Source of the DNA: a virus | Lineage: Duplodnaviria > Caudoviricetes | DNA: 64,000 nucleotides | Virus record (IMG/VR): IMGVR_UViG_3300030330_006019 | Coordinates: 1 to 64,000 of that record | Strand: one strand, 5' to 3' | Shown here: piece by piece, positions 1-64,000 of the stretch | Position numbering within the stretch: position 1 is the stretch's first letter | Layout of the letters: the number at the start of each line of letters is the position of its first letter | The notes under the pieces: model-generated | Databases searched by the model: none | Told to the model about the DNA's origin: nothing | The model's input: only the letters and a program-made list of their open reading frames with translations | Position numbers and translations under genes: made by a program

Positions 1-50
1 TAATGTCCTTTAATTTTATATTTTTAAGTACTTTCATATTTTATAATTTG

Positions 51-124
51 TGAACCAGGAAGGATTCGAACCTTCGACCTACAGCTTAGAAGGCTGTTGC
101 TCTATCCAGCTGAGCTACTGGTCC
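51..124 (-). tRNA. tRNA-Arg (anticodon UCU)
   Basis: Reverse complement GGACCAGTAGCTCAGCTGGATAGAGCAACAGCCTTCTAAGCTGTAGGTCGAAGGTTCGAATCCTTCCTGGTTCA folds into a cloverleaf with anticodon loop CTTCTAA and T-loop GTTCGAA; no encoded CCA. Confidence 0.96.
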
Positions 125-152
125 AGCTCCCGGCCGCCGCACCACCACACCT

Positions 153-178
153 GCGAAGTCTCACATGCGATGCGGCAC
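153..178. repeat. Left copy of GC-rich imperfect inverted repeat (partner 6839-6865)
   Basis: Reverse complement gtgccgcatcgcatgtgagacttcgc aligns to 6839-6865 gtgcgacatcgcatgtgcgaacttcgc at 23/27 positions. Confidence 0.75.
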
Positions 179-181
179 CCA

Positions 182-343
182 TTACAATTCCTTTAAGAAG
201 TGATACAACCACACTACCAGACATATTGGCCATGCAAGGACCATTAACGTCCGCATAGGCCAGTCAATGTTGATTCTCAATGGATGGTTGATGAGTTCCA
301 TAGTGAATGTAAATATAATTCCTATAAGTAAATAATTAATCAT
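182..343 (-). CDS. Small membrane protein (53 aa, below the ORF-track cutoff)
   Basis: Manual translation MINYLLIGIIFTFTMELINHPLRINIDWPMRTLMVLAWPICLVVWLYHFLKEL; two hydrophobic segments. Confidence 0.65.
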   Translation of the reverse strand: MINYLLIGIIFTFTMELINHPLRINIDWPMRTLMVLAWPICLVVWLYHFLKEL

Positions 344-352
344 AATTGTGTT

Positions 353-634
353 TTAATAATATATACATAAATTGTCATTACACAAATCACTACCTGTAAA
401 ATAGAGTTGGTTGACATTGTGTCCGTTGTGGTTGGGGTCAAAGTTTACAGCATCCCAGTCACAGCATACCTCTTCAAATTCAATTTGGCGTTCACAACTA
501 GTAAACACAACAAGTAATAGTATTGACATTAAACCTGCTCCACTACAATTGTGTATAGCAGCTTTTATTTTTTCCTGTTCAATCCATACCCAGTAGGCAT
601 GCCATGATTTGATTTTATTGATTATTGTTTTCAT
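353..634 (-). CDS. Hypothetical, possible lipoprotein with one degenerate CxD..NFDP..C repeat
   Basis: LLLVVFTSC lipobox-like segment followed by CCDWDAVNFDP...CNDNLCIY; true start may be internal. Confidence 0.5.
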   Translation of the reverse strand: MKTIINKIKSWHAYWVWIEQEKIKAAIHNCSGAGLMSILLLVVFTSCERQIEFEEVCCDWDAVNFDPNHNGHNVNQLYFTGSDLCNDNLCIYY

Positions 635-639
635 ATGTT

Positions 640-1191
640 TTATTTATATATTCGACTATTACGCCAGTTACGAAATGCAAATTCGATTTCAGGGTCTATT
701 GATTCCTGCATGCTCTTAATCTCAACAACTGGTTCTGGGAACATGGTTGCAAGTATCTCCATAATGCGTCGGCGTTGTATGCCACTTATTTGTTTGTTGG
801 CCAAAGCCTTTTCGACATGTGCAGTAGCACGGTCACGACAATCCATCTCCATCCAATCAATGGCAACCTCAAGGACACGCTCTAGGTCACTATGAGTATA
901 CTCACGAATAGGTTTGATATTGCGAGGAGTAGTGGATAGTGTAGTCTTGTCAGTTGACGACTTGCCACCACGAAGGCCACGCATAATACCATAACCACTA
1001 CGTGCAGCCAACTTGTTGATTCGCCTAGCAGTTTCCTTGTCGGTTATTTGAATAGTATTACCGGTTTTGTGATATGTAATATCGACACAGGCAACAGCCT
1101 CCTCGGTACTACAATCAACACATACATTATAGCCAAGACTAACCCGACCAGCAGGAATAGTGCACTGACATGATTTACAGATAGCTGACAT
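640..1191 (-). CDS. TraR/DksA-like C4 zinc-finger protein
   Basis: N-terminal CKSCQCTIPAGR...CVDC matches the CxxC-x-IP-x-R...CxxC pattern. Confidence 0.6.
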   Translation of the reverse strand: MSAICKSCQCTIPAGRVSLGYNVCVDCSTEEAVACVDITYHKTGNTIQITDKETARRINKLAARSGYGIMRGLRGGKSSTDKTTLSTTPRNIKPIREYTHSDLERVLEVAIDWMEMDCRDRATAHVEKALANKQISGIQRRRIMEILATMFPEPVVEIKSMQESIDPEIEFAFRNWRNSRIYK

Positions 1192-1218
1192 AATCTAGTT
1201 TGTTTTTTATTTGATAAT

Positions 1219-1274
1219 TAAATATAACCATAATAGTTGGGAAATAAAAATTATTGATGAAAAAGTTATTAACA
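1219..1274 (-). promoter_or_regulatory. Class-1 promoter (TTCCCAA..GTTATATTTA) with upstream TGTTAATAACTT box
   Basis: Same composite motif recurs upstream of genes at 3986, 5358, 5629, 12141 and 12685; TATATTTR resembles the Bacteroidota -7 box TAnnTTTG. Confidence 0.7.
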
Positions 1275-1721
1275 ATTTACACCACTATAACCCAGAGCAT
1301 GTGTATGGTATCGGTATAGACCATCCTGTCCTTTACGGATATATTCGTAATCACCATTGCCTATCAGTCTACGCCTTGGTGTCATTAGGCTACGATAGTG
1401 TCCACTACTGAAACTACCACCACGGTGATTGACTGGATGGTATTCCATGTTGCTAAACAGGTAGTGGTATTCCATACTCATTTCAGTCCATGTACAGGGT
1501 CCAGTTTGTTTCACAAAATCGAGCAGAGCTCGAATTATACCGCCATTCTTAAAGTAGAATCCTTGTGGTACCTGTTGTCCCTTGGCACTATATTCCTGTT
1601 CGATACTTTCTATCCTTGTCTGATATGGATAGTTATCGGATGTACCTTTTGCCTCTACATAATCTCTAAACCACTTTGGTGCTCGAGGGTCATGTGTTTG
1701 TTTTTCAATGTTGTCTTTCAT
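1269..1721 (-). CDS. Hypothetical protein
   Basis: 150-aa ORF, co-oriented, AT-rich leader. Confidence 0.7.
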   Translation of the reverse strand: MKDNIEKQTHDPRAPKWFRDYVEAKGTSDNYPYQTRIESIEQEYSAKGQQVPQGFYFKNGGIIRALLDFVKQTGPCTWTEMSMEYHYLFSNMEYHPVNHRGGSFSSGHYRSLMTPRRRLIGNGDYEYIRKGQDGLYRYHTHALGYSGVNC

Positions 1722-1807
1722 ATTATCTATATTTAATTGGTTTTATACTTTTATAGTGTTAAACACTCTTCTACTACTATCACTTATATACAAGAAAAAT
1801 TGGGCTC

Positions 1808-1939
1808 CTGTACAAAGACGGACTAATGCTTAATGCTACACACACATATCTTGCTGTTAACAAGAAATAGTCCGACTGCATTCACTTGCAGATTTTTGTG
1901 TGTTATAGACAGCCACAAGGCCTGTAATAGACCTGTGGC
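1808..1939 (-). ncRNA. Candidate pseudoknotted structured RNA plus adjacent hairpin
   Basis: Stems 1819-1825/1868-1874, 1840-1846/1897-1903 (crossing), 1849-1853/1861-1865, 1876-1880/1887-1891, and hairpin 1912-1939, in an intergenic gap. Confidence 0.45.
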
Positions 1940-1955
1940 ATTGTCCTGTGGTCCT

Positions 1956-3962
1956 CTATTTGGCTAGGAACATTTTATTTAGAGTCCCGGCTAGTTGAGT
2001 TAGGTTGTTGGTGTCTATACTAGCGCTAGAGCGGCCATACATAGCCTTAAATTGACTACTAACGTCGCTACCACCATCTATATAGTAGCTCAGTACCTCT
2101 ATACCACCACTACGCATGTTTTTCACTTGTTTTGCAGTGTGAGTTGCAGCATCATTTCCCCAATAAGCAATTTCACGATTCTCAAAATAAGGTTCTCCGT
2201 CTGATAGGTTAATGAAGTAGCTGTCCATACTACCATTGCTCTCGACCATGTGCTTTTGAATAGCCTCAAAACATAGACCCTCTGGTGTAGTCCCGAGATT
2301 GACACAATATTTGAATAGAGATTTGATAGTTACTATCTTGTCTTTTCTAGAGTCATATGCTATTACGATAGCCGGCGTAGACATACCACCACTCTCTACT
2401 GTAGTTCTGAAACTTATCTGAACGTTGAGGTTACCAACCATGCTAGCTGCTTTAGCTATAGCCACGCAGGTAGTCATTGCTTTTCTGTATCTAGAACCAC
2501 TCATACTACCACTAGCATCTACCGAGATATGTACATTGGCATCATTATGGCTAGTAGTAAATACCTGACTAAATACACTCTCAGCACCATAGCCTAACGA
2601 GCTAATCAATCTTTTATCTATCTTACCTGTATTTAATCGTGTATATTTAAGGCTGTTCTCCTCGTTTCTAACCTGTAGCTTTCTACCAAGTTTTTGACCC
2701 AATACAAGGCCTTGGTCTACAGCATGTTGCCACGCATCACATCTATTATAGTAGTGGTTCTCTGTAAGAAACAAGTCAAATGGATTTTCGTCAATTAGAG
2801 TCTTACTAATACCATTAATAACAATACAGTTAGTACCAGTACCAGTTTCTCGCCAGTTCTTAGAGATACCATTACCAACATTAGTAACCTGTACATCTCC
2901 TTGCTGAATAGCATTTAATGAACTAGCATCTTTCTTACTCATTCCACCTTTTTTAATATCACCCTTTTGGAAACTCTTTTGCTTTTCAATAGCTTTCTTT
3001 AACTGTTGTTTTTGTTTGTCAGTTAAATCCTCTAGGTCAATAGTTGATGTGGTATTACCATTAGTACAATCAGAACCAGTTGTAGTAGAACCATCGTCAT
3101 TAGATTGTCCTTCTGGTGTTTGAGGAGTACCGCCATCTCTATTATTACTTTCTTGTCCATTACCATTACACTCACCTTCACATTCGTTATCCTCTGGTTT
3201 TGGAGCTTCAATATTGCTTTCTATTACTCGGTATATCTCGCACGCAATAGCAAAGGCTTCTTGAGTATCCTTTACATTACCGATATTCTTTAGGTCCATG
3301 ATATTCCATATCTTTCTTAGACCAGGTAATGCGTTGAGGTCTCTATGACTATTAGTAATGTTACAGATACGGAACATATAAGCTTCAAAGGTAGGCATTC
3401 TAAATTCAGAACTAACCAATCCTTTGTCTATAATTTTAGAGTTAAAGTATTTGTCATACATTGAGTGGTAGTAACCTTTATAACCAGGAGCAGATTTGAA
3501 TACATAGTTATCAATACGTCTGTCCTCGACAATGTTTAACAAATCTTTTAGATTTTTTAGTATATGCCAATTAGCAGAAGACCTGTCGTAATCATACTTA
3601 ATCATTACTGTATTTATAATATCCTCTGGAATAGACTCTCCTATCTTCTGTAGGAATTCAAAATCAGATAACAATATGTGGCTACCTTCGTGAAGAGCAA
3701 GTCCAACAGCAGGGTCGAAATCCTTGTCCTTTAGACTCGAGCTAATTACAATTGACTTACCATCAGTGTAGCTATTACCATTAGTTTTGAATTTAACGGG
3801 AACGTGTTTACCTGTTACAATGTTAACAAAGTTAGCGATTGCTCGTTGGTAACCAGCTAGCTTGATGAGGTCCTTACCAGGTTTCTTAGTTGATTCACCT
3901 GTCAGAATGTCAATGTCATTGTCATAATTGTCATTTAACCAAAAGCTTGAATAATTTGTCAT
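1956..3962 (-). CDS. VWA-domain protein with N-terminal HExxH metallopeptidase-like domain (CobT-like partner of AAA+ ATPase)
   Basis: HEGSH and EDRRID in the N-terminal part, acidic Gly/Asn linker, MIDAS DASGSMS...GTTPE...LSDGEP at the C-terminus. Confidence 0.88.
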   Translation of the reverse strand: MTNYSSFWLNDNYDNDIDILTGESTKKPGKDLIKLAGYQRAIANFVNIVTGKHVPVKFKTNGNSYTDGKSIVISSSLKDKDFDPAVGLALHEGSHILLSDFEFLQKIGESIPEDIINTVMIKYDYDRSSANWHILKNLKDLLNIVEDRRIDNYVFKSAPGYKGYYHSMYDKYFNSKIIDKGLVSSEFRMPTFEAYMFRICNITNSHRDLNALPGLRKIWNIMDLKNIGNVKDTQEAFAIACEIYRVIESNIEAPKPEDNECEGECNGNGQESNNRDGGTPQTPEGQSNDDGSTTTGSDCTNGNTTSTIDLEDLTDKQKQQLKKAIEKQKSFQKGDIKKGGMSKKDASSLNAIQQGDVQVTNVGNGISKNWRETGTGTNCIVINGISKTLIDENPFDLFLTENHYYNRCDAWQHAVDQGLVLGQKLGRKLQVRNEENSLKYTRLNTGKIDKRLISSLGYGAESVFSQVFTTSHNDANVHISVDASGSMSGSRYRKAMTTCVAIAKAASMVGNLNVQISFRTTVESGGMSTPAIVIAYDSRKDKIVTIKSLFKYCVNLGTTPEGLCFEAIQKHMVESNGSMDSYFINLSDGEPYFENREIAYWGNDAATHTAKQVKNMRSGGIEVLSYYIDGGSDVSSQFKAMYGRSSASIDTNNLTQLAGTLNKMFLAK

Positions 3963-3985
3963 AGTTTAATCATTTATTTATAATA

Positions 3986-4062
3986 TAAATATAACTAGAA
4001 TAATTGGGAAATAAAAATTTTTTCACTATTATTTTAGAAAGTTATTAACATAGTTATTAACA
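3986..4062 (-). promoter_or_regulatory. Class-1 promoter with two TGTTAATAAC boxes
   Basis: taaatataactagaataattgggaa at 3986-4010; aagttattaaca 4039-4050 and agttattaaca 4052-4062. Confidence 0.7.
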
Positions 4063-4107
4063 ACCTAACTCCACCCCAAGCAATAAAGCCAGGGCAGAGA
4101 GGTTGTT
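4059..4107 (-). terminator. Long G.U-rich hairpin after the AAA+ gene (terminator or stabilising stem)
   Basis: aacaacct/aggttgtt outer stem with inner ctc/gag and tgccct/ggggtg pairs on the minus strand; no clear U-tract. Confidence 0.45.
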
Positions 4108-4118
4108 CCAGTCGCTTA

Positions 4119-5324
4119 TTACTGGTTATCGTTATCGGCACCATCAACATCTTCAGTATTGAAGAGGTCTTCATCAGTACCATCGTCGCAAAACTTTTGA
4201 ACAAGTTGCTTAACGAAGGTTCTTTCGCTATCAGCTCCACCCGCATCATCGTATTGTGGATACATAATAACCTCAGCAGCTTCTGTTAAACTAAACCCGT
4301 CGTAAACAAGGCTAGTCATTTCAACACAAGCTCTGGTAGAAATACTTGTAGAGATTCTCGCTACTTCACTCTTAACCTCAACACGGGTAGCATGAGCGAT
4401 TTCAGAAATGGCATTAACAGTATTGGAATCTACATTTGGAAATAGTTTTGTTAACAAAGCAAATTCCTCAGATGCATTTAGAGTATCCATCTCTACAATA
4501 ATGAAACGGTCCAGTAACGCTCTGTCCATAACACGTGTAGCTGTATACTCATTACCAATATTAGCCGTAGCAATAAATGTAACTCCTGGAGCAACCTTAA
4601 TAGTTGGACTACCATCAGCCTCATCTAATCTCAAGTATCTCTGACCTTCGTCAAGAACTGTCATAAGAATATTCCAAGCCTCAGGGTGAGCTCTTGAAAG
4701 CTCGTCCATTAGTATAACGGCATTCTCAGTTTGTATGGCTTTCACAAACATTGATTCTGAGAAGAACGTACCACTCTCTTTATTGAAGTGTACATTACCA
4801 ATTAAGGTAGCTCTAGGATCTTGAGTTGCCCCGAGGTTGAAATAAAACTCTGGTCTGTCTAATGCGTTGACAACAGTTTTAGCTGCCATAGTTTTACCGC
4901 ATCCTGCAGGACCAGTCATCATAATGTTTTTACCTCTCATTGCAGACCTAACAAGATATTTCCATTTAAGGTCTTGCATCTTAAGAGTATCTGGTTTTAA
5001 CTCAGGAGATTTCTGAATGAATGCCATTACCTCAGCTTGTTCAGCAGGTACATTAGCAGCAGGTTTATTCAACCACTGGCCATTCAATACAGACGTGGCA
5101 TCTTTAGTCCAATCCTTTTCAGTACTACTATTAGATACTGAGTAGGACATGGCTCCGCCCTCCTTCATTATTACTTTTACGAAGGCTTCTTTTTTAACGG
5201 CCCACGTTAATTTTTGTTTGTTGGCTTTTTCATTTACAGGACATTCATATTGATTGCCAACCTTGTCCGTTAGTACTGGCTTACCACTCTCGTTGATTCC
5301 AGCTTTTAAGATTACATTTTTCAT
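4119..5324 (-). CDS. MoxR/CbbQ/CobS-type AAA+ ATPase
   Basis: Walker A GPAGCGKT, Walker B ILMDE, ATAN sensor, DRALLDRF arginine finger; adjacent to the VWA gene. Confidence 0.92.
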   Translation of the reverse strand: MKNVILKAGINESGKPVLTDKVGNQYECPVNEKANKQKLTWAVKKEAFVKVIMKEGGAMSYSVSNSSTEKDWTKDATSVLNGQWLNKPAANVPAEQAEVMAFIQKSPELKPDTLKMQDLKWKYLVRSAMRGKNIMMTGPAGCGKTMAAKTVVNALDRPEFYFNLGATQDPRATLIGNVHFNKESGTFFSESMFVKAIQTENAVILMDELSRAHPEAWNILMTVLDEGQRYLRLDEADGSPTIKVAPGVTFIATANIGNEYTATRVMDRALLDRFIIVEMDTLNASEEFALLTKLFPNVDSNTVNAISEIAHATRVEVKSEVARISTSISTRACVEMTSLVYDGFSLTEAAEVIMYPQYDDAGGADSERTFVKQLVQKFCDDGTDEDLFNTEDVDGADNDNQ

Positions 5325-5357
5325 AAGCGACTATTTATTGTTGTTTTTATTTATATA

Positions 5358-5435
5358 TAAATATAACTATTAATATTGGGTTTTGTGCTATAACTTATCG
5401 TAAAGTTATTAACAATAATATCAAAGTTATTAACA
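5358..5435 (-). promoter_or_regulatory. Class-1 promoter with two TGTTAATAACTT boxes
   Basis: taaatataac 5358-5367, ttggg 5376-5380, aagttattaaca 5403-5414 and 5424-5435. Confidence 0.7.
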
Positions 5436-5597
5436 TTTTGTAGACAGTTGATCCTCAAGCAATACATAACCAGGATACATATCCAAGGCTTTTGTTTTAG
5501 CGTTGCTGTAGTGAGTTGCTTCCACAGTACAGACCTTTGCAGAGTCTATAGATGGACAGTAAAGATAAACGTCATAAAGATTTTCTAAGTGATTCAT
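5430..5597 (-). CDS. Hypothetical protein (55 aa; start moved to MNHLENL)
   Basis: The ORF-track N-terminus overlaps the promoter at 5629-5660, so the ATG at 5597 is more plausible. Confidence 0.6.
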   Translation of the reverse strand: MNHLENLYDVYLYCPSIDSAKVCTVEATHYSNAKTKALDMYPGYVLLEDQLSTKC

Positions 5598-5628
5598 AGT
5601 ATTATATTTTTTAACCATTATTATACTA

Positions 5629-5660
5629 TAAATATAACTAGAATAATTGGGAAAAAAAAA
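5629..5660 (-). promoter_or_regulatory. Class-1 promoter
   Basis: taaatataactagaataattgggaa, identical to the copy at 3986-4010. Confidence 0.7.
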
Positions 5661-5679
5661 TATTTTCACAACTTTTTTC

Positions 5680-5946
5680 CATGACAATGTGGCACGACCA
5701 GTGGCAAATTTGACATACCATCTATCACTCTTATCGTGAGTCTAGCCATGCCGGATAGTCTAGCTAACGATTACTTTGCCACACTTGTGTCGTGCTCATG
5801 AGTATCATCCAGACTGCCAGAAATGCGCTCCTTCCTAGTCACACTCATGGTTTTTTCAGCCATTTGATTCTCTTGAGCTTCACTATCACTTTGACTAGAG
5901 GATACCATTGCATCTCCTGCCATATCTACCGGTATTGACACAGGAG
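5680..5946 (-). ncRNA. Candidate multi-stem structured RNA overlapping the 3' tail of the KTSC-like ORF
   Basis: Stems 5692-5698/5789-5795, 5701-5708/5775-5782, 5680-5684/5796-5800, 5835-5841/5892-5898, 5914-5919/5941-5946; locally GC-richer. Confidence 0.4.
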
Positions 5947-6181
5947 TCCAGTTGGGATGGCTCTCACAACTCCATCGGCACGGCATTATGTGTCTGTAAT
6001 AGTAATGTAATGCATCGTCTGCTTCACACCACTGTGTCCATCTATCGGGATGTACTCCATGAAACCGGTATATCATGCCTTCCTCGTATACTACTCGTAT
6101 TTCTAGCTTGTTCCAATCGTATGTCGCTACACACCAATCCTGTATTGTTAGTTCTGTATATCTATCAGGATTTGTTGGCAT
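5771..6181 (-). CDS. KTSC-domain-like protein
   Basis: YDWNKLEIRVVYEEGMIYRFHGVHPDRW...YYYRHI fits the KTSC pattern; the C-terminal ~55 aa look like non-conserved tail. Confidence 0.55.
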   Translation of the reverse strand: MPTNPDRYTELTIQDWCVATYDWNKLEIRVVYEEGMIYRFHGVHPDRWTQWCEADDALHYYYRHIMPCRWSCESHPNWTPVSIPVDMAGDAMVSSSQSDSEAQENQMAEKTMSVTRKERISGSLDDTHEHDTSVAK

Positions 6182-6398
6182 TTTGTTTACCCTGTTGTAG
6201 GAGTTGCTGAAGTGTTTCTTGTTTGCCTAACGCATCATCTATATCTGATAGCAACTTATCGCATTCTGCAACTATATCAGGATGCTCTCCTATTGCTGCT
6301 GGGTTATTCAAATAATTCGACAAATTCGCAATTGCTTTCTTTTTCTTTGCCTCATACATTGTATTCAACGCATCCATTATTTCATTAGTTAATTCCAT
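6165..6398 (-). CDS. Conserved small phage protein
   Basis: ANLSNYLNNPAAIGEHPDI motif, recalled from marine T4-like phage hypotheticals; coiled coil. Confidence 0.7.
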   Translation of the reverse strand: MELTNEIMDALNTMYEAKKKKAIANLSNYLNNPAAIGEHPDIVAECDKLLSDIDDALGKQETLQQLLQQGKQNANKS

Positions 6399-6594
6399 TG
6401 TCTTCTCCGTTTGTTATATAATCAATAAAACATGTCAGGTCCTTCCTAACACTAGTTGTTACTTCTCTCCATTCTTCTTTTATCCCACTCTTCAATATCT
6501 GGTCGACTTCCAACATCAGGACTTTCATCCAAGGTTCAATGTCATGATTTGTTGTCGCTAGTCTTTGGTCTTTTTTTGCCATTTTGCTTTGCAT
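6385..6594 (-). CDS. Hypothetical protein
   Basis: Co-oriented, overlaps neighbours in an operon-like chain. Confidence 0.55.
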   Translation of the reverse strand: MQSKMAKKDQRLATTNHDIEPWMKVLMLEVDQILKSGIKEEWREVTTSVRKDLTCFIDYITNGEDNGIN

Positions 6595-6763
6595 CGTGTT
6601 TCTTCTTTACTTTGTCAAGTGCATAACTCCATCTGTCCCGTGTGTCACGATATCGATGTTTGTCTTGCATATCCATTTTTTTGAGTTGAGCGTCAAACTG
6701 TTTTCTTATTCCCAAATCTTCTATTTCTTTTGTTATGTCCCACCAAAAATCTTCCCATGCCAT
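6542..6763 (-). CDS. Hypothetical protein
   Basis: AAGGAG SD 9 nt upstream of ATG. Confidence 0.7.
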   Translation of the reverse strand: MAWEDFWWDITKEIEDLGIRKQFDAQLKKMDMQDKHRYRDTRDRWSYALDKVKKKHDAKQNGKKRPKTSDNKS

Positions 6764-6838
6764 ATTATATTACTCCTTTATATAGCCTTGTAAAGTTGTT
6801 GATAACTTGTAAAGGCAACTTTCTGGTTAGGGTTTGAT

Positions 6839-6880
6839 GTGCGACATCGCATGTGCGAACTTCGCCGGGCCGGGCGGGGG
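6839..6880. repeat. Right copy of GC-rich inverted repeat followed by a G-tract
   Basis: gtgcgacatcgcatgtgcgaacttcgc with internal dyad tcgca-tg-tgcga, then cgggccgggcggggg. Confidence 0.75.
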
Positions 6881-7192
6881 TCAGCCGCACCTGTCATCAA
6901 ATCCATCATTGTTACTACTCTTCTGATTGACCTTTAAGTACTTCTTTCCTAACTCTCGTATTTCATATCTGAATCCTTGATTAGTATTGAAGTTCATTAT
7001 TTCTACAAATTCTTTTGCAGATTTTTCTGTATCAAATTCAAGCGGATCACCATGAGAATCTAACATTAATACTGGTAAATTCTTTTTCTTTCCAACTTCA
7101 TTTGTTGTTGGATTGTAATGCCACTTAATTATAATATAAAACCTGTCTTTTCTACTCATACGTCCAACACAAATAGTATTTCTGTCCATCAT
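6881..7192 (-). CDS. Hypothetical protein
   Basis: Co-oriented ORF with phage-like composition. Confidence 0.65.
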   Translation of the reverse strand: MMDRNTICVGRMSRKDRFYIIIKWHYNPTTNEVGKKKNLPVLMLDSHGDPLEFDTEKSAKEFVEIMNFNTNQGFRYEIRELGKKYLKVNQKSSNNDGFDDRCG

Positions 7193-7457
7193 TTATTAAA
7201 TGTGTTGGTACACAATCCCAGTGTTCAAAGTTTCCAACATTGTAACTATTGACAGCAGTATCTTTATTCTTTACTAACATAAAGTTATTTGCATTCCTAT
7301 ACATTTTTCTAAAAGGTATACCGGTTTGCTTTACATCTCTACATAATACAACTGACTTGATAAACCATAGAAAGTATTCCTTATCATACCACTTTATATC
7401 ATCCATCTTAAAATCACTAGCCAGTTGATTCAAATCAATCTTATTAATATCCATCAC
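7152..7457 (-). CDS. Hypothetical protein
   Basis: Co-oriented; start overlaps the stop of the upstream small ORF. Confidence 0.65.
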   Translation of the reverse strand: MMDINKIDLNQLASDFKMDDIKWYDKEYFLWFIKSVVLCRDVKQTGIPFRKMYRNANNFMLVKNKDTAVNSYNVGNFEHWDCVPTHLINDGQKYYLCWTYE

Positions 7458-7603
7458 TTTTCTTTTTTATCAAAATCTTCCAAGTTTTTCATAAACTTTT
7501 TATGTTGAATTCTACTATCAATCCATGAACTTATCTGAGTAGTTACATACATTCCTAATGCAAAACAACCTACTCCAAATAAAATTATTGCTATTGTTTC
7601 CAT
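7454..7603 (-). CDS. Small membrane protein (49 aa, not in ORF track)
   Basis: Manual translation METIAIILFGVGCFALGMYVTTQISSWIDSRIQHKKFMKNLEDFDKKEK; fills the gap. Confidence 0.6.
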   Translation of the reverse strand: METIAIILFGVGCFALGMYVTTQISSWIDSRIQHKKFMKNLEDFDKKEK

Positions 7604-7606
7604 ATT

Positions 7607-7996
7607 TTACTTCTTTCCTTTTTCTAAATAATTTTGCCATAGTCCTGCAAATACAAACATTGCAGTAAAACTACCAAACATATACAATATAAACCAAGGT
7701 GTGTAAGTCATATCACCATTGATAACAACTGGTATTGCCATTACTAACATCCACACCAAAAAGAATATTAATGGATTCTTTTCCATTTTCTTTTCTATCT
7801 TGACAGTTCTTTCAATGTTCATTAGTCTGGATAACGCATCTTGCATATCTGTACCATAAGCTGGTTGAGTATGTATGCTTCCATCTAATTCTTGTATTGT
7901 AATATTATACTTACAGTAACCTGGATTCTTTTTACTTTTTTCGACTATCTTACACTCGATAGCTCGTCTTCTCTGATATTTACTTTTCTTTGTCAT
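7607..7996 (-). CDS. Membrane protein (two C-terminal TM helices)
   Basis: Hydrophobic LIFFLVWMLVMAIPVVI and WFILYMFGSFTAMFVFAGLW. Confidence 0.75.
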   Translation of the reverse strand: MTKKSKYQRRRAIECKIVEKSKKNPGYCKYNITIQELDGSIHTQPAYGTDMQDALSRLMNIERTVKIEKKMEKNPLIFFLVWMLVMAIPVVINGDMTYTPWFILYMFGSFTAMFVFAGLWQNYLEKGKK

Positions 7997-8103
7997 TTTT
8001 ACTTATTAAATTATTATACATCCATAATTCTATTGGACTTAAACCTTCATGCCAATTATTAAAATCTTTAACAGTTAGATTTGACATTTCATTTTTTATT
8101 CTA

Positions 8104-8319
8104 TTATTCAGGCTTTGCATATACTTCCTCAATTCTACTTGCTCTTATTCCTCTAACTTCATAATCAAGTACAGTGCCTTCTTCTGTTAAAGCTCTTGTT
8201 AAAGTTGTCTCAGCATCAGTGATACTTACAGCTTCTACTAAAAATTCTTTGGTAAATTGTTTTGCACCTTTACGACTATCATCCGTAAACCTTACGTTTG
8301 CTACATAATACATTTTCAT
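8104..8319 (-). CDS. DUF4494-like protein (Bacteroidota family)
   Basis: EFLVEAVSITDAE...YEVRGIRASRIEEVY resembles DUF4494 YLVDAxSFTEAE...V..I....E; AAGGAG SD. Confidence 0.65.
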   Translation of the reverse strand: MKMYYVANVRFTDDSRKGAKQFTKEFLVEAVSITDAETTLTRALTEEGTVLDYEVRGIRASRIEEVYAKPE

Positions 8320-8321
8320 AA

Positions 8322-8849
8322 CTATTTCTCCTTATTTAATTTTATATAAAGTTTATTATTTCTAATATACATAACTCCTACAGGTACTTCTTTTAATTCT
8401 CTACCTTGTAAATCATATATTTTTTTATTACCTATGGCTTTAATTTCCAATTCTTCTATATTTGTTGGCACCATATTAATCAATACCCATGAAAAACTAT
8501 TCTGGTCAAATACTAACCAATCTTCTATATTACAGTATTCTACTGAACCATTTTCATAAATAGACACAGAATAAGATACTTTTATTGTGTCATGTACTGT
8601 AATCTGAGAAAAATAATAATACATACCTTGTCCTGAATAACACATACCATTTGGATAAGTACATACTCCCCAAATCACATCTATAGAATCTGGATTGTGT
8701 ACTATATTTGTTGTATCAAGTCCTATGTTAAATCCTTGACTTTGGTCTATCCAATATGTTATTGAGTCACAGCAAAAATATGGAACTGCCTGTTGTGCTT
8801 GTGTTTGTAGTCCAAGCGAGACTAGTACTGCTAATAAAACCTTTTTCAT
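8322..8849 (-). CDS. Secreted protein with short T9SS-type C-terminal sorting domain
   Basis: Sec signal MKKVLLAVLVSLGLQTQA; C-terminus T.IEE...KIYDLQGRE...G.MYI.NNKLYIK. Confidence 0.7.
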   Translation of the reverse strand: MKKVLLAVLVSLGLQTQAQQAVPYFCCDSITYWIDQSQGFNIGLDTTNIVHNPDSIDVIWGVCTYPNGMCYSGQGMYYYFSQITVHDTIKVSYSVSIYENGSVEYCNIEDWLVFDQNSFSWVLINMVPTNIEELEIKAIGNKKIYDLQGRELKEVPVGVMYIRNNKLYIKLNKEK

Positions 8850-8864
8850 TTCTTTTCTTCTTTT

Positions 8865-9236
8865 TTAATTATTTGAATGTTGATTTGCTTCATCATATAC
8901 TTCACCAGTATTTGATACATTATTATCAGTATACTCCCAGCTTTCTTTTCTTGGCATGTTTGATGTGTTACCTACAACATTTTTAACATCTATTCTTGAC
9001 TTCTTAATGTTTCTCTGTTCAATTCTATCCCAATGTTTTATAATTGTAATATTTTTCCATGCATTAAAAACATTATCACATAATGCAACATCTGGGTAAT
9101 GTCTTAATATACATCTTCCAAATCCATCCTCTACAGTAAACTTTCCATTTGGTCTAACTTTTGTTTCTGCATGAGGGAACATTCTTAGCACTGTTCTTTT
9201 GTATTTCTTAAACTGTTCGTATCGTCTTTCGTTCAT
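8865..9236 (-). CDS. Hypothetical protein
   Basis: ORF behind a promoter-like aatataac at ~9261. Confidence 0.7.
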   Translation of the reverse strand: MNERRYEQFKKYKRTVLRMFPHAETKVRPNGKFTVEDGFGRCILRHYPDVALCDNVFNAWKNITIIKHWDRIEQRNIKKSRIDVKNVVGNTSNMPRKESWEYTDNNVSNTGEVYDEANQHSNN

Positions 9237-9290
9237 AACTTTTATTCTAAATTTTTAATTAATATAACCATTTCAATTGATATAAAAAAA

Positions 9291-9719
9291 TTATTCTGCT
9301 ATTTTTTTAACATTAACACCACATTTTTTTAGGAAATCTAAGCCATCACCGTACCTGTACTTTTCTTTATATATTACTGTTTTTATTCCTGCTTGATGAA
9401 TTAGCTTTGCACAATCTTGACATGGACTTAATGTGATGTATAATGTTGCTCCTTCGCAACTTGTACCATGTTTTGCACACTTAAGTATTGCATTGGCTTC
9501 TGCATGTAATACTTCAGGTTTAGTATTTCCATTTGAATCTTCACAAGAGTTATCAAATCCAGATGGAGTTCCATTATATCCATCTGAAATAATCATTCCA
9601 TCTTTAACCATTATGGCTCCAACTTGCATTCTCTTTGCATGAGAAAGTTTAGACCATTCATTTGCTAGTTTAAGATATGTCTTGTGGTACTTTAGATTTT
9701 TCTGATTTTGGTTTGTCAT
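9291..9719 (-). CDS. dCMP deaminase
   Basis: GYNGTPSG, HAEANAI and PCQDC zinc motifs. Confidence 0.93.
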   Translation of the reverse strand: MTNQNQKNLKYHKTYLKLANEWSKLSHAKRMQVGAIMVKDGMIISDGYNGTPSGFDNSCEDSNGNTKPEVLHAEANAILKCAKHGTSCEGATLYITLSPCQDCAKLIHQAGIKTVIYKEKYRYGDGLDFLKKCGVNVKKIAE

Positions 9720-9975
9720 TTTGTAACAATTTAACTAGTTCAGCACACTTTTCATATTCTTCTATGTCAGGTTGTGAATAGTATTTTATCATTTTTTTAA
9801 TTATTAACCTTGGATTGTTGCTTCCTAAATCTCTTAACCCTCCAACTCCTTCTGCCATTACTATCTCAAATCCTCTCTTCATTGCCTCACCTCTTAATTC
9901 ATATAAGATGTCTTGTAAATCCACTTCGTCGTATTTGTCGTTGTCTGAGTTAAAGCTAAACATGTTATTCTCCAT
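9670..9975 (-). CDS. Hypothetical protein
   Basis: C-terminal EEYEKCAEL (UVR-like) motif. Confidence 0.65.
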   Translation of the reverse strand: MENNMFSFNSDNDKYDEVDLQDILYELRGEAMKRGFEIVMAEGVGGLRDLGSNNPRLIIKKMIKYYSQPDIEEYEKCAELVKLLQNDKPKSEKSKVPQDIS

Positions 9976-10012
9976 TTATTATAAATATTAAGTTATACAT
10001 TCAATTTGTGAT

Positions 10013-10318
10013 TTATGCTGATTCTTTTATGCCTCTTATGTGCCTACATTCTTTTCTTCTAAATCTATAACCAGGACAGTCACATTCATAATTATCTCCA
10101 ACTTTTTTCACAGTGTAAAATATTCCAGTAGTTGATGAACTTTCAACTGTCCATTTATCACTTGGAGAATCTTTACTTTCTATTCTTTCCCAAACAATGT
10201 AATCATTCCAGTTATGTATACCGCATGAATGTGGTACTTCTGTAAAACCTGGCATTAAATAATTTTTACCATTTAATTCCATAAATGTTGGTGGAGCAAT
10301 TCCTTTATATTTTATCAT
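10013..10318 (-). CDS. SWIM zinc-finger protein
   Basis: Y.V.....YECDCPGYRFRRKECRHI = CxCx(n)CxH. Confidence 0.8.
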   Translation of the reverse strand: MIKYKGIAPPTFMELNGKNYLMPGFTEVPHSCGIHNWNDYIVWERIESKDSPSDKWTVESSSTTGIFYTVKKVGDNYECDCPGYRFRRKECRHIRGIKESA

Positions 10319-10823
10319 GTTTCTTTCTTTTATATAGATTAATATTTGCTTTTATATTGTTTTGAAAATGTAAAAATGCCGATTGAAATGAATCAAGTGG
10401 AGTTTGGTGGCCGTGTGGACCTTTCCAAACATTGTTCATATTGAAATCATGTTTATCAATCATATTCAATAACTTAATTGTTTGATTAGGATTTATTACA
10501 TCATCACTTGTACCTAATGCCAAAAATACTTTACTGTCCCATAGTGGTACATCAATTAATGTAGGTGCAAGTATTGCAGGATTGTACAATAATACTGGAA
10601 CTTTCAATACCTTTCCAATATTCCATGCAAACCAACCGCCCATACTTGAACCAATAATTAAATCTGGCTTATACATTTCGCAAAGGTGGAGTGTATCTCT
10701 AAACTCATTTACATCACTATAGTCCATTTTTGGAAATATAACTTTATGACCAAGACTCATTAACCAATCTACTTTTGGTCCACCAACTTTACTTTCTAAT
10801 CCATGTAGGTATACTATCTTCAT
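10305..10823 (-). CDS. Alpha/beta hydrolase (YqiA/YcfP-like esterase)
   Basis: YLHGLES, GSSMGG nucleophile elbow, NPA, DDVI, C-terminal His; start moved to MKIVYLHG. Confidence 0.85.
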   Translation of the reverse strand: MKIVYLHGLESKVGGPKVDWLMSLGHKVIFPKMDYSDVNEFRDTLHLCEMYKPDLIIGSSMGGWFAWNIGKVLKVPVLLYNPAILAPTLIDVPLWDSKVFLALGTSDDVINPNQTIKLLNMIDKHDFNMNNVWKGPHGHQTPLDSFQSAFLHFQNNIKANINLYKRKKHDKI

Positions 10824-10824
10824 A

Positions 10825-12111
10825 TTAGACATTTCTTCCATTTTCAAATATATGTTTAATTACTGGAAATCTCAACGAGTATTCTCCATATTGATTTTTA
10901 CTTTCTTCAAAATATTGTACGGTAATTGTCTTACCTAAAATTTTACTGTGATCCTTTCCAAATTCTTTTCTTTGGTCAAAATTAAATCCTGAACCAACAC
11001 CAACTTGAGTTCCCTTATGATTTATTGTAATCATACTCAAACAATTTATTGTCTTTTCTTTTCCATCTTCAATAACTCTAATGTCGCCGTTTGTTGCGCC
11101 TACAACTTTGTATTCTGCATCATGGAATTTTTTACATTTCAAAAGATTCTTGCTTCTCTTACCTTCATAACCAACATTCTTTCTTAACATGACTCCTTCA
11201 TATCCAGCTTTATCTGCTTCTGCAATCATATCATTTAGGTGTTCTACATCTTTAACATATACTTGTTTGAGTACACTTAATGTATCATAATATCCATCAT
11301 GATAAATTTCACCTTTTAATTCTTTTATTCTTTCAGATAGTTTTATATCACTTTCCTTAGTATCAAATTCTTTTAATGACAAGTAATCAAATATAATATA
11401 TTTTGGATTTTCAATAGTATGATTTTTCTTTTTGATTTGTTTCATGATTCCTTGAAAATCTTCATTGCCATTTTCATCCATCAAACATATCTCTCCGTCT
11501 AAAACAAAATCTCCTGACATTAATGATACATCATCTAATACTTTTTGTAAAGTAGTGAATTCATTACCAGCTCTTGAGAAAGCTTTAACAGTATCACCTT
11601 CTTTTCTAACAATACATCTTACACCATCTAATTTTCTAGATGCCAACCACCTTTCATTATCAAAATCACAAAATCTTGATTCATATTTAGTTGCCAATGC
11701 AACATCAAATGTTGGTATAAGTCCTGGAACTATTTTATTGAATACACTAGCATTTGCACGAATTTCAATATTTCTATCAATGATACCAAAAATTACATCT
11801 CTATAACCTGGACTTTGATATACAAATCCATTTACCATTGCAATTGCATCATGGCCTGTATAAGTTCTATTATCTAAATCATCTAACAATTCAAATAAAT
11901 CTACATATCCACAATGCTTATCAATGATATTAGATGCTCTTAACTTTTTACAGTTTTTACTTGTAACATTGTATTTCTTGTAAGGGTCATAAGTATATCT
12001 TACAGCCTTCATAACAAATTCATTGTCTTTGTACTTTTCAATAATCTTCTTCTTTTCATTAAGTGAAGAAGTATTTTTCATTTCATCTATAAACTTTTTT
12101 AATTCTTTCAT
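10825..12111 (-). CDS. ATP-dependent DNA ligase
   Basis: KLDGVR adenylation motif, LDGEI, FD, EGVMLR, LLKCK, VGSGF, SLRFP. Confidence 0.96.
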   Translation of the reverse strand: MKELKKFIDEMKNTSSLNEKKKIIEKYKDNEFVMKAVRYTYDPYKKYNVTSKNCKKLRASNIIDKHCGYVDLFELLDDLDNRTYTGHDAIAMVNGFVYQSPGYRDVIFGIIDRNIEIRANASVFNKIVPGLIPTFDVALATKYESRFCDFDNERWLASRKLDGVRCIVRKEGDTVKAFSRAGNEFTTLQKVLDDVSLMSGDFVLDGEICLMDENGNEDFQGIMKQIKKKNHTIENPKYIIFDYLSLKEFDTKESDIKLSERIKELKGEIYHDGYYDTLSVLKQVYVKDVEHLNDMIAEADKAGYEGVMLRKNVGYEGKRSKNLLKCKKFHDAEYKVVGATNGDIRVIEDGKEKTINCLSMITINHKGTQVGVGSGFNFDQRKEFGKDHSKILGKTITVQYFEESKNQYGEYSLRFPVIKHIFENGRNV

Positions 12112-12140
12112 ATTAATTTAATTTAACCATTATTATAATA

Positions 12141-12206
12141 CAAATATAACTAGAATATTTGGAATTTGAACTATAATTTTCAATTATTTTTGAAAAGTTA
12201 TTAACA
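12141..12206 (-). promoter_or_regulatory. Class-1 promoter (exact TAnnTTTG) with TGTTAATAACTT box
   Basis: caaatataac 12141-12150 reads GTTATATTTG on the minus strand; aagttattaaca 12195-12206. Confidence 0.72.
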
Positions 12207-12656
12207 AATTACCTTTAACAACTTAGTCATATTATCAATTGACTTAACCATGAAATCCCAATCGTAACCAATGCTAGGGTCAAACTTCATGAATTCTCCT
12301 TCAAACTTAGTTTGTCCTCTGTATGTTGAATCATCAATAAGAATGTCTCCTTTAAGCAGGTTTTTGTGGTGAGTTAAAAATACTTTTCTTTTTAGTTCTG
12401 GAAAGTTTTTTCCTACCCATTCTCTCTTTTGAGTCCAAGCATTTGGATTGTCCCAGGGAGCTGTGCTTGCAATATAAACATCATGTCCCATATCTAGGAT
12501 TTGTTTTACCGCATCTTTTGCCCCAGGAATTATATCAAATTTTGAAAAATCCAATGTTAAATCTGGTCTGAAACCTTTTGTTCCATAATCTGGGTGTTGT
12601 GATGCAGCTTTTTGAAAGTCAGCAAGTACACCGTCTAAGTCAATGTATATTATCAT
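12201..12656 (-). CDS. 5'(3')-deoxyribonucleotidase (NT5C-type HAD)
   Basis: DLDGVLADF, K.EW, K.LL.GDILIDD. Confidence 0.9.
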   Translation of the reverse strand: MIIYIDLDGVLADFQKAASQHPDYGTKGFRPDLTLDFSKFDIIPGAKDAVKQILDMGHDVYIASTAPWDNPNAWTQKREWVGKNFPELKRKVFLTHHKNLLKGDILIDDSTYRGQTKFEGEFMKFDPSIGYDWDFMVKSIDNMTKLLKVIC

Positions 12657-12684
12657 AGTTCTAGTATTATCAATTATTTATATA

Positions 12685-12762
12685 TAAATATAACTAGAAT
12701 ATTTGGGAAAAAAAAATTTTTGGGAGACTTTTTTCTAAAAAAAGCTAAAAAAGTTATTAACA
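12685..12762 (-). promoter_or_regulatory. Class-1 promoter with TGTTAATAACTT box
   Basis: taaatataactagaatatttgggaa from 12685; aagttattaaca 12751-12762. Confidence 0.7.
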
Positions 12763-12896
12763 ATTACAGTGCTAATAGAAATACAACAATCATTATTGTT
12801 ATATAAATTGCAGGTGTTATGTCAAGTTTTTGTGTTTCCATACTAATAAATATGGAAAATATGTTACAACTATATTAATCTAATGTTAATCTATTG

Positions 12897-13115
12897 TTAA
12901 ATATTCTGTAGCTTTTCAGAATCTAACATGTCACCCTGAACTGTTGCATCACCTCTCATATCTTCCAATTCACAAAACTCGTCCGGTGTTATTGTAACCA
13001 TTACATAATCGCTTTTACCTTCAGTGTATTGTGGAGGTTGATTTATACAATATGTTTTAGGGTCAAGCTTTCCCATAGCTGCATCATCCCTGTGTATGTA
13101 AATATTTACTTTCAT
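12897..13115 (-). CDS. Hypothetical protein
   Basis: Co-oriented small ORF. Confidence 0.6.
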   Translation of the reverse strand: MKVNIYIHRDDAAMGKLDPKTYCINQPPQYTEGKSDYVMVTITPDEFCELEDMRGDATVQGDMLDSEKLQNI

Positions 13116-13265
13116 TTATTATTCCTTAATGTTTCTATAGTTGTTAATATTGAAGACAATACTATTGCAACTGAACCAAGAACCCATAAAAATACTGTCA
13201 TTCCTATTGCAACTGGTATTGTTATAAATGCTGCTATAAAAAACAGTGTATTTGCCCAAATCTTT

Positions 13266-13589
13266 TTAATCATAAAATTTTACACCATCATTTCCAATCC
13301 ACTGAACATTTTCATCGGATTCTTTATATCTTATACTATCACAAGTTCCATCTTCATATTCAATTATTCCTATTCCGTTTGGTATAATTGACTGTAAAGT
13401 ATCCAATAAGTTTTCTTCATCACCTGATAAAAAATCATCAAATGTTGGTTCTGGTGAATTATTACAAGAATTAAATATTGAAGCAATTACTATTAAGATA
13501 ACTATTCCAAGTATACTAAAAGAACATGCTGCCATCGCAAATTTTTCTGTTCTCTTTTTTCTATCACTATCATAATAAGGATGTTTCAT
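13266..13589 (-). CDS. Membrane-anchored protein
   Basis: Single TM FSILGIVILIVIASIF then acidic domain; GGAG SD. Confidence 0.7.
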   Translation of the reverse strand: MKHPYYDSDRKKRTEKFAMAACSFSILGIVILIVIASIFNSCNNSPEPTFDDFLSGDEENLLDTLQSIIPNGIGIIEYEDGTCDSIRYKESDENVQWIGNDGVKFYD

Positions 13590-13591
13590 AA

Positions 13592-14215
13592 CTAATCTCC
13601 AAATGCTTGACTATTTTGTGGCAAATCATCAATGTCATTAATATGTTCATCAAATGGCCTGTTCCTATTATGTTGGTCAAGTAGCCATTCTGCTTCTCTA
13701 TCAACTTCTTTTGATGTCTCATTATCAGTATCAACATCATCATCTTTAATTATTGAAGGATTTTGTTTTACAGTCTGTCTTGTAATTAAATCCTTTAGTT
13801 TTGTTGTTGACCAACCATGAGCTCTACTTGTGTAAATAATTTTTGGAGGTAAGTCATCTCCTGTACAAGGTTTACCAATATAATCTTCACCAAGTATTCT
13901 TACATCTGGTTTGAAGAATTTAATAAGTTCATAAAGTTCTTCTTCAGTTTGATAAATGTATACCTCATCAATATATTGTATAGCCATAAGTGCACGGTAT
14001 CTTTCATAAAGAGGTATGACTGGCTTATACTTATTAAACCTGGTTTCAGACGGGTCTCTCTGTAAAAATACAATGAAGTGGTCACAATGTTTTCTTGCAT
14101 CTTCAAATGTATAAATGTAACCTGGATGAAGTAGGTCAAAATTTCCTGCTGTGAATCCAACAACCTTGTTTGGATTTAATTTATTTCTATCTATTTTATT
14201 CATAACTAATCTCAT
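13592..14215 (-). CDS. Cytidylyltransferase-like (TagD/RfaE-II family)
   Basis: GNFDLLHPGY (HxGH variant), ER, VRILGEDY, R.HGWSTT. Confidence 0.85.
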   Translation of the reverse strand: MRLVMNKIDRNKLNPNKVVGFTAGNFDLLHPGYIYTFEDARKHCDHFIVFLQRDPSETRFNKYKPVIPLYERYRALMAIQYIDEVYIYQTEEELYELIKFFKPDVRILGEDYIGKPCTGDDLPPKIIYTSRAHGWSTTKLKDLITRQTVKQNPSIIKDDDVDTDNETSKEVDREAEWLLDQHNRNRPFDEHINDIDDLPQNSQAFGD

Positions 14216-14730
14216 TAAATTCCATGTAATTTATTTGATTTTTTCTGATTAAGTCCACCAATTATTTGAAAGTGACAATTATAACATAATTCGTATAGAT
14301 TATCTACCTTCAAGTTATTTACATTTTCATCACTAAATTCTAGAAGCAGTGGACTTCTTCCATCTGTGATTCGAGTTTCGCAATAACCACAATTTTGACA
14401 AGCACCTTCCAAATATCCAGCCTTTACTAATCTTTCTCTAAGTTTCCATCTTGGATATGTTGGATGTTTACCTTCAAGTATTTCTTCTAATGGAATCTTT
14501 CCTAAGTCTCTTACCTTTGGAATACCTCTTCCATACCAATTGCGATGTTTATCAAAAAGAGTTGTACCACTTTCATCCGTATATAGTTTTGCATATTTTT
14601 TATATGTATTATATGATACACCTAAAAATCTTGCAGCACCTTTGTTTGATTTACTGTTCTTCATTGCAACTTCAAGTTCTGCCTGAAGAAGTGGTCTTTT
14701 ACTATGTCTCTTTCTAATTATATCTGACAT
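14215..14730 (-). CDS. HTH plus degenerate HNH endonuclease-fold protein
   Basis: AARFLGVSYNTYKKY HTH; CQNC...LLLEFSDENVNNLKVDNLYELCYNCH. Confidence 0.75.
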   Translation of the reverse strand: MSDIIRKRHSKRPLLQAELEVAMKNSKSNKGAARFLGVSYNTYKKYAKLYTDESGTTLFDKHRNWYGRGIPKVRDLGKIPLEEILEGKHPTYPRWKLRERLVKAGYLEGACQNCGYCETRITDGRSPLLLEFSDENVNNLKVDNLYELCYNCHFQIIGGLNQKKSNKLHGI

Positions 14731-14948
14731 TACTTTGCCTGTTTAATTGCAACCTTTGATATTAGTTTTGACATTTTATTCCAGTCATCCTTCTTTCCTA
14801 TCAAATCTCTAACATCTGATGCAAGTCCAGTTTCTGTAATTAATGCGTCAACTCCTTTAGTATACCAATCATAAACTTTTTGCATTCCATCTCTGGTATA
14901 CATTTCTATGACTTGGTCATTGTCTATATATCTTTTATGAAATCCCAT
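14730..14948 (-). CDS. Hypothetical protein
   Basis: TAATG coupling to the downstream gene; GGAG SD. Confidence 0.65.
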   Translation of the reverse strand: MGFHKRYIDNDQVIEMYTRDGMQKVYDWYTKGVDALITETGLASDVRDLIGKKDDWNKMSKLISKVAIKQAK

Positions 14949-15014
14949 TACTTGTTCTCCACTAAATGATATACTATTTCTACGTCACCAAAAGTTGTTG
15001 ATGTTGTCCAATAT

Positions 15015-15206
15015 TTATTCATAATCATTTCCTAATGTTAGCATGTTTCTTTTTCTTCCACAAAAATTATAAAGCTCTTTCCATAATTTTGTCTTTCCAA
15101 ATAAATTTCTGTAATTATGTACATAGTTGTATGCTCCCATAATATGAGATGTTGTTTTACAACTACTAATTACTTTTAGTCCTTTGTTGAATGCTTTTAT
15201 TTCCAT
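15015..15206 (-). CDS. Hypothetical protein
   Basis: ORF behind taaatataac promoter-like motif at ~15223. Confidence 0.6.
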   Translation of the reverse strand: MEIKAFNKGLKVISSCKTTSHIMGAYNYVHNYRNLFGKTKLWKELYNFCGRKRNMLTLGNDYE

Positions 15207-15250
15207 GTTAATTTCTTTTTAATAAATATAACAAAAATTATTGACAAATA

Positions 15251-15286
15251 AAAATAAAAAGGCTCCAAATTTCTTCAGAGCCTTTT
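15251..15286 (-). terminator. Intrinsic terminator
   Basis: aaaaggctc...gagcctttt stem with a U-rich tail on the minus strand, after the 15310-15534 gene. Confidence 0.75.
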
Positions 15287-15309
15287 AACTAGATTATTAT
15301 CAAATAAAA

Positions 15310-15534
15310 CTATTTCTTAGTAAAGAATGATACGATAATCACCAATACAATTAAACCTACAAATCCACCATTACCTAGTGCATCAATCATTGCAGTTAAA
15401 TTGCCGATTACATCCATTCCAAATACATTTCCGCCTGTTAATACTTGCCAGACGATAGTTACTGGTAAAACTGCCATCATAATTGATAATAGTCCACCAA
15501 AGAAACCTGTTACGTATTTTATTACTGAATCCAT
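15310..15534 (-). CDS. Small inner-membrane protein (2 TM)
   Basis: Almost entirely hydrophobic; AGGAG SD. Confidence 0.8.
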   Translation of the reverse strand: MDSVIKYVTGFFGGLLSIMMAVLPVTIVWQVLTGGNVFGMDVIGNLTAMIDALGNGGFVGLIVLVIIVSFFTKK

Positions 15535-15599
15535 TGTTTTCTCCTACTTTTGTTAATATTAATAAAAATCGCTTAGAATTAGAGGGTCTAATTAATTAA

Positions 15600-16013
15600 T
15601 TAAAATTTAAGACCAAATCCAATCTGTAGATTTGTAGTCTTATCTCCTGAATTATATACCACTTTCGGGTCTACGTAAACATTATTTCTTAATGTAAACA
15701 TTTTACCAGCACCTAATAACATTCCATCAGTGCTGAGTCCATCTGTTGCTAAATATCCGAAATATCCATTCCAGAAATATCTTGCATGGAAATCCATATC
15801 TAAATCAGCATCTTCATTTGCTTGTGATACAGATGCGCCAACCATAAGGTTGTCATTTACTGCATATCCAATTGTTGGGTTAATTGCTAAATCAGTCCAA
15901 GCAACGCCAGAAACGTCACCAGTTCCAATATACCAATCACCACCATTGTTTTGAGCTTGTGATGTGAAAACAAATCCACATACTAAAGCTAATGTTAAAA
16001 TTAAATTCTTCAT
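15600..16013 (-). CDS. Small outer-membrane beta-barrel protein
   Basis: Signal peptide ending SQA, amphipathic strands (PTIGYAV, FHARYFW, VYVDPKVVY), C-terminal LQIGFGLKF. Confidence 0.8.
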   Translation of the reverse strand: MKNLILTLALVCGFVFTSQAQNNGGDWYIGTGDVSGVAWTDLAINPTIGYAVNDNLMVGASVSQANEDADLDMDFHARYFWNGYFGYLATDGLSTDGMLLGAGKMFTLRNNVYVDPKVVYNSGDKTTNLQIGFGLKF

Positions 16014-16150
16014 GTTTTTCCTCTTTTATTACTTCCTCTATTCTAAACTGTACAATACTCCATAATCTCTATAGAGTTATCTTTTAAGTTATATAATATA
16101 ACTATAATTTTTGAATTAAAAAAATTTTATACCATAAATATGTTGATTAT

Positions 16151-16396
16151 TTAGATAGTAACATTATCTACAATCTCTGTAGAATTTTCTGTCCTAATAC
16201 TAAAACCTTCATTGTGTTGTACAACATTGACATTGTGTCTTTCTAATAAACTATTTGACTTATTATTTCTTTCTTCTGTTGTTTCTGCAATATAACTTTC
16301 GAGCGGTCTGCCAGTGTAATCTACTAAATTAACCAAGTAGACAATATCACTATCATCCGCTACACTTCTTTTGAATCTATGAGTTATTACTTTCAT
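16151..16396 (-). CDS. Hypothetical protein
   Basis: ORF behind an ATATTTAT motif. Confidence 0.6.
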   Translation of the reverse strand: MKVITHRFKRSVADDSDIVYLVNLVDYTGRPLESYIAETTEERNNKSNSLLERHNVNVVQHNEGFSIRTENSTEIVDNVTI

Positions 16397-16503
16397 ATAC
16401 TAATAAATATAAAATTCAACTAATATAAAGTAAAATATGGAGATTTATTTAAGCTAGGCTAATAGCATTTATACTCTTTATTAAGCCATTTCTTAATTTT
16501 TCT

Positions 16504-16872
16504 TTAGCAAGATACGAAACATTGCTCTCCAGGAGGCCTTAAGTCTTCTACTTGCCTTTCAACATACACACATGTATCACCCTCTACAAACCCCTTTTCT
16601 AATAAAAGTGGCAAACTTTTTGGTAATGCCCATGCATATACTTTATAACCTTTATAGTTTTCTTGAACAAATGTCCACCTAGTATTCCATAATTTTCTGA
16701 ATATACCTTTGCGTCTATGTTCTTCATGTACCCAAGCATCTAAAAATTTTATTTTCATTTCTAATTCAACGGACATGAATATATGTCCTAAGGTGTGATC
16801 ATTTTGTACTGCAATCCAACCAATAAGTCCTTGTGCATGAGTATCTAGTTTTATGATTTTTATATCTGACAT
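16504..16872 (-). CDS. GNAT-family acetyltransferase
   Basis: WVHEEHRRKGIF (motif A, R/Q-x-x-G) and LLEKGF. Confidence 0.75.
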   Translation of the reverse strand: MSDIKIIKLDTHAQGLIGWIAVQNDHTLGHIFMSVELEMKIKFLDAWVHEEHRRKGIFRKLWNTRWTFVQENYKGYKVYAWALPKSLPLLLEKGFVEGDTCVYVERQVEDLRPPGEQCFVSC

Positions 16873-16875
16873 TTA

Positions 16876-17397
16876 TCATACAAGTTTGGTTATTAGTTTG
16901 ATTCGAGGATATTTCTTTTTTAGTGCATCAACTGCTCTAATATTTTTTGGACTATCATCCATAAAGTATATCGGGTTATACTTTCCTTTTCGTATTTGCT
17001 TTTCTATATAATCTGCTTTTTTCTGTGGATTTGCATCACCAAGTGGTACAATATATGGTTGAATACCTAGAGTTTTGAAAAAAGAATTTATTGGTGCACC
17101 AAGTCTTCTAGCAGTTAAAATAGTCACTTTCCTGCCACCTTTGCTTAATTGCTTACGTAACAAATCAACATTTTTCTTTATGATTTTAGGGTTTTTTAGT
17201 TTTTTATCAAAATCCTTAAAATTAAATGTTTCACCAACCTTTGGTACATATGTTGCAAATTCAGCTGGGTCTAACTTTTTTACCTCTCTTCCACCTTTCA
17301 TAACATATATCCAACTATCAGTTTTTGCCAATGTATCGTCAAAGTCAAATATACTGAGTGTTGTTGCTTCTCTTAATATGTTAGTCAATTTAATCAT
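16876..17397 (-). CDS. HAD-family phosphatase with N-terminal MIKLxxILxE leader
   Basis: FDFDDTL, ILTAR, K, FMDDS motifs. Confidence 0.85.
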   Translation of the reverse strand: MIKLTNILREATTLSIFDFDDTLAKTDSWIYVMKGGREVKKLDPAEFATYVPKVGETFNFKDFDKKLKNPKIIKKNVDLLRKQLSKGGRKVTILTARRLGAPINSFFKTLGIQPYIVPLGDANPQKKADYIEKQIRKGKYNPIYFMDDSPKNIRAVDALKKKYPRIKLITKLV

Positions 17398-17434
17398 AAT
17401 TGTGTATCAGGATACCAGTTATCCCATTCATCAT

Positions 17435-18448
17435 CTATAAATATTTTAGATAATTTTTCCATTTCATTTCTGCTCTTGTTGCTGCTTTTTCATAAGGATG
17501 AGTTTTGTAATCATATTTTCCACTATCATAACCTGCTTTGAACTTTTTTCTATTTTGTAATGTATGAGTATGCTCATGAAGTAATGACCTAATTATTTGT
17601 TCAGTGTTAGATATTGCTGATGCATATAAATATATTTTTCTTTTATCCCAGTCATATTCACCATAAGGATTGTTGTCAACCATTAAATCTTCTTCACCAA
17701 CTGCACCAAGTCTTCTGTATATATTATTATGTACTTCAACCTTTACAGCTCTTCCACCTAAATCTTTTACTATGTGTGGATAAACTTTACTCACCACATC
17801 CAATATTTCCATTTTAGATGATTCAACAATAAATCTTTCATTTAATGGTTTATCAGATTGTTTAAGCTTTACAACCATTCTAACATTTCGTTTCTTTACA
17901 CTATATTCTGGTCGTGTTCTCTTTCCATATATGTAATCACCTTTTGGAAAATCAACCTGTGTATATCCTCCACCTTCAAACCAAGGTTCAGGTTTACCTT
18001 TTCTCATTCCTAATCTACGTGTTTTTCCACCAGGAATAAATCCAGTGTCTGGTTCTCCAGCGTCAGCAGTGTACGTACTATTACTACTGCCTTCATTCAT
18101 TTTTTTAGTTTTAGCTTTTAACTTTTCTAAATGTGCTGACCAAATTTGATATGCTTGATTTAAGTCTGATTTTTTTTCTGGGTCCTTTGCACGTTCCTTT
18201 GCAACCTTTGCACGTTGTTTCATAACAAGTGTTGCTTGTACTTTATGTGCATGAGTTCTTTTTGCCTTGTTGACTTTTGCAATTCCTTTTCTTGCAGTTG
18301 TTGCATTTTTGAAACCTAAACCATGTATAGTTCCTTTTGGGTCTTCATCAGTAAATAAATCAGAATGTTTACTGCTTTTTTTCTTTTGACCTTTTTTTCT
18401 GGCTTTTCTAGATTCAGCTTCATATAATATATCAGCAAGGCTAATCAT
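17435..18448 (-). CDS. Multidomain protein with C-terminal HExxH metallopeptidase-like domain; MISLxxILxE leader
   Basis: Basic HSDLFTDEDPKGTIHGLGF domain; LLHEHTH...PYE..A. Confidence 0.75.
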   Translation of the reverse strand: MISLADILYEAESRKARKKGQKKKSSKHSDLFTDEDPKGTIHGLGFKNATTARKGIAKVNKAKRTHAHKVQATLVMKQRAKVAKERAKDPEKKSDLNQAYQIWSAHLEKLKAKTKKMNEGSSNSTYTADAGEPDTGFIPGGKTRRLGMRKGKPEPWFEGGGYTQVDFPKGDYIYGKRTRPEYSVKKRNVRMVVKLKQSDKPLNERFIVESSKMEILDVVSKVYPHIVKDLGGRAVKVEVHNNIYRRLGAVGEEDLMVDNNPYGEYDWDKRKIYLYASAISNTEQIIRSLLHEHTHTLQNRKKFKAGYDSGKYDYKTHPYEKAATRAEMKWKNYLKYL

Positions 18449-18990
18449 TACTTCTTTTTACCTCTAACCTTTTTAGCAAGGTCTTTGTCGGCTTTACCCC
18501 AAGTACCTGGACTTTTTGTTGCAAAACTATTTACCCTTGCATATCCCCATTGTTGTTGACTTGCTCCAGGTCTATGTCCTGTTTTCCATGCAGCCATTCC
18601 TCTGTTAAAAACTTGTTTAAGTACACCGTATGGCATTCCAGATTTTTTGGCTTTCTTTTGAAGTGCTTTCTTTACAGGTGCACTTACCTCAGTATGAAGC
18701 TTTGACATTTCATAAACTTCTTTAAGAGTATTCCAACCAGCTTCACCAAACATTTTTTTGAATTTATTTGTATGCTGTGATGGTTTTGTCTTTTCGCCCT
18801 TGTCACTTCTAAATGGCTTATATGCATCTGGGTCGTCATCATCCATTTTACTTCTACGAGCAATTACATTTGACCGTTCTTTCTTTTCCTTTGCAGAAAG
18901 TCCTTTGTAATATTCTGGTGATTTTTTTGGATCCGCTCCAGCTGATTTTTTCTTTTTATCTTCGAATAGTTCTAATGTTTTTTTAATCAT
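18448..18990 (-). CDS. Basic protein, DUF5824-like
   Basis: VFNRGMAAWKTGHRPGASQQQWGYARVNSF...ADKDL motif, recalled from DUF5824 of algal viruses and phages. Confidence 0.65.
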   Translation of the reverse strand: MIKKTLELFEDKKKKSAGADPKKSPEYYKGLSAKEKKERSNVIARRSKMDDDDPDAYKPFRSDKGEKTKPSQHTNKFKKMFGEAGWNTLKEVYEMSKLHTEVSAPVKKALQKKAKKSGMPYGVLKQVFNRGMAAWKTGHRPGASQQQWGYARVNSFATKSPGTWGKADKDLAKKVRGKKK

Positions 18991-18994
18991 AATT

Positions 18995-19273
18995 TTATCC
19001 CATCATTGCAGCAGCCATTGCATTATTGGCTTTCTTTTTAGATTGATAACACGCTCGTGCTTTCATTCTTGGTTTACCTGATTTTGTTCTTTGTATACTT
19101 CCAATCTTTTTGCCTTTATATTTTTTTGGATTGTTTTCTTTCTCTGCCTTAGTAAGTTTATCATCTACATATGCACAAAACTTACCACCAACTTTTCTTA
19201 CATCTTCTTCAACATCTTCAATGTTTTCTACATCTTCAATAAGATTCATTATTTGTTTATAATACTTTTCCAT
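18995..19273 (-). CDS. Hypothetical basic protein
   Basis: Coupled by TAATG overlap. Confidence 0.65.
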   Translation of the reverse strand: MEKYYKQIMNLIEDVENIEDVEEDVRKVGGKFCAYVDDKLTKAEKENNPKKYKGKKIGSIQRTKSGKPRMKARACYQSKKKANNAMAAAMMG

Positions 19274-19968
19274 TATGGTGCCTCTATTGCTGAAATTTGG
19301 TCTTGTGCATTCTTTTTTGATGTATGACAGTTACTAAACTTTTTACCTTTTTTACTAGTATATGATAATGTATAAGTTCCTCTATCACCATCGGACTGTT
19401 TACAAGCCTGTTTTCTTATGTTATATTTTTCCTTTAGATTAGTAATTTTATTACCTTTGTTTTGAAAAACTAACCCGTCCTTTCTTAGCATTAAGACTAA
19501 CTCTCTACCAAACTTATTTCCACGAATATTTGAAAAAGCACCTTTGTTTGTTTTTTTGTCCCAGTTAGACCAAACAGATTCAATTGCCTTAAACATTCTA
19601 TCATCTGAAATATTTTTTAATGCCATTATAATTTTCTTTTCATTCTTTTTTACATACTTTTCAAAATCTAGATATGCAAATTCATTTGGTGACTCAGTCG
19701 GAAATGGTACATTAGTCAAACCAAATCTTCCGTGCTTTTTAGCCGTTGCACTCATTTCATCTAAATCTTTTACTTTTTTATATGCTGAACCATAAGGGGA
19801 AGATTTTCCATCATGGTCAGTTACTGTATTATCTGCAACACGTCTCTTAAGAGATATTCCTGCAGGCTGACCTCCAACTGTATTATCAAGAGAACGACCT
19901 TTTTCATAATATCCAGTCCAAGAAAATGAACCAATTCTTTCAAATATTTTTAGTGTTTGTTTTATCAT
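19273..19968 (-). CDS. Hypothetical protein (putative virion-internal)
   Basis: MIKQTLKIFE leader; internal LDE and LKE sites. Confidence 0.7.
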   Translation of the reverse strand: MIKQTLKIFERIGSFSWTGYYEKGRSLDNTVGGQPAGISLKRRVADNTVTDHDGKSSPYGSAYKKVKDLDEMSATAKKHGRFGLTNVPFPTESPNEFAYLDFEKYVKKNEKKIIMALKNISDDRMFKAIESVWSNWDKKTNKGAFSNIRGNKFGRELVLMLRKDGLVFQNKGNKITNLKEKYNIRKQACKQSDGDRGTYTLSYTSKKGKKFSNCHTSKKNAQDQISAIEAP

Positions 19969-19977
19969 AATGTTTTC

Positions 19978-20310
19978 CTACCAAGTTCTACATGCCCAGT
20001 ACCTAGCTTTATGTTTAGGTCCAGGATTGTCACAATTAAATCTAGCTCTAAAGTTTGCCCGAGCCTTTGGATTGTTTTTTCTTATTCTCATAGTACCACC
20101 TTTAGCATCACCACCTTGTCCAAAGTTTACCTTTACAACATTACCTTTTGGATTTTTTACATATACCTTAAACTTTTTTGCATCACCTTGCATTATCTTA
20201 TTAAGTTTTACTTTACGACCTTGATATTCAGCCTCAGCAAATAATATTGGTTCTGATGACTCGTATATTTCAAGTCTTAAGTTTTTATTTTTGTATATTG
20301 TTTTTTCCAT
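19978..20310 (-). CDS. Conserved basic phage protein
   Basis: KKFKVYVKN..GNVVKVNFG...R.NFRARFNC...ARYWACR.W, recalled from large marine phages. Confidence 0.75.
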   Translation of the reverse strand: MEKTIYKNKNLRLEIYESSEPILFAEAEYQGRKVKLNKIMQGDAKKFKVYVKNPKGNVVKVNFGQGGDAKGGTMRIRKNNPKARANFRARFNCDNPGPKHKARYWACRTW

Positions 20311-20319
20311 AATTTTTTC

Positions 20320-21048
20320 CTATCTACAGTTTCTAGCATATTGAGTTAAAAAATCATTCAAATCTCTAAATGCAGCTAAACCTTCACCAAGATGGCCTTT
20401 AGGAATTCCTGGTGTATTTTCGGCTTCACCATCTGAAAGTCTTTCTCCAAGTGCCAACATATATCTACAAGAAGAATATTTTTCTAATATATCTTTCTGA
20501 CCAGCCGCTGGTACTCTACTAAACCATTCAACTGCAAATGCTCCCTTCTTTTTTGTACGTCCATCTGAATCTGTTTCTTGTTTTAATCTAACAACATTTC
20601 CTTTTCTATCCAATCCAACTTTTGACCCAGATTCATTTATTACTGGTTCATTTGGGTTAAAAAAACTAGCACTAAGAGTTGTACCATCAGTTTTAGTCTT
20701 TGCCAAAAATTTTGGATTCGTAACTCTAAAACAAAATTGCGTGGATGCTCCATCACTCGAACTACACATTCTTTCTGCACGTATACCGTACTTTAAGTCA
20801 TCTCCATCAATTGCCCTGTCATACATTCCTTCAGCTGATGCTGATGCCTTTATACCAGCAATTTTATCTGCCTTCTTAAATAGTGGGCGTCTTTCACCGT
20901 CCTTATCACGACTAATTAATCGTCTCTTATCAGTTTCCTTTTGAATTATTATTTCACTAGTTGGTACTTCTTCAATTTTTTCACCACAGTGTTCACAAAA
21001 TTCTTCAAGTATTTGCTGACTACCACTAAATGTCATTCTTAGAACCAT
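20320..21048 (-). CDS. Hypothetical protein
   Basis: 242-aa ORF, TAATG coupled, N-terminal CEHC. Confidence 0.7.
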   Translation of the reverse strand: MVLRMTFSGSQQILEEFCEHCGEKIEEVPTSEIIIQKETDKRRLISRDKDGERRPLFKKADKIAGIKASASAEGMYDRAIDGDDLKYGIRAERMCSSSDGASTQFCFRVTNPKFLAKTKTDGTTLSASFFNPNEPVINESGSKVGLDRKGNVVRLKQETDSDGRTKKKGAFAVEWFSRVPAAGQKDILEKYSSCRYMLALGERLSDGEAENTPGIPKGHLGEGLAAFRDLNDFLTQYARNCR

Positions 21049-22481
21049 TATATCTCCAACTGTTTATTTATTTCTTCCCTTACTGTTTTAATAAATTTTG
21101 ACTCATTTGTATTTTCTAAACCTAAAGCTGTGACTATATCTAAAACATTATAGTCATCTTCAAGTCCTGACTTCTTTAATTCAGTTTTTACAATTTCTTT
21201 AACCTTTTCTATATCTTCATCATCTTCACTTACACCAGATGCTTTTGCCATTTCACCAGCACCAACATTACTAGCACTACCAATTGCAAATCCTTGTTTT
21301 ACAACAGGGTGGCTGGCCATACTAGCTTCTTTCATATTCTTCATCCAACCAAATGCATCCATTGTATATGCCATTGCAGCTTCTGGATCCTTTTCTTTTA
21401 GTTTTTTAATTAATGCCTTTACACCTTTTCTATGAAAATGTTTTTCTGGTAATCTATCCAATGCATTCTTAAACTTGTTTGAAACTGTTGGATACTTTTT
21501 TGCTTCATTAACCTCTTTGACCTTCTTCTCTTTAGCCATTAATTGTTGAATTTTCAAAAGAGTTTCTTTATCTTTTTTAGAAAGTTTACTCATAATTTTT
21601 TGTCTATGCATATCTTTTAATGCTTTTTCCCATGATTCAGTTGATTCTGCAACATCTGAACCATCAATTTTTGCTTCAGCATCTTCAGCATATCCATAAG
21701 CCGATGGAGCTTTAACAGCTGCACCACCTCTTTCAGTCATTTCTTTCTGTATTAAATCACGTAGTAATACTTTTAATTCTTTAACATCAACATCTTCTAC
21801 ATCTTTTGTTTCATTTGCTTTCTTTAGCATATCAATCAACTTCTCAGCTTGTCCACCATGTAGTTTACTTGCACCTCTTAATTGTGTTACTATCTTTTCT
21901 ATTTTATCAGCTTGTCCACCATGTAGTTTACTTGCGCCTTTTAGCTGTGTAATTATTTTTTCTATAGATTTTTCATAATCTTTAATTGGCTTTTTGTTTT
22001 CTTTAACAAGTTTCAAATCACCAGCACTAGCACCAGCAGCACCTAAACGATATTTGTTTCTCATACCTGTAGGTTTTATATTATATGTACCATTACCAAA
22101 ATCATGTATGACTTCATGTTTTTCACCTTTATGAGGTCCCTTATTTGGAATTACAATACTACCTTTTTTTATTTTAGCTTCTGTTATTTTGCCTTCATTC
22201 TTTGCAGCATTTTGTTTTTTTCTTAATTCTGCTGGGTTATCGGCTAGTCCATCCTTACCATCTAAATAATTGTATACACTTTGTAAATAGTCCATTGACT
22301 TTGTCAACTTTGACTGCACCCATGAAGGAAACTGTAACTTATCAGAATCACCACCATAATTGTCCATGAAATCATATATCATTTTTGCATATTCCATAGA
22401 ACGCTCAAGTTGTGATTTTGCCATTTGGCCTTCGTTATCTTCAAGCTCAGTTAATTGTTTTTTTGTTATTTTGTTTTTCAT
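21048..22481 (-). CDS. K/E-rich modular protein, possible head core or internal protein
   Basis: EGQMAKSQL...WVQSKLTK..DYL module; many hydrophobic-x-E sites (LTE, ITE, VKE, MTE, VNE, MKE); internal 21-aa duplication. Confidence 0.7.
   Translation of the reverse strand: MKNKITKKQLTELEDNEGQMAKSQLERSMEYAKMIYDFMDNYGGDSDKLQFPSWVQSKLTKSMDYLQSVYNYLDGKDGLADNPAELRKKQNAAKNEGKITEAKIKKGSIVIPNKGPHKGEKHEVIHDFGNGTYNIKPTGMRNKYRLGAAGASAGDLKLVKENKKPIKDYEKSIEKIITQLKGASKLHGGQADKIEKIVTQLRGASKLHGGQAEKLIDMLKKANETKDVEDVDVKELKVLLRDLIQKEMTERGGAAVKAPSAYGYAEDAEAKIDGSDVAESTESWEKALKDMHRQKIMSKLSKKDKETLLKIQQLMAKEKKVKEVNEAKKYPTVSNKFKNALDRLPEKHFHRKGVKALIKKLKEKDPEAAMAYTMDAFGWMKNMKEASMASHPVVKQGFAIGSASNVGAGEMAKASGVSEDDEDIEKVKEIVKTELKKSGLEDDYNVLDIVTALGLENTNESKFIKTVREEINKQLEI
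21844..21965. repeat. 63-bp tandem duplication inside the 477-aa gene
   Basis: tcagcttgtccaccatgtagtttacttgc at 21844 and 21907; protein IEKI(I/V)TQL(K/R)GASKLHGGQA twice. Confidence 0.9.
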
Positions 22482-22484
22482 AGC

Positions 22485-23735
22485 TTACTTTCCATACATT
22501 CTTTTAACTACATTTCCACCTTTTTTAAGTTTTCTTTCATAATATCCATTATCAAGGTGCTTTATAAATTTAGGACCAACCATTCTTTCAATTTTACTTT
22601 TGTCAGTTATTACAGGTGCGCCTTTCCCTATCATAATATCATTCATCTTTTTACTAGCTTCTAAACTATAACCTTCAGATTTTACCATGTTTACAACTTT
22701 TTTAACAACTGCACTCTTACTTGGTCCTTGACCATCAGTTGCTAATAATTTTACACGATTACCTCTTGTGAATATAAAGGCATCTGGCATAGGGTCTTTA
22801 TCAACATCGATTAACATTACTATTTCATATCCAGATTTTAACTCTGATGGTGAAAATGCTGATAGTTGCATACCTTCTGAAGAATAGACAGCTTTGTAAT
22901 GCTTAAATATATCATTCATTATTCTATCATCTATATTAGATAATTGTTGCTTTATCCATTTCTTTTTTGGATGGTTATCTAAATCATAATTTTCAGGTAA
23001 TAAGTTTTTTAGTGATAACTTTTTTTCTTCAGCAATTGCAATAATAGCTGTGATTTTTGTTCTCTTTGTTATTCTGTATTCATTTAAGTTTACATGTTTT
23101 TTCAAATGTTCAAATAGTGACTTTGCTAAATTTACACCAAATGATGTATCTGATGCATAATGAACTTTTGCAACCATTCTTGAATTTGCAACATCTGCAC
23201 CTAAATTCATTAACTCCATACTATGCTCTGGATATATTTCTGATAGTATTAATGAAATTAATGTTCCTTGAGTTGCATGTCCTGATGGATATGCTGGTGT
23301 TTGTGCAGATTCTAATGGTTCTTCATGAAATCTTAATCTGTATGATTCTGCTATTTGTTTAGGTCTAGGCCTGTTGTAATGATATTTTAATTTTAATACT
23401 ATTGACCTTACAGCTTTGGTAACCTCTGTTATAAATGCCTTTGGAAAAACATGGTCACATCCACATGAATTTTCAATAAACCATTTTTCAAAATATTCTA
23501 TTGTTTTATCACCTTCATGTATAAATTTGTTATCTAATGGAATAGCATCAATTTGAAGTATTTCTCTAAATGTTGCTTGACTACTATTTTTTGGTGGTGG
23601 CATTGCCATCCACTGTGATGTATCAAAAGTATCAAATGGTTTTGCAGGATTGTTTATTACATCCAGATGTTTCTTTTTGATATTATCTGAATATACCATA
23701 TTATTCATATTTACTATGTCAACTAAACTAATCAT
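22485..23735 (-). CDS. PAP2/vanadium-haloperoxidase-superfamily phosphatase fused to a C-terminal unknown domain
   Basis: K..YNRPRP, PAYPSGH, SR....HY.SD. Confidence 0.85.
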   Translation of the reverse strand: MISLVDIVNMNNMVYSDNIKKKHLDVINNPAKPFDTFDTSQWMAMPPPKNSSQATFREILQIDAIPLDNKFIHEGDKTIEYFEKWFIENSCGCDHVFPKAFITEVTKAVRSIVLKLKYHYNRPRPKQIAESYRLRFHEEPLESAQTPAYPSGHATQGTLISLILSEIYPEHSMELMNLGADVANSRMVAKVHYASDTSFGVNLAKSLFEHLKKHVNLNEYRITKRTKITAIIAIAEEKKLSLKNLLPENYDLDNHPKKKWIKQQLSNIDDRIMNDIFKHYKAVYSSEGMQLSAFSPSELKSGYEIVMLIDVDKDPMPDAFIFTRGNRVKLLATDGQGPSKSAVVKKVVNMVKSEGYSLEASKKMNDIMIGKGAPVITDKSKIERMVGPKFIKHLDNGYYERKLKKGGNVVKRMYGK

Positions 23736-24322
23736 TAGTATTGTTCCATTCTATCCAATTTAGCCATAAGTTTTTTGAACTGAGCCTTTTTCTGTTTATA
23801 TTCTTTTTGTTTCTTTTCAATCTCTCTACCATATCTAGTGGCTTTAGGACCACCTTCCGGTTCAGCTTCTTGTTCCATGTCTTTGTAAAGTTCACTTAAG
23901 GCTTTATTAATCATTTGCATATCCATTTCAATATCCATTATCTCGTCTTGTAATTTCATTTTAGCATCAAAATGTTTCCAAAGACTAGTAGCTTCAGTTA
24001 ATTTGTTTTCATCTACAGAAGAAACCAATGCAAATGGCATTTGTAATTCATCTTGTTCTTCTTTATCTTCAGTCTTAAGTCCTTTTTTGATTTTGTTTAC
24101 TAACATCATCAATTCACCAGAATCTATTTTTAATGCCTCTATCAATCCGGCCAATAAAACTTTTTGTTTTTGGCGATTTAGATTTGCACCCCTGATTGCT
24201 GATAAAAACTTTTCCATGTATCTTTTTATTTCAGAAGGTAATGAAGGTGTTGCTTCAGTTACTTTGCTTTCATTTAATTCTTGGCGTATCATATTTTTAA
24301 TTTCATTTAATAATTTACTCAT
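23735..24322 (-). CDS. Coiled-coil protein (putative virion-internal)
   Basis: Start moved to MSKLLNE (ATGA overlap at 24319-24322); LNE, VTE and LTE sites. Confidence 0.7.
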   Translation of the reverse strand: MSKLLNEIKNMIRQELNESKVTEATPSLPSEIKRYMEKFLSAIRGANLNRQKQKVLLAGLIEALKIDSGELMMLVNKIKKGLKTEDKEEQDELQMPFALVSSVDENKLTEATSLWKHFDAKMKLQDEIMDIEMDMQMINKALSELYKDMEQEAEPEGGPKATRYGREIEKKQKEYKQKKAQFKKLMAKLDRMEQY

Positions 24323-25020
24323 GATTTTCTCAACTCCAATTCTTTTCTTATCCATGCTTTTGCAATTGGATTTTGTACTGGTTTAGACATAAATGAATTT
24401 GCTCCACGCTTAACTGCCCGTTCAAATTCTTTGTATTCACTATTGTCCACTATTAACATATTACTTGCACCAAATAAACTTTGAAATTTTCCAAGATTAC
24501 TTTGTACATCTGACCAGCCTTTCTTTACAACATCCGTTGGTACTTTTCTTTCACGCCTTTGATTTCTTTTTAATGCAACATCTAAATCGGTATTAACAAA
24601 TACCATGTAGCAATCATATCCAACAGACTCTAATCTTCTTTTTTGTTTTGCTATTTTTGCATAATCTTTTCCAGTTCCATCAATAAGCAATCCAAGTCTT
24701 CCATTTATATAATTCTTAAGAGCAGCATCTCTAACCTTTTTACTCTTTTTTCTTATCTCCATAGCTTGTTCATATTCTGCTGGTGTCATCTTTGCAATAT
24801 CTTGGGATAGTCCACTCATTTTCAAATATGTTTCAAAGTACTTGTCACTATTAACAGATTTTAGTCCTTTTGCAGAAACAAATGGCATTTTTTCTGGCAT
24901 ACCAAATAATGTAGATGCAACATATGACTTTCCACTACCAGGACCGCCAGCTGTGAACACAGCCTTAAATATACCCGGGTCATATACACCTTCTGTTAAT
25001 ATGGCAACAAGTTTAATCAT
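24319..25020 (-). CDS. P-loop kinase, zeta-toxin-like/AAA_33, with MIKLxxILxE leader
   Basis: AGGPGSGKS, VNSD, LLIDGTG, FVNTDLDVALKRN..RER. Confidence 0.85.
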   Translation of the reverse strand: MIKLVAILTEGVYDPGIFKAVFTAGGPGSGKSYVASTLFGMPEKMPFVSAKGLKSVNSDKYFETYLKMSGLSQDIAKMTPAEYEQAMEIRKKSKKVRDAALKNYINGRLGLLIDGTGKDYAKIAKQKRRLESVGYDCYMVFVNTDLDVALKRNQRRERKVPTDVVKKGWSDVQSNLGKFQSLFGASNMLIVDNSEYKEFERAVKRGANSFMSKPVQNPIAKAWIRKELELRKS

Positions 25021-25496
25021 GAAGCCCTTTTCAATACATTAACATTTTTCAATCCAGCTAAGAAATCATCCGTAAGAAAAACTGCTCTTCCTATTTCTCT
25101 TTCAGGACCTTTATCTGGATAGTTAGGTCTCTCCTCTACCATCACTGCTGTTAGGTTTACACCACCTGTTCCAAAATCCCTATGATGATATTGAGTTTGG
25201 TGTATAAAGTATTTCTTTCCGTCCTTTCCTTCAACAACATGATACTGTATATGTACAAACATAACTCCTTGAGTTCTGTTCATATTTTGGTCTATGAATT
25301 TTACTTGCTTTTGAGCTTTACCAAGGTTTACCTTTGAAAAACCAGCTTTCTTTAATGTTCTTTCTACTGCTTTTGCATTCTGTGTATTTCTACTGTACAT
25401 GTCCATAGGGTCAAAGTCATATTCAGTAAACTCGTTTAATTGGTGCTTACCTTCTAATAGTTCTCTTCTCCATTTTGAGTCATTAAATTTTGTCAT
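25017..25496 (-). CDS. Hypothetical protein (putative virion-internal)
   Basis: LLE/LNE near the N-terminus; coupled to neighbours. Confidence 0.7.
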   Translation of the reverse strand: MTKFNDSKWRRELLEGKHQLNEFTEYDFDPMDMYSRNTQNAKAVERTLKKAGFSKVNLGKAQKQVKFIDQNMNRTQGVMFVHIQYHVVEGKDGKKYFIHQTQYHHRDFGTGGVNLTAVMVEERPNYPDKGPEREIGRAVFLTDDFLAGLKNVNVLKRAS

Positions 25497-25498
25497 AA

Positions 25499-25885
25499 TT
25501 ACACATCCAATACTTTATTTGTTGTTTGAAAATTTTTCTTTCTCATCACTGTTTTTACTATTAAATCCAATTCACCATCTTTATCCTGTGCAAATACAAA
25601 TGGCATATTTATATCACTTCTCATGTCCTTTATAACGGCTTGAGCATCTGATGTTAGAGATGGTAATTTTTTTCCATACTTATTCCATGTTCTCTTAAAA
25701 ACACCAATTAATTCTGCTGATGATATTGGCTTTATATTTCTCTTATCATTAACACGTTGTCTAAAGTGTCTTGTAAAATCAACGTCGATACCTGCTGCCG
25801 CAAAAAGTTTATCTGCATAACTTTCAACATTACGCATATCACTCTTTGTTACATACTCAAATAGTATATCTGTTAATTTAATCAT
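25499..25885 (-). CDS. Conserved phage protein, possible BECR-fold RNase-like; MIKLTDILFE leader
   Basis: FTRHF.QRVND.RN...KTVMRK resembles the H-x-x-x-R...T signature of BECR-type nucleases; fold is inferred. Confidence 0.55.
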   Translation of the reverse strand: MIKLTDILFEYVTKSDMRNVESYADKLFAAAGIDVDFTRHFRQRVNDKRNIKPISSAELIGVFKRTWNKYGKKLPSLTSDAQAVIKDMRSDINMPFVFAQDKDGELDLIVKTVMRKKNFQTTNKVLDV

Positions 25886-26106
25886 TACTTTCCATTACCT
25901 TTTATTTTTTCTATTGAACTTATACCAAAGCTACCTAAAGTAACAATGACAAATGAATTATATATTACTTCATTTATTACAAGTTCCATACCACACCATC
26001 CAGTAATTAAATCTGCAATTGCAAATAATACCATTAATATAAATGATGCAAAGCCAACAATGGCCTTTTCATTTATATCATTTTCATCCTTAAATAATTT
26101 CCACAT
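25885..26106 (-). CDS. Small 2-TM membrane protein (holin-like size)
   Basis: Two hydrophobic helices and a charged C-terminus. Confidence 0.7.
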   Translation of the reverse strand: MWKLFKDENDINEKAIVGFASFILMVLFAIADLITGWCGMELVINEVIYNSFVIVTLGSFGISSIEKIKGNGK

Positions 26107-26453
26107 TAGAATCCCTCTAATAATATTTCATCAATCTTTTCCTGTACATCTTCTTTGGTTGCTTTCATAGCAAATGATATATCTGCTTGAAATCTTTTAA
26201 CCTCTTCTCCATCGTTAAAAATTATAATTGTTGGTACAACAACTATTTCCCATTTACCTTGAGCCTTTGTATCTGTAGCTATGTCACACTTTTTCACTTT
26301 ACAGTCTGTCAAATCACTTACCCATTTAACATCGTTTGCTGAATTCCAATTTGCATTGAAGTGAACTACTTGTACACCACTACCAACCTTTAAGCTTTGG
26401 CTGAAACCAATTATTGGCAATAACATAACTATAATCAATTTAATAAATTTCAT
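26106..26453 (-). CDS. Exported thioredoxin-fold protein lacking CxxC
   Basis: Signal peptide; VVHFNANWN in place of F.A.WCxxC; I.VVPTIIIF.DGEEV.R cis-Pro loop. Confidence 0.75.
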   Translation of the reverse strand: MKFIKLIIVMLLPIIGFSQSLKVGSGVQVVHFNANWNSANDVKWVSDLTDCKVKKCDIATDTKAQGKWEIVVVPTIIIFNDGEEVKRFQADISFAMKATKEDVQEKIDEILLEGF

Positions 26454-26456
26454 AAC

Positions 26457-26747
26457 TTATCTCCTGTTTAGTTCATCAATTTTTTCCTCAATCCTGTCCA
26501 AATCTTCCTTTATTTCTTCAACGTCTTCTTGAGTATTCTCTATGGTTAAACGTATGTTTTTATCCTTCATATCAAATTCCATTCTTGTGACATCCGGTGG
26601 AGGCGGAACTGGTAATTCTTTTGCCTCTTCAATATCTGCCTGTAGTGCAAACCACATTCCGATAACTGTTGCCATTGCGAATCCAATTGCAATAAGGGTT
26701 TTTATACTAACCTTAAAACCTGAATCTTCATTTAATTCCTTTGCCAT
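26457..26747 (-). CDS. Single-TM protein with Pro linker and C-terminal coiled coil
   Basis: TM LIAIGFAMATVIGMWFAL, PVPPPP, heptad VEEIKEDLDRIEEKIDEL; AGGAG SD. Confidence 0.75.
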   Translation of the reverse strand: MAKELNEDSGFKVSIKTLIAIGFAMATVIGMWFALQADIEEAKELPVPPPPDVTRMEFDMKDKNIRLTIENTQEDVEEIKEDLDRIEEKIDELNRR

Positions 26748-26757
26748 GTGTAAACTC

Positions 26758-27837
26758 CTAAAATATTACGTAGTTAAGTCCAAAACTAAAATCGTGCCAA
26801 TTACGATTCCAGTACTTATTATATTTTCCTTCAACAAATAACCCTAATTTTTTTGGTATAACATAATATCCAAATATAAGGCCACCTGAATAATCTATCC
26901 ATTGTCCACCGTTATATTCATGATAACTAAATTCACCACCATCATCATAATGATATGGCATTACGTTACCCCAACTATGTAACCAAAATTCTTTTGTGAA
27001 ATGATAAAAATCAAATCCAATAACAACTGAATATTGAAATGTTTGGTCTAATTGATTTCTCTTCTTTTCAGTATAATCTGATAATACAGTTGGTATAACA
27101 ACACCTTCCCATATTGCCGTATTTTCTGCAACTAAGTTTCCTGATGGATTGTAATAGGTTTCACCACCTTCACCATCGAATTGTATTGTATAGCCTTCTT
27201 GTATTGCTAATTGAGTATAATGTAAATTACCATTTGATAACATCCATTCTTCCAAAGGATCATATCCATAAGGTTCAGATAGTCTTTGTACTGCACCTAT
27301 ATTAAATGATAATTTATTACCAACCTTTTGCCTAAATCGTTGAGATGCTTCAAAGTATTCTATATCTGCAAATCCATCTTGTAAATATTCAACCTTAACA
27401 ATCCACCTGTCTGCTACATATCTCAAAAAGTGATTTTGGTCTAAAAAGTTAGTACCTTGTTGTCTTCTATAATCAGCTTCAAATAAAAATTCAAACCCAG
27501 AAACTCGACCAATTGTTGCTGCATCACTAAAACTATTTTCTGTACCATTATAAAATGTATTTGCTCTATTCTCATATCCTAATCTTGCAATCTTTCTTAC
27601 ACCAGCTGTAAGTGAATAATCAAATGGAGTAGAAATTGTATTTGTTTCTAAACCATTAGTAACTGAAAAAATATCTACATCTGAAACTGAATTACCTCCA
27701 TTTACAGCACCATAAAATGTTGCAAACTTAAATGTCTTTTTAAGACTTTTCTGTATTTTATCAAACTTATTATCTTTAACTTCTTGACCAAACACTAATG
27801 CTGGTAACATACATAGTATGATTAGTAACTTTTTCAT
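26758..27837 (-). CDS. Outer-membrane beta-barrel protein
   Basis: Signal peptide, aromatic-rich alternating strands, C-terminal FSFGLNYVIF. Confidence 0.75.
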   Translation of the reverse strand: MKKLLIILCMLPALVFGQEVKDNKFDKIQKSLKKTFKFATFYGAVNGGNSVSDVDIFSVTNGLETNTISTPFDYSLTAGVRKIARLGYENRANTFYNGTENSFSDAATIGRVSGFEFLFEADYRRQQGTNFLDQNHFLRYVADRWIVKVEYLQDGFADIEYFEASQRFRQKVGNKLSFNIGAVQRLSEPYGYDPLEEWMLSNGNLHYTQLAIQEGYTIQFDGEGGETYYNPSGNLVAENTAIWEGVVIPTVLSDYTEKKRNQLDQTFQYSVVIGFDFYHFTKEFWLHSWGNVMPYHYDDGGEFSYHEYNGGQWIDYSGGLIFGYYVIPKKLGLFVEGKYNKYWNRNWHDFSFGLNYVIF

Positions 27838-28148
27838 TTTCTTTTACTCCTATTTTTATTAGGCTTATTTGGTTTATTATTCCAAGTTGGTCTATGACCA
27901 TTATATGTAGGTTTATTATTTGGTTTTACAATTACATAATTAGTTGTTTGCTTTGGTCTTGTTAGCCACCACCAATTATAATAATTTGGATATGTTTCAT
28001 AATGATATGTAGTTGGTGGTTTACAACATGCATGGTTAGTCAAGCAAGGTTCACCTCTTAGCATTAATTCACATTTGTGCGGTGCTTCATATGTTAAAGC
28101 ACAACTTGTAAATAACATTGTTAATAATATGTAAATAATCTTGTTCAT
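27834..28148 (-). CDS. Lipoprotein, Cys-containing with Pro/Asn/Lys-rich tail
   Basis: Lipobox LFTSC. Confidence 0.7.
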   Translation of the reverse strand: MNKIIYILLTMLFTSCALTYEAPHKCELMLRGEPCLTNHACCKPPTTYHYETYPNYYNWWWLTRPKQTTNYVIVKPNNKPTYNGHRPTWNNKPNKPNKNRSKRK

Positions 28149-31100
28149 TATTTTTGCTTTATTACTCGTTTAGTTATTTTTAATTTATCATATGTTATGA
28201 CTATATTGTACAATCCTTCTGATATTTCTGAAATATCTAGTCTTTTAGCATTTTCTTTTGACAATATTAATCTTCCCATCATATCGTATAATTCTACATT
28301 AACATCTAATCTTGTATCAATGTTTAATATATCTCGTGTTGGATTTGGGTATATTACAATAGTACCAGAACCTGACATTTCATCAATAGATACTGGCCAT
28401 CCATCTTGGCAATAGTCGTACATTGATTGACAACTTGCATCCCAATCATTTGTACAACAATAATCATCAACATCAATTACCCAAGCATAACATCCATCAT
28501 TTAACCAATAAGGTATACCTGGTCCTCCATAACAACCTGCATCATATAAACATGCGTCTGGGTCAGATACATTGGCTAATGGGTCAAAGTTATATGCGCC
28601 TACATCTGTACAACCTACGATTATAGTTACACAGGTTCCATCATCATAACATGCATCTGGGTCATAATTAAGTGCAGTAGCATCAGTACAGCCACCTATA
28701 TAACAACAACTATTATCTAAAGTATTTGCCAATGGGTCATAATTAAGTGCAGCGGCATCAGTACAACCATAAACAAATGGTTCACATGTTCCGTTATCAG
28801 TATTAGCTAATGGGTTATAGTTAAACTGGGTTGAATCAGTACATCCATAAATAAACGGAATACAATTTCCTGATGATGTATTTGCTAGTGGGTCATAATT
28901 CCACATTGTCGGATCCATACAACCAATAACTACTGGGATACAACTATTATCATCTGTGTTTGCAAGAGGGTCATAGTTAAACATTGTTGGGTCTGTACAT
29001 CCGTATACATAAGGTATACATGAACCATCATCTGTATTTGCAGTTGCAGAGTAATTATACATTGTTGAATCAGTACATCCATAAATATATGGTATACAAG
29101 TTCCATCATCATCTGTAGCAGTTGGGTCAAAATTAATTGATAATGGGTCTGTACAACCAGCAATTTCTAATTCATCACAAATTCCATCACCATCAGTATC
29201 ATTTATACATGCACCATAACAATCATAATATTGTGTTGGGTAAATACATCCACCATTATCTACATTTGCAATTGCATCGTAATTACATGCTGTTACATCT
29301 GTACAACCTAGATATATACATGAAAAGTCATCAACATTTGCTAAGGGATTGTAGTTATATGCCAAACTATCAGTACACCCGTTAACAATAGGAATACAAC
29401 TGTTATCATCAACCGTTGCATTTGGGTCATAATTTATTGCAAAAATATTTGTACATCCATATATAATAGGAATACAACTGTTATCATCTACATTTGCCAA
29501 TGGGTCATAATTTGCAGCCGTACTATCTGTACATCCATACACTACTGGAATACATGTATTTCCACAAAATGGTACTCCAGTATATTTTGTCCAAAATGGA
29601 GATTCAAATGATTGAAGTGCTCCTTGACCATTATTAGCAAAAGGATTCTGTCCTTCATGCATTAACACAACACCATCTGCATTTGTTAGCTTAAATGAAT
29701 TGTGCCATGTTTGGAATTGTACTTCCTGAGGTGGTTGTTGTGGTCCACCTATTTCAAAATAAAATACTTCTACTGGAACTCCTGGGTCTAATACGATATT
29801 CCAAGTTTGTTGATAATTACCTGGTCCCATTGTATAAGTTCCAAGATTTATACCATTTTGATAAACTCCAATAAATGAGTTACCCCAACCATCACCACCT
29901 GCATCGCCAATCCATAATTCATAGTCACAATCTGGAGTTAAGTCCATCATTGTTGCAGTAGGGTCATAATTAAATGCTGCTGGGTCTGTACAACCATAAG
30001 TATGTAATGTTGCACAAGTTCCATCATCTATGTTTGCGGCTGGATTGAATTCAACATAATCATCATCAGTACAACCTAAAACATCTGGAATAACTGGACA
30101 AGGTGTTGCTGTTTGTGGTCCTGAATATAATACATTTCCAAAACCTGGATTGTCCATATACCAAATAGTATCTCCAGCACAATCATATATTACAGCTGCT
30201 CCATCAATAGAACCACCTGATGTAGAACCTGCCATTCCATCACCATAGTCATCATTTAATATTAATTCAAATGCAGCATTTTGGTCTACACAGAATGAAT
30301 AAGTATATGTTTGTCCTATATCATTAAAATCATAAGTTCCTACTGGATAATCAAATGTATTACCTAAGCCATCAACAAATTGCCAACTTGTTTCACCTGG
30401 CCAATTATCTAATGTTAATGAAAGAGATATTTGATATTGTGTGTTTGTATCACATGTTGTTCCTGAACATGAACCGTCATCTATTGTTGCCCAAGGATTA
30501 TATGATATTTGAGCTGGGTCTAAACAACCTGGAATACACGAGTATGGAGTATAAGCAATTGTATCTGACATTGAACCATCTGCAAACTCTAACTGACAAT
30601 AAAATTCTTCTTCCCAATTAGGTGGCATTTGACCTGGTCCTGTATTAAATGCAAAGTTATGAGGTCCGCCAGCTGGCCAATAACCTGGAAATTGAAATGG
30701 TCCTAAGCCATTTTCATTACTTATCCATACACTTACAACTTCACAATTATTACCTGGAGCAGTTTCCCATTCAAATATAGATAATGCTTGACCATTTGGT
30801 TGACAGTTCTGATATGCATTACTAAAAATAAGACCACCACATGGAGGATACGTACATGAACCATCATCAATTGTTGCAAGTGAATTGTAATTGGTTGCAT
30901 TTGTATCTGTACACCCAGTTACTGGTGGTGCACAAGGTTGTATGATAAGATTGTTTGCTAAATATGTTGTACCAAAATCACCAGCCACATATGCCAATGT
31001 ATCTTGACAATCATTTTGTATTAGTAACCAACCTTCTGGTGAGCCATTCCATCCAGCTAAACCATCACCATAAGAATCATTTAGTGTAAATTCAAATGGA

Positions 31101-31318
31101 CTATCTAATGAAGATAAATCAACTATTTCATCATATAAAGTTTCAGCTGTTAATACTGAATCACTCTCAGCAATTAGTTGTCCTGAACCATCTGTTAGTG
31201 TCCAGCTAGTTTCGTCTGGATAAGCATCAGTTAATAATTGTATATTTATCCAAGTATCTGTTGTTTGTGCAAATATTACTGATGGTAATAATAGCAATAA
31301 AAATAATAACTTTCTCAT
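28148..31318 (-). CDS. Large secreted surface protein with 16 Cys/Asp-rich repeats and a T9SS type A C-terminal sorting domain
   Basis: Signal peptide; GCTDxxAxNYDPxAxxDDGSC repeats; D.YP.ETSW...DSYGDG domains; C-terminal IYPNPTRDILNI...YDMMGR...LDIS....GLY....KRVIK. Confidence 0.9.
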   Translation of the reverse strand: MRKLLFLLLLLPSVIFAQTTDTWINIQLLTDAYPDETSWTLTDGSGQLIAESDSVLTAETLYDEIVDLSSLDSPFEFTLNDSYGDGLAGWNGSPEGWLLIQNDCQDTLAYVAGDFGTTYLANNLIIQPCAPPVTGCTDTNATNYNSLATIDDGSCTYPPCGGLIFSNAYQNCQPNGQALSIFEWETAPGNNCEVVSVWISNENGLGPFQFPGYWPAGGPHNFAFNTGPGQMPPNWEEEFYCQLEFADGSMSDTIAYTPYSCIPGCLDPAQISYNPWATIDDGSCSGTTCDTNTQYQISLSLTLDNWPGETSWQFVDGLGNTFDYPVGTYDFNDIGQTYTYSFCVDQNAAFELILNDDYGDGMAGSTSGGSIDGAAVIYDCAGDTIWYMDNPGFGNVLYSGPQTATPCPVIPDVLGCTDDDYVEFNPAANIDDGTCATLHTYGCTDPAAFNYDPTATMMDLTPDCDYELWIGDAGGDGWGNSFIGVYQNGINLGTYTMGPGNYQQTWNIVLDPGVPVEVFYFEIGGPQQPPQEVQFQTWHNSFKLTNADGVVLMHEGQNPFANNGQGALQSFESPFWTKYTGVPFCGNTCIPVVYGCTDSTAANYDPLANVDDNSCIPIIYGCTNIFAINYDPNATVDDNSCIPIVNGCTDSLAYNYNPLANVDDFSCIYLGCTDVTACNYDAIANVDNGGCIYPTQYYDCYGACINDTDGDGICDELEIAGCTDPLSINFDPTATDDDGTCIPYIYGCTDSTMYNYSATANTDDGSCIPYVYGCTDPTMFNYDPLANTDDNSCIPVVIGCMDPTMWNYDPLANTSSGNCIPFIYGCTDSTQFNYNPLANTDNGTCEPFVYGCTDAAALNYDPLANTLDNSCCYIGGCTDATALNYDPDACYDDGTCVTIIVGCTDVGAYNFDPLANVSDPDACLYDAGCYGGPGIPYWLNDGCYAWVIDVDDYCCTNDWDASCQSMYDYCQDGWPVSIDEMSGSGTIVIYPNPTRDILNIDTRLDVNVELYDMMGRLILSKENAKRLDISEISEGLYNIVITYDKLKITKRVIKQK

Positions 31319-31464
31319 ATTTCAAATCCCAAATTAAATATCATAAATCTAAACTTACTTGCTTCCCACTTCATTTCTAATACTGTGAAAGTACCAACTC
31401 TAAATTCTAGGTAGTACTTCTCTTTTTTATTTCCGGCGTCAAACCCGTTTATCCAGTTAATCAT
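31315..31464 (-). CDS. Small hypothetical protein (49 aa, not in ORF track)
   Basis: Manual translation MINWINGFDAGNKKEKYYLEFRVGTFTVLEMKWEASKFRFMIFNLGFEI; GGGAG SD; ATGA overlap with the T9SS gene. Confidence 0.6.
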   Translation of the reverse strand: MINWINGFDAGNKKEKYYLEFRVGTFTVLEMKWEASKFRFMIFNLGFEI

Positions 31465-31480
31465 AACATTCTCCCTTTAT

Positions 31481-31786
31481 TTAATATTCAAATGGCGGTG
31501 TACCATATTTATCTTTGTCAATTCCATGCCAAACATTTCCAATTTGAAAATACCACCACCCATATTTTGTGTCATCAACAACCTTAAACTTTCTAGGTAA
31601 TTTAACTGTCTTTTGTGGTGCTCTTGCAATGTACTTAAGAACAGGAGTTCCATCATCCCAAGTTCTTGTTGTTGATTGTGTTTTTGCACTATTTCCACCG
31701 GAAGCTGTATACATTTTTGCTCCAGGAATATCCGTTAGCAATCCCTTATACCCATCTTCATTTAATAATTTAGACAATTTAATCAT
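31481..31786 (-). CDS. Hypothetical protein with MIKLSKLLNE leader
   Basis: Leader motif; AGGAG SD. Confidence 0.7.
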   Translation of the reverse strand: MIKLSKLLNEDGYKGLLTDIPGAKMYTASGGNSAKTQSTTRTWDDGTPVLKYIARAPQKTVKLPRKFKVVDDTKYGWWYFQIGNVWHGIDKDKYGTPPFEY

Positions 31787-31795
31787 TTTCTTCTC

Positions 31796-32023
31796 CTAGT
31801 TATTTGCAGGGTCGTGTGGTGCTATTGGTTCTTTTTTAGGCGTGTTCTGCAAATCATTAATTGCTTCTCTTAAAAGCTGTTCTTTCATATCCATGCCATC
31901 ACATCTACTTTTTAATTCTGCAATGTCATCTTCTAATTTACAACATTTTTCATCAAATGTTTTTTGTGATACCATACATGAACTTAATGTAAATATCATA
32001 AGTAATATAATTAGATTTTTCAT
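31796..32023 (-). CDS. Lipoprotein with coiled coil (spanin-like candidate)
   Basis: MKNLIILLMIFTLSSC lipobox; TAATG overlap sets the start at 32023. Confidence 0.65.
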   Translation of the reverse strand: MKNLIILLMIFTLSSCMVSQKTFDEKCCKLEDDIAELKSRCDGMDMKEQLLREAINDLQNTPKKEPIAPHDPANN

Positions 32024-32325
32024 TAACAACAAGTTCCTTCACCACCTTTACAAGGTTTACATTTACATGTTGCCCACCATGCCCAACCTACAGTTATTGC
32101 TAATAGTCCTAGTGCTAGCCAATTATTAACGCCAAATAAACATCCAGCACCTAATGCTGTAACATATGCACCATAACAATTTACATAACATAAGATTAAA
32201 TTATATAGACTTCTATTCTTGTCTATGTTTTCAATAATTTTTTCATCGATAGTTGTTGAATCTAAAACTTTTTTTACAACTTTCTTTGCTGTTTTCTTTA
32301 CAGCCTTTTTTACTTTTTTTGCCAT
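32023..32325 (-). CDS. Membrane protein with Lys-rich N-terminus and Cys-rich C-terminus
   Basis: KKVKKAVKK..., 2 TM segments, CKCKPCKGGEGTCC. Confidence 0.7.
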   Translation of the reverse strand: MAKKVKKAVKKTAKKVVKKVLDSTTIDEKIIENIDKNRSLYNLILCYVNCYGAYVTALGAGCLFGVNNWLALGLLAITVGWAWWATCKCKPCKGGEGTCC

Positions 32326-32330
32326 TTCTT

Positions 32331-32720
32331 TTATCCTTTGAATACTTGTTTTTTGCCGCCGTGATACTCGTAAGCATGTCCTTCGGCTTTAAGTTGTTCA
32401 TTTATATTATATTGCTTACCTTCACTATCCATTATAAAAATCTCACCAAGTACTCTACCATATTTACCAACACCGTAAGATTTTAATCTGAAATATCCAG
32501 GCTTGCTGGATACTTCATTTAATAGTTGTTTATTTCTAGCCTTTGCAGCTAATCCTTTTTTCTTTTCATCCAGGTCTCGAGTTCTACTTTCCCAAGTATC
32601 AATTCCCATATATCTGATTCTTTTCTTAACCCATATATCAAAACCTACATCGATAAGAGCATCAATAGTATCACCATCAACCACTCTATCTAATTTTGCC
32701 CTGTAGATATACTTATCCAT
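32331..32720 (-). CDS. Thermonuclease (SNase-like)
   Basis: RVVDGDTI, RIRYMGIDTWE, GKYGRVLG, INEQL..EGHA. Confidence 0.9.
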   Translation of the reverse strand: MDKYIYRAKLDRVVDGDTIDALIDVGFDIWVKKRIRYMGIDTWESRTRDLDEKKKGLAAKARNKQLLNEVSSKPGYFRLKSYGVGKYGRVLGEIFIMDSEGKQYNINEQLKAEGHAYEYHGGKKQVFKG

Positions 32721-33196
32721 TAAAATGCAGCTCGTCTAATTCTATCCATTAAAAATTCTAGAATTTCATCATTTTCAAATCCTTCATCATACAAATCTTT
32801 TTGTATAATTTTTGCACCAATAATGACTTGTTTCATTGCTTTCATATTATGAAGTCCGTCCATTCTTTTTGCAGTTGCAAGATTTAATCTTTCATCAACA
32901 GATTCTCTTTTAGGTCCATGCTTTTTATATATATCTTTGAACTCCTTTTTAGCTTTAGGAGATAAATATCTTTCGATACCAAATGCATTAGCTGGTCCAA
33001 TCAATGAAGCTATTCTACCTCTTAAGATTTGCTTACTATATTTTCTACCATAGGGAGACCTCATAATAAAATCCATCATACCCTGAGCTAAATCTTTTGA
33101 CATCTTGATTCCTTCAATAGAAGTTGTTCTTCCTTTGATTACATCTGTCAATCCAGCCTTTGTAGATATTTCATTTATAATGTTTCTTAATTTCAT
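32720..33196 (-). CDS. Hypothetical protein with MKLRNIINE leader
   Basis: Leader motif; AGGAGG SD. Confidence 0.7.
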   Translation of the reverse strand: MKLRNIINEISTKAGLTDVIKGRTTSIEGIKMSKDLAQGMMDFIMRSPYGRKYSKQILRGRIASLIGPANAFGIERYLSPKAKKEFKDIYKKHGPKRESVDERLNLATAKRMDGLHNMKAMKQVIIGAKIIQKDLYDEGFENDEILEFLMDRIRRAAF

Positions 33197-33198
33197 GA

Positions 33199-33438
33199 TT
33201 ATCCTCCTATCTTTGCATATGTATGCATATCTGCTAGAGCTTTAAGTGCTTTCTTTTTAGCCTTTTCAAATTCTTTTCCATATCTTCCTGAACCACCACC
33301 TTTTTGAGCAAGGTTTGCCATTTGAAATATTTTTTTAATATTTTCAGCTTCTGGGTTCTTTCTCATTTTAGGTGCAGCTTCATTTGTTTCCTTTTCAGGT
33401 GAAAAAGCTTTTTGCGATATTATTGTTTTTAATTTCAT
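33199..33438 (-). CDS. Small basic protein with MKLKTII leader
   Basis: Leader-like N-terminus; AGGAG SD. Confidence 0.65.
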   Translation of the reverse strand: MKLKTIISQKAFSPEKETNEAAPKMRKNPEAENIKKIFQMANLAQKGGGSGRYGKEFEKAKKKALKALADMHTYAKIGG

Positions 33439-33785
33439 TATTTCTCTCCTACGATTCTAGACATTAATTTTGGATAACCTGAAACTACTAGTAAATTCTT
33501 AAGCATTTTTTGTAATACTGTTTTATCAGAACCTTCAGCCGTTTTAAGTTCATGTTTTATATGATTGACAAATGCTTTACAGTTAGACTCAAATTCTTTT
33601 GCAAATTGTCTGTCCATTTCAGCTTCTGTTAGTTCTTCATTTTGTTTTCTAATTTTTTTACCAGCCTTTACAGCAGCTTTATAAGATTTAGACCGTGGGT
33701 CTGACTTTTCACCACGCTTCTTTTTAGCATGAATGTTTGCCCAAAGACCCTTGTTCTTTTCAGTAATTATGTCTTGTAGTTTCAT
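33438..33785 (-). CDS. Basic protein with MKLQDIITE leader
   Basis: GLWANIHAKKKRGE motif; internal LTEA site. Confidence 0.7.
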   Translation of the reverse strand: MKLQDIITEKNKGLWANIHAKKKRGEKSDPRSKSYKAAVKAGKKIRKQNEELTEAEMDRQFAKEFESNCKAFVNHIKHELKTAEGSDKTVLQKMLKNLLVVSGYPKLMSRIVGEK

Positions 33786-34390
33786 TATACTATATCTTTT
33801 GATTCAATTAACGTATATGTAAAGTTATTACTCCACTTATCTCTAGCAACTCTACATATATCCAAAAATTCATGCCAATCATCATTAGCTGCAATTACTT
33901 GGCAACCTGCACTCCACTTGTCTACTTGGCTAGATTTTCTTCCTCCCCATTTTGTAGCTCTATGGATATTGATTCCAAATAAACCTGTTTGTGTATTGTT
34001 ATCATCTAGGTCATATTTATCATCACGATTGTTGTCACGATAAACTGTCACTGGTCTATGTTGACCTAATGCTTCATATCTTCCTTGATGTAATCTGATT
34101 TTATGAGAACCTTTATATTGGCCTGGCTTTAATACTGCCACGCCTTCTTTTCTCATTATATTTTCTACCCAGTGTGTTCCTGGGTCTGTTGTACAATCAT
34201 AACAATAAAATTCCCATTCACCTTCACACTTAAATGAAATTGTTATTTTGTCATCGAATTTATTTGTAACTTCGTTACCTGTTTCAGAATTTCTGATTCC
34301 AACAATGTTGACATTATAGTCACCATTTTCAAACCACTTATAGCCTTTTGATTTAACAGCCGCCTCTACCTGTTCTCTTGTGATATTCAT
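33785..34390 (-). CDS. Putative YkuD-like (L,D-transpeptidase fold) peptidoglycan enzyme, endolysin candidate
   Basis: GINIHRA-x12-WSAGCQV matches the H-x(14-17)-S-x-G-C catalytic motif; no signal peptide. Confidence 0.6.
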   Translation of the reverse strand: MNITREQVEAAVKSKGYKWFENGDYNVNIVGIRNSETGNEVTNKFDDKITISFKCEGEWEFYCYDCTTDPGTHWVENIMRKEGVAVLKPGQYKGSHKIRLHQGRYEALGQHRPVTVYRDNNRDDKYDLDDNNTQTGLFGINIHRATKWGGRKSSQVDKWSAGCQVIAANDDWHEFLDICRVARDKWSNNFTYTLIESKDIV

Positions 34391-34449
34391 TTGTTTGTTC
34401 TCCTAAAAACATATATTATTATACTAAAATAAATATCAATTCACTGGTA

Positions 34450-34641
34450 TTAAATAAGATTTACAAGGGTTTTATCTATCCAATGTTGCACACCTGATAG
34501 TGTAGAGACCAAAACTTTGTCATTTACAACATTTTCAACTTTCAATATATCTTTAGGATATAATGCACCTTTGTCTGTAGTAACAATTGCAGTGACCTTT
34601 ACACGTTTTCCTATATTATTTCCGCTTATTATACTTGTCAT
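34450..34641 (-). CDS. Small SH3-like hypothetical protein
   Basis: Beta-rich 63-aa ORF. Confidence 0.55.
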   Translation of the reverse strand: MTSIISGNNIGKRVKVTAIVTTDKGALYPKDILKVENVVNDKVLVSTLSGVQHWIDKTLVNLI

Positions 34642-34885
34642 ATTTTACACCACTTTTTACTAATTCCAAAGCACGTTCTTCAGCATGCTTTTTACTTTTG
34701 AATTTTTCTTCAAGTACATGTTTTCCATGAAATATACAAATGTTAGTTGTTCCACCAACTGTAGATATTTCTCCAGTAGACCTGTTTTTTACCTTTTTAG
34801 GTAATGTAAACTTTTGCCTAATGTCTAAATATCCAATCTTACTTAAATAGCTACCGTATTTCATCTTATTCTTCTGTGTTGACAT
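34616..34885 (-). CDS. Hypothetical protein
   Basis: ORF behind an ATATTTATA motif. Confidence 0.6.
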   Translation of the reverse strand: MSTQKNKMKYGSYLSKIGYLDIRQKFTLPKKVKNRSTGEISTVGGTTNICIFHGKHVLEEKFKSKKHAEERALELVKSGVKYDKYNKRK

Positions 34886-34912
34886 ATCATATATAAATAT
34901 ATAAATTAATGG

Positions 34913-35137
34913 TTAAACTCTTACTTTAAGTTCAGCAATTGCCGATAAAAACTCCGAAACACTCATTTTTTTTCCCTTATCAGTTTTTATGACAACTTTA
35001 TGTAATTCATCTGGGTGCTTATCTACCATTTTCATTAAAGCCGTCATACCTTGCTCACCCCAAAAAACTCCAAAGCTATTATCAGTACCTAAACTAATTG
35101 GTTCATCACTATCATATATTAAAAAATACTCTGTCAT
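34913..35137 (-). CDS. Hypothetical protein
   Basis: ATGA-coupled last gene of the glycan operon. Confidence 0.6.
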   Translation of the reverse strand: MTEYFLIYDSDEPISLGTDNSFGVFWGEQGMTALMKMVDKHPDELHKVVIKTDKGKKMSVSEFLSAIAELKVRV

Positions 35138-35853
35138 TTTTTAGGTCTATACTTTTTTATTAAATCCAATGCTAATGAATCATTATCTTTACTTAAAATA
35201 TCAACATTTGATATTACACAATGTCCACCAATACCACTTTTTGATGGTGGGTATAATTGTGGTCTTACAACGTGAGGCATATCAAGATTCTTATAACCTT
35301 CATTGTATGTTTCTGTCCATTCATCTATAGTATCAAAACCAACACCATATTTTTCACACATCTTATTCATTTCACCATGCCAAGCAATACACAAACCATA
35401 ATAAGTTGTACTTAAAAGTTTTGCCAATTCAGTTGACCTTGAATCTGGCCAAAGAGAATAATTTATTCCTAAAGAATTATAATGTTTAGCAACTTGTTCA
35501 CCTAATGAATAATCATTATGACCTATAAATTTGTAAAATGTTTCAATACCTTGTTTAAGGTTTGGGTGTACACCTCTAACTGGAGAATGCACAGCATTTT
35601 TTATTTTTTCAGTTGTACCTACTGGTACTGTTGAATGAATAATTACAATCTTTGCATTATACTTTTCAACATAATTATTAACCACATCAACAAAATCTGG
35701 TAATTGTCCTGGTATACAAATATCTAAAATGTCTACATTACCAGTTATTTCTCCATCAATATCACGTGTCTGTGGTGTAATATCTTTGGCCCTATACACT
35801 TCATAAAGAGAAGAACCTATTTCACCTAATCCTATTATTGCTATGTTTTTCAT
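35134..35853 (-). CDS. UDP-glucose/GDP-mannose dehydrogenase family (short form)
   Basis: IGLGEIG, IHSTVPVGTTE, ELAKL, GIGGHC catalytic Cys. Confidence 0.85.
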   Translation of the reverse strand: MKNIAIIGLGEIGSSLYEVYRAKDITPQTRDIDGEITGNVDILDICIPGQLPDFVDVVNNYVEKYNAKIVIIHSTVPVGTTEKIKNAVHSPVRGVHPNLKQGIETFYKFIGHNDYSLGEQVAKHYNSLGINYSLWPDSRSTELAKLLSTTYYGLCIAWHGEMNKMCEKYGVGFDTIDEWTETYNEGYKNLDMPHVVRPQLYPPSKSGIGGHCVISNVDILSKDNDSLALDLIKKYRPKK

Positions 35854-36752
35854 ATTCCTAATTCATTACGATAATTTTTTATCCAAGATGGTAAATCACC
35901 AGTTGGATTCCAACCTAAAACATTTCTTGCCTTTGTATTGTCTGCCAAAGTTTCAAATGGCTCAATTCTTTTTTCACCATACTTTACTGGCCTATCAAAC
36001 ATTTTTGCCAATTCATTAACCGAAAAGTTGTCTCCGTTTCCAATATTAAATACATTACCTTCTAACCTATCAGCGTGTAAACCTGCAAGTATATTGGCTT
36101 GGCATACATCACCAACATATGTAAAGTCTCTTCTTTGTTCTCCATCATTTACAATATTTAATTTTTCACCATTTAATGCTTGTTCAGTAAATACTGCAAC
36201 CACAGTTTTGTATGCTCCTTCAAAATTCATTCTTTCACCATATACATTAAAATATCTAAGTGAACATGTATCTAAACCATAAACTTCCGTAAACATTTTA
36301 CAATATTGTTCACCAACAAATTTTTGTAACCCATAAGGTGACAGTGGATTTGTAGGGTCAGTTTCTAGTTGAGGCATTCTTTCTGCATCTCCATAAGCTG
36401 AACTACTTGCACTATATACTACACGTTTTACACCCGCCTTATGTGCAGCAAACAATACATTTAATGTACCTGTAATATTTGCATCATTAAAAGGTAATGG
36501 ATTTTCAATTGATGGTTGTACTCTTGCCAATGCAGCTAAGTGAAAAACAACTTCCACACCTTTCATGGATTCTTCAAGTAATTTAATATCTGAAAACATA
36601 TCACAAAGCACAAACTTTGCTTTTTTATTTATATTTTTTTCATGGCCTGTTGACATATTGTCAATGATTGTTACATCATATCCTCTATCAATTAGTTTAT
36701 CAACTAAATTTGAACCAATGAATCCTGCACCACCCGTTACTAATACTTTCAT
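35850..36752 (-). CDS. NAD-dependent NDP-sugar epimerase/dehydratase
   Basis: TGGAGFIGS, YGLQK (YxxxK), LRYFNVYG, DGEQRRDF. Confidence 0.95.
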   Translation of the reverse strand: MKVLVTGGAGFIGSNLVDKLIDRGYDVTIIDNMSTGHEKNINKKAKFVLCDMFSDIKLLEESMKGVEVVFHLAALARVQPSIENPLPFNDANITGTLNVLFAAHKAGVKRVVYSASSSAYGDAERMPQLETDPTNPLSPYGLQKFVGEQYCKMFTEVYGLDTCSLRYFNVYGERMNFEGAYKTVVAVFTEQALNGEKLNIVNDGEQRRDFTYVGDVCQANILAGLHADRLEGNVFNIGNGDNFSVNELAKMFDRPVKYGEKRIEPFETLADNTKARNVLGWNPTGDLPSWIKNYRNELGI

Positions 36753-37429
36753 ATATTTGCTCCTAATTTTTTATCATACTTCTTTACTTCAGTAGTATTA
36801 TTTGTTCTATTATTTTCATGCATTCTATACTTATACAATGGAACTGGTAAATTGTAAATCTTATATGATTTATTAAATCTACTCAGTAAATCGTGACCTT
36901 CTCTCATCTTAAAGTTTTCATCATAGAAACCTATTTCACATAATGATTCATATGTAAACATTATTCCACAAGCAACAGGTTCTTTTTGAGATGAATGTCT
37001 ACTAAGTACTTCACCTGTTGGTCCAACCTTAAAATAGTCACATGCAACTCCTTGATAAAAAGTATCTTCACCAGATACCTTTGGACTTGCCGATAAATTA
37101 ATATCTAAAAATGTAGATAACATATACAAGAAATCACTTGATACATAATCATCACTATCAACTCTAACAAAATATTTTCCTAATGATGCTGACAATATTT
37201 TATTTAATGATTTAGGCAATCCTAAGTTTTCTTCATTATTGATTAACCTAATATTTATAAAATCCTTAAAGTTATTACAAATATAATCTAATCTTTCACA
37301 AGGGTCATCATTTACTATAACAACTTCAAAATCATCCTTTGGTATTGTTTGGGAAGATAAACTTCGTAAACACCTATGTAACCAATCTTTTTGCTTATAG
37401 CAGCAAATAGCAACTGTTATTTTATACAT
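36749..37429 (-). CDS. GT2 glycosyltransferase
   Basis: EVVIVND, NLGL..SLN, RVDSDD; start moved to MYKITV. Confidence 0.9.
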   Translation of the reverse strand: MYKITVAICCYKQKDWLHRCLRSLSSQTIPKDDFEVVIVNDDPCERLDYICNNFKDFINIRLINNEENLGLPKSLNKILSASLGKYFVRVDSDDYVSSDFLYMLSTFLDINLSASPKVSGEDTFYQGVACDYFKVGPTGEVLSRHSSQKEPVACGIMFTYESLCEIGFYDENFKMREGHDLLSRFNKSYKIYNLPVPLYKYRMHENNRTNNTTEVKKYDKKLGANI

Positions 37430-38727
37430 TTTGTTATCAATCCCTTTCTTTCTAATACTTTTGAACAACTTAAAATTTGAGTAAAACTAAAGTTACTTAA
37501 TTTTGCAATATCAAATAATGTATGATGTCCGTCTGAGTAATTCATTATCCACTTATATGCTTTAATATCATTTTCTAATGTTGTTGCACCAATTTTATTA
37601 TATAAACCTCTCTTTCCAAAATTAGGTTCACATCGTAGATTTGATGATAGATACCTATAATCTTTTTCTAATATAACTATAATTTTTGAATAAATGCTAT
37701 AAATTTCATTTAATTTCTTTTCTGATATAAAATCAATGTTATCATCAGAGTTATGATACTCTGAAAATTCACCAGGTGGTGTTCTCATAAGTGTACCTAT
37801 AGGCATATCAAAACCTGGAGAACTAAATTGTCTTTCATCACTACCTAATGGTGAATAATCTCTAATATATGAATAATCATAATCTTCTAAAACATGCTGT
37901 ACTATGTCATCTATAATTGAACCACTTCTTGTCTTTTTATATGTAACAGGTCCATTATCACCTGCACAAGTAGTAACAAAGCCACCAACATATTTACCTA
38001 AATGTTTTTGATTTTCATGTAACCAACATATTGCACCAATAGTTTCTGGAATAAAAATAAATCTATATGTATAGTAATTTTTTGTTTTTTCTAACTTTTT
38101 AATTAATTTAGTATGTATTGCTGGGCCACTTAAATTATCATTGCACATTGATGGGTGACACAAATATGTACTAAATAATATTTCTTCATTAGACTTTCCT
38201 GGAATTACAACTTCACCATAATTAAGATGTCCTGGCTCCAATGTTGAATCAATGTATGCATGGTATTTACAATCAGATTTTTTTATGTCTTTATATTTAC
38301 CAGCCTTTCCAACAATTCCAGCTTGTGTACTTTCATAATCTGCCATTTGTAGTCCTGAACAGAATCCCCAATCTCTCTTATAATATGAAGTTCTATATGG
38401 TATTCTTTTTGGCATAATTCCAACATAAAGTTTTTTATAAAGTTCTTCCCATGATAAGTGTTTATCAACAGGTTCACTATATCCCATAACATGTAAATTA
38501 CTATTATTAAAATCAATGAGTTTATTTCCAAACGGGTCTTTTACCCATGCATCACGAATATTCCATTCATTTGGAACAACCCAGTCAAATACTTTAGTAC
38601 CTGATGGCACTGAATGTATTTTCATTTTAGTATTAAATTTTGATGAAATAATTTTAAGAGACTTTCTCAAACCTTCACCAGTAATACTTCTACATATTGG
38701 ATATAATTCATTAATTAATTTTTTCAT
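37417..38727 (-). CDS. DUF4910/DUF2172 aminopeptidase-like polysaccharide-modification protein
   Basis: ICRSITGEG, FDWVVPNEW, IPYRTSYY, YLCHPSMCNDNLSG, PETIG, GSDERQF, EYHNSDD, C-terminal wHTH. Confidence 0.88.
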   Translation of the reverse strand: MKKLINELYPICRSITGEGLRKSLKIISSKFNTKMKIHSVPSGTKVFDWVVPNEWNIRDAWVKDPFGNKLIDFNNSNLHVMGYSEPVDKHLSWEELYKKLYVGIMPKRIPYRTSYYKRDWGFCSGLQMADYESTQAGIVGKAGKYKDIKKSDCKYHAYIDSTLEPGHLNYGEVVIPGKSNEEILFSTYLCHPSMCNDNLSGPAIHTKLIKKLEKTKNYYTYRFIFIPETIGAICWLHENQKHLGKYVGGFVTTCAGDNGPVTYKKTRSGSIIDDIVQHVLEDYDYSYIRDYSPLGSDERQFSSPGFDMPIGTLMRTPPGEFSEYHNSDDNIDFISEKKLNEIYSIYSKIIVILEKDYRYLSSNLRCEPNFGKRGLYNKIGATTLENDIKAYKWIMNYSDGHHTLFDIAKLSNFSFTQILSCSKVLERKGLITKCIK

Positions 38728-38729
38728 TA

Positions 38730-39407
38730 CTACTTCTCAAATATTAAATCCATGCTATTTCTCCAAAATGGAAATTTAACATCAACACCAAAAAGCTTTA
38801 AGTAAAACTTTACATGGTCAACTACAGGATTTGAGTATGGAGAATCAATGTATGGGTATCTTTTTTCAACTAACTTAAATCCAAAGTTTTTCATTGCTTG
38901 CTCCAACCAAATATCAGATGGAATGTAATAATTTGTTTCTGGGTAATCAAGAAATGGAAGAGTTTTCCATAACTTAAAATATAAACTATTTGCATTTGGT
39001 GTTGCTAAGAAAACAACTTTTCCACCCTTCTTTAATGATTCATATGCCTTTTTCATATAAAGAAATGGCGTATCTACATGCTGAATAGTACCTCTAAAAA
39101 CTATAGTTGAAAAATAGTTTTTTGAATTAAAAAGATGTTTATTGAATTTTATACCATTCTTTTTTGCAACACTTTTTGCATGGTCTGAAATCTCCATTCC
39201 ATAATATAACTTTTTTCCAAGTCCCATACCTTTCCAAAATTTAATCATTTCACCAGTTGAACATCCAACATCTAAAAATGCATCCGGGTTTCTATCAATA
39301 TGTTTGATTACAAAATTAAACTCTGATTCAAATGATGCCATTCTCTTATCATCATTTCCGTTTCTATTTTTGAAATAATCTTTATTAAATACTGTATTCA
39401 TTTTCAA
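38730..39407 (-). CDS. Class I SAM-dependent methyltransferase
   Basis: FLDVGCSTG, GMEIS, IQHV..P, LKKGG...TPN. Confidence 0.9.
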   Translation of the reverse strand: MKMNTVFNKDYFKNRNGNDDKRMASFESEFNFVIKHIDRNPDAFLDVGCSTGEMIKFWKGMGLGKKLYYGMEISDHAKSVAKKNGIKFNKHLFNSKNYFSTIVFRGTIQHVDTPFLYMKKAYESLKKGGKVVFLATPNANSLYFKLWKTLPFLDYPETNYYIPSDIWLEQAMKNFGFKLVEKRYPYIDSPYSNPVVDHVKFYLKLFGVDVKFPFWRNSMDLIFEK

Positions 39408-40017
39408 TTGTCTTTATTTGCCCAGTCTTTATTAATAGGTCAAGATAATGCTTTTCTTTTTCTGGGTCATGTTCTTTTCCATCAAATACTCTATCACTTT
39501 TTCTATTATCTTCAAAGTAATGCATATTTTCATGAGTAAAGTAACAATCAAATCCATGAATATAAACTTCATCATAATTATCAATTGCCCACTGAATAGT
39601 TAATAGTCCTGTAGTTGCCCAGGGTCCATTAGGTGACATTTCAATATCCAAAATTGAGTTAATTCTTTCTTCAACATTTTTTTTGATTACTACTGATGGT
39701 AATGATTTCTTAAATGCTTGAAAATCTAATTTAAGATTATCCACTATATGTTCATATTTGAAACCTGGAGTTGATATTACTAGTTTGCCAATATTATTAA
39801 TATCTCTTTGTGTTAAATTATATGGGTCATCCATGTATTCATATACCCATTCATCACTTAGTGACCAAGTATCAACACGCTCGCCAATAAATTCTTCAAA
39901 CCCATCTGTCTTAAATCTATTTACTCTTACAACTTCATCAAATTTAGTGTCTATTATTTTACCAAATTTTTGAGTTAATACTCTTGGTGAGTTTCCTATG
40001 ATAAGTATTTTTTGCAT
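39385..40017 (-). CDS. GT29-like (sialyltransferase-like) glycosyltransferase
   Basis: IIGNS......FG..ID..DEVVRVN....GFE..IG (sialylmotif L), TTGL...V.IHGFD (S), HYFE (III), H...E (VS). Confidence 0.75.
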   Translation of the reverse strand: MQKILIIGNSPRVLTQKFGKIIDTKFDEVVRVNRFKTDGFEEFIGERVDTWSLSDEWVYEYMDDPYNLTQRDINNIGKLVISTPGFKYEHIVDNLKLDFQAFKKSLPSVVIKKNVEERINSILDIEMSPNGPWATTGLLTIQWAIDNYDEVYIHGFDCYFTHENMHYFEDNRKSDRVFDGKEHDPEKEKHYLDLLIKTGQIKTIENEYSI

Positions 40018-40898
40018 AACTTTACAATCGACTTTAACGCTTTTGTTTGACTTTCTACAGTTGCACCAGCAACGTGTGGTGTTATAGTTAAATTATCATA
40101 TTGTCCATTTATATTAAATAGTTCAGATTGCTTTAAGTTTTCAATGTTTTGTTCATTACATAAAACATCACAACTATAGAAAATTTTTCCATTTTTAATA
40201 AGTGTACATATATCTTTTTCTTTAACAACTTCTCCTCTAGCAGTATTTACTACAACCACTTTATCTTTTGCTGTTGAAAGAATTCTCTTATCTATCATTC
40301 CTGTAGTCTCATCTGTTAAATAACAGTTTATTGATATTACATCATATTTTGATAAATCCCTTAATGATTCAATATGATTTTTTGATGTGACATCTATATA
40401 TGGGTCATACCAATCAACATTCATTTCAAATGCTTTAGCATACCTCTTTACTTTTCTACCAATTCTTCCTAGACCAATTATCAATATATTTTTACCACTT
40501 AATTCATTTGACCTTAAAAAGTGTTCATTTACAGAATCTCTCCAATCACCAACATATTCAATTGCAAGATTAAACTTTCTAAATGCATTCATTATATGTA
40601 ACCATGTAAATTCTGCTGATGCTGTTATTGATTCTAAACCAATTCTGTCATCTAGTAAACAAAATGTTTTTACATTTCTACTTTCTAAATATTTAGTGTC
40701 AATGTGATTTACTCCAGTTGATGGTGTACCAACAACCTTAAGATTTTCAAATTTACTAAAATAATCTTTACCTAGATATTGTTCAGTACCAGGATTTACT
40801 ATAAGACATTCTGGATTTTGAGATTCTCTTATATTGTTGTCTTTCATAAAATCTTTCAAATATAAAAAATCAGTAGGACAATCTATTCTTACTTTCAT
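39996..40898 (-). CDS. D-2-hydroxyacid dehydrogenase family
   Basis: STGVNHID, GLGRIG, NTARGEVV, ITPHVAGAT.ES. Confidence 0.9.
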   Translation of the reverse strand: MKVRIDCPTDFLYLKDFMKDNNIRESQNPECLIVNPGTEQYLGKDYFSKFENLKVVGTPSTGVNHIDTKYLESRNVKTFCLLDDRIGLESITASAEFTWLHIMNAFRKFNLAIEYVGDWRDSVNEHFLRSNELSGKNILIIGLGRIGRKVKRYAKAFEMNVDWYDPYIDVTSKNHIESLRDLSKYDVISINCYLTDETTGMIDKRILSTAKDKVVVVNTARGEVVKEKDICTLIKNGKIFYSCDVLCNEQNIENLKQSELFNINGQYDNLTITPHVAGATVESQTKALKSIVKLCKKYLS

Positions 40899-41602
40899 TA
40901 TTTATTCCCTAAAATTATTTCTGCAAGTTTTAAGTCATGCATGGTATCAACATTTATTGATGAGTCATCATCCATAACAAAGGCATAACATTTTTTACCA
41001 TGTCTTGAAAAATCATTAACTATACAATCACGAGTCATTGCATATATTGCACCATTTCTTATATAGCATGGTTCTAAATCTTGTCGCCTACTACCTTCAC
41101 CTTCTGGAAACTCTTTACAAAAATCATGTAAAAGTCCGTCAACTATTCTTTTCATTCTAACTGGATGTTTGTCTTGCATTTGGGCAACAGATGTAACACT
41201 ATCATAATCATTTGAAACCAATATATTTACAGCATCAAAAATATGTTGACTATTTCTTAGTGGAGATACGCATGGTAGTTCAACAACCCAATCATATGTT
41301 GTATCATAAATTCTTTCACATTCTAATACAGCATGTTTTAACGCATCTCTTGACCAAACAGTATCTCCAGATAATTCTTCTGGCCTTAAAAACGGTATTT
41401 GTGCACCTGCTTTCTCAGCAACATCTGCAATTTCTTTTGAATCTGTACTTACGATATATGGACTAAATAATTTTGTTTTTAGTGCTGCTTCAATAGTATA
41501 TGATATAAGTGGTTTCCCATTTACTGGGTATATGTTCTTTTTTGGTATGCCTTTTGAACCACCACGTGCTAATGTTACACCTAATATATTTTTGTTATTC
41601 AT
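40898..41602 (-). CDS. neuA: CMP-nonulosonic acid synthetase (acylneuraminate cytidylyltransferase)
   Basis: LARGGSKGIPKKN, VSTD, PFLRP.ELSGD, SPLR, NGAIY, INVDT..D. Confidence 0.9.
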   Translation of the reverse strand: MNNKNILGVTLARGGSKGIPKKNIYPVNGKPLISYTIEAALKTKLFSPYIVSTDSKEIADVAEKAGAQIPFLRPEELSGDTVWSRDALKHAVLECERIYDTTYDWVVELPCVSPLRNSQHIFDAVNILVSNDYDSVTSVAQMQDKHPVRMKRIVDGLLHDFCKEFPEGEGSRRQDLEPCYIRNGAIYAMTRDCIVNDFSRHGKKCYAFVMDDDSSINVDTMHDLKLAEIILGNK

Positions 41603-42395
41603 TGTTAAATCTTCCGTGATAAATATTTCTTACTTCTTCTTCAACAGGTAAATAATCTCTTGCAACATACTGTTGAGCAATTGCTTTATTGTCAATCCAC
41701 GCCTTAAGACTTTTTAATTCAGGTGGTGTAATTGCAAATTGATTATCTCTTCCAGGTAAAGATGTATCTGTTGTAAAATGTTTTTCAATAACATTTATTC
41801 CATACTCCATTGCAAATTTTGCAACATCAGTACCTAAACAATGGTCGCTATAACCAACAGTTGGACATATCCCTTTCAATCCAAAAATTTTATTTAAGTT
41901 TGCATCTTCAATACTACAAGGATAAGATGATACACAATGCATTAAAAATAGTGGTTTATCAATTAAATCAACACTATTACAAACTTCTTTTAATGTTGTT
42001 GCACCTGTTGACATGTAAATAGATTCGAAGTGTTCATTGCAAAATTTAACAAGTTCAATATTTCTACACTCCATACTTGGAATCTTAACTGTCTTAATAC
42101 CTAAATCAACTAAAAGTTGTGCATCTGCAATACTAAATACTGATGACATAAATTCAATTTCAACTTCTTTACAATAAGATATTAACTCTTCATGATTTTC
42201 ACGAGTTAACTCTGCTTTTTTATATATTTCAATTCTTCCGTCCTCATTCCAAGGTCCTGGTTTTAATCTATCAACCGACCATGTTTGAAACTTTGCAAAA
42301 TCTGCACCTGATTCTTTTGCTGCTTTAATCATTTCTTTAGCAAGATTCATATCTCCCATATGATTCCAACCTATTTCAGCGATTATCTTTGTCAT
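41595..42395 (-). CDS. neuB: Nonulosonic (sialic) acid synthase, lacking the C-terminal SAF domain
   Basis: IAEIGWNHMGD, KFQ, KIPS, STG, HCVSSYP, GYSDH, IEKHFT. Confidence 0.9.
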   Translation of the reverse strand: MTKIIAEIGWNHMGDMNLAKEMIKAAKESGADFAKFQTWSVDRLKPGPWNEDGRIEIYKKAELTRENHEELISYCKEVEIEFMSSVFSIADAQLLVDLGIKTVKIPSMECRNIELVKFCNEHFESIYMSTGATTLKEVCNSVDLIDKPLFLMHCVSSYPCSIEDANLNKIFGLKGICPTVGYSDHCLGTDVAKFAMEYGINVIEKHFTTDTSLPGRDNQFAITPPELKSLKAWIDNKAIAQQYVARDYLPVEEEVRNIYHGRFNNE

Positions 42396-42546
42396 CAATT
42401 TTCTCCTGTATTTCTTTAAGTTCTGCTATTAACTTTTTTAGTTCACGCTTATGTCCTTCTAGTGTCCAACCATCTAATCTGTTTGCATGAACAATTTCAA
42501 GTTTAAGAAATTCTATTCTTTCTTGTATTTTATTAATTCTTGACAT
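42376..42546 (-). CDS. Small coiled-coil protein (56 aa, not in ORF track)
   Basis: Manual translation MSRINKIQERIEFLKLEIVHANRLDGWTLEGHKRELKKLIAEL...; fills the gap. Confidence 0.5.
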   Translation of the reverse strand: MSRINKIQERIEFLKLEIVHANRLDGWTLEGHKRELKKLIAELKEIQEKIDDKDNR

Positions 42547-43717
42547 TTATTAACTCTCTTTCATATGTATCTAAAGATTTTATTTCAATATCAAATATGT
42601 CGTATTTCATATGACCAACCTGTCCACTGTCTGATAATATATTTGATAGCATTGTTAAAAAGTTAAATCTTTCTTGTGTACTTAAAGTTAATGCTGAAAA
42701 TTTTACAATGATATCTTCAGACGGTTTGGATGATATATCACTTAATTTTGAATTTAAGTCATATGATGTATTTTTGTCTTCAAGACTAATATATTTACTT
42801 ATAATTTTACTATCACAATATAATTTACTACACCAAGGTTCAATATGATACAATAATTGCACAGATGCATCATTACAATCATCAACCACAAATGCAATGT
42901 TATATTTTTTTGACACTATAGGTTTCATCATTTTATCATGTTGAACACCTGTTCCCCACTTTCTAATAAACTCCCTAGTTGAATTTGCCATCATTCTTTT
43001 CCAATCATTATGTCTATCCTCATCTCCGTCAAAACTACCTGCACCTCTACCTGTTAAATGATAAACAAAACTATTCCAACTCTGAATAAACTTATAACCT
43101 GCTAGATGCATTCTATTAAATACATCACTGTCTTCTCTACATGAATGTAATATTTTATCGTGGCCACCTATTTTTAGAAAATCTGATTTATACATCATCC
43201 AAGGAGCAAATATTCCTTCTGTAGTTTTGTCACCATATTTTTCTTTTGCCAACTTTACATAATTATCAAATTCTTTTGACTTAAAATCTTCAGGCCACAT
43301 ACCAAAATCAACTAATATTTTTTCACCAGCATTTGGATGAATAGGCGGTTCTATTCGTGTAGAACAAACAACATGATTTTCTTTAAGTTTTTTCCAAGCA
43401 ATTAAATCAGCATCTTTAGCTAACATCATATCTGCATGAAATATCATAAATACATCGGTTGTTGATTGCTTAATGCAATAATCATATGCCATTCCAATAC
43501 CGTACAAACTATTTCCTAAATCAGGATTTACATAGTATGATATATTGTAATCATCTTTAATATCCTTTAACCATTCTACTGTTCCATCTTCATCACTATC
43601 AACAAACACAATAATATCATGGTCTTTTCTATAAGCATTCTTTCTAATTGATGGAATACATTCTTTAAGATATCTTAAGTTACTTTTACTTGGTATGCAA
43701 AATGTTATCCTATCCAT
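42533..43717 (-). CDS. GT2-like glycosyltransferase
   Basis: FCIPS, DGTVEWL, FHADM, REDSD..NR, VYH; start moved to MDRITF. Confidence 0.85.
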   Translation of the reverse strand: MDRITFCIPSKSNLRYLKECIPSIRKNAYRKDHDIIVFVDSDEDGTVEWLKDIKDDYNISYYVNPDLGNSLYGIGMAYDYCIKQSTTDVFMIFHADMMLAKDADLIAWKKLKENHVVCSTRIEPPIHPNAGEKILVDFGMWPEDFKSKEFDNYVKLAKEKYGDKTTEGIFAPWMMYKSDFLKIGGHDKILHSCREDSDVFNRMHLAGYKFIQSWNSFVYHLTGRGAGSFDGDEDRHNDWKRMMANSTREFIRKWGTGVQHDKMMKPIVSKKYNIAFVVDDCNDASVQLLYHIEPWCSKLYCDSKIISKYISLEDKNTSYDLNSKLSDISSKPSEDIIVKFSALTLSTQERFNFLTMLSNILSDSGQVGHMKYDIFDIEIKSLDTYERELINVKN

Positions 43718-44910
43718 TTCCAATCTCCTAACCATTCACAATCTTTTACAATTTGTGAAATTCTTTTTACATCATTTTTTGTTATTCCTAAATGTATTGG
43801 CAATGTAATTAATCTTTTTGAATATGAATGTGCATTTGGACATTTTCCATGACTATCACTATACATTGGATAATTTGTGTTATCAATATAATGTACACCT
43901 GGATATATTTCATTGTTATATAATAATTCAATTAGATTGTCACGACACTCAGCTGGTACTAATATCTGAAATAAATGTTTTGATGATGTTGCAACATACA
44001 AATCATCTTTTACAATTTCTATACATCTAGGGTCGTGTCTTCCCCAATCATCAGTTAAATATTCAGTGTACCAATCTGCAATCTGATTTCTATATTTATT
44101 GTCTTCATCTAATCTATCCAACTGAACTAAACCTATTGATGCCATTATAGAATTTCCATGATATTTGAATCCAATGTTTGGTACATCATATTTCCATTTA
44201 TACGAACCTTCAGTACTTCGTGAATATGTATCTTTGTCAATTCCTAACCATGAAAGTTGTCGTACTAACTTATCATCTTCTTCATCCCTAAAGCATATCA
44301 TTCCACTATCTGCCGTTGGTAAATTCTTTACAGCTTGGAAACTAAAAATAGTAACGTCTGCCTCTTTTCCAACATGTTCAGTTGTATAACCAACACCCAT
44401 AAATACATTTTTAATTTTAGTTCCTGACATATGAGCTGCATCTAAAATTAATCTTATATTATGCTTTTCACATATTCTCTTTACTTCTAATAATTCGCCT
44501 GTGTTTCCACCAATACCAACATATAAAACAGCTCGTGTTTTATCAGTAATATTTTCTTCAATTGACTTTGGGTCTAAACACATTGAGCTATCAACATCTG
44601 CAAATACTGGCTTTAATCTTTCGTACATTATTGCATGATTTGTTGATACAAATGTAAGAGGTGTGGTAATTATTTCATCACCATCTTTCCAACCATCTTT
44701 ATTTTTGAAAAGGTTTAGAGCCAAATGAAGTCCTACAGTATTTGACGCAATGAAGTGTGCATGTGGTAAATCAGTATATTCTTTCCACTTATCTTCAAAT
44801 TCAACAGTTTTGAAACCCATACCTGTCCAACCAGAATCCAAACACTCTCGCATTTGTTCTAATATTTTTTTAGTTTCAAATTTTGGCTTAAGTACATTTA
44901 TTTTTTTCAT
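43705..44910 (-). CDS. DegT/DnrJ/EryC1/StrS PLP-dependent sugar aminotransferase
   Basis: TPLTFVST, DAAH, FSFQAVKNL, LPIH. Confidence 0.93.
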   Translation of the reverse strand: MKKINVLKPKFETKKILEQMRECLDSGWTGMGFKTVEFEDKWKEYTDLPHAHFIASNTVGLHLALNLFKNKDGWKDGDEIITTPLTFVSTNHAIMYERLKPVFADVDSSMCLDPKSIEENITDKTRAVLYVGIGGNTGELLEVKRICEKHNIRLILDAAHMSGTKIKNVFMGVGYTTEHVGKEADVTIFSFQAVKNLPTADSGMICFRDEEDDKLVRQLSWLGIDKDTYSRSTEGSYKWKYDVPNIGFKYHGNSIMASIGLVQLDRLDEDNKYRNQIADWYTEYLTDDWGRHDPRCIEIVKDDLYVATSSKHLFQILVPAECRDNLIELLYNNEIYPGVHYIDNTNYPMYSDSHGKCPNAHSYSKRLITLPIHLGITKNDVKRISQIVKDCEWLGDWKWIG

Positions 44911-44945
44911 AATATAATATAACTAATTTTATTGACAATAAAAAA

Positions 44946-45866
44946 TTATTTTGCTATAAAACTTTCATTAATTGGAATTCTAATTGTTCTTCCACCTTCT
45001 TGGGGTAATTCAACCATTCCATTTCCACACTCTGTCATATATGGAGATTTTCTATATGTATCTGACAAATACTTAAATTTATGTGCACCTAAAACTTTTG
45101 TAAACTTATATGCATTAAGATACATTGTAGTATTTCCAAAGCCATTTGTGAGTTGTAACTTCTCTATCACATTAATGTCAGTTGGTACTTTAGTTTTATC
45201 ATATACCATTAAATTGTGTTTATGGGCATCTGGTGAACCTTTTGAAACTGTTCTTAATGCATGGTTTGGAAGTGGAGTATCTACATAGTCAAATCCACCT
45301 ATAGCTGTCATTGATTCATGTGTTAAACAAACAAAACTTCCTCTAACAGATATTGACTGTAAAGGTCCTTGAATTAAATCATGGTTATCTTCCCTAATAT
45401 AGTCAATCCATCTCTTATTTGGGTCAATCCAGTTTTTACTTATTGGAGGAATATCAAGAGGGTTAAAATATAAAGGATAATTTGCACCATTACCAATAAC
45501 TTTTGCACCTGACTCAATTAAATCAATACATTTTTTTACAAATGACCAATCATGTATTAATATATCGTCTTGCATAAAAAATATAATATCATTATCATTA
45601 AAACTTTCCAATTCATTAGATTTTTGAATATGTCTCCACCCTTGGTCATATCCACCCCACTCTAACCCTAAGTTAGGAAATTCTTTCCAATTAAAATTAT
45701 CCTTGACTATACTGGGTGGTGTTTTATGACATGTCCAAAATACATCAACAAAATCATTCTTGTCACTAAATTCTTTTAATTCTTCAATAAAACTAGTTTG
45801 ACCTTTTTTATTATCAAATTCATCAAACCACCAACCACAAACTATAAATCTTAATTTTCTTTCCAT
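44946..45866 (-). CDS. Putative GT-A-fold glycosyltransferase-like protein
   Basis: NLGLEWGGY, FFMQDD, VRGSF; lies in the glycan cluster. Confidence 0.55.
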   Translation of the reverse strand: MERKLRFIVCGWWFDEFDNKKGQTSFIEELKEFSDKNDFVDVFWTCHKTPPSIVKDNFNWKEFPNLGLEWGGYDQGWRHIQKSNELESFNDNDIIFFMQDDILIHDWSFVKKCIDLIESGAKVIGNGANYPLYFNPLDIPPISKNWIDPNKRWIDYIREDNHDLIQGPLQSISVRGSFVCLTHESMTAIGGFDYVDTPLPNHALRTVSKGSPDAHKHNLMVYDKTKVPTDINVIEKLQLTNGFGNTTMYLNAYKFTKVLGAHKFKYLSDTYRKSPYMTECGNGMVELPQEGGRTIRIPINESFIAK

Positions 45867-45876
45867 AATATTTCCT

Positions 45877-46845
45877 CTAAATTGTACGATGTAACTCTAT
45901 ATCATTATCAACCATTTTTACAACCAATTCTGTAAAATTAGTTTTTGGAGTCCAGCCTAAATCATCTTTTGCTTTTTTATAATCACCTCTTAATACATCA
46001 ACTTCAGCCGGCCTCATAAATCTAGGGTCTTGCTTAATATAATTTGACCAATCTGATATTCCAATATGATTAAATGCTGCATCTAAAAAGTCACGAATTG
46101 AATGTTTTTTACCTGTTGCAATTACATAATCATTAGGCTGTTCTTGTTGTAACATTAGCCACATTGCTTCAACATAATCAGGTGCATATCCCCAATCTCT
46201 TTCAGCATCTAGGTTACCTAAAGTAATATAATCAGAAAGTCCTAAATGTATCTTTGCAACTCCATCTGAAATTTTTCTTGTTACAAATTCAATGCCTCTT
46301 CTTTCACTTTCATGATTAAAAAGAATACCACTACAAGCAAACATGTTATATGATTCTCTATAATTTTTTGTTATCCAATGTCCATATAGTTTTGAAACAC
46401 CATAAGGACTTCTTGGATAAAACGGAGTATTTTCATTTGCTGGATTTTCAACCATTCTACCAAACATTTCAGAGCTGCTTGCTTGGTAAAATTTAATCTT
46501 TGGATTGAATTCTCTTATTGCTTCAAGTATTCTTAATACTCCTAAACCTGTTACATTACTTGTTTGTTCAGGTGTATTCCAACTTTCACCAACAAATGAT
46601 TGTGCTGCAAGATTATATACTTCATCTGGATTTGATTCTTTAAGACATCTAAAAAGTGAATTTTGGTCTGTCATATCACCATTAAGTATTGTTATGTTTC
46701 CGTCCAAATGTGAAGTGTTAATATTATTAATATGAGATGAACGCCTTTCCATTCCATACACTATATAGTTTTTTGACAATAAAAAGTCAGCTAAGTGACT
46801 TCCGTCCATTCCACTAATGCCTGTAATTAATGCTATCTTTTTCAT
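45877..46845 (-). CDS. gmd: GDP-mannose 4,6-dehydratase
   Basis: ALITGISGMDGS, YNLAAQS, QASSSE, PRSPYGVSK, GILFNHES.RRG..FVTRKI, RDWG. Confidence 0.96.
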   Translation of the reverse strand: MKKIALITGISGMDGSHLADFLLSKNYIVYGMERRSSHINNINTSHLDGNITILNGDMTDQNSLFRCLKESNPDEVYNLAAQSFVGESWNTPEQTSNVTGLGVLRILEAIREFNPKIKFYQASSSEMFGRMVENPANENTPFYPRSPYGVSKLYGHWITKNYRESYNMFACSGILFNHESERRGIEFVTRKISDGVAKIHLGLSDYITLGNLDAERDWGYAPDYVEAMWLMLQQEQPNDYVIATGKKHSIRDFLDAAFNHIGISDWSNYIKQDPRFMRPAEVDVLRGDYKKAKDDLGWTPKTNFTELVVKMVDNDIELHRTI

Positions 46846-47714
46846 TGATTTATCCTATTCTTTGAACCATCTATTGGTTGCATTGCTATGTAATGTTGAT
46901 TATTATCTAAGTCTGGTGTTTTTCCGTATTTTTCAACAAACCTTTGTAGACTTCTTTGTTCTATTTGTGCCAAATTAACTGGCCTTGCCTTTAAGTTATC
47001 ATCTGGAAATCTTGATGCTCTTGATGCAAAATGATAAACTAAAGATTTTGATGTCAATACAAACCTATAACCTTCATTCATCATTCTAATAAATAAGTCA
47101 GCATCTTCCCAGTATGCAGGGGCAAACCTATCATCATTTCCACCTATATAGTCCCAGTCACGTTTTCTTATCATTCCACTAACACCTTCAGTTTTAACAA
47201 TTTCAAAATCATTTATTGAAGTAAAAGACTCTGCCCATGTTAAAAAATGTTCTTCATCAAAGTTATGGTGATATTCACCAAATTCATTTAGTGGTACAAA
47301 GATTGTTCCTGGCCGTTGACTATCATTAAAAATATCTGGTTGTATTCTTTGGCTAAATACCATTAATTTATCATCTGGGTATTTTTCAAATTTATTTAAT
47401 AATTCAATATCCCAGTTTTTTGATACATAAAAATCAGCATGTAAAAAATTAATGAATTCAGTTTTTACCTTTGATGCACAAAAGTTCATTCCACCACCAA
47501 TACCAATTGGATTTTCATTTTGTTCAACATAATATTCAAAATTCCATTTTTTACTATTATCGGCTAACCATTCATTAGTACCATCTTGGCAATTTTCAGC
47601 ATGAATAATTAGTGGTGAATCTTTATAATATGAATTTTCACGAACTGACTTGACTGCCAATTTCAAATAATTCAAATTGTTAAATGACGATATACAATGT
47701 GTTATCTTATGCAT
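46842..47714 (-). CDS. GT2-like glycosyltransferase
   Basis: DGTNEWL, FLHADF, WEDAD...R, VYHF; paralogue-like to 42533-43717. Confidence 0.85.
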   Translation of the reverse strand: MHKITHCISSFNNLNYLKLAVKSVRENSYYKDSPLIIHAENCQDGTNEWLADNSKKWNFEYYVEQNENPIGIGGGMNFCASKVKTEFINFLHADFYVSKNWDIELLNKFEKYPDDKLMVFSQRIQPDIFNDSQRPGTIFVPLNEFGEYHHNFDEEHFLTWAESFTSINDFEIVKTEGVSGMIRKRDWDYIGGNDDRFAPAYWEDADLFIRMMNEGYRFVLTSKSLVYHFASRASRFPDDNLKARPVNLAQIEQRSLQRFVEKYGKTPDLDNNQHYIAMQPIDGSKNRINQ

Positions 47715-48438
47715 TAGCTCTCTCCTTCAAAAGTTTTTCAACTATTTCAATATCACCTGGAACATCAACTGCATGTGAGTCTCCAGATACATTTATTATT
47801 TTTACTGGTATTCCCATCTCTAAAAATCTCAATATATCAACTTCTTCTACACCTTCTAAAGGAGTAGTTCCCTGGTCTAAAAACAATTTTAACTCTTCTT
47901 TGTTATAAACATAAATACATACTTGTTTTTTACAAATTGGAGCATTTCCTGACTTTTCAACTGGTATTGGATTTCTTGATGCACATACAAGATTATCGGT
48001 TAGTCCCATTGCCATTTTTATGATGTTTCTATTTTCAGGTTTTTCAAAATCTTGTAAATCTGCTGCACAATTTATTACATACCCTGGGTATTGTTGTTTT
48101 GCATTTATTGCCAAAGTTATCTCATTAGGATTTAACATTGGTTCATCTCCTTGTAAATTTACAATTATATCAGCATCTAAATGATAAGCTGCTTCAGCAA
48201 CTCTATCTGTACAACATGGATGTTTAGGAGATGTCATAATAACATTATAACCGCCATTTTCAACAACATTTTTAATTCTTAAATCATCAGTTGCAACATA
48301 AACATTTTGTTTACCAACAGCTTTTTCTGCTATTTCTGCAACTCTTATAACCATTGGCTTACCTAGAATATTTTCCAATGGTTTTCCAGGAAATCTTCCT
48401 GATTTATATCTTGCTGGTATAATAACCGCTACTTTCAT
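47707..48438 (-). CDS. kdsB: 3-deoxy-manno-octulosonate cytidylyltransferase-like
   Basis: IPARYKSGRFPGKPL, VATDD, TDR, VNLQGDEP, LE..E.VD.LR, VD.P.D; start moved to MKVAV. Confidence 0.88.
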   Translation of the reverse strand: MKVAVIIPARYKSGRFPGKPLENILGKPMVIRVAEIAEKAVGKQNVYVATDDLRIKNVVENGGYNVIMTSPKHPCCTDRVAEAAYHLDADIIVNLQGDEPMLNPNEITLAINAKQQYPGYVINCAADLQDFEKPENRNIIKMAMGLTDNLVCASRNPIPVEKSGNAPICKKQVCIYVYNKEELKLFLDQGTTPLEGVEEVDILRFLEMGIPVKIINVSGDSHAVDVPGDIEIVEKLLKERANA

Positions 48439-49091
48439 AATTGTCCTCCGTTTATATCTATACATGCACCATGAATATATGACGCATCTTCAGAGCATAA
48501 AAATAATATAGGCTTCACAACTTCATCAACTTCAGCAACACGTCTTAATGGAATTTTACTTTCTAAATTTGCCAATTCTTCTAAGGACATTGACCTTTCC
48601 AACATTGGTGTTAATGTCTGGCTTGGACATACACAATTAATGTTTATACCTCTTGGTCCTAGTTCTTGTGAAAGCTGTCTTGTTAAACCAATAATTCCTG
48701 CCTTTGATGAAGTGTAATGTACACCACTTACCAGGCTCTTATTTCTTCCAGCTATTGATGATACATTTACTATTTTACTTCCTCTTTTCATTAATGGAAT
48801 ACACTTTTTAATTATATAGAAATATGATGTAAGGTTTGTGTCTATTACACTTTTCCACTCATCTAAATGTATATCTTCAATAGGTTTACAGTAATTGATG
48901 GCTGCATTGTTAATAAGTATGTCTACCTCATGTATATCTGAAAAATAGAAATCAATATCTTCTTTTTTAGTTATATCACAATTTGACCTACTTATAGATT
49001 CAACCCTAGCACCAAGTTTTTTGAAAGAATCAACGATACCCTTTCCAATTCCTGTACTTCCACCAACAACAACTACTGTTTTATTTTTCAT
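48435..49091 (-). CDS. SDR oxidoreductase
   Basis: GGSTGIG, NNAA, YTSSK (YxxxK), INGG. Confidence 0.92.
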   Translation of the reverse strand: MKNKTVVVVGGSTGIGKGIVDSFKKLGARVESISRSNCDITKKEDIDFYFSDIHEVDILINNAAINYCKPIEDIHLDEWKSVIDTNLTSYFYIIKKCIPLMKRGSKIVNVSSIAGRNKSLVSGVHYTSSKAGIIGLTRQLSQELGPRGININCVCPSQTLTPMLERSMSLEELANLESKIPLRRVAEVDEVVKPILFLCSEDASYIHGACIDINGGQL

Positions 49092-49503
49092 ATACATGCT
49101 CTACATCTGGTTGTGTTATTGCATACCTTATACCTGGACCTTTTATACATTTAATATGATGCCAAGTATTTACGGGTACAACAATAATATCATTTTTCTT
49201 TACTGTCTTTGTTCCTTGCCCATCAATCCACCATTCCCATTCTCCATCTATTATCACCCAGTTTTCATCTGCATGTGGATGATAATGTTTTCTATTTCCT
49301 TCCCCACTTTGTTGCTGTATTACAACTCCACCAAACCTATCATTGTATGCAATTCTTACAGCCCAGCTACCCATTCCTAATTCTTTTCTTAAATCATCAA
49401 TATTTACAGTGGTATTATTTTCATATGAATGAAATGTTTTTAATGATTCCTCTGGAAGTCCATCATCTGTTAATACATTTTTTACATCACTGTCTGATTT
49501 CAT
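49081..49503 (-). CDS. Cupin-domain protein
   Basis: HYHPHADE.W...GE and VP.NTWH cupin motifs. Confidence 0.88.
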   Translation of the reverse strand: MKSDSDVKNVLTDDGLPEESLKTFHSYENNTTVNIDDLRKELGMGSWAVRIAYNDRFGGVVIQQQSGEGNRKHYHPHADENWVIIDGEWEWWIDGQGTKTVKKNDIIVVPVNTWHHIKCIKGPGIRYAITQPDVEHVYEK

Positions 49504-50300
49504 AACTTCACTCTTTTTATTGATTTGTGGGCAGAACTCTTATCAGAAACTATTTCTAACTCAATTCCTTTAGAGTTTAACCATTCCTTTAAGAATTTTG
49601 TTGAATCTATAACAACTTGCATTTCACGGTATGTCATTCCACATTTTGCTTCAGTTATTTCACCATATTTATTTTCTTCAGTTGAATAACAATGGTCATG
49701 AAATATAACTTCATTTGGGTCATCACCAGAGTATGGGCTTAAATCCCCAATATCCCAACCAACTACAACAATTTTTTTAACACCTAAGTATACGGCTAAA
49801 TGAAAAATTATTTCATACATCATTCCTGGACCAAATTGTCTATATATTGTTTTATCCAATGTCCAATCATCAAAACTCAATTTTCCAGCTTGTGATTCAT
49901 CCATTCTTTCTGGGTTAGGTATGTGATTACCAACAACAGGTAACATTAAATGACATGGCCATTTATTTTCCAATATTAAATTTGGATGGAATTGTTCAAA
50001 TACTTCCCATATATTTATAGTTTCATCACTTTCATAAGTATATGGCTGATAGTTTATAATATTAAGAATATGAAAATCTGCAACCTTTCCTAAACTATTA
50101 TATGCTTGTTTATTAGCAATTACTAACTTATCACTTAATTTTTCCTTTAGTTCATCTACAGGAATATCATTTAATGATGGACCACATGTTACTATATATG
50201 CAGTTTCATCTTTATAATAATCTCGCATTTCACGAAGTCTAAGTGGTATAAGTTCGTGTTTACCAATATTCTTTTTTAATTGTTTAGTTTTAGAGTGCAT
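49500..50300 (-). CDS. Maf/DUF115 (MptE-like) protein, putative ulosonic-acid transferase
   Basis: AYIVTCGPSL, LAVYLGVKKIVVVGWD. Confidence 0.7.
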   Translation of the reverse strand: MHSKTKQLKKNIGKHELIPLRLREMRDYYKDETAYIVTCGPSLNDIPVDELKEKLSDKLVIANKQAYNSLGKVADFHILNIINYQPYTYESDETINIWEVFEQFHPNLILENKWPCHLMLPVVGNHIPNPERMDESQAGKLSFDDWTLDKTIYRQFGPGMMYEIIFHLAVYLGVKKIVVVGWDIGDLSPYSGDDPNEVIFHDHCYSTEENKYGEITEAKCGMTYREMQVVIDSTKFLKEWLNSKGIELEIVSDKSSAHKSIKRVKL

Positions 50301-51258
50301 CTACTTCTCCAAGAGTTTGTTCCCAATTCTTAAATGTTATACCTTTGTCATCAATGTATGCAACTGCTCTAGGTTTTTCTGATGTTACCTTTGTGACAAA
50401 TTTTGCCATATCATTATCTCTTAACCAATCCCATACTAACTGAATACCAGTTTTTCCGTTTATTAAACCTCTATCTGGTTTTGCCTTTGCAGTATAAATT
50501 ATTACATCATACTTTTTTGACAATTTTTCAAGAGCTTCATATGAACCTTCAATTGGTTCGTCATAAACAGTTCCATCATAAAATCCTTTACTGTTTTTAT
50601 GAATTACTCCATCAAAGTCTACACCTATATTTCTTGTTTCATCTGGAAAACTATGCTTTCTAATTTTATCACCTTGCCAATTTAATTTATCAAGTTCTTG
50701 TGGTGTATTTTTACCAATAGGCGGGCATTCTTTTCCAGAACCATGTGTAAGTTGATATTGTAATAATAGGCTTAAACATTCTGCCGTATGGTAATACTCT
50801 ACGCCTAATACTACTTGCGTAAGTCCTTTAATTTGTCCAGCTATAGGATTAGCTGTTACTAAGCATGTTTGCATTCCATTATCTGATGCCCACTGCAATG
50901 CTTTTAATACATCAATAGATTTACCAGAAGAAGAGATTCCATAAACTAATGATTTTTTCATTTGTGATTTTGTTCTTGTTGAAGTTCTTTGCTTTAACCA
51001 AGCAACCATCCATAAATCAAAACTTGTATCATTTATTAATGATGTTGCAACTACACAACTCCCAGGGCACATTGCATTTTTTGTACCATTAGAAAGTCTT
51101 GTCATATCAACTGCCGTATGGTCTGCTATTCCCATATTGCCACCATGTCCTAATACATAAATGTCATCACATTCATTATACTTTACTTGTAAATCATTCC
51201 ATTCAGGTGTACTTATAACCTCTGTAAATCTATGTCCTATGTTTTCGATATTCATCAT
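50290..51258 (-). CDS. SIS-domain sugar-phosphate isomerase (GmhA-like) fused to a HAD phosphatase
   Basis: LGHGGN..IADH, GISSSGKS; C-terminal VDFDGVI...YTA...KP.AVAYIDD. Confidence 0.85.
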   Translation of the reverse strand: MMNIENIGHRFTEVISTPEWNDLQVKYNECDDIYVLGHGGNMGIADHTAVDMTRLSNGTKNAMCPGSCVVATSLINDTSFDLWMVAWLKQRTSTRTKSQMKKSLVYGISSSGKSIDVLKALQWASDNGMQTCLVTANPIAGQIKGLTQVVLGVEYYHTAECLSLLLQYQLTHGSGKECPPIGKNTPQELDKLNWQGDKIRKHSFPDETRNIGVDFDGVIHKNSKGFYDGTVYDEPIEGSYEALEKLSKKYDVIIYTAKAKPDRGLINGKTGIQLVWDWLRDNDMAKFVTKVTSEKPRAVAYIDDKGITFKNWEQTLGEVDAL

Positions 51259-51318
51259 AACTCTATTTCCTTTAATTTTATTTAATATAACAATTTTTCT
51301 TGAATAATAAAAATTTTA

Positions 51319-52203
51319 TCATATCCTTTTTAGAAATTTTTCCATTTCCAAAGAATAATTTTTATGTGATTGTTGTCTCCAAAAATCTTTCATATCACTT
51401 TTTGTTTTTACATAATTATCATAAGGGTAATCTCTAAACATTCTATCTTCAATGACAATCATATCTGATAAAACATATTGTCGTATGTCATAACCCTTTC
51501 TTAACATGTGCATTGATGCTTCTGCAACAAATGTATCATCTAATCCATAAGGTCCTAGTGAATCTGGAATTGTAATAAATTTTAACAATTCAATATTAAA
51601 CAGATTAAACCATCCACCACCAAACTTAACCGTTGGTATCTGTTTTAATTTAGGTATGCATGGTTCTCTTCTATCAAAAACTCTATATGGATTTGTATGC
51701 CATAGCTTTTTACTTCTATCAGTATTTCGTGTTCTTTCATTTGAAATAACATCCCAACTAGAATCCCATAGCTGCAAAATTTCTGATGATATAATATGAT
51801 ACTTATTTTTTATTTGGCTTATTGCATCAAACATCATTGTAAGATTGTAATCAGAAAAGTATACATCAGTGTCTAAATATAAAATATGTGTTGCATCTGT
51901 ATCTGAATTAATTGCATTTCTTCTTTTATCATTACAACCTAAACATGTATCACTAACATCAAATCTATTTACAAATGGTGAAAGTGACTTAATGTAAGTA
52001 AATTTATCTATAAAATATTCTTTTGGTATTTTTGAGTTTTCCCAATCTGTTAACTTATCAGATACATTTAGAGTAAAGTCAAGTATTACATTATTAACAT
52101 CACTAATATAAAACTGTGACCTAGCTAATTGGTCAACTATTCTCTTTACTTCATCTATTTCTCTAGGAAGAGAATGTAAAACTATCTGTATTTTGTTTGT
52201 CAT
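51319..52203 (-). CDS. Putative GT-A glycosyltransferase
   Basis: RR.AI, LYLDTD (DxD), GGGWF, YGLDD. Confidence 0.65.
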   Translation of the reverse strand: MTNKIQIVLHSLPREIDEVKRIVDQLARSQFYISDVNNVILDFTLNVSDKLTDWENSKIPKEYFIDKFTYIKSLSPFVNRFDVSDTCLGCNDKRRNAINSDTDATHILYLDTDVYFSDYNLTMMFDAISQIKNKYHIISSEILQLWDSSWDVISNERTRNTDRSKKLWHTNPYRVFDRREPCIPKLKQIPTVKFGGGWFNLFNIELLKFITIPDSLGPYGLDDTFVAEASMHMLRKGYDIRQYVLSDMIVIEDRMFRDYPYDNYVKTKSDMKDFWRQQSHKNYSLEMEKFLKRI

Positions 52204-52205
52204 TT

Positions 52206-52847
52206 CTAAAACTCATAACCGAATGCATCAATATCTTCAAGGTATACTTCTGCAATTCTTTGTCTACTTTCATCTGAATAATATTCTCTATAACCAGAAT
52301 GATTTGTTTTATTAATCATTGGTAAGGGCTTGTTTATTATTCCAATTTGATCACATACAATTTGCATGTCTTCAGCAAGGTTTTCATATTTTCCAATAAA
52401 GTCAAAAATTTGTTCACCATTACGATACATTTTATTATAGTGTGATATAAAATGTCCCTTTTCTTTTTCATGGTGCATATGCCTATATATTGAATTACAA
52501 ACAAATCCTTCAATTAAATCAAAACTTTCTATTCCATGATATGCTTTGTAAATATATTCACAATACTTTTCAAAGGGCAGTGCACCTGACTTCATAGCAG
52601 GTTCATTCTTTACTTGTTCTTCCCATTTATACATACTAACAATTCTATCCCAAGGATTTCTAACAAATCCAAATGAAAAGAAATTATTTTCTTTCATATA
52701 TTTTATTTCATCATCTGAAAGTATTGTATGTCTATGCCCTAATGGACTATACCCTAGTTCATCACTTAAAAATTTTTCAATTGACGTTGTTGCTGTTTTT
52801 TGAGGTGCTAAATATACAACTTTATTTTTTACAAACCAAAGTGCCAT
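52206..52847 (-). CDS. Sulfotransferase (Sulfotransfer_2 family)
   Basis: QKTATTS (5'-PSB), FVRNPWDRIVSMY (3'-PB), DFIGKYENL, Y.EDI..FGY. Confidence 0.88.
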   Translation of the reverse strand: MALWFVKNKVVYLAPQKTATTSIEKFLSDELGYSPLGHRHTILSDDEIKYMKENNFFSFGFVRNPWDRIVSMYKWEEQVKNEPAMKSGALPFEKYCEYIYKAYHGIESFDLIEGFVCNSIYRHMHHEKEKGHFISHYNKMYRNGEQIFDFIGKYENLAEDMQIVCDQIGIINKPLPMINKTNHSGYREYYSDESRQRIAEVYLEDIDAFGYEF

Positions 52848-52858
52848 AAAAACTTTCC

Positions 52859-53485
52859 TTATATTGTTTCATAAAAGGCATTTTGTTTTTCTTGTCTTCC
52901 AATATTTTTTGGATGATATAGTGCAAACTTTTCTTCTGCTGGTAAATTAGCAAATTTTGTATAACCTTTTAATTGTTCATGAACTGGTTTTATCCAGTAT
53001 ATTTCTTCTTTATTTTGATATATTCTCATTTGCCAATCAGGAAAGTTTACCCAACCATCTTCATTCATTTTCCATCCCCACTTGGCAATGTGTTCATCCG
53101 TAATTCCAGCAACTGTATTTACTCTTGGAACCCAGAATGCTTCTGTTTCTTCATTTGCTTCCAATATAAAAGGAAGTGCTTCTAACAAATATTCATTTGG
53201 CATTTCATCTGCATCTATTTGAAATATCCAATTTCCATTACAAGCTTTATTCAAATTATTTTTATATTGTGCAAAGTTTTTATTTAATGCAAATTGATTT
53301 AATGTATACTCATCATGTGGTTTTGATTCCCATTTTTCACATGCATTAATAACTTCTGGAGTTGCATTCATATCCATCTGAACTACAACTTGGTCTTCTC
53401 GTCTTTTATGTTCAAATAGAAAAGCTAATAATCTTTCTATTTCTTTGTGTTCATTACATACTGTAATTGCATAACTAATTTTCAT
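52859..53485 (-). CDS. GT2-like glycosyltransferase
   Basis: NFA..KN, WIFQIDADE, PRVN, PDWQ.R, VHE. Confidence 0.85.
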   Translation of the reverse strand: MKISYAITVCNEHKEIERLLAFLFEHKRREDQVVVQMDMNATPEVINACEKWESKPHDEYTLNQFALNKNFAQYKNNLNKACNGNWIFQIDADEMPNEYLLEALPFILEANEETEAFWVPRVNTVAGITDEHIAKWGWKMNEDGWVNFPDWQMRIYQNKEEIYWIKPVHEQLKGYTKFANLPAEEKFALYHPKNIGRQEKQNAFYETI

Positions 53486-53488
53486 AAC

Positions 53489-54019
53489 CTATTCTCCTTG
53501 TAAATTAATCTCATCTAAATTTTTTCCTGGTGGTTGTGTACCAATTGATGTATCAGTTTCTCCTGGCAAATATGCATCTAAAACATTTTTACTAAACTCA
53601 TAATTGACAACTCTAAGTGAATTAAAGTTGCCTATATTTAGTGTCCTATAACTATCACCTAATCTTGTTTTTGCAATTTTTCTAATTGCTGCTGCATAAA
53701 ACTGTTTAGGATTTTGTCCCACAATTAATTTTCTAAGCTTTACCTTTTTTGACTTATATGCTTCAGAATATTCTATTCCTTGTCCACCAGCAAATAAATT
53801 AAATGCATTTAATGGAATTAAGTCAAGTGACAATGCATGCATAACTCTTCTAAAATTTGGATTTAACACCAATAGTATATACTTTTTTGCACCACCCTTT
53901 TCCTTGCCTCTTGGTTGTTTTTTATAAACGGCTGAAATTATCATTCCAGGCTCCAACTGTGCAATTGATATTTGTTGTCCAGCTCCACATTTACTTAGAT
54001 GTTGTGAAAAGTATGACAT
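53489..54019 (-). CDS. Hypothetical protein (weak resemblance to T4 gp2-like DNA end protectors)
   Basis: PGMIISAVY...LLVL...HALSLDLIP...YRTL pattern only. Confidence 0.45.
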   Translation of the reverse strand: MSYFSQHLSKCGAGQQISIAQLEPGMIISAVYKKQPRGKEKGGAKKYILLVLNPNFRRVMHALSLDLIPLNAFNLFAGGQGIEYSEAYKSKKVKLRKLIVGQNPKQFYAAAIRKIAKTRLGDSYRTLNIGNFNSLRVVNYEFSKNVLDAYLPGETDTSIGTQPPGKNLDEINLQGE

Positions 54020-54474
54020 TACTTGGCTACACCCATTCTTTTACATGCGTCCATAAATTTATCACGTGGAAATCTTTCGGATAATTCTATTCCAAGTCTT
54101 GTTTTATAATACTCACCATCTCTTCCAGGAATTGGGTATTTTATTTGCTCACCTTTTTCAATCTGAACAACTGGTGAATATACCCATTCATAAGAATCTT
54201 TGGTTCCTTCTGGATATAGCATTGCATGCTCCATAACAATTGTTGTTAAATACCAGTATTGTCCTAAAAGCTTGTCTTCAAATCGTGTTGACGTAATTAT
54301 TTTAGGTGAACGAGATTCAAACTCTTCTACTTGTTTATTTCCAATTGTTAAATTACTATTTGTATTATACCCAGTGTCCATACACATTTTAGATATACCA
54401 GCTTTTTCATCTTTTTCAACTATAACTGATACTCTATTTGTAAAAGGACTTTTTTCTTTTAAGTCTGTACTCAT
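54019..54474 (-). CDS. Hypothetical protein
   Basis: Coupled ORF, 151 aa. Confidence 0.7.
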   Translation of the reverse strand: MSTDLKEKSPFTNRVSVIVEKDEKAGISKMCMDTGYNTNSNLTIGNKQVEEFESRSPKIITSTRFEDKLLGQYWYLTTIVMEHAMLYPEGTKDSYEWVYSPVVQIEKGEQIKYPIPGRDGEYYKTRLGIELSERFPRDKFMDACKRMGVAK

Positions 54475-55745
54475 GATATTTTCTCCAATTTTGGTAATGT
54501 TATTTTAGGCATATTTAGTTGTACTTGCTGTGGTACATTAACATGCTTTTCCATTATTTCTGTAAATCTTTCTGTCATTTTATCTAGATTTAATTCTTCA
54601 CGAACAAGTCTTGCTTGTTTTCTTGCATCTGGAATATATTTTTTATATTTTTTATGTATATCCTTTAACACTTTTGATGCATATAGATGGTTTACATAGA
54701 ACCATTTAGAACCTTGAACAACTACATTTTCCCATTGTGCAGATTCATGTACTTCTTGCAATTCACCAGGTAAAAGAACTGAATGTTTTAGAAAATCTAT
54801 ATGTCCTGACCAGTTTGATGCTATTACTGGTTTTTGAGTTACACAAAATTCTGCAAGAGGTCTTCCATAACCTTCTCCATGTGTAAATGATAGCATGGCC
54901 TTTACCTTTGGATGATTGTATAAACTATTCATTTCTTCAGGTTCTAAATCTCCATGAAGTAAATATACATTAGGTAAACCTTCACCACACTGGTCTGCAA
55001 TAAGCTTAATTTTTCTAAGAATATTTTCTCTGTCTATTACACTAAATGTTGCTTGACTAGTTTTAAGTATCAATGCAGGTTTATTTGCTTTTCTCTTAAA
55101 TGTCTCAAAAAATGTTTTTAACATTCCAGCAACATCTTTTCTATCATGTCCAAAATTTCCATTTAGCCAATGTCCAACAAAAAGAAAACAAAAGTTTTCC
55201 TTAATATTTGATAATTCATCTGCAACTGTTTTTGAAATTTCAGATGTCTTATTCCATACTTTTGTATCAACACCTTCAAACAATACCTCCATTGGTACAG
55301 TTACTTTATGTTCACCTTCTTTTTTCTGAGTTTGATTGTTTATCTTGTCATAAACTGTTCTCAAAAATGATTCTTTTGAATGTTCAGATGTCACAATTAC
55401 TAAATTCATCCTATTCATTCCATCAACCCAAGGATGAGAAACATGTGTTGTTTCAATACCTGCAGTTATACCTATATTGTATTTACCAACTGGCTGAAAT
55501 TCATTAGGTACTGTAACCTGAATCCATATATCTGGTTGTTTTGGTAAATTTCCAAAGTGTAAAACATCTATAATATCCTGGTCATCTTTGCCAAGAGCAT
55601 TCATAGGGCATGAACCCCATCTTTGACTAAGTACTTTTATATCATACTTATCCATTGCTATCAAACTTCTCAATAAATCTCTAGCGTGGTCTCCATATCC
55701 TGAACGTGTCGCAACTGGTGCACTCATAACTAATAATGGTTTCAT
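54471..55745 (-). CDS. GT4 glycosyltransferase
   Basis: TRSGYG, RK, EGYGRPLAE, SNWSGH.DF. Confidence 0.9.
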   Translation of the reverse strand: MKPLLVMSAPVATRSGYGDHARDLLRSLIAMDKYDIKVLSQRWGSCPMNALGKDDQDIIDVLHFGNLPKQPDIWIQVTVPNEFQPVGKYNIGITAGIETTHVSHPWVDGMNRMNLVIVTSEHSKESFLRTVYDKINNQTQKKEGEHKVTVPMEVLFEGVDTKVWNKTSEISKTVADELSNIKENFCFLFVGHWLNGNFGHDRKDVAGMLKTFFETFKRKANKPALILKTSQATFSVIDRENILRKIKLIADQCGEGLPNVYLLHGDLEPEEMNSLYNHPKVKAMLSFTHGEGYGRPLAEFCVTQKPVIASNWSGHIDFLKHSVLLPGELQEVHESAQWENVVVQGSKWFYVNHLYASKVLKDIHKKYKKYIPDARKQARLVREELNLDKMTERFTEIMEKHVNVPQQVQLNMPKITLPKLEKIS

Positions 55746-55754
55746 TTTTTTCTC

Positions 55755-57212
55755 CTAAAAATTATGTCCTACTGGGTATTTTGGTTTTGGTTTTTGTGAG
55801 TCAATTAAAGTAAATCTTTTTCTAGGTTTCCAATGTTTCCAACAACTTTCAATTGAACGTTCAAATGCATTACACATTTCCTTTGCTGTAAATCCATTTT
55901 CAATTGCCCAGTCTCTTCCTTTCATACCTCTGGTTTTTAATTCATCTACTCCTAATCTATATGCTTTTTCAATTTGGTCTGTAACATCAGGTATATTACA
56001 TCTTGAATCATAAATGTATGGTGTAAGAGGTGAACCTTGTAAATTTATTTGTGGCCAAACAACAAATGACCATTCACCATGATTCTTATACCTACCATTA
56101 CTATTACTTGGCCAATCAGAATTATAATCTTCCAACTCTACATATTTTCCATCATCTTTAATAATACCTACTTGGTCTTGTAAACCTCCAATACAATTTA
56201 CTAAAACTGGTGTACCTGTCATAATTGATTCCATGCAACTTAAACCAAATCCTTCAGCAGAACTAATATTTGCACCTAAATCTGACATATTATACAAGTA
56301 GTTTAATTGTTTTGTTGTTAACTTAGCTTCACTAAATATCACATTATAATCTGGTAATAGTGCATCTTTTACAGCACCTAAATCAGTACCTGCATCATCT
56401 ACTTTATTTGTGTGTAATAACAAGTAACATTCATTTGCTTGTTCTTTTGTTAATCTATCACAAAATAGTTTATACGCTAACATTAAGTCAGATGTAGATT
56501 TTCTTCTAATATTTCTACTGTTATACATTACAACAAATCCTGGCGTAACACCTCCAAATATCTGATGTTCAAATTTAATCAATTCATTAAACTCTGGGTG
56601 ATCCTTTCCAATTGGATAGTATTCATCTGTTGGTATTCCGTGTTGTACATATGTTAAGTCTATACCTTTTCTTCTAGGATTCTTTTGGCAAACATTAAAA
56701 TTAATATTGTATGTTTGCTTTGATATTGCCATAAGTAAATCACATGAATCATAAAAAGGCTCATTCCAATGCGGATAAGGCAAATCATCCCAGATATTCA
56801 AATATCCTAATGGTATAGTTTGTCTTATTTCATGTTCCATTTGATAAAGCCACTGCCAGAACCTAGGGTCTGTAAAGTGAATAATTGCATCTGGTTTTTC
56901 TTGTGAAATTATATGTCTAACAATTTCTTGAGTACCATAACCTGAACATGGATATATTTTTACATCTGCATCATCTACTCCAGTTTCAGTTTTTACTTGG
57001 TCACTTATATCTAAAAGTTTTCCATTGTCTGGATGTTTTACTGCTCCTCCTAGTTGTACCCAGTCATATCTATCAACTGTTCCAAAAACTAAATTCTTTG
57101 ATACAGTTCCTACACCTGAATGCAATCTCATATCATCTGAAAGCAATAATATTTTTTTCTTTTTTGGCTTATTTGGGTCTACACTTCTTAATTTTGGTAA
57201 TTTGATTTCCAT
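55755..57212 (-). CDS. GT4 glycosyltransferase
   Basis: SGVG, HG, RNIRRK, EGFGLSCMES...GTP, GGLQDQ. Confidence 0.9.
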   Translation of the reverse strand: MEIKLPKLRSVDPNKPKKKKILLLSDDMRLHSGVGTVSKNLVFGTVDRYDWVQLGGAVKHPDNGKLLDISDQVKTETGVDDADVKIYPCSGYGTQEIVRHIISQEKPDAIIHFTDPRFWQWLYQMEHEIRQTIPLGYLNIWDDLPYPHWNEPFYDSCDLLMAISKQTYNINFNVCQKNPRRKGIDLTYVQHGIPTDEYYPIGKDHPEFNELIKFEHQIFGGVTPGFVVMYNSRNIRRKSTSDLMLAYKLFCDRLTKEQANECYLLLHTNKVDDAGTDLGAVKDALLPDYNVIFSEAKLTTKQLNYLYNMSDLGANISSAEGFGLSCMESIMTGTPVLVNCIGGLQDQVGIIKDDGKYVELEDYNSDWPSNSNGRYKNHGEWSFVVWPQINLQGSPLTPYIYDSRCNIPDVTDQIEKAYRLGVDELKTRGMKGRDWAIENGFTAKEMCNAFERSIESCWKHWKPRKRFTLIDSQKPKPKYPVGHNF

Positions 57213-57230
57213 AACCTCTTCCTTAATAAT

Positions 57231-57422
57231 CTATAAATTTTTGCCTAATAGTGTTGTTTCTAAAATCTTCTGTCTAAAATTTTTGTCTGTTAAATATAAA
57301 TGAATTGCCCTATTTGTGATTTTTTGAAAATTAAGGTTATCTTGTATTCCTTTAATCTTAAAATCCCTGTGCAACTCTTTAGAAATTTTGACAGATGTTA
57401 ATTTAAGTTTGTCCTGTGTCAT
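57231..57422 (-). CDS. Ribbon-helix-helix DNA-binding protein
   Basis: TSVKISKELHRDFK...FQKITNRAIHLYL; AAGGAG SD; first gene of the glycan operon. Confidence 0.65.
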   Translation of the reverse strand: MTQDKLKLTSVKISKELHRDFKIKGIQDNLNFQKITNRAIHLYLTDKNFRQKILETTLLGKNL

Positions 57423-57480
57423 CTTATTATCTCCTTTATATATGAATATACATATATAAATATAATCATAAAATTAAAAA

Positions 57481-57882
57481 CTAATGAATAATGACAACTT
57501 TTTTGCGAAATTTTCTTGCTTCAAAAATTGTATATTCAGTTCCTTTACTTTCTTCACCCTTTGGAATAAATGCTATTAAGTAATCAACATATCTTGCCAA
57601 AATAGTATTTCTTGTAAAATAATTTTTTGTTTTATATGGTTTATTGTACCAATTTTCTGACATAATTGAATACAATGTTTTTTGTGTATGAGCTGGGTTT
57701 ACTTCCCTATATTCACAACCTAACTCTAATGCATATTTTTTAACATACTTGTCGGCACCATGCTGTCCTCCTCCACTAACAACAATTAACCTATCACCAA
57801 ATCTTTTTGTTAAGTCAAATACTGTTTGCTTAATCTTTCTTTTATTTTCATATGTATTACTACCGACAATTCCTATTTTCAT
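57481..57882 (-). CDS. SLOG-superfamily (DprA/YspA-like) protein
   Basis: IGIVGS, VSGG..GAD, RN, SKGT..TI..A. Confidence 0.8.
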   Translation of the reverse strand: MKIGIVGSNTYENKRKIKQTVFDLTKRFGDRLIVVSGGGQHGADKYVKKYALELGCEYREVNPAHTQKTLYSIMSENWYNKPYKTKNYFTRNTILARYVDYLIAFIPKGEESKGTEYTIFEARKFRKKVVIIH

Positions 57883-58103
57883 TACTTTCTATTCCTATTT
57901 GGTCTATAACTATACCAAGCTCTTTCATGAAAATAATACAATACCATTTTTGTAATTAATTCTAGTGCACCTACCTTTAACCCAATCATAGGGTCTCCAC
58001 TAACAAGCCAACCTAATGCCATTGTATCTAATGTACCAACAACTCTCCATGTTATGGTTTTAATAATATGTCTACGCCTTGCAGCCCATTTATTTCTTGT
58101 CAC
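57882..58103 (-). CDS. DUF2061 membrane protein
   Basis: KTITWRVVGTLDT...KMVLYYFHERAW. Confidence 0.85.
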   Translation of the reverse strand: MTRNKWAARRRHIIKTITWRVVGTLDTMALGWLVSGDPMIGLKVGALELITKMVLYYFHERAWYSYRPNRNRK

Positions 58104-58453
58104 TTTAGCAACCCCTCTTTTCTCATTTGTTTTCTAATTTTAGTTGCTGATATCTTTTCAACTTGTGTTGGAGGTACATGTTCGATAATTTCATATCCAA
58201 CACCTCTGCCATAATTAACAGATTCTATGTCTGGTATAATTACTACCTTTATACTTCCATTTGCAATTTCTTTTGAAAATCTTTTATTTAAGTTTTGCTC
58301 AACTTCTTGTGGTGTCCAAGGTTGATTTTCATTTGGTTCAACATCCCTAATTGCTATACATATATTTTTGCCTTCTTTAATTCTTTGGTCTATTAACCAT
58401 TGATGGCCATCATGCCAAGGTTGCCACCTTCCTATAAACATTGAGTATTTCAT
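58100..58453 (-). CDS. Minimal HxGH nucleotidyltransferase (possible ATP sulfurylase-like)
   Basis: GRWQPWHDGH, YGRGVG, ISATKIR. Confidence 0.8.
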   Translation of the reverse strand: MKYSMFIGRWQPWHDGHQWLIDQRIKEGKNICIAIRDVEPNENQPWTPQEVEQNLNKRFSKEIANGSIKVVIIPDIESVNYGRGVGYEIIEHVPPTQVEKISATKIRKQMRKEGLLK

Positions 58454-59208
58454 ATTCCTTTATCTCTTTGTAAATTTAATGCTATTGCCCTTTCACCAGG
58501 CTTATCAGGATCCATATCATTAATAAGATATCTTGGACCTCGCTCAATCCCCATTATTAATCTATCAAATGGTATGTAATTATTTACCAATTCATTGATA
58601 GTATGTTCTCTCATATCTTCAGGTCTTGCTGTTGTTAAAATTATCATATGACCATCATCATACCACTCATTTAATTTATCAACAGTTGAAATTATAGGTT
58701 CTGCATCTGAAGTTGTATATGTTTCAAATTTTCTATACTTAAAAATTGTTCCATCAATGTCACAAAAATATGTATGCTTCTTTTTTACATTAAATGATAT
58801 TTTGTCTAAACACTTTTCAATAGAAATATTTGTTGTGTCCATGTCAATAAAATTTTCTGTAGGCTTTTCATAATCTTTTGCAAAATAGTCTTCCCTACCT
58901 CTAGTTTCAGTTGTATGAACATATATTTCAGTTACATCATTTGTTGCCTTTAGTGAATCTCTCATTTCCTTATATGGAGCAACAACTGAAACAACAACTG
59001 TCAATCCTTTATTATCTAAGAATCTACATAAATCCAATACTGACTGTATATTCTTTGTTCTCCCAGCTGGGCTATAGTCGAAATTTTGAAATAAATCTCG
59101 CAAACCATCACCATCAATATGAATGCAATTATCACTACATTTTTCTATCATTGCTTTAGCTAATGTTGTCTTACCAGCACCTGGCTGGCCTGTAAACCAA
59201 TATATCAT
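58450..59208 (-). CDS. cysC: Adenylyl-sulfate kinase fused to a HAD domain
   Basis: WFTGQPGAGKTT, DGD.LR, R..NI, APY..R, YEKP; C-terminal CDIDGTI...TTAR...IND. Confidence 0.85.
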   Translation of the reverse strand: MIYWFTGQPGAGKTTLAKAMIEKCSDNCIHIDGDGLRDLFQNFDYSPAGRTKNIQSVLDLCRFLDNKGLTVVVSVVAPYKEMRDSLKATNDVTEIYVHTTETRGREDYFAKDYEKPTENFIDMDTTNISIEKCLDKISFNVKKKHTYFCDIDGTIFKYRKFETYTTSDAEPIISTVDKLNEWYDDGHMIILTTARPEDMREHTINELVNNYIPFDRLIMGIERGPRYLINDMDPDKPGERAIALNLQRDKGI

Positions 59209-60134
59209 AAAGTAATCCTTTTATCTTTTGGGCATAATTCATAATTTGTCTTAAATGGGCACCACTTACAATTTTTATTTTTTTCACCCTTTGTTGCTGG
59301 GTATATACCTTGTAAGTTATGTTTACCATCGGCAGTAAATGCTTCTGATATGAATTTTGCCAAATTTTTGTTTGTTTTATTAATACTAGGTTTTCCTGAT
59401 GCTGGAGAATATGTTTGTATTCTTCTTTGTGGAAAATCTAAATTTTCATAAAGCTTTCTTTTAACAATAAAATATTCTATTTCAATATCACTAATATCTG
59501 TTTCATATTGTCTTGAAAAATATTCTTTATAAATTCTAAGTTGGTCACCATTCTCTTTCTTTTGAGAAGGTCTCCATCCCATTGTACTGGTTTTAATGTC
59601 TATGATTTTGATTTTATTGTGTTCACGTATAACTAAATCAATAAATCCTGTCATCATAATATTTGGGTTTACTTCAGTTTCATAAAAAATTGGCATTTCT
59701 ATTCCAACCAATTCACAATTCTTTTTACTAAAATATGCACCTCTTTTTCTTTTTAGATAATCTATAATTTCTACACCATCCCAATAAAACTCCATCATTT
59801 GATTTTGATTAGAAAAATGTTTTCCATCAAACTCAGCAAGTGTTTCTTTATAGTTGTGTTGCATTCTTTCTTTAAGCATTTTGTGAAGGTCTAAACTATC
59901 AGCTGACTTTATTGAATCGCTATACATTACTTCAAGATAATGCTGAATTACTTCGTGCATAGATGTACCAAATGTTAAATAGATAGATGGCTCAAAGTCT
60001 CTGTGCTTATCTATATAATTTAATTTCCATTGATGTGGGCAAGTTTTATACATATTGAACTGACTGTAAGAAATTGTTTTCTTACCCATCATTCTTGCTT
60101 TTATTGCCAAATCTCTAGGTGATTTTATTTTCAT
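59205..60134 (-). CDS. PD-(D/E)XK nuclease (RecB/Cas4-like, PDDEXK_1)
   Basis: SYSQ...CP, FG...H, E...GFIDL...IIDIKT, QL.IY, CKWC...C. Confidence 0.9.
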   Translation of the reverse strand: MKIKSPRDLAIKARMMGKKTISYSQFNMYKTCPHQWKLNYIDKHRDFEPSIYLTFGTSMHEVIQHYLEVMYSDSIKSADSLDLHKMLKERMQHNYKETLAEFDGKHFSNQNQMMEFYWDGVEIIDYLKRKRGAYFSKKNCELVGIEMPIFYETEVNPNIMMTGFIDLVIREHNKIKIIDIKTSTMGWRPSQKKENGDQLRIYKEYFSRQYETDISDIEIEYFIVKRKLYENLDFPQRRIQTYSPASGKPSINKTNKNLAKFISEAFTADGKHNLQGIYPATKGEKNKNCKWCPFKTNYELCPKDKRITL

Positions 60135-60171
60135 CTATATAATATAACCAATTTTTATGAATTATTAAAAT

Positions 60172-60369
60172 TTATTTAGAGTTATTTTCAATAAGTTTAT
60201 CTAAATATTGTTTTGCTTTTAACAAATCTTCCATTCCATTTTTGTGTCGCCATCTTGTAATATACTTTACAATATTACCTTCAAAAAAGTCAAGGTTTTG
60301 AGAGTGAGCATATTCCCACATCTCTATTCCTTTAGTGTAATGCTTTGGATGTTTAACATTATCAGCCAA
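60172..60369 (-). CDS. DUF3310 (SaV-like) protein
   Basis: DNVKHPKHY..GIE...F..GN..KY..R..HKNG.EDL.KA..Y; probable TTG start overlapping the upstream stop. Confidence 0.85.
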   Translation of the reverse strand: MADNVKHPKHYTKGIEMWEYAHSQNLDFFEGNIVKYITRWRHKNGMEDLLKAKQYLDKLIENNSK

Positions 60370-60616
60370 GTTTAATTGTTCCTTTGCTATCTTTCTTATC
60401 TGCTTGTTGAGGAATAAGCTCGTCATTAACATGGCCACAGCTACTACACTCAAATACAGGCATTGGTAAAAAACTTTTCTTTCCACTTGGCGACATTACA
60501 GCTGAAACACGTTTTAATAATACTACTTGAATAAATGTAGGATTTCCACATTCTTCACAAACAACATCATCCATGTCGTTTAGATTTATATTTATCTTTT
60601 GTTTATTATCTTTCAT
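60362..60616 (-). CDS. Zinc-ribbon protein
   Basis: CEECG...CSSCGH. Confidence 0.75.
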   Translation of the reverse strand: MKDNKQKININLNDMDDVVCEECGNPTFIQVVLLKRVSAVMSPSGKKSFLPMPVFECSSCGHVNDELIPQQADKKDSKGTIKLG

Positions 60617-62265
60617 TATCCTATTCCAAATCCTCCTCCCATCATTGGTGGCTCTTTGCCTTCTTCCTCTGGGAGTTTATTAATTACACATTCAGTTGTT
60701 AAAATTGTACCTGAAACTGATACTGCTTTTTCAAGAGCAACACGTGTTACTTTATTAGGGTCAACAATTCCTTCTTCATACATATCTACAACTTTTTCAT
60801 TTCTTGCATCAAATCCTGGTACTTTCAAACCATCTGATGTATTAACTTTATTCCATATTACATCAGAATTTAGACCTGCATTTTCCATTATTGCATTAAA
60901 TGGTGCCTTGCATGCATCTAAAACAATTTCATATCCAATTAGTTGGTCAGGATTTGAAACAAATGGACCTTCTTCTTCAGCCTCTGTGCTTGCAATTCTT
61001 AGTGCTATTCCACCACCAGGTACAATACCTTCATCAATTGCTGCTCGTGTTGCTGCAAGTGCATCTTCAACTCTATATTTTTTTTCCTTAAGCTCTATTT
61101 CAGATTGTGCACCTATATTTAATATTGCAACACCGCCTGTCATTTTACCAAGCCTTTCTTGAAGACTTTCTATTTCATAACTAGAGTCTGAACTATCAAT
61201 TAAGTCTTTTATATCATTTGCCCTGGCTAAAACATCATCAGAATTTCCACCACCATCAACAATTGTTGTATTTTTACCAGTTATACTAATTAACTTTGCT
61301 GTACCAAACATATCAGGTGTAACTTTGTCAAGTTTCATTCCCTTTGTTGTTGAAATTACAGTACCTCCAGTCAAAACAGCAATGTCTTGTAACATATCAT
61401 TTCTTTTATCACCAAATCCTGGTGCCTTTACAGCTGCTACTTTACACGTACCTCTTGCTTTATTAACAATAAGTCCTGCCAATGCTTCACCATCAACATC
61501 TTCGGCAATAATAACTAAAGGCTTATCTGCTTGGATTGCCATTTCAAGTGGCTTAACTATTGATTTTAGACTAGATATTCGTTTATCATATAGTAGAATC
61601 CATGCATTTTCCAATTGGCACATCATCTTTTCATTTGAATTTACAAAGTATGGAGATAAGTAACCTCTATCAAACTGTAAACCTTCAACAACTTCTAAAT
61701 TTGTTTCTGATGACTTTCCTTCCTCAACTGTTATTACACCTTCACGACCTACTTTGTCCATAGCTTCAGAAATAAGGTTTCCAATTTCAGTATCATTATT
61801 TGCAGATATTCTTGCAACTTGTTGAATTTCAGTTTCAGATTCTATTTGTTTACTCATAGAACTTAATTTTTCTCTAATAACACCAACAGCCTTTTCCATA
61901 CCTCTTTTTATTTCAACAGGGTTTGCTGAACTTCTTGAAATTGTATTCAACCCATTCTCAATAATACTGTGAGCCAATACTGTAGCCGTTGTTGTTCCAT
62001 CACCAGCTTCATCATTTACTTGCTTGGCAACTTCTTTAACCATTTGTGCACCAGCATTTTGAACTGAATCTGTTAGTTCTACTTCTTCAGCAACTGTTAC
62101 ACCATCCTTTGTTGAAACATATTCACCAAAATCTTTTTCAATGACAACATTTCTACCTTTAGGACCTAATGTAGTTTTTACTGCATCACATAATGTATTT
62201 ATTCCAGCATACAATCCATCTTTTGCTTTTTTGTCAAATGATATTTTTTTTGGACCTGATTTCAT
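60616..62265 (-). CDS. groL: Chaperonin GroEL
   Basis: [52 protein letters not shown]. Confidence 0.98.
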
Positions 62266-62266
62266 T

Positions 62267-62563
62267 TTATTTCTCCTTAATAATAACTAATAATTCTTTT
62301 TCACGAATGACCAAATAGTCTTCTCCGTCAACTTCAATCTTTTTTGCACCATACTTTGGGTACATAACTTTATCACCTACTTTGCACTGCATATAACCAA
62401 CTTGGCCAGAAGATAATACTTCGCCTGGACCAACTGAACATACTGTACCTAACATAGTTTCTTCTTGTGCAATATCTGGAAGGATAACTCCTCCTGATGT
62501 CATTTCATCTGGGTCAATTGCTTTTAATACGACTCTATCGCCTATTGGATTTAATTTTTCCAT
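62267..62563 (-). CDS. groS: Co-chaperonin GroES
   Basis: PIGDRVV, TSGGVILPD, VGPG, KVGDKV; GGAGG SD before MEKLNP. Confidence 0.96.
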   Translation of the reverse strand: MEKLNPIGDRVVLKAIDPDEMTSGGVILPDIAQEETMLGTVCSVGPGEVLSSGQVGYMQCKVGDKVMYPKYGAKKIEVDGEDYLVIREKELLVIIKEK

Positions 62564-62622
62564 TATAACCTCCATTTATTATGTATATATTAATAACCTT
62601 TTTGTATATATAAATATACTTC

Positions 62623-64000
62623 TTAACTAACTAAACTCTCATATTGCTGCAATAAATTATCAACATTTCCAATTAATTTGAACTCTTCTAATTGTTCTAA
62701 AACTTGCTTTGAAAAATATGTTTCGTAATCTATTTCAAATATTTCTTTTCTATCATCTATTAAGTGTAAATCTTCTTCATTCAAACATATTGCAGTTTGT
62801 CGTTCTCTAATCTTAATATCATCTTCACATTTACTCTTTATATAAAATAAATAAGGTGCATCTAGGTTTGTAATTGTTGTACCTAGTTTTTCATTTGCCC
62901 ATAATGCAGCCTTTAAGTGTTGTGGTTTATTTTTTAAGTATTGGTTAAATCGTTTAGTAAACTTTTTAGATATTCCAATATCTTTATAATTGATTGTCTC
63001 TATCTTTTTTCTTAACTGGGTTAAATGCTCTATTTTCAAATTGTCACGTATTGCCATTTCAGTAACAACATTTAATGCCTTCTTAAGAAACTCTGGTGCA
63101 TCTTTTCTAATAATATTCATACCTCTAATATATTTTTTACCAGTATCTCTTATTATTGCATAGTACCTTTTCTTTGATTCACCAAAATAAATGTATTCTA
63201 AATCATATTCAAATTTAAGGTCCATCATCATATACTCATCTGAAACCTTAGGATTGTATTTTGCAACATATTCGTTTCTTAAGTCATCATTAAATTTAAC
63301 CAATTTGTCTTTCATTTGTGTTTCTGTACAACCATTTGACTTTACAAATATACTATCAGTATCACCATATAAAACTTTATGTTCTTGATTAAATTTTAAT
63401 GTTGCAAACTTTAATGCTTGTCTTGCAAAAAATGTAATTGCATCTGCACACTCTGGTTTATATAATCTAAAAAAGTTGAATCCCATAGCACCATAGGCTG
63501 AATTAAGAACTAACTTATATGCCCATTGTCTTTTGTCCATTGCAACTTTTTCATCACCTTTGTATTTTCCTTGACCAAGACCTTTATTTATTTCTACTCT
63601 TTGTAAAAATAACTTCTTTAGAATTTTAGGTAATAGTCCTACCTTATATGAATGGCCATAAAATAAATATCTTCCACCAAATAGAGTTTCATCTTCACCT
63701 GTATCAATAAAATCAGTATCTTCTTCCTTTAGCTTGTCAACTATTTCTTGTATATTCATACCCATATTGTCACATTGTTCCTTTGAACAAATAAATGTTT
63801 CTGGGCTAATATTGAATGACATAATACTTGTAGGATATAGTGATGTATAGTCCATAACAGTAACATCTTTATGTCTACCAGGTTCAGTAGGGTTAAATAC
63901 GATTGCACCTGCATAGTTTTTTCTAGGACGTGTTATCCTATTAGGAAATATAATTTTATTGTGATTATCTTTTAAGATATAACTATCAACAACAACGGAT
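62623..64000 (-). CDS. Family B DNA polymerase (C-terminal part; 5' end outside the window)
   Basis: Frame stays open to the window edge (YAGAIVF...DYTSLYP); K...NSAYG, YGDTDS, KKRY. Confidence 0.96.
   Translation of the reverse strand, partial: SVVVDSYILKDNHNKIIFPNRITRPRKNYAGAIVFNPTEPGRHKDVTVMDYTSLYPTSIMSFNISPETFICSKEQCDNMGMNIQEIVDKLKEEDTDFIDTGEDETLFGGRYLFYGHSYKVGLLPKILKKLFLQRVEINKGLGQGKYKGDEKVAMDKRQWAYKLVLNSAYGAMGFNFFRLYKPECADAITFFARQALKFATLKFNQEHKVLYGDTDSIFVKSNGCTETQMKDKLVKFNDDLRNEYVAKYNPKVSDEYMMMDLKFEYDLEYIYFGESKKRYYAIIRDTGKKYIRGMNIIRKDAPEFLKKALNVVTEMAIRDNLKIEHLTQLRKKIETINYKDIGISKKFTKRFNQYLKNKPQHLKAALWANEKLGTTITNLDAPYLFYIKSKCEDDIKIRERQTAICLNEEDLHLIDDRKEIFEIDYETYFSKQVLEQLEEFKLIGNVDNLLQQYESLVS

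What the first reader, a model, noticed from the sequence alone, without database searches (positions are those of the whole stretch)
125..6880. A 6.7-kb promoter-dense segment bracketed by a GC-rich inverted repeat with outward G-tracts
Seen: 153-178 (reverse complement gtgccgcatcgcatgtgagacttcgc) and 6839-6865 (gtgcgacatcgcatgtgcgaacttcgc) match at 23/27 nt. Each copy is followed outward by a G-rich run (ggtgtggtggtgcggcggccggg; cgggccgggcggggg). These are the most GC-rich non-coding spots I noticed in this AT-rich window. The right copy contains a dyad (tcgca-tg-tgcga), the left abuts the tRNA 5' end, and the enclosed genes mostly have their own promoters. Inference: paired protein-binding sites delimiting an early or host-takeover module, acting as recombination (inversion) sites, DNA-entry or packaging signals, or an origin. 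No recombinase is visible in the window.
Basis: partly seen in the sequence, partly recalled or inferred. Interest (0 to 1): 0.7.

Follow-up and report, generated by a model that had tools for sequence, protein, structure and literature searches.

The report
Complementary GC-rich spacer pair in phage
Two short, very GC-rich non-coding sequences that are mirror-image copies of each other sit 6.7 kb apart in an AT-rich uncultured marine phage and are strictly conserved in its close relatives; they are real and probably work as a pair, but no test here shows how, and they are not a DNA flip-switch or a replication origin.

Summary
Sites 153-178 and 6839-6865 match 23/27 in inverted orientation, and looser pairing runs to about 45 of 55 positions. 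They are the only non-coding GC-rich islands in 105 kb here and in 171 kb of a sister contig. The cores are invariant in eight contigs of the same species cluster.

Both lie in transcribed spacers of the same gene strand. One starts at a stop codon; the other fills the gap between a stop codon and tRNA-Arg. As RNA the two are therefore complementary (about -70 kcal/mol).

- No serine or tyrosine recombinase, rve or Y1 transposase is present in either contig.
- No inverted or alternative arrangement appears in any assembly.
- There is no cluster of DnaA boxes.
- The enclosed block (CobS-like, CobT-like and small genes) has foreign-looking codon usage, but the GC3 change points lie 0.2-1 kb and 2 kb outside the repeats. 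The repeats are therefore not exact composition borders.

My favoured reading (about 0.3) is a long-range RNA stem that closes the block, like rRNA processing stems. The rivals are TIR-like DNA ends and separate protein-binding sites.

This scan already found the same pair on a sister genome (e1-5730396, e1-5730410).

The parts
125..181 (-). Left GC-rich element (L). Read on the - strand it is the core GTGCCGCATCGCATGTGAGACTTCGC (178->153) followed by a G-rich tail (152->125). It fills the spacer between the P0002 stop codon (182-184) and tRNA-Arg.
   Evidence: The core is invariant in 4 lineages. The tail has 4-6 substitutions and a 3-nt indel.
6832..6902 (+). Right GC-rich element (R). It has the core 6839-6865, a G-rich tail 6866-6895, and a 7-bp inverted repeat around it (TTTGATG 6832-6838 / CATCAAA 6896-6902). 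On the transcribed (-) strand it reads as a C-rich sequence that starts at the P0001 stop codon.
6780..6922 (.). Invariant block around R. It is nearly identical between the window and the sister contig, although the flanking proteins are only 81-82% identical.
6785..6816 (-). Hairpin between R and the P0003 ribosome-binding site. Two CTTTACAAG repeats flank one DnaA-like box (TTATCAACA).
50..124 (-). tRNA-Arg(TCT), directly 3' of L on the transcribed strand.
   Evidence: Rfam 73.2 bits
6881..7192 (-). P0001, 103 aa, unknown function. Its last codons and stop codon lie in R. Its 10-aa C-terminal extension is absent from homologues in more distant relatives.
6542..6763 (-). P0003, 73 aa, the first gene inside the pair. 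It has a strong AGGAG and no promoter motif of its own.
4119..5324 (-). CobS-like MoxR-type AAA+ ATPase.
   Evidence: AAA_5 1.8e-18; phrog_249 3e-32
1956..3962 (-). CobT-like protein with a VWA domain.
   Evidence: weak CobT_C; phrog_17276 1.6e-8
640..1191 (-). 183-aa phage protein that travels with CobS and CobT in 18 of 79 loci. There is only a weak lead to a DksA/TraR zinc finger.
5771..6181 (-). KTSC-domain protein.
182..343 (-). P0002, a 53-aa hydrophobic protein and the last gene inside the pair.
1206..1251 (-). Class-1 promoter repeat. Further copies lie at 3973-4018, 5347-5396 and 5616-5661 inside the segment, and at 9261, 12143, 12687, 15225 and 16095 outside it.

Best explanation
L and R are one functional pair that acts at the RNA level. 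Both lie in non-coding spacers of the same (-) transcription direction. The inverted DNA repeat therefore becomes two mutually complementary RNA segments on one polycistronic early transcript, or on overlapping transcripts.

The pairing would form a long stem of about 45 bp. That stem encloses every ORF from P0003 to P0002. It leaves P0001 just 5' of the stem and tRNA-Arg just 3' of it. This is the geometry of the processing stems that flank 16S and 23S rRNA.

Inferred consequences:
- Host RNase III, or another double-strand-specific step, cuts the stem.
- The cut detaches the block's mRNA from upstream read-through.
- The cut also frees the tRNA precursor.
- The block's mRNA ends may stay paired and so be protected.

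Shown: the pair, its uniqueness, its conservation, its position in same-sense spacers, and its pairing energy.

Inferred: co-transcription, actual pairing, cleavage and any effect on expression.

The GC-rich DNA itself probably entered by an insertion or duplication event, since such sequence is foreign to this genome.
For: - Position: both elements are intergenic on the coding strand, starting 0-3 nt from a stop codon, and L ends 1 nt before the tRNA.
- Pairing energy: the R(-) x L(-) duplex has 45 bp and -70.3 kcal/mol, against -46 +/- 4.8 for shuffles. In three other lineages it is -71 to -77 despite tail substitutions and an indel.
- Strand sense: the transcribed sense is 8-14 kcal/mol more stable than the opposite sense (6 G-U pairs against 1).
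- Geometry: the stem would enclose whole ORFs only.
- No DNA enzyme needed: no recombinase or transposase is available for a DNA-level reaction.
- Read-through: P0003 has no promoter motif, so R is read through from upstream. No convincing terminators lie between the elements.
- Conservation: the cores are invariant in 8 contigs whose genomes differ by 10-18%.
- DNA modification: an RNA role is untouched by the cytosine hypermodification that earlier notes infer for this phage (not tested here).
Against: - No RNA evidence: no RNA run holds the locus, and the RNA-type contigs laid did not cover the elements.
- Distance: 6.7 kb with four internal promoters is far beyond known mRNA examples.
- Core mismatches: two of the three substitutions are not wobble-compatible (C-C, A-G), and there is a bulge.
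- Tail substitutions: those in L keep the duplex no better than random ones (fractions 0.07, 0.30, 0.21), and G-run against C-run pairs in any register.
- Uneven conservation: the L tail evolves at about the neutral rate while the core is frozen. This fits a 26-nt recognition site better than a 55-nt stem.
- Excess conservation: the invariant R block (143 nt) is larger than pairing needs.
- Competing folds: each element also folds locally (-27 and -23 kcal/mol).
- No phage RNase III is encoded.
Confidence: 0.3

Rival explanations
1. DNA-level boundary repeats. L and R are terminal-inverted-repeat-like ends of a laterally acquired 6.7-kb block. The block would be a non-autonomous cassette moved or exchanged by an enzyme encoded elsewhere, or a relic of such an event.
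For: - Inverted orientation at the two ends of a gene block, with sequence (75-87% GC) foreign to a 32% GC genome.
- The block has the highest GC of any 6.66-kb window (37.7%; maximum elsewhere 36.0%). Total GC steps at the elements in the sister contig (0.30 / 0.375 / 0.32).
- GC3 of the block's ORFs is 0.31-0.38, against 0.18 +/- 0.03 for 86 other ORFs. Relatives' CobT has a native GC3 of 0.16-0.21.
- P0001 reads into R through a 10-aa extension that relatives lack, like an insertion scar.
- More distant relatives lack the elements and have other neighbours there.
Against: - No transposase or recombinase was found in the block by Pfam or PHROGs, and none of the four families searched is present in 80% of the sister genome.
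- There is no target-site duplication.
- There is no second genomic context and no empty site: 8 contigs are all collinear.
- GC3 change points lie outside the repeats, at 7844 in the window and at 123339 and 132248 in the sister contig. That is 0.2-1 kb beyond R and 2 kb beyond the tRNA.
- 'Inside' and 'outside' genes are neighbours in relatives, and almost every junction here is a synteny break.
- The best-conserved part is the inner core, not the termini.
- Promoters inside the block are the resident type.
- A relic would not stay invariant.
Confidence: 0.22
2. Two separate cis-sites that work independently of each other and of orientation. They could be binding sites for a phage or host protein (operator, roadblock or insulator), or REP-like structured spacers that protect mRNA 3' ends or guide processing next to the tRNA.
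For: - Only the 26-27-nt core is frozen, while the L tail drifts.
- R carries overlapping dyads at 7-nt spacing (TGCGA / TCGCA / TGCGA / TTCGC), typical of dimer sites.
- Both sit just after stop codons, where hairpins lie in related phages. GC-rich hairpins directly follow CobS in L004, L012, L029 and L066.
- L folds into a 16-bp hairpin of -27.5 kcal/mol.
- Position and GC-rich imperfect symmetry resemble REP elements (own knowledge).
Against: - No regulator has been identified.
- Folding z-scores are weak (-0.7 to -1.7).
- Modelling L(-) and R(+) as one RNA motif gives no covarying pair.
- The dyads are degenerate in L.
- There are only two copies and no other partial site in the window. 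No host repeat family exists.
- It does not explain why the two are inverted or why the tails stay complementary.
Confidence: 0.22
3. An invertible segment: the pair are crossover sites for a site-specific invertase.
For: Inverted repeats share an 11-nt identical core with a central TG in a dyad. The enclosed genes partly have their own promoters.
Against: - No PF00239 or PF00589 in either contig.
- Four assemblies span both sites, four span one site, and the contigs of three DNA runs were laid. All show one orientation and no strand-change joints.
- The enclosed genes are co-oriented with the whole 64-kb window.
Confidence: 0.03
4. A replication origin, packaging site or injection-stop signal.
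For: One DnaA-like box flanked by CTTTACAAG repeats lies next to R. An 18-mer of it recurs in an origin-like intergenic region of another marine phage contig, L258. The G-runs could favour R-loops (own knowledge).
Against: - A single box, no cluster, and no other boxes near L.
- Cumulative GC skew is monotonic through the region.
- There is no strand switch of genes.
- Contigs of several runs run through R.
Confidence: 0.05

Closest known systems
Long-range processing stems flanking 16S and 23S rRNA in bacterial rRNA operons (RNase III substrates; own knowledge of the established pathway)
   Same: Two complementary segments in the same transcript sense bracket a complete functional unit. A tRNA lies just outside the stem. 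The duplex is long and GC-rich.
   Different: Here the loop would be 6.7 kb of mRNA with internal promoters. No cleavage, co-transcription or covariation has been shown. The feature is confined to one phage species cluster.
Cassettes bounded by terminal inverted repeats (non-autonomous transposons, MITE-like elements)
   Same: Imperfect inverted repeats of about 27-55 bp lie at the two ends of a gene block with foreign-looking composition.
   Different: There is no transposase, no target duplication, no second insertion site and no empty site. The inner part is more conserved than the termini. The GC3 borders do not coincide with the repeats.
REP/BIME elements of enterobacteria
   Same: GC-rich, partly palindromic, extragenic elements inside operons just after stop codons, occurring in either orientation.
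   Different: There are two copies, not hundreds. No RAYT gene is present. Local folds are not better than shuffles. No related family exists in 185,579 species genomes.
PeSL promoter/stem-loop cassettes of T4-type phages (PMC2839356, PMC4122927)
   Same: Conserved non-coding units sit at gene borders in a hyperplastic early region whose gene order is shuffled among relatives. The class-1 promoter repeats here behave this way.
   Different: PeSLs are many direct repeats that contain a promoter. L and R are a single inverted pair without a promoter.
Hin/Gin/Cin-type invertible segments
   Same: Inverted repeats flank a segment of a few kb.
   Different: There is no invertase, no flipped form and no function that depends on orientation.

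Membership tests
Site-specific invertible segment (Hin/Gin/Cin, Bacteroides invertons) | Inverted repeats flank the segment | tested here: met
   23/27 core
Site-specific invertible segment (Hin/Gin/Cin, Bacteroides invertons) | A serine or tyrosine recombinase is encoded nearby or in the genome | tested here: not met
   PF00239 and PF00589 are absent from G000 (105 kb) and G006 (171 kb, 80% complete). Neighbouring ORFs have no such domain.
Site-specific invertible segment (Hin/Gin/Cin, Bacteroides invertons) | Both orientations are found in natural populations | tested here: not met
   All 8 contigs are collinear. There are no strand-change joints in 3 DNA runs. Contigs drop rare variants, so this is weak.
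TIR-bounded transposable cassette | Terminal inverted repeats | tested here: met
TIR-bounded transposable cassette | A transposase in the element or genome | tested here: not met
   Pfam and PHROGs on the enclosed ORFs. rve and Y1_Tnp are absent.
TIR-bounded transposable cassette | Target-site duplication | tested here: not met
   By eye, the flanks share no direct repeat at the ends of the alignable region.
TIR-bounded transposable cassette | Copies at other sites, or empty sites in relatives | tested here: not met
   Pattern scans of IMG/VR, JGI metagenomes and GTDB genomes find only the same locus in one backbone.
TIR-bounded transposable cassette | Composition borders coincide with the repeats | tested here: inconclusive
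   Total GC steps at the elements. GC3 change points lie 0.2-1 kb and 2 kb outside them.
rRNA-type long-range processing stem | Complementary segments in the same transcript sense bracket the unit | tested here: met
   45 bp, -70 to -77 kcal/mol in 4 lineages, against -46 +/- 4.8 for shuffles
rRNA-type long-range processing stem | Both segments lie on one transcript and are cut by RNase III | not testable with these tools
   No RNA holder is listed. The RNA-type contigs laid do not cover the elements.
rRNA-type long-range processing stem | Pairing is kept by compensatory change | tested here: inconclusive
   R is invariant. L tail changes do no better than random ones.
REP/BIME | A multi-copy family of extragenic GC-rich palindromes with a RAYT transposase | tested here: not met
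   Two copies only. No Y1_Tnp. No host family.
Replication origin | A cluster of initiator boxes or iterons with an AT-rich unwinding element and a skew inflection | tested here: not met
   One DnaA-like box. Skew is monotonic.
Known RNA families (Rfam 15) | A match to a covariance model | tested here: not met
   Only the tRNA matches, even at E up to 10.

The most novel reading that the evidence does not exclude
A dsDNA phage encloses a whole 6.7-kb, roughly 12-gene mRNA block in an rRNA-style long-range RNA stem of about 45 bp. Cutting the stem would insulate the block from upstream read-through, leave its two ends paired (a protected 'panhandle' mRNA) and release the adjacent tRNA-Arg precursor. 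This would be a processing logic so far known for rRNA, not for phage mRNA.
Probability: 0.2. Interest if true: 0.75.

Novelty: new variant of a known kind. Interest (0 to 1): 0.45.

Why it matters
If the pair works as a long-range RNA stem, it would extend rRNA-type operon processing to a multi-gene phage mRNA. It would also link expression of an auxiliary CobS/CobT-type module to maturation of a phage tRNA.

If instead it marks DNA ends of an exchanged block, it would be a rare case of a cassette with inverted-repeat borders inside a large lytic phage, and a handle on how auxiliary gene modules move between marine phages.

Either way the elements are short, unique and strictly conserved. That makes them easy targets for metatranscriptome end-mapping or, once a host is known, for mutation.

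Tried and rejected
- Rfam: at gathering score and at E up to 10, only the tRNA matches.
- Hammerhead or HDV-like ribozyme, checked by eye: the core nucleotides are missing, and L has no room for P4/P2 before the tRNA.
- L(-) and R(+) as one RNA motif: RNAalifold gives no covarying pair.
- Phage database similarity for both elements: only chance GC-rich hits.
- Host-derived repeat family: 0 strict hits and over 120 scattered single relaxed hits in species genomes.
- Other paired GC islands in 100 related loci, and inverted repeats genome-wide in G000, G006, G003 and G002: none like this.
- Donor search: the ORFan 1269-1721 exists only in the species cluster. No locus shares the block's synteny.
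- RNA evidence: no RNA holder is listed. X19 is guessed to be RNA and does not cover the elements.
- Weak joint 125->3973 (22 letters on the shorter side, one contig): not used.
- Small ORFs across the elements: 6778-6909 is 43 aa. A 26-aa frame through L shows 4 non-synonymous changes to 1 synonymous and runs into the tRNA, so it was rejected. The R ORF is left open.
- Chi-like reading of the outward G-runs (GGTGGTG in L): not shared by R and the host is unknown, so it was dropped.

Full report
WHAT THE WINDOW IS

The window is the first 64 kb of a 105,255-bp IMG/VR viral contig with 32% GC, estimated at 42% complete. Almost all genes in 1-9000 lie on the - strand. DNA runs that hold the stretch are marine metagenomes from several studies. 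No cultured phage is close; only the tRNA matches the phage collection.

A sister contig, G006 (IMGVR_UViG_3300030060_007423), is 170.8 kb and 80% complete. It is collinear with the window at 80-90% nucleotide identity.

THE OBSERVATION

They align at 23/27 with one gap.

- Each copy is followed outward by a G-rich run.
- Shuffling the two 60-nt islands never reached the observed local score (33 against 14.2 +/- 2.3; 0 of 5000).
- They are the only non-coding 30-mers of at least 70% GC in the whole contig and in the 171-kb sister contig. The single other island in each lies in a long open frame and is unrelated.
- With wobble pairs, the relation extends to about 45 pairs over about 55 nt.
- By a uniform-composition BLAST model the match alone would not be significant genome-wide: self-BLAST at E 0.05 reports nothing. 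The significance rests on its GC-rich composition, its uniqueness and its conservation.

ANATOMY ON THE TRANSCRIBED STRAND

- R: on the - strand, P0001 (7192-6881) ends with its last codons and stop inside R. R is followed by an invariant spacer with a hairpin (6785-6816) and then an AGGAG before P0003 (6763).
- L: L starts 3 nt after the stop of the small hydrophobic ORF P0002 (343-182). It ends 1 nt before tRNA-Arg(TCT) at 124-50.
- Enclosed genes: P0003, two small ORFs, a KTSC protein, an 85-aa ORF, a CobS-like AAA+ ATPase, a CobT-like VWA protein, a 150-aa ORFan, a 183-aa protein that travels with CobS/CobT in other phages, a 93-aa ORF and P0002.
- Promoters: the phage's own promoter motif occurs 13 times in the window against 0.29 expected. 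Four copies are inside the segment, five are in the next 9 kb and four are in the remaining 48 kb.

The segment is therefore part of a wider early-type region and is not uniquely promoter-dense. P0003 has no promoter motif of its own, so R is transcribed by read-through.

CONSERVATION AND DISTRIBUTION

Pattern scans found the elements only in this species cluster: the sister contig in IMG/VR and five further metagenome contigs (Tara and others). They are always at the same two loci and in the same relative orientation. Three assemblies besides the window's own contig carry both copies about 6.5 kb apart. No match exists in 185,579 species genomes. A relaxed pattern gives only scattered single hits.

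- Both cores are invariant in all copies.
- The R block 6780-6922 is nearly identical between window and sister contig, although P0001 and P0003 are only 81-82% identical as proteins.
- The L tail differs by 4-6 substitutions and a 3-nt indel among lineages.

More distant relatives carry P0001 homologues at 70-82% identity and P0003 homologues at 45-67%. They have no such element. Their P0001 ends about 10 residues earlier, and the neighbouring genes differ.

IS THE SEGMENT A FOREIGN BLOCK?

- Total GC: the segment has 37.7% GC, above every other 6.66-kb window (maximum 36.0%). In the sister contig total GC steps at the elements.
- GC3: the block's ORFs are at 0.31-0.38, against 0.18 +/- 0.03 (maximum 0.287) for 86 other ORFs. 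Relatives' CobT genes have a native GC3 of 0.16-0.21. The composition is therefore not a property of the genes.
- Change points: a change-point analysis of GC3 puts the borders at 7844 (support 7790-8137) in the window. In the sister contig they fall at 123339 (support 122958-123522) and at 132248 (support 132215-132462). That is 0.2-1 kb beyond R and 2 kb beyond the tRNA.
- Gene neighbours: in relatives such as L011 and L023, genes that are 'inside' here (CobT, P0003, CobS, the 183-aa protein) are neighbours of genes that are 'outside' here.

The repeats therefore lie within a broader, shuffled, compositionally odd region of 9-10 kb. They are not exactly at its edges.

DNA-LEVEL READINGS

- Enzymes: no Resolvase, Phage_integrase, rve or Y1_Tnp family is found in either contig. 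No such domain occurs in the ORFs inside or beside the segment.
- Arrangement: contigs of three DNA runs cover the region with no strand-change joints at the elements. Every assembly has one arrangement.
- Mobility marks: I saw no target-site duplication, no empty site and no second context.
- Origin: a single DnaA-like box between two CTTTACAAG repeats sits beside R, but there is no cluster and no skew inflection. An 18-mer of that hairpin recurs in a clearly origin-like intergenic region of another phage contig (L258). I record this as a lead only.

Inversion and origin are therefore poorly supported. A TIR-like origin of the sequences remains plausible, because sequence of 75-87% GC must have come from outside. 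As a present-day mechanism it lacks every enzyme and every footprint.

RNA-LEVEL READINGS

Rfam finds nothing. Local folds are unremarkable, with z-scores of -0.7 to -1.7. Treating L(-) and R(+) as one motif gives no covariation.

Both elements are transcribed in the same sense, so they are complementary RNAs.

- The duplex is -70.3 kcal/mol with 45 bp here, and -71 to -77 kcal/mol in three other lineages.
- Shuffles give -46 +/- 4.8, and the opposite sense gives -61 to -63.
- The stem would enclose all ORFs of the block and place the tRNA immediately outside it, as in rRNA operons.

Against this:
- The L tail substitutions keep the duplex no better than random ones.
- Two core mismatches are not wobble-compatible.
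- The distance and the internal promoters are unprecedented for an mRNA.
- No RNA data cover the sites.
- The phage encodes no RNase III, so a host enzyme would be needed.

VERDICT

The pair is real, unique, conserved and almost certainly functional. I rank the readings as follows.

| Reading | Confidence |
|---|---|
| Long-range or intermolecular RNA pairing | 0.30 |
| TIR-like DNA ends of an exchanged block | 0.22 |
| Independent protein-binding or REP-like sites | 0.22 |
| Origin, packaging or entry signal | 0.05 |
| Inversion | 0.03 |

The rest is left for a neutral relic or something unforeseen.

The RNA reading comes first because it alone uses the specific anatomy: same-sense spacers, stop-codon and tRNA adjacency, whole-ORF enclosure and GC-richness. 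It also needs no missing enzyme. It is not demonstrated.

The same pair was already reported by this scan on the sister genome, with these same two leading readings (e1-5730396, e1-5730410). My analysis reached them independently: the ideas are in my note. It adds the GC3 change points, the wider distribution scan, the enzyme searches and the substitution test.

Noticed in passing
L112 15367-15659 (sister contig G006, about 5 kb past tRNA-Arg): A permuted tmRNA gene (Rfam RF04321, 65.6 bits; ARAGORN tag GEQVEMAMAA*) in the sister phage. The window's contig ends before this point.
   Followed up: partly
window 1206-1251, 3973-4018, 5347-5396, 5616-5661, and 9261, 12143, 12687, 15225, 16095, 37670, 44916, 51284, 60141: A family of about 46-nt promoter repeats: 13 copies against 0.29 expected. 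Metagenome contigs show 'go-back' joints 4022/4035/5670 -> 1260 exactly at these repeats. This suggests PeSL-like gene shuffling at promoters among co-occurring relatives.
   Followed up: partly
window 6881-6922: P0001 carries a 10-residue C-terminal extension (SSNNDGFDDRCG end) that is absent from homologues in L096-L100. The extension is encoded by the invariant block and reads into the GC element.
   Followed up: partly
window 6778-6909 (-): A 43-aa ORF in another frame spans almost exactly the invariant R block. Its product is Arg/Pro-rich. Whether it is coding cannot be judged, because the block does not vary.
   Followed up: no
L258 2418-3151 (IMGVR_UViG_3300017727_001684): A 730-nt intergenic region between divergent genes in another marine phage contig. 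It holds two TTATCAACA boxes, a perfect TGTGGATAA box, many (C)TTTACAAG repeats and a G-run. It shares the 18-mer ACAAGTTATCAACAACTT with the hairpin beside R and looks like a replication origin.
   Followed up: partly
window 640-1191, 1956-3962, 4119-5324: The 183-aa protein co-occurs with the CobS-like and CobT-like genes in 18 of 79 phage loci, in varying order. It may be a third partner of this module. There is only a weak lead to a DksA/TraR zinc finger.
   Followed up: partly
L112 12331-12711, 13324-14322, 16496-16930: The sister contig encodes a SET-domain protein, a UvdE UV endonuclease and an Hsp20 just beyond the tRNA.
   Followed up: no
window 6881-7996; sister contig 130395-132341: 'Shoulder' genes outside the repeats also have raised GC3 (0.25-0.34 against a background of 0.18). 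The compositionally odd region is therefore 9-10 kb, wider than the repeat-bounded segment.
   Followed up: yes
G002 5287-5319 / 72635-72667: A 33-nt, 94% identical inverted pair with 48% GC, 67 kb apart, in a more distant relative. It was not examined.
   Followed up: no

Follow-up and report, generated by a model that had tools for sequence, protein, structure and literature searches.

The phage lineage studied here unites virion messages led by Shine–Dalgarno (SD) sequences, SD-less messages behind another type of promoter and, in its relatives, a ribosomal protein bS21 without the masking tyrosine. Ribosomes of Bacteroidia are blind to SD sequences because bS21, bS18 and bS6 hide the anti-SD. 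Judged from sequence, the SD-led virion leaders and the Tyr-less bS21 of the relatives suggest that the phage retunes the ribosomes of its host, and this account as a whole is our best explanation for the two start types of the phage, one to which we give an even chance.

The window, i.e. the whole 64,000-nt stretch of DNA that was analysed, is part of a 105-kb contig (G000, completeness ∼42%) that starts within the major capsid protein (MCP) gene. Megablast of 20 kb of the phage against cultured phages gave no match. The contig is collinear with G001:23671-130261 at 87% identity, and G001 and L176 are its genus-level relatives (identity 87–88%). L176 was rejected as the missing neighbour of the contig, since the two overlap at only 85% identity and are therefore separate species. 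The head and tail proteins of G001 have homologues, encoded in the same order, in immuto-like T4-type myoviruses, as exemplified by Flavobacterium phage vB_FspM_immuto_2-6A (Immutovirus, NC_055915; hereafter immuto). TerL, portal, MCP, PhoH, sheath, tube, hub and tape measure are syntenic in identical order, and GroES–GroEL, the PD-(D/E)XK nuclease and glycosyltransferases belong to the shared synteny as well. Identities are 55% for TerL, 48% for the portal, 54–65% for MCP (65% across the aligned 73% of the query) and 54% for the sheath. Immuto also has its genes on one strand, has 49 of the 205 G001 proteins in common, and carries the GATATTTAT motif ahead of its virion genes, as our phage does. 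The best explanation is that the phage of the window is an immuto-like T4-type myovirus of ∼170 kb or more.

A sequence-only reading had taken the DNA for that of an apparent Bacteroidota phage, which is supported by a type A sorting domain of the type IX secretion system (T9SS), the main host clue on the contig:

28148..31318, minus strand: 1056-aa protein with C-terminal T9SS type A sorting domain (PF18962 47.7 bits; TIGR04183 46 bits, cut-off 23); orthologue in G001

Furthermore, Flavobacterium is the host of the cultured relative with the closest MCP. From these sequences, the host is most likely a T9SS-bearing member of the Bacteroidota, and probably of the Flavobacteriales-type Bacteroidia. 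GDP-mannose dehydratase (Gmd), tried as a host probe in named genomes, was discarded as uninformative because it is similar to many phyla (57–65% identity). The Bacteroidia −7 box TAnnTTTG was not enriched in the intergenic regions of G000 or G001, nor in immuto as a positive control, and thus says nothing about the host.

Two promoter-like motifs were found. The E motif, (T/C)CAA-N8-GTTATATT, heads replication, nucleotide, metabolism and glycan genes, and its leaders are short, ∼85% A+T and SD-less; the L motif, GATATTTAT, stands ahead of genes for the virion (adaptor, sheath, tube, tape measure) and for lysis (endolysin-like), and its leaders mostly carry (A)GGAG. The timing labels E and L are based on gene content alone, and the two classes presumably differ in their time of expression. 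In the window, the motifs and the SD sites associated with L motifs are:

1221..1228, minus strand: E-type promoter-like motif (CCAA-N8-GTTATATT), 37 nt ahead of start 1191; leader SD-less
3988..3995, minus strand: E-type motif ahead of start 3962 (CobT/vWA-like protein); leader SD-less
5360..5367, minus strand: E-type motif ahead of start 5324 (AAA+ ATPase); leader SD-less
5631..5638, minus strand: E-type motif ahead of start 5597 (55-aa ORF); leader SD-less
9261..9268, minus strand: E-type motif (TCAA-N8-GTTATATT) ahead of start 9236; leader SD-less
12143..12150, minus strand: E-type motif ahead of start 12111 (ATP-dependent DNA ligase); leader SD-less
12687..12694, minus strand: E-type motif ahead of start 12656; leader SD-less
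15225..15232, minus strand: E-type motif ahead of start 15206; leader SD-less
16095..16102, minus strand: E-type motif, 89 nt ahead of start 16013; long leader with weak GAGGAAA at its end
44916..44923, minus strand: E-type motif, 13 nt ahead of start 44910 (DegT aminotransferase); possibly a leaderless mRNA
51284..51291, minus strand: E-type motif ahead of start 51258; just a weak AAGGAAA
60141..60148, minus strand: E-type motif, 14 nt ahead of start 60134 (PD-(D/E)XK nuclease); possibly a leaderless mRNA
34429..34437, minus strand: L-type promoter-like motif TTGATATTTAT, 47 nt ahead of start 34390 (endolysin-like)
34400-34404, minus strand: AGGAG in the non-coding leader of start 34390 (L-type)
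57456..57464, minus strand: L-type variant TATATTTAT ahead of start 57422
57431-57435, minus strand: AGGAG in the non-coding leader of start 57422 (L-type variant)
62610..62618, minus strand: L-type variant ahead of start 62575 (GroES); GroES without SD
62273-62277, minus strand: AGGAG of GroEL (start 62265), the gene next after GroES

The sequence-only reading had described six starts as SD-less (1191, 3962, 5324, 5597, 12111 and 12656), and indeed none of them has an SD core; they lie 33–43 nt downstream of CCAAnnATTnTAGTTATATT, with leaders of ∼85% A+T. All 14 starts to which it had ascribed an AGGAG (6763, 8319, 15534, 26747, 31786, 33196, 33438, 34390, 36752, 47714, 53485, 55745, 57422 and 62265) do carry AGGAG or AGGAGG 6–9 nt ahead of the start codon, and three more were found within the window (27837, 26453 and 42398). 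The spacing is 6–9 nt for 16 of the 17 AGGAG sites. Besides those behind L motifs and that of GroEL, they include:

6773..6777, minus strand: AGGAG, 9 nt ahead of start 6763, intergenic
8328..8332, minus strand: AGGAG, 8 nt ahead of start 8319, internal gene of an E unit
15541..15545, minus strand: AGGAG, 6 nt ahead of start 15534, intergenic
26461..26465, minus strand: AGGAG, 7 nt ahead of start 26453
26755..26759, minus strand: AGGAG, 7 nt ahead of start 26747
27847..27851, minus strand: AGGAG, 9 nt ahead of start 27837
31793..31797, minus strand: AGGAG, 6 nt ahead of start 31786
33204..33208, minus strand: AGGAGG, 7 nt ahead of start 33196
33446..33450, minus strand: AGGAG, 7 nt ahead of start 33438
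36760..36764, minus strand: AGGAG, 7 nt ahead of start 36752 (NAD-dependent epimerase), internal gene of an E unit
47722..47726, minus strand: AGGAG, 7 nt ahead of start 47714 (GT2 glycosyltransferase), internal gene of an E unit
53494..53498, minus strand: AGGAG, 8 nt ahead of start 53485
55752..55756, minus strand: AGGAG, 6 nt ahead of start 55745 (glycosyltransferase)

Across the sense strand of the 105-kb genome AGGAG occurs 80 times, and in 26 cases its 5′ end lies 8–16 nt upstream of a called start (26 of 143 starts compared with ∼1 expected, a 26-fold positional enrichment with its maximum at −12/−11). Strong SDs stand ahead of 18.2% of starts, compared with only 0.5% of the ATGs internal to that coding sequence; upstream Gly and Glu codons thus do not account for them. 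Counting weak cores as well, ∼40% of all genes have an SD. The consensus, (a)AGGAG(a), has a purine-rich core complementary to CCUCC of the 16S 3′ tail, and the mean duplex energy with ACCUCCUUU was −3.96 at starts compared with −2.05 to −2.17 at internal ATGs. All 22 strong SDs that could be mapped to G001 (87% identity) are retained there; between the two genomes, substitutions affect 1.7% of positions in SD motifs and 5.8% in the flanks, a difference that is suggestive only (P = 0.08). In core and spacing, the AGGAG sites thus match canonical SD sites, which predicts pairing-driven initiation in the host.

When SD strength was scored for every start and partitioned by promoter class, the first genes behind E motifs (1 strong, 2 weak, 14 none) differed from those behind L motifs (5, 4 and 5; Fisher's exact test, P = 0.012); the same contrast in G001 gave P = 0.006. 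The absence of SDs had been proposed to follow proximity to a promoter, which is not supported in this form: the split follows the type of promoter. In the window alone, E-first genes (0 strong, 2 weak, 10 none) did not differ significantly from all others (17, 23 and 49; P = 0.12), since an SD is likewise missing from 55% of the latter. The significant contrast is the one between promoter classes E and L. A broader proposal, that early genes go without SDs and late genes with them, survives only as a tendency. In bS21-positive relatives, 31 of 48 virion genes have an SD compared with 4 of 18 replication genes (G001, G002 and G004 combined; P = 0.003). However, the internal genes of E and L units showed no difference (strong SDs in 9/59 and 11/51), which means that a clean early/late switch is not shown, and the strong SDs of SSB and GroEL further indicate that timing is not the sole determinant. 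SDs are found on abundant products of any class, namely MCP, portal, sheath, tube, SSB and GroEL.

The rest of the genome had been named as the place to look for bS21. The 105-kb contig, which starts inside the MCP gene, has none, but both genus-level relatives encode a 112-aa bS21 just beyond the point corresponding to the contig end, between portal and MCP and ∼1.3 kb upstream of the latter. Our phage may encode one as well. The G001 ORF scores 37.9 bits with PF01165 (cut-off 27) and 39.9 bits with TIGR00030 (cut-off 28.95), and in G001 and L176 the gene stands behind tttttttGTTATATT (E-type) with an SD-less leader. In Bacteroidetes bS21, Tyr54 stacks on A1534 and is a signature of the group (PMC7797042). 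The G001 protein has Arg84 in that column, by ungapped alignment to a Bacteroidota bS21 structure and by HMM alignment alike, and L176 also has Arg. Both have an N-terminal extension of ∼30 aa, and the 28-residue tail of G001 bS21 has a net charge of +5; it is thus not of the Bacteroidia type (Tyr54, weakly basic tail). G001-type bS21 belongs to a viral clade of N-terminally extended proteins. The same slot in the TerL–portal–protease–MCP module holds bS21 in G001, G002, G004, Mel-JY01 and 39 further loci, on the strand of the structural genes in G001, L176 and 39 of 39 loci with a match. Tyr or Phe occupies position 54 in 25 other loci of the family. Copies with the Bacteroidia signature (Tyr54, neutral tail) exist within this phage family, a further pointer to a Bacteroidia host. 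A search for phage bS18 found none, and a word-based homologue search and atlas look-ups, made for both bS21 and the T9SS protein, led only to viral clusters, which carried no host taxonomy.

SD use varies with bS21 among 54 head-module loci: any SD was present at 18.5% of starts where bS21 is absent, 46.5% with an aromatic residue 54 and 60.1% with a non-aromatic one (controls 8–9%), and the rise from aromatic to non-aromatic is significant if uncorrected for phylogeny (P = 0.0005). Since relatives with Tyr54 bS21 also use SDs, loss of Tyr54 is not required and cannot be the whole mechanism. Immuto, a complete genome from a Flavobacterium host, lacks bS21 and is essentially without SDs (1.8% strong plus 2.8% weak); its leaders show the pattern published for Bacteroidia, with adenines upstream at positions −13 to −10. 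Behind L motifs, 8 of 8 immuto leaders have no SD, whereas 7 of 8 have one in G000 (P = 0.0014). The bS21-less L251 and L252 (0%) and L241 (5%, although nested among bS21-positive lineages) are likewise nearly free of SDs; L220 is discordant, with SDs at 53% and a slot without bS21. On the MCP tree, presence of bS21 changes only four times, giving 2–4 independent contrasts (one of them, L220, discordant), too few for a sign test, and the association with SDs may therefore reflect a few lineage or host shifts.

The SD-less E leaders are of the start type read by native Bacteroidia ribosomes, and we propose that phage bS21, made from such a message, would replace host bS21 on the 30S platform. 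Because its tail is strongly basic and Arg stands where Tyr54 would stack on A1534, the bS21/bS18/bS6 pocket would not retain the 3′ tail of 16S rRNA, and the anti-SD would be freed. In F. johnsoniae, pocket mutations or loss of bS21 do free the anti-SD and permit SD pairing (PMC13000457). Incorporation of phage bS21 and release of the anti-SD would then give SD-led phage messages, chiefly the abundant virion ones, an advantage that host messages lack. More specifically, the clade with N-terminal extension, non-aromatic residue 54 and basic tail may be an unmasking subunit that creates an SD-reading ribosome pool exploitable by phage messages only, serving above all those from the virion-gene promoters; we rate this a little short of an even chance.

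That AGGAG is a mere by-product of composition or of upstream 3′-end codons, with no role in initiation, might be argued from the overlap of ∼two thirds of strong SDs with the end of the preceding gene. Statistics on position and on the controls refute it, and its probability is close to nil: the maximum at −12/−11 is sharp, only 0.5% of internal ATGs have the motif, sites occur in clearly non-coding leaders (57422, 34390, 15534 and 6763), every mappable site is conserved in G001, and the motif is absent from immuto despite similar composition. A host that reads SDs natively, either an FCB lineage that has T9SS but does not belong to class Bacteroidia or a different host entirely, is a more serious alternative. 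AGGAG would then be an ordinary ribosome-binding site, E leaders would reflect short or leaderless mRNAs, and bS21 would be a general translation booster unrelated to unmasking. In its favour, the phage bS21 clade is not specifically near Bacteroidia bS21 (Arg or Lys at 54 is the common bacterial state), bS21-positive Mel-JY01 uses GGAG and is recorded on a cyanobacterium (Microcystis), the ∼4 joint changes of bS21 and SDs are consistent with few host shifts, and bS21-negative loci have a higher GC content (median 0.39 compared with 0.33–0.34). This alternative is nevertheless weakened, and we consider it unlikely, given the T9SS domain, the Flavobacterium host of the nearest cultured relative by MCP, and SD use of 46% (controls 8%) in members whose bS21 has Tyr54 and a neutral tail. 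In addition, an SD core of any kind precedes only ∼40% of genes, and E leaders avoid SDs even though many are long enough, an unusual pattern for a phage whose host reads SDs. In T4, SDs are found on early and late genes alike.

The SDs could also function in a Bacteroidia host without the agency of phage bS21, read by a natural bS21-lacking 30S pool (the one translating host rpsU) or by ribosomes from which some other phage product has removed host bS21. In that case, SD strength would tune the yield of abundant proteins, while phage bS21 would have a different function, e.g. to keep ribosomes working. F. johnsoniae ribosomes without bS21 do translate the SD-led rpsU at a high rate (PMC9976891; PMC13000457). 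The spread of SDs over abundant products of any class, their use alongside Tyr54-type phage bS21 and their retention in L220 also fit, but the near absence of SDs from the bS21-less immuto, L251, L252 and L241 and the rise from aromatic to non-aromatic residue 54 argue against it, and we regard it as improbable.

Under the retuning proposed here, phage bS21 by itself should suffice to let host ribosomes read SDs. Were this borne out, it would be a clear case of a virus altering ribosome specificity by a one-protein swap, and it would help to predict hosts and call genes in Bacteroidota phages. Among ribosomal proteins, bS21 is the one that phages encode most frequently; its role, still a proposal, would become a defined molecular job. 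In the literature searched, we found no paper that relates a phage bS21 to how the genes of that phage use SDs. The N-terminally extended S21s of Al-Shayeb et al. 2020 (PMC7162821) and Mizuno et al. 2019, basic and aromatic in the extension like the G001 type, were predicted to supplant host S21 and favour phage mRNAs, with no tie made to residue 54, Bacteroidia anti-SD sequestration or the phage's own SD usage. The freshwater bS21 myoviruses of Chen et al. 2022 (ISME Commun 2:31, PMC9723584), assigned to Bacteroidetes hosts, are likewise large and T4-like and carry bS21 inside the head module (TerL, portal, protease, MCP), as do the relatives described here; their bS21 was proposed to join host ribosomes and, late in infection, to give preference to phage messages. 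In those phages, however, bS21 lies on the opposite strand, is about host length and always has an aromatic residue 54, from which the authors infer that the anti-SD stays blocked, whereas in G001 and L176 it is on the same strand, N-terminally extended, and has Arg and a basic tail. SD usage of phage genes was not analysed there; here, an E-type promoter for bS21 in the relatives is combined with SDs in the genome. Autoregulation of F. johnsoniae rpsU (McNutt et al. 2023, PMC9976891; NAR 2026, PMC13000457) follows the same logic, in that the bS21 status of the 30S subunit sets anti-SD availability and the reading of SD messages, and its authors speculate on phage bS21 exchange without a tie to SDs. 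There, a single host gene is controlled through a 13-bp extended SD helix that excludes bS21, and the effector is the absence of bS21; here, dozens of phage genes have SDs of 5–7 nt, and the proposed effector is a variant bS21.

AGGAG occurs genome-wide on the contig 80 times in sense and 19 times in antisense orientation, and 26 of the 80 sense copies have their 5′ end 8–16 nt ahead of a called start (∼1 expected), with a sharp peak at −12/−11. The contig is a linear viral sequence from IMG/VR (105,255 bp, 32% G+C, ∼42% complete according to CheckV), and the window is its first 64 kb. Its 143 genes all lie on the minus strand, cover 95% of the sequence and were called with a codon-usage caller blind to ribosome-binding sites. 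Counting AGGAG or GGAGG within −18 to −4 of the start as a strong Shine–Dalgarno (SD) core, we found strong cores at 18.2% of starts and four-base cores at a further 22.4%, compared with 0.5% and 7.6% at internal ATGs of the same coding sequence. The difference rules out upstream Gly/Glu codons as the explanation, a caveat attached to the sequence-only reading, whose start coordinates for SD-less and AGGAG-led genes were all correct. A chance origin of the pattern was also excluded. Of the 17 window sites, 16 have a gap of 6–9 nt between SD and start codon. All 22 strong sites that could be mapped onto G001, a genus-level relative with 87% identity, are strong there too, and the substitution rate between the two genomes was 1.7% within the motif vs 5.8% in its flanks (p = 0.08). 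The SD-led gene with start 6763 is preceded by an unusually GC-rich non-coding stretch (window ∼6780–6880) that has C and G runs and a small dyad, in surroundings of 30% GC.

Two classes of strand-specific promoter-like motif, provisionally labelled E and L from gene content alone, occur in the intergenic regions of the contig. The E motif, (T/C)CAA-N8-GTTATATT (24 sense and 4 antisense copies), lies 13–43 nt ahead of the start codon and heads genes for ligase, AAA+ ATPase, nuclease and primase as well as glycan genes. The 'class-1' sites of the sequence-only reading are those E motifs that have CCCAAnTATT and, farther upstream, either one or two copies of a GTTA-N-TAAC box. The L motif, TTGATATTTAT (12 sense copies and 1 antisense, plus TATATTTAT variants), heads the genes for PhoH, adaptor, sheath and tube and an endolysin-like gene. 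Within the window are genes for DNA ligase, an AAA+ ATPase, GroES/GroEL and a PD-(D/E)XK nuclease together with the endolysin-like gene, while the PhoH, head-tail adaptor, sheath, tube, hub and tape-measure genes lie on the contig beyond it. A ∼22-kb sugar-nucleotide and glycosyltransferase block (window 35134–57422) encodes GDP-mannose 4,6-dehydratase (Gmd), NAD-dependent epimerase, DegT aminotransferase, 2-hydroxyacid dehydrogenase, DUF4910 and several GT2 and GT4 transferases. Its Gmd is no recent acquisition from the host, since it is merely 57–65% identical to bacterial Gmds from many phyla. Smaller glycan blocks occupy the same location in two members of the family, Flavobacterium phage vB_FspM_immuto_2-6A (NC_055915; immuto) and Microcystis phage Mel-JY01 (PP395634). 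The inverted-repeat boxes (GTTA-N-TAAC, GTTAATAAC; 10 sense vs 1 antisense), most of them 45–65 nt upstream of CCCAA-subclass E promoters and sometimes in tandem, are a candidate regulator binding site.

Positions of the tRNA gene and the GTTAATAAC boxes in the window
50–124, minus strand, tRNA-Arg (anticodon TCT) at the 3′ end of the gene array
1265–1273, minus strand, GTTAATAAC boxes
4041–4061, minus strand, GTTAATAAC boxes
5405–5434, minus strand, GTTAATAAC boxes
12197–12205, minus strand, GTTAATAAC boxes
12753–12761, minus strand, GTTAATAAC boxes

At the starts 44910 and 60134 (also 34885 and 16396), a promoter-like motif ends just 5–7 nt before the ATG, with 13–16 nt from motif start to ATG; translation here may start on leaderless or near-leaderless mRNAs. 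Outside the window, in the region 96460–96495 of the genome, an exact copy of the T4 late-promoter consensus, TATAAATA, is flanked by an L motif and by the AGGAG that precedes start 96448. The L motif may form the upstream part of a bipartite late promoter.

The first genes behind the two motifs differ in their leaders. On the contig, E-first genes comprise 1 with a strong SD, 2 with a weak SD and 14 without, vs 5, 4 and 5 of the L-first genes (Fisher p = 0.012); the corresponding numbers in G001 are 2, 2 and 20 vs 9, 4 and 10 (p = 0.006). Internal genes of E and L units showed no difference (strong SDs in 9/59 vs 11/51), nor did E-first genes compared with all other genes in the window alone (p = 0.12). 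The split is therefore one between two leader classes. It does not follow promoter-proximal vs distal position, as the sequence-only reading had it, and does not extend to whole transcription units. Pooled over three separate bS21-positive lineages, 31 of 48 virion genes carry an SD vs 4 of 18 replication genes (p = 0.003). SSB and GroEL nevertheless have strong SDs, so SD-less early and SD-led late genes are a tendency only.

A search of the contig (∼42% complete) for bS21, a check proposed in the sequence-only reading, gave no S21 match, but relatives do encode the protein. G001, a 170.8-kb contig found by a sheath-based search, is collinear with our contig over positions 23671–130261 (98% aligned, 87% identity); it and two further relatives, G002 and G004, each have a bS21 above the Pfam cut-off. 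In G001 this is a 112-aa ORF (20677–21015) ∼1.3 kb upstream of the MCP gene, directly behind tttttttGTTATATT and with an SD-less leader, and L176, a third genus-level relative, shares this gene together with its promoter and leader. Our contig starts within the C-terminal part of MCP, and bS21 is therefore predicted to lie, very probably, just off the contig. The leader in G001 and L176 is unlike that of the G004 gene (36913–37110), which is preceded by AGGAGG like host rpsU in Flavobacteriales.

In Bacteroidetes, Tyr54 of bS21 stacks on A1534 at the point where the 16S tail bends to the platform pocket; both this tyrosine and a weakly basic tail are signatures of the group (Jha et al., PMC7797042). 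In F. johnsoniae, the 16S tail becomes free for SD pairing when the bS21, bS18 or bS6 pocket is mutated or bS21 is lost (2026, PMC13000457). When the G001 protein is aligned without gaps by phmmer to the solved structure of a Bacteroidota bS21 (9i5v chain 9), its Arg84 falls at the Tyr54 position, in agreement with the HMM alignment; the tail after Arg84 has 28 residues and a net charge of +5. The G001 protein groups with N-terminally extended S21s in a mostly viral clade whose predominant residue at position 54 is Arg.

Family members differ in SD use along with bS21. Immuto (complete, 160 kb, host Flavobacterium sp. LMO8) is syntenic with our contig (MCP 65% identical across the aligned 73% of the query) and has the same GATATTTAT motif ahead of sheath, tube, GroES and other virion genes. 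Unlike G001, G002 and G004 it has no bS21, and the same pipeline found 1.8% strong and 2.8% weak SDs, with upstream adenines as in the published Bacteroidia pattern. An SD is missing from 8/8 GATATTTAT leaders in immuto and present in 7/8 of ours (p = 0.0014). In immuto, strong SD-like cores are rarer at starts (1.8%) than at internal ATGs (4.9%), suggesting that SD-like sequence is actively avoided before start codons. Strong SDs make up 3% in G003, a relative without bS21, and 20–37% in the bS21-positive G001, G002 and G004.

We also took 80 MCP-centred IMG/VR loci, 54 of which cover the slot upstream of MCP. Any SD was found at 18.5% of starts where bS21 is absent (15 loci), 46.5% where it is aromatic at residue 54 (25 loci) and 60.1% where it is non-aromatic (14 loci), with internal-ATG controls of 8–9% in all three classes. 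On the MCP tree, however, bS21 presence/absence amounts to 4 changes and 2–4 independent contrasts, so the small family p-values overstate the evidence. One locus without bS21 (L241, 5% SD) is nested among bS21-positive lineages and fits the association, whereas another (L220) lacks bS21 in the slot yet has 53% SD. This locus speaks for SD reading that is independent of phage bS21, which we nevertheless consider improbable. Since Tyr54-type phage bS21s also accompany SD use, loss of Tyr54 is not the whole story.

A host that itself reads SDs seems to us similarly unlikely. A 1056-aa protein (window 28148–31318) combines a T9SS type A C-terminal sorting domain, shared only by our contig and G001, with a TSP3 repeat. 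This domain, the closest cultured relative on Flavobacterium and the Bacteroidia-signature bS21 copies in the family make a Bacteroidota host, probably of the Bacteroidia, a likely prediction. Por_Secre_tail proteins occur in many viral clusters of the atlas. Against such a host stands Mel-JY01, recorded on Microcystis, with Lys at residue 54 of its bS21; it has GGAG sites at 33% of starts. Its intergenic regions contain 13 sense copies of TAnnTTTG, the Bacteroidia −7 box, vs 4 ± 2 expected from shuffles, and the rest of its phage family is tied to Bacteroidota; the cyanobacterial host on record may merit re-examination.

The best-supported explanation, in which we place about as much belief as doubt, is a two-regime translation programme with a phage bS21 that frees the anti-SD. 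Native SD-blind ribosomes would read the SD-less, A/T-rich leaders, the one on bS21 among them; a non-masking phage bS21 would then free the anti-SD and thereby favour SD-led leaders, which are concentrated on virion genes. Phage-encoded bS21, and the proposal that it acts in late translation, have been published (Mizuno 2019; Al-Shayeb 2020, PMC7162821; Chen 2022, PMC9723584) and discussed (McNutt 2023, PMC9976891). The phage bS21s of Chen et al. are all aromatic at residue 54, and those authors' reading is that the anti-SD stays blocked. In the literature we found no link between phage bS21 and the SD usage of phage genes. To these known systems the window adds a late-promoter motif common to relatives with and without SDs, an SD-less bS21 leader of the E type, a T9SS domain as a pointer to the host and SDs that are not limited to late genes.

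Follow-up and report, generated by a model that had tools for sequence, protein, structure and literature searches.

The kind of system considered here is already known from the internal proteins of phage T4, Alt and gp21. In phage P1, the anti-restriction proteins of the Dar system (among them DarA, DarB and Hdf) join the head while it assembles and are later injected along with the DNA. Mutations in the T4 IPIII tag have assigned residues 4 and 7 to targeting and residues 8 and 10 to processing, and the cut motif of gp21 is L/I-X-E (PMC9026906). [quoted passage not shown]

We analysed a window of 64,000 nucleotides from a 105-kb contig, a ~42%-complete fragment of an uncultured marine myovirus of the T4 superfamily, whose host probably belongs to the Bacteroidota. 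A first-pass annotation had reported a short N-terminal leader on unrelated proteins of this window, and all seven strict leaders and five looser forms that it listed were recovered at the minus-strand starts it gave (Table 1). Using the pattern M(I)[KS]Lxx[IL][ILV]xE, we searched the N-termini of all 146 ORFs, yielding 7 matches where 0.003 are expected by chance. A six-frame scan of 1,380 Met-initiated subsequences found the strict pattern at these 7 gene starts only, and the core motif occurred once internally to proteins in 33,661 residues. Two further proteins share the form MIKxTLxxFE (MIKKTLELFE and MIKQTLKIFE), and some members lack the Glu at the cut position (MISLVDIVNM and MKLKTIISQ). 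More broadly, [LI]xE ended at residue 10 in 8 proteins (1.6 expected), and an early [LI]xE was present in 15 of the 20 genes of two leader blocks vs 19 of the 126 genes elsewhere (Fisher P = 1.3e-7). As the annotation had held, the glycan and replication genes are free of the leader: a search of the rest of the 105-kb contig returned zero matches, as did a search of the 170.8-kb syntenic relative G001 (80-90% identical) outside the orthologous locus. The proteins that follow the leader are indeed unrelated, since they fall into different Pfam families and a BLASTP comparison of the tag-stripped sequences gave no mutual matches at E < 1e-4. We consider it likely, from sequence comparison, that the leader is this lineage's T4-type capsid-targeting sequence, carried by cargo that would be packaged, trimmed by a protease and delivered with the DNA.

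Table 1. Leader genes, weaker candidates and promoter-like motif in the window (starts of genes lie at the higher coordinate; a slash marks the predicted cut or junction).
Feature	Positions	Strand	N-terminus or junction	Leader form	Remarks
173-aa HAD-type phosphatase	16876..17397	-	MIKLTNILRE/ATT	strict	polynucleotide-kinase-phosphatase-like
337-aa protein	17435..18448	-	MISLADILYE/A	strict	leader, basic module, junction, HExxH module
180-aa basic DUF5824 protein	18448..18990	-	MIKKTLELFE/D	looser	Pfam DUF5824 1e-20
Three genes (92, 110 and 242 aa)	18995..21048	-	NLIE13/ (92 aa), EIYE17/ (110 aa), QILE15/ (242 aa)		early [LI]xE without strict leader
231-aa basic protein	19273..19968	-	MIKQTLKIFE/R	looser	
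477-aa multi-module protein	21048..22481	-	...GKITE/AKIKKG (nt 22164-22193)		
416-aa PAP2 phosphatase	22485..23735	-	MISLVDIVNM	looser	without Glu10; PAP2 3e-12, res 112-203
195-aa protein	23735..24322	-	MSKLLNE/IKNM	looser	
233-aa P-loop kinase	24319..25020	-	MIKLVAILTE/GVYDPG	strict	polynucleotide-kinase / zeta-toxin clade
159-aa basic protein	25017..25496	-	LLE15/ and LNE22/		weaker cargo candidate
128-aa protein	25499..25885	-	MIKLTDILFE/Y	strict	followed by RelE/T4-RegB-like (BECR) fold
101-aa basic protein	31481..31786	-	MIKLSKLLNE/D	strict	
158-aa basic protein	32720..33196	-	MKLRNIINE/I	strict	
79-aa basic protein	33199..33438	-	MKLKTIISQ	looser	degenerate, Gln for Glu; form shared with G001
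115-aa basic protein	33438..33785	-	MKLQDIITE/K	strict	9-aa leader; mature pI 10.0
Promoter-like motif TTGATATTTAT	34429..34439	-			38 nt 5' of first gene of gap-free operon

The leader is conserved as a peptide. DNA upstream of the leader genes is unrelated and the conserved Leu, Ile and Glu are encoded by varied codons, which argues for selection on the peptide and not on the DNA. Positions 2-4, 7, 8 and 10 are fixed and positions 5, 6 and 9 variable, an amino-acid pattern, and the leader's junction recurs in the interior of long proteins, well away from start codons. All of this makes it very improbable that what the N-termini share acts at the level of RNA or DNA, as a translation-initiation region or as a recombination cassette, with no peptide function, even though highly expressed genes often have AT-rich codons following ATG and recombination at the conserved tag probably shuffles the internal-protein loci of T-even phages. 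AlphaFold models place the leader outside the folded domains.

We then compared three cargo families across viral contigs, and found the hydrophobic-x-Glu junction fixed at the domain boundary while the sequence upstream of it varied, some homologs having a leader of 10 residues there, others a longer propeptide or a different module. Among 66 unique upstream sequences of kinase homologs, 63 have Glu at P1, 62 have Leu or Ile at P3 and 60 have Gly at P1', with propeptides of 6-77 residues (mode 10). Homologs of the 128-aa protein are either standalone, with T4-like leaders, or parts of long proteins in which they come after an [IL]xE junction. The 416-aa PAP2 protein holds an internal leader relic (SLKNLLPE/, nt 22992-23015) before its C-terminal module (res 249-416), which other phages encode as a separate protein that carries its leader at this very junction (MIKLIDILKE/DYNLDDHPKKKW, MIKLADILRE/, MIKLVNILGE/ and MKLRQVLNE/). 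The G001 ortholog of the 477-aa protein starts MAKIKKG, exactly at the junction of the longer protein. In the 337-aa protein (junction ...KKMNE/GSSNSTY at nt 18080-18106, HEHTH at nt 17564-17578), the basic module corresponds to a standalone leader protein in the relative G002, and G001 joins the leader (V)ISLKQILE/ straight to GSSNTSTY. Several modules of leader proteins are found within long multi-domain proteins of other phages, including the DUF5824 protein, which matches positions 607-678 of the 678 positions of phrog_3041, a C-terminal module of long proteins elsewhere; in the HAD family, close homologs retain the leader and distant fusions are without the junction. The hydrophobic-x-E motifs that the annotation had noticed between modules are the exact points to which the fusion and fission events map.

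T4-type sheath, tube and neck genes are present on the contig, which breaks off inside gp23 (Gp23-family PF07068 match, 1e-23, positions 104969-105214 of the contig). This truncated 105-kb sequence was searched for a protease, a portal and a full capsid gene and has none of them; the link to the capsid is drawn from relatives and from the gene order of T4. The gp21-like protease for which a search had been suggested is missing from the contig itself and present in G001 immediately past the point where the contig breaks off (Peptidase_S77, 6e-30), with His, Ser and Asp in place when aligned to the T4 gp21 structure 5JBL; G002, G003 and G004 also encode a gp21-type protease, and the core gene set of T4 relatives includes gp21, gp22 and gp23 (PMC2993671). 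The G001 gp23 (32% identity to T4 gp23) starts MSNIGNLLNE/AG, with four such sites in a propeptide of ~61 aa. Related tags occur in cultured phages, namely Methylophilales phage Melnitz (MKTFAELQE/GVYDPN), Pelagibacter phage HTVC008M (MIPFILKE/GLYDPG) and Flavobacterium phage immuto (MIKLIDLLTE/ and others). In G003, a more distant relative, [LI]xE shows no peak at position 10, which indicates that the tag is lineage-specific in form.

A signal for maturation or localisation unrelated to the capsid, read by the HExxH peptidase of the operon, by a phage GroEL/ES-type chaperone or by a host factor, seems unlikely to us, and slightly more so than the scaffold reading discussed below. An HExxH module is encoded within the operon and metallopeptidase domains have been proposed as processors of polyvalent phage proteins (PMC5512222), but the family assignment of this module is weak, relatives that retain the tag have it missing or rearranged, and Glu at P1 with Leu or Ile at P3 is the signature of a gp21-type protease, a motif that the close relative also uses in its capsid and core proteins.

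Tags similar to the leader are also borne by head-core genes beside the protease, in G001 by a 179-aa protein (MKLKKLYE) and a gp22-like protein (MAKSDLLKE), and in G002 by a 77-aa protein near its protease (MIKLKDILIE). Together with the behaviour of T4 gp22, gp67 and gp68 as degraded core proteins, this lends some credit to a reading in which the tag marks accessories of the prohead core or scaffold that are docked and cut, act in assembly only, and are degraded and expelled at maturation instead of being delivered. We regard it as improbable, if the least so of the alternatives. Core proteins proper are strongly enriched in [LI]xE (11 observed vs 4.2 expected, 7 vs 2.1 and 8 vs 2.4 in G001 head-core proteins, P <= 0.001; the G001 terminase and portal lack this enrichment), whereas the mature cargo is not, with 8 internal [LI]xE observed vs 8.7 expected and thus no depletion either, a further signature that cargo might have shown and does not. 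Moreover, the tagged genes are distant from the head module, many of their products are enzymes by intact motifs and confident predicted folds, and the tagged proteins are basic, as are T4 internal proteins: mature pI is at least 9.46 in all 9 strong cargo proteins vs a proteome median of 6.66 (P = 6e-6).

The domain calls of the first-pass annotation held in part. The HAD-like protein (DUF2608 2e-5, phrog_415), the PAP2 phosphatase and the P-loop kinase (Zeta_toxin/AAA_33; Pfam Zeta_toxin 7e-11, 42.4 bits, curated cut-off 22.3) were recovered; for the HExxH module the motif is present and the family match weak. In fold comparisons the kinase matched the C. thermocellum Pnkp kinase, zeta/PezT, T4 PNK and PSTK, with Foldseek ranking bacterial Pnkp kinase, zeta/PezT, T4 PNK, AvrRxo1 and PSTK together (E 1e-6 to 1e-4), with no separation of UDP-GlcNAc or NAD kinases from polynucleotide kinases. 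The protein called RNase-like, of 128 aa, does fit a RelE/RegB-like fold (model pLDDT 89, leader outside the fold; RelE Z 6.6, rmsd 3.0, 77 residues aligned; RegB Z 5.6, 120 aligned; Foldseek prob 0.69) with moderate scores, all below the level for a confident BECR call, and H40, N46, R49, K111 and R115 are invariant in its family; on this modelled fold we retain it as a candidate RelE/RegB-like endoribonuclease.

The set of at least a dozen packaged proteins proposed by the annotation resolves into 9 strong members and about 6 weaker candidates. The G001 ortholog of the 115-aa protein retains the leader (MKLQDILTE), and the 79-aa protein with MKLKTIISQ is possibly targeted yet uncleaved. For the 195-aa protein, the true start is probably 24322 and not the longer-ORF start at 24355, because the G001 ortholog begins MSKLLNEIKNM. 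The 92-, 110- and 242-aa proteins are weaker candidates for cargo with longer propeptides.

All the leader genes, the seven strict ones among them, lie in a single gap-free operon running from 34390 down to 16504 on the minus strand. Signal-peptide and T9SS-type genes were also seen within this operon, so that operon membership alone is no sign of packaging. The promoter-like motif upstream of it (GATATTTAT on the coding strand, 10 of 12 matches intergenic) stands before neck, tube-region and tail genes, the leader operon and a trio of leader genes in G002; it also precedes some non-structural genes and is therefore not proof of late timing.

In the mechanism that we propose, this one long operon would produce, late in infection, about 9-15 unrelated and strongly basic proteins, comprising a PNK/zeta-type kinase, HAD and PAP2 phosphatases, an HExxH protein, a RelE/RegB-like candidate RNase, DUF5824 and small basic proteins. 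The amphipathic tag M-I-K-L-x-x-I-L-x-E would dock the cargo onto the scaffolding core of the prohead through hydrophobic positions 4 and 7, and the gp21-type serine protease (Peptidase_S77) would cleave after Glu10 in (L/I)-x-E as well as at the equivalent junctions between modules of fused proteins. The freed mature basic proteins would stay associated with the DNA in the head and pass into the host together with it. Around a dozen tagged basic proteins and enzymes are probably packed into the capsid, shortened there by the protease of the head and carried into the host along with the DNA; we infer packaging, cleavage, injection and a counter-defence role, and in the host the cargo would likely serve early RNA or nucleotide-end chemistry, counter-defence or host takeover. 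A search of the literature on these phages for virion proteomics or N-terminal data found none for the lineage.

Compared with known systems, the P1 Dar proteins are likewise loaded in the head at assembly and injected with the DNA, but their loading is ordered and protein-dependent, they have no short tag in common, and P1 is not a T4-like phage. Polyvalent proteins are also multi-domain effectors for which packaging, injection and cleavage into units are predicted (PMC5512222); there an internal metallopeptidase is proposed to do the processing, whereas the junctions of this phage suit the prohead protease, its cargo is for the most part spread over separate tagged genes, and just 2-3 modules occur per protein. 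In the giant phages phiKZ, 201phi2-1 and SPN3US many head proteins are similarly cut after Glu in a short motif and the propeptides are thought to be prohead-targeting (PMC5694885, PMC9026906), but the motif is S/A-x-E or A-x-E, propeptides mostly exceed 100 residues, the protease belongs to family S80, and there is no compact shared decapeptide. The closest likeness is to T4, with which the annotation had compared the leader: positions 4, 7, 8 and 10 match the IPIII tag, as read with the other T4 propeptides from NC_000866 (IPII/III MKTYQEFIAE/A; gp24 MAKINELLRE/S). T4 IPI, IPII, IPIII and Alt carry a 9-10-residue N-terminal tag on otherwise unrelated, basic cargo, with hydrophobic residues at 4, 7 and 8, Glu at 10 and the (L/I)-x-E cut motif, and both have a T4-type head module with a Peptidase_S77 protease (here seen in relatives) and capsid and core proteins bearing the motif. 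The gp24 propeptide (MAKINELLRE/STT) is near-identical to that of the HAD protein (MIKLTNILRE/ATT) and of G001 gp23 (MSNIGNLLNE/AG), although in T4 gp24 the tag is on a shell protein and here on enzymes and small basic proteins. The consensus differs (MKTYQEFIAE in T4 vs MIKLxDILxE here), as does the number of tagged proteins (3 plus Alt vs about 9-15 in one operon). Unlike in T4, the cargo here is predicted to include a kinase, phosphatases, an HExxH protein and a candidate RNase, its modules have been joined and separated at the predicted cut junctions, and the host is probably a bacteroidote.

We recovered the seven strict leaders of the first-pass annotation position by position, with M(I)[KS]Lxx[IL][ILV]xE occurring at seven ORF starts where 0.003 are expected at N-termini from residue frequencies. 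The core motif occurred only once inside proteins (33,661 residues), and a six-frame scan of 1,380 Met-initiated subsequences returned the strict pattern at the same seven gene starts only. The other, looser forms that had been listed were all present, MIKxTLxxFE begins two further genes, and [LI]xE ended at residue 10 in 8 proteins (1.6 expected). The leader is restricted to one gene set: the motif was on no gene outside 16.9-33.8 kb and, in the whole 170.8 kb of the close relative G001 (IMGVR_UViG_3300030060_007423, syntenic with the contig at 80-90% nucleotide identity), it was found at the orthologous locus only. An [LI]xE at most 22 residues from the start was present in 15 of the 20 genes of the two leader blocks, versus 19 of 126 elsewhere (P = 1.3e-7). 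Inside the leader operon, a stretch of genes for signal-peptide and membrane proteins, none of them tagged, separates the two groups of tagged genes; among its products is a protein of 1056 aa that has repeated Cys-containing modules and probably a C-terminal domain of T9SS type. One gene amid the tagged ones encodes a staphylococcal-nuclease homolog (PF00565, 6e-7) without leader (MDKYIYRAKL).

The leader precedes differing domains (HAD-like, PAP2, Zeta_toxin/AAA_33 kinase, DUF5824 and an HExxH motif), and the proteins were, as proposed, unrelated apart from it. Paralogy as the origin of the shared N-terminus is ruled out by this lack of likeness beyond the tag. The DNA upstream of the tagged genes is unrelated from gene to gene and the codons for the conserved Leu, Ile and Glu vary, so that selection acts on the peptide. 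Some leaders were masked by gene calling: the longest ORF of the 195-aa gene starts inside the end of the kinase gene, and the true start codon is probably that of Met at 24322 (MSKLLNE), directly after the kinase stop codon, since the G001 ortholog begins there. Leaders were likewise found behind non-ATG starts for the kinase of the more distant relative G002 (apparent start at the P-loop) and the G001 HExxH ortholog (apparent start MRKGKPEPWF). The shared leader is confirmed as an observation, and its interpretation, with packaging, cleavage and delivery as predictions, is supported at the level of sequence analysis.

The strongest evidence for this interpretation is the conservation of the junction across gene fusion and fission. 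The first-pass annotation had noted hydrophobic-x-E motifs between modules, and modules do fuse and split at [LI]xE junctions in three cargo families and in the comparison with G001. For the kinase family, with at least 599 relatives in IMG/VR, we examined 66 unique upstream sequences from 80 retained loci: Glu stood directly before the predicted cut (hereafter marked /) in 63, Leu or Ile at the third position before it in 62, and Gly directly after it in 60. The upstream part itself varies widely, with a 10-residue MIKLxDILxE in 34 of the 66 and otherwise MIPFILKE, MKLIDIVQLTDMINE, a 28-residue extension ending FTLVE, or long modules ending ...PLKE or ...ILINE. Standalone members of the 128-aa family carry leaders much like those of T4 (MKTFLEITE/, MKTFKQIVDE/, MKTFLTYLDE/), and other members are C-terminal in proteins of 200-530 residues, after ...SINE/, ...PIKE/ or ...LLVE/. 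The PAP2 C-terminal module, preceded by SLKNLLPE/ in the protein of the contig phage, stands alone elsewhere, joined at exactly the same residue to MIKLIDILKE/, MIKLADILRE/, MIKLVNILGE/ or MKLRQVLNE/, and in further phages follows unrelated modules ending ...PIEE/ or ...KLDE/. Between the contig phage and G001, ...GKITE/AKIKKG corresponds to a gene beginning MAKIKKG, and ...KKMNE/GSSNSTY to the leader (V)ISLKQILE/ immediately followed by GSSNTSTY. The HAD family offers a natural control: at 35-39% identity, distant homologs preceded by more than 500 residues of the same protein had no such junction.

The gp21-type protease that processing would require was not found on the contig by Peptidase_S77 and was present in G001. 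The contig, an IMG/VR record whose first 64 kb make up the window, is a 105,255-base linear fragment (CheckV completeness estimate 42%; GC about 31%; 144 of 146 called ORFs on the minus strand), whose end interrupts a Gp23-family major capsid gene (PF07068, 1e-23); given the T4 gene order 20, 67, 68, 21, 22, 23, the protease gene is expected just past the break. The G001 protease (Peptidase_S77 6e-30; phrog_207 6e-55) lies a few kb upstream of the sheath gene and, aligned to the T4 gp21 structure 5JBL, has the His, Ser and Asp positions all filled; a gp21-type protease was also found in three more distant relatives. Genes for gp21, gp22 and gp23 are core genes in all T4 relatives (review, PMC2993671). 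The G001 capsid protein begins MSNIGNLLNE/AG and contains four [LI]xE sites in the approximately 61 residues before the part aligning with mature T4 gp23. Counted against composition-matched shuffles, [LI]xE was in excess in several G001 head-module proteins (see table), with no enrichment in terminase and portal; this is the T4 pattern, in which core proteins are cut at many sites. The scaffold among them is called gp22-like from its position, acidic composition and N-terminus alone, and it had no BLASTP similarity to T4 gp22, as one expects of scaffolds. Tested with the same kind of shuffles, mature cargo was not depleted in internal [LI]xE (8 vs 8.7 expected, P = 0.50), and protease avoidance as a signature was rejected.

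Past the capsid gene, along transcription, we found genes for PhoH, a neck adaptor, a 914-aa tail sheath, the tail tube and the baseplate hub, which together with the capsid gene make the phage a T4-superfamily myovirus. The closest cultured relative by capsid protein was Flavobacterium phage vB_FspM_immuto (65% identity), with Microcystis phage Mel-JY01 and Rhodothermus phage RM378 next in order; a megablast search of the leader locus against GenBank phages returned no match. The kinship to immuto, with the T9SS-type and signal-peptide genes of the window, points to Bacteroidota as the host phylum. Elsewhere, adjoining 549-aa and 102-aa genes resemble GroEL and GroES, by their N-termini only; T4 replaces GroES alone (gp31). 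The intergenic sequence upstream of an 812-aa gene resembles the 3' part of a tRNA (…GGTTCGATTCTCATTTACCACCCA).

In the leader operon, which runs from 34390 down to 16504, every intergenic gap is shorter than 45 nt. The motif TTGATATTTAT, which heads it, was intergenic in 10 of its 12 coding-strand occurrences; it also lies ahead of PhoH, the neck adaptor, a 92-aa gene upstream of the sheath, a tail gene and a few non-structural genes, and in relatives ahead of the G001 tube gene and the G002 leader trio. The T4 late promoter TATAAATA gave 17 scattered coding-strand matches, many of them intragenic and none before the operon, and TTGATATTTAT fits better as its putative promoter. A longer upstream motif, TTTTTTTCCCAA(T/A)TATTCTAGTTATATTTATA, recurs before non-structural genes and is probably a promoter class other than the TTGATATTTAT of structural genes.

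Positions of features, and [LI]xE counts in G001 head-module proteins (observed vs composition-matched shuffles)
Feature	Location	[LI]xE observed	[LI]xE expected	P
Promoter-like motif TTGATATTTAT, heading leader operon	window 34429-34439			
TTTTTTTCCCAA(T/A)TATTCTAGTTATATTTATA	window 3963-4118, 5325-5429, 5619-5770, 12112-12200, 12657-12896			
TTTTTTTCCCAA(T/A)TATTCTAGTTATATTTATA	contig 65826-65919, 79284-79402			
Signal-peptide/membrane protein block	window 25885-31464 (-)			
Staphylococcal-nuclease homolog	window 32331-32720 (-)			
Longest ORF of 195-aa gene	window 23735-24355			
GroEL- and GroES-like genes	window 60616-62575			
tRNA-like sequence	L001:1062-1182 (contig 65062-65182)			
Gp23-family capsid gene (interrupted)	contig 104969-105214			
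G002 nucleotidyltransferase	L063:17219-18328 (-)			
G001 NMNAT/cytidylyltransferase-type protein	L053:7681-10128			
HTVC008M NMNAT/cytidylyltransferase-type protein	L259:2163-3650			
G001 291-aa head-module protein		11	4.2	0.0003
G001 176-aa head-module protein		7	2.1	0.001
G001 179-aa head-module protein		8	2.4	0.0003
G001 gp22-like acidic scaffold		14	8.6	
G001 protease		6	2.5	

With the tag removed, the nine strong candidates all have a pI of at least 9.46, compared with a proteome median of 6.66 and 23% of proteins reaching 9.4 (Mann-Whitney P = 6e-6), which fits DNA-associated internal proteins. AlphaFold modelled the tag as a short low-confidence helix outside the fold, both in the kinase (pLDDT 88) and in the 128-aa protein (pLDDT 89). 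The top structural match of the kinase was the bacterial polynucleotide kinase 4gp6 (E 1.5e-6, TM 0.71 on target), others being zeta and PezT toxins, T4 PNK, AvrRxo1 and PSTK; a sequence search of solved structures retrieved PSTK alone for the kinase (2e-4) and nothing useful for the HAD protein, which matches a polynucleotide kinase-phosphatase PHROG. The 128-aa protein, earlier called RNase-like, resembled RelE (Z 6.6) and, over 120 residues, T4 RegB (Z 5.6) according to two aligners, with invariant His, Arg and Lys residues; the scores are moderate, and we therefore take the modelled RelE/RegB-like fold as a lead only. In G002, a 369-aa nucleotidyltransferase of the CCA-adding/poly(A)-polymerase type (3e-30) carries the leader MIHLSTLLAE. 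Together, these four proteins hint at a predicted RNA-end chemistry. An NMNAT/cytidylyltransferase-type motif (GRFQPMGKHH, GRLNPPTVGH) occurs in long proteins of G001 and of Pelagibacter phage HTVC008M, which are encoded close to head genes or beside the kinase and have T4-tag-like N-termini (MKTLKELLRK in HTVC008M), and in several IMG/VR contigs such an enzyme is fused upstream of the 128-aa module.

Beyond the close relative, tags of MIKLKDLLxE type are carried by at least 8 proteins dispersed over the genome of G002 (57% sheath identity). A DNA pattern for the leader gave 0 matches in immuto, being too strict, and translating this genome revealed related tags of 9-12 residues grouped just upstream of the head genes. 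The kinases of Methylophilales phage Melnitz and of HTVC008M begin MKTFAELQE/GVYDPN and MIPFILKE/GLYDPG, respectively. In the distant relative G003, the position-10 [LI]xE peak is absent and the kinase keeps the junction behind a 28-residue extension ending LVE/GVYDPG; the form of the tag is therefore lineage-specific. A joint reading, which we put forward tentatively and consider rather doubtful as a whole, is that of tag and junction serving as a general address label, readable from sequence, in marine T4-like phages of several host phyla (Bacteroidota, SAR11, Methylophilales), with cassette cargo and an RNA-end kit. If so, the genome alone would suffice to predict the injected proteome, and cargo genes would behave in evolution as plug-in cassettes, joined and separated precisely at the sites of the prohead protease. 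The pre-packaged kit delivered with the DNA would then comprise, in this clade, a PNK-like kinase, a HAD phosphatase and an RNase resembling RelE/RegB, with a CCA-adding enzyme added in relatives, and it would act on host or phage RNA before any phage gene expression, for example in repair of tRNA damage by defence nucleases or in host mRNA shut-off.

To our knowledge, the proteins that marine phages inject alongside their DNA are almost unknown, and most genes of these phages are without assigned function. The first seconds of infection are the stage that decides counter-defence and host takeover; if the tag works as in T4, a simple sequence rule would pick out a dozen proteins of these first seconds per genome, and would also account for gene modularity. 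This prediction can be tested directly on phages in culture that carry related tags (immuto, Melnitz, HTVC008M).

In T4, the first 10 residues of IPIII suffice for packaging, with residues 4 and 7 acting in targeting and 8 and 10 in processing by gp21, which cleaves after L/I-X-E (PMC9026906). We built a profile from 64 distinct decapeptides (the phage, relatives and IMG/VR homologs), in which positions 2-4, 7, 8 and 10 are fixed as I, K, L, I/L, L and E and positions 5, 6 and 9 are variable, the collecting pattern itself having partly constrained positions 4, 7, 8 and 10. The T4 propeptides, read from NC_000866, are MKTYQEFIAE/A (IPII and IPIII), MAKINELLRE/STT (gp24) and MELITE/ (Alt), with MLKEQLIAE/A (gp22) and MEGLIE/A (gp67) in the core; MIKLTNILRE/ATT of the HAD protein is very near that of gp24. 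Positions 4, 7, 8 and 10 follow one conserved logic in coliphage T4 and in a Bacteroidota phage, which suggests an ancient docking site on the scaffolding core and may mean that T4 protein-packaging technology is transferable to other hosts. Internal proteins of T-even phages are diverse defence proteins with the tag as their sole shared part, and the sugar-hypermodified cytosine of T4 is the setting in which IPI* blocks a modification-dependent nuclease (PMC3012670); the tag has been considered a possibly general protein-loading route of T4-like phages (PMC9026906). Our literature search found no account of such a tag system in marine or Bacteroidota T4-like phages. The system described here, known from sequence, would work as the internal-protein and Alt system of T4 does and sits in a homologous head-assembly module; what is new is the lineage with its probable host phylum, the consensus, the size of the set together with its enzymatic nature, and the fusion and splitting of modules at the predicted cut sites.
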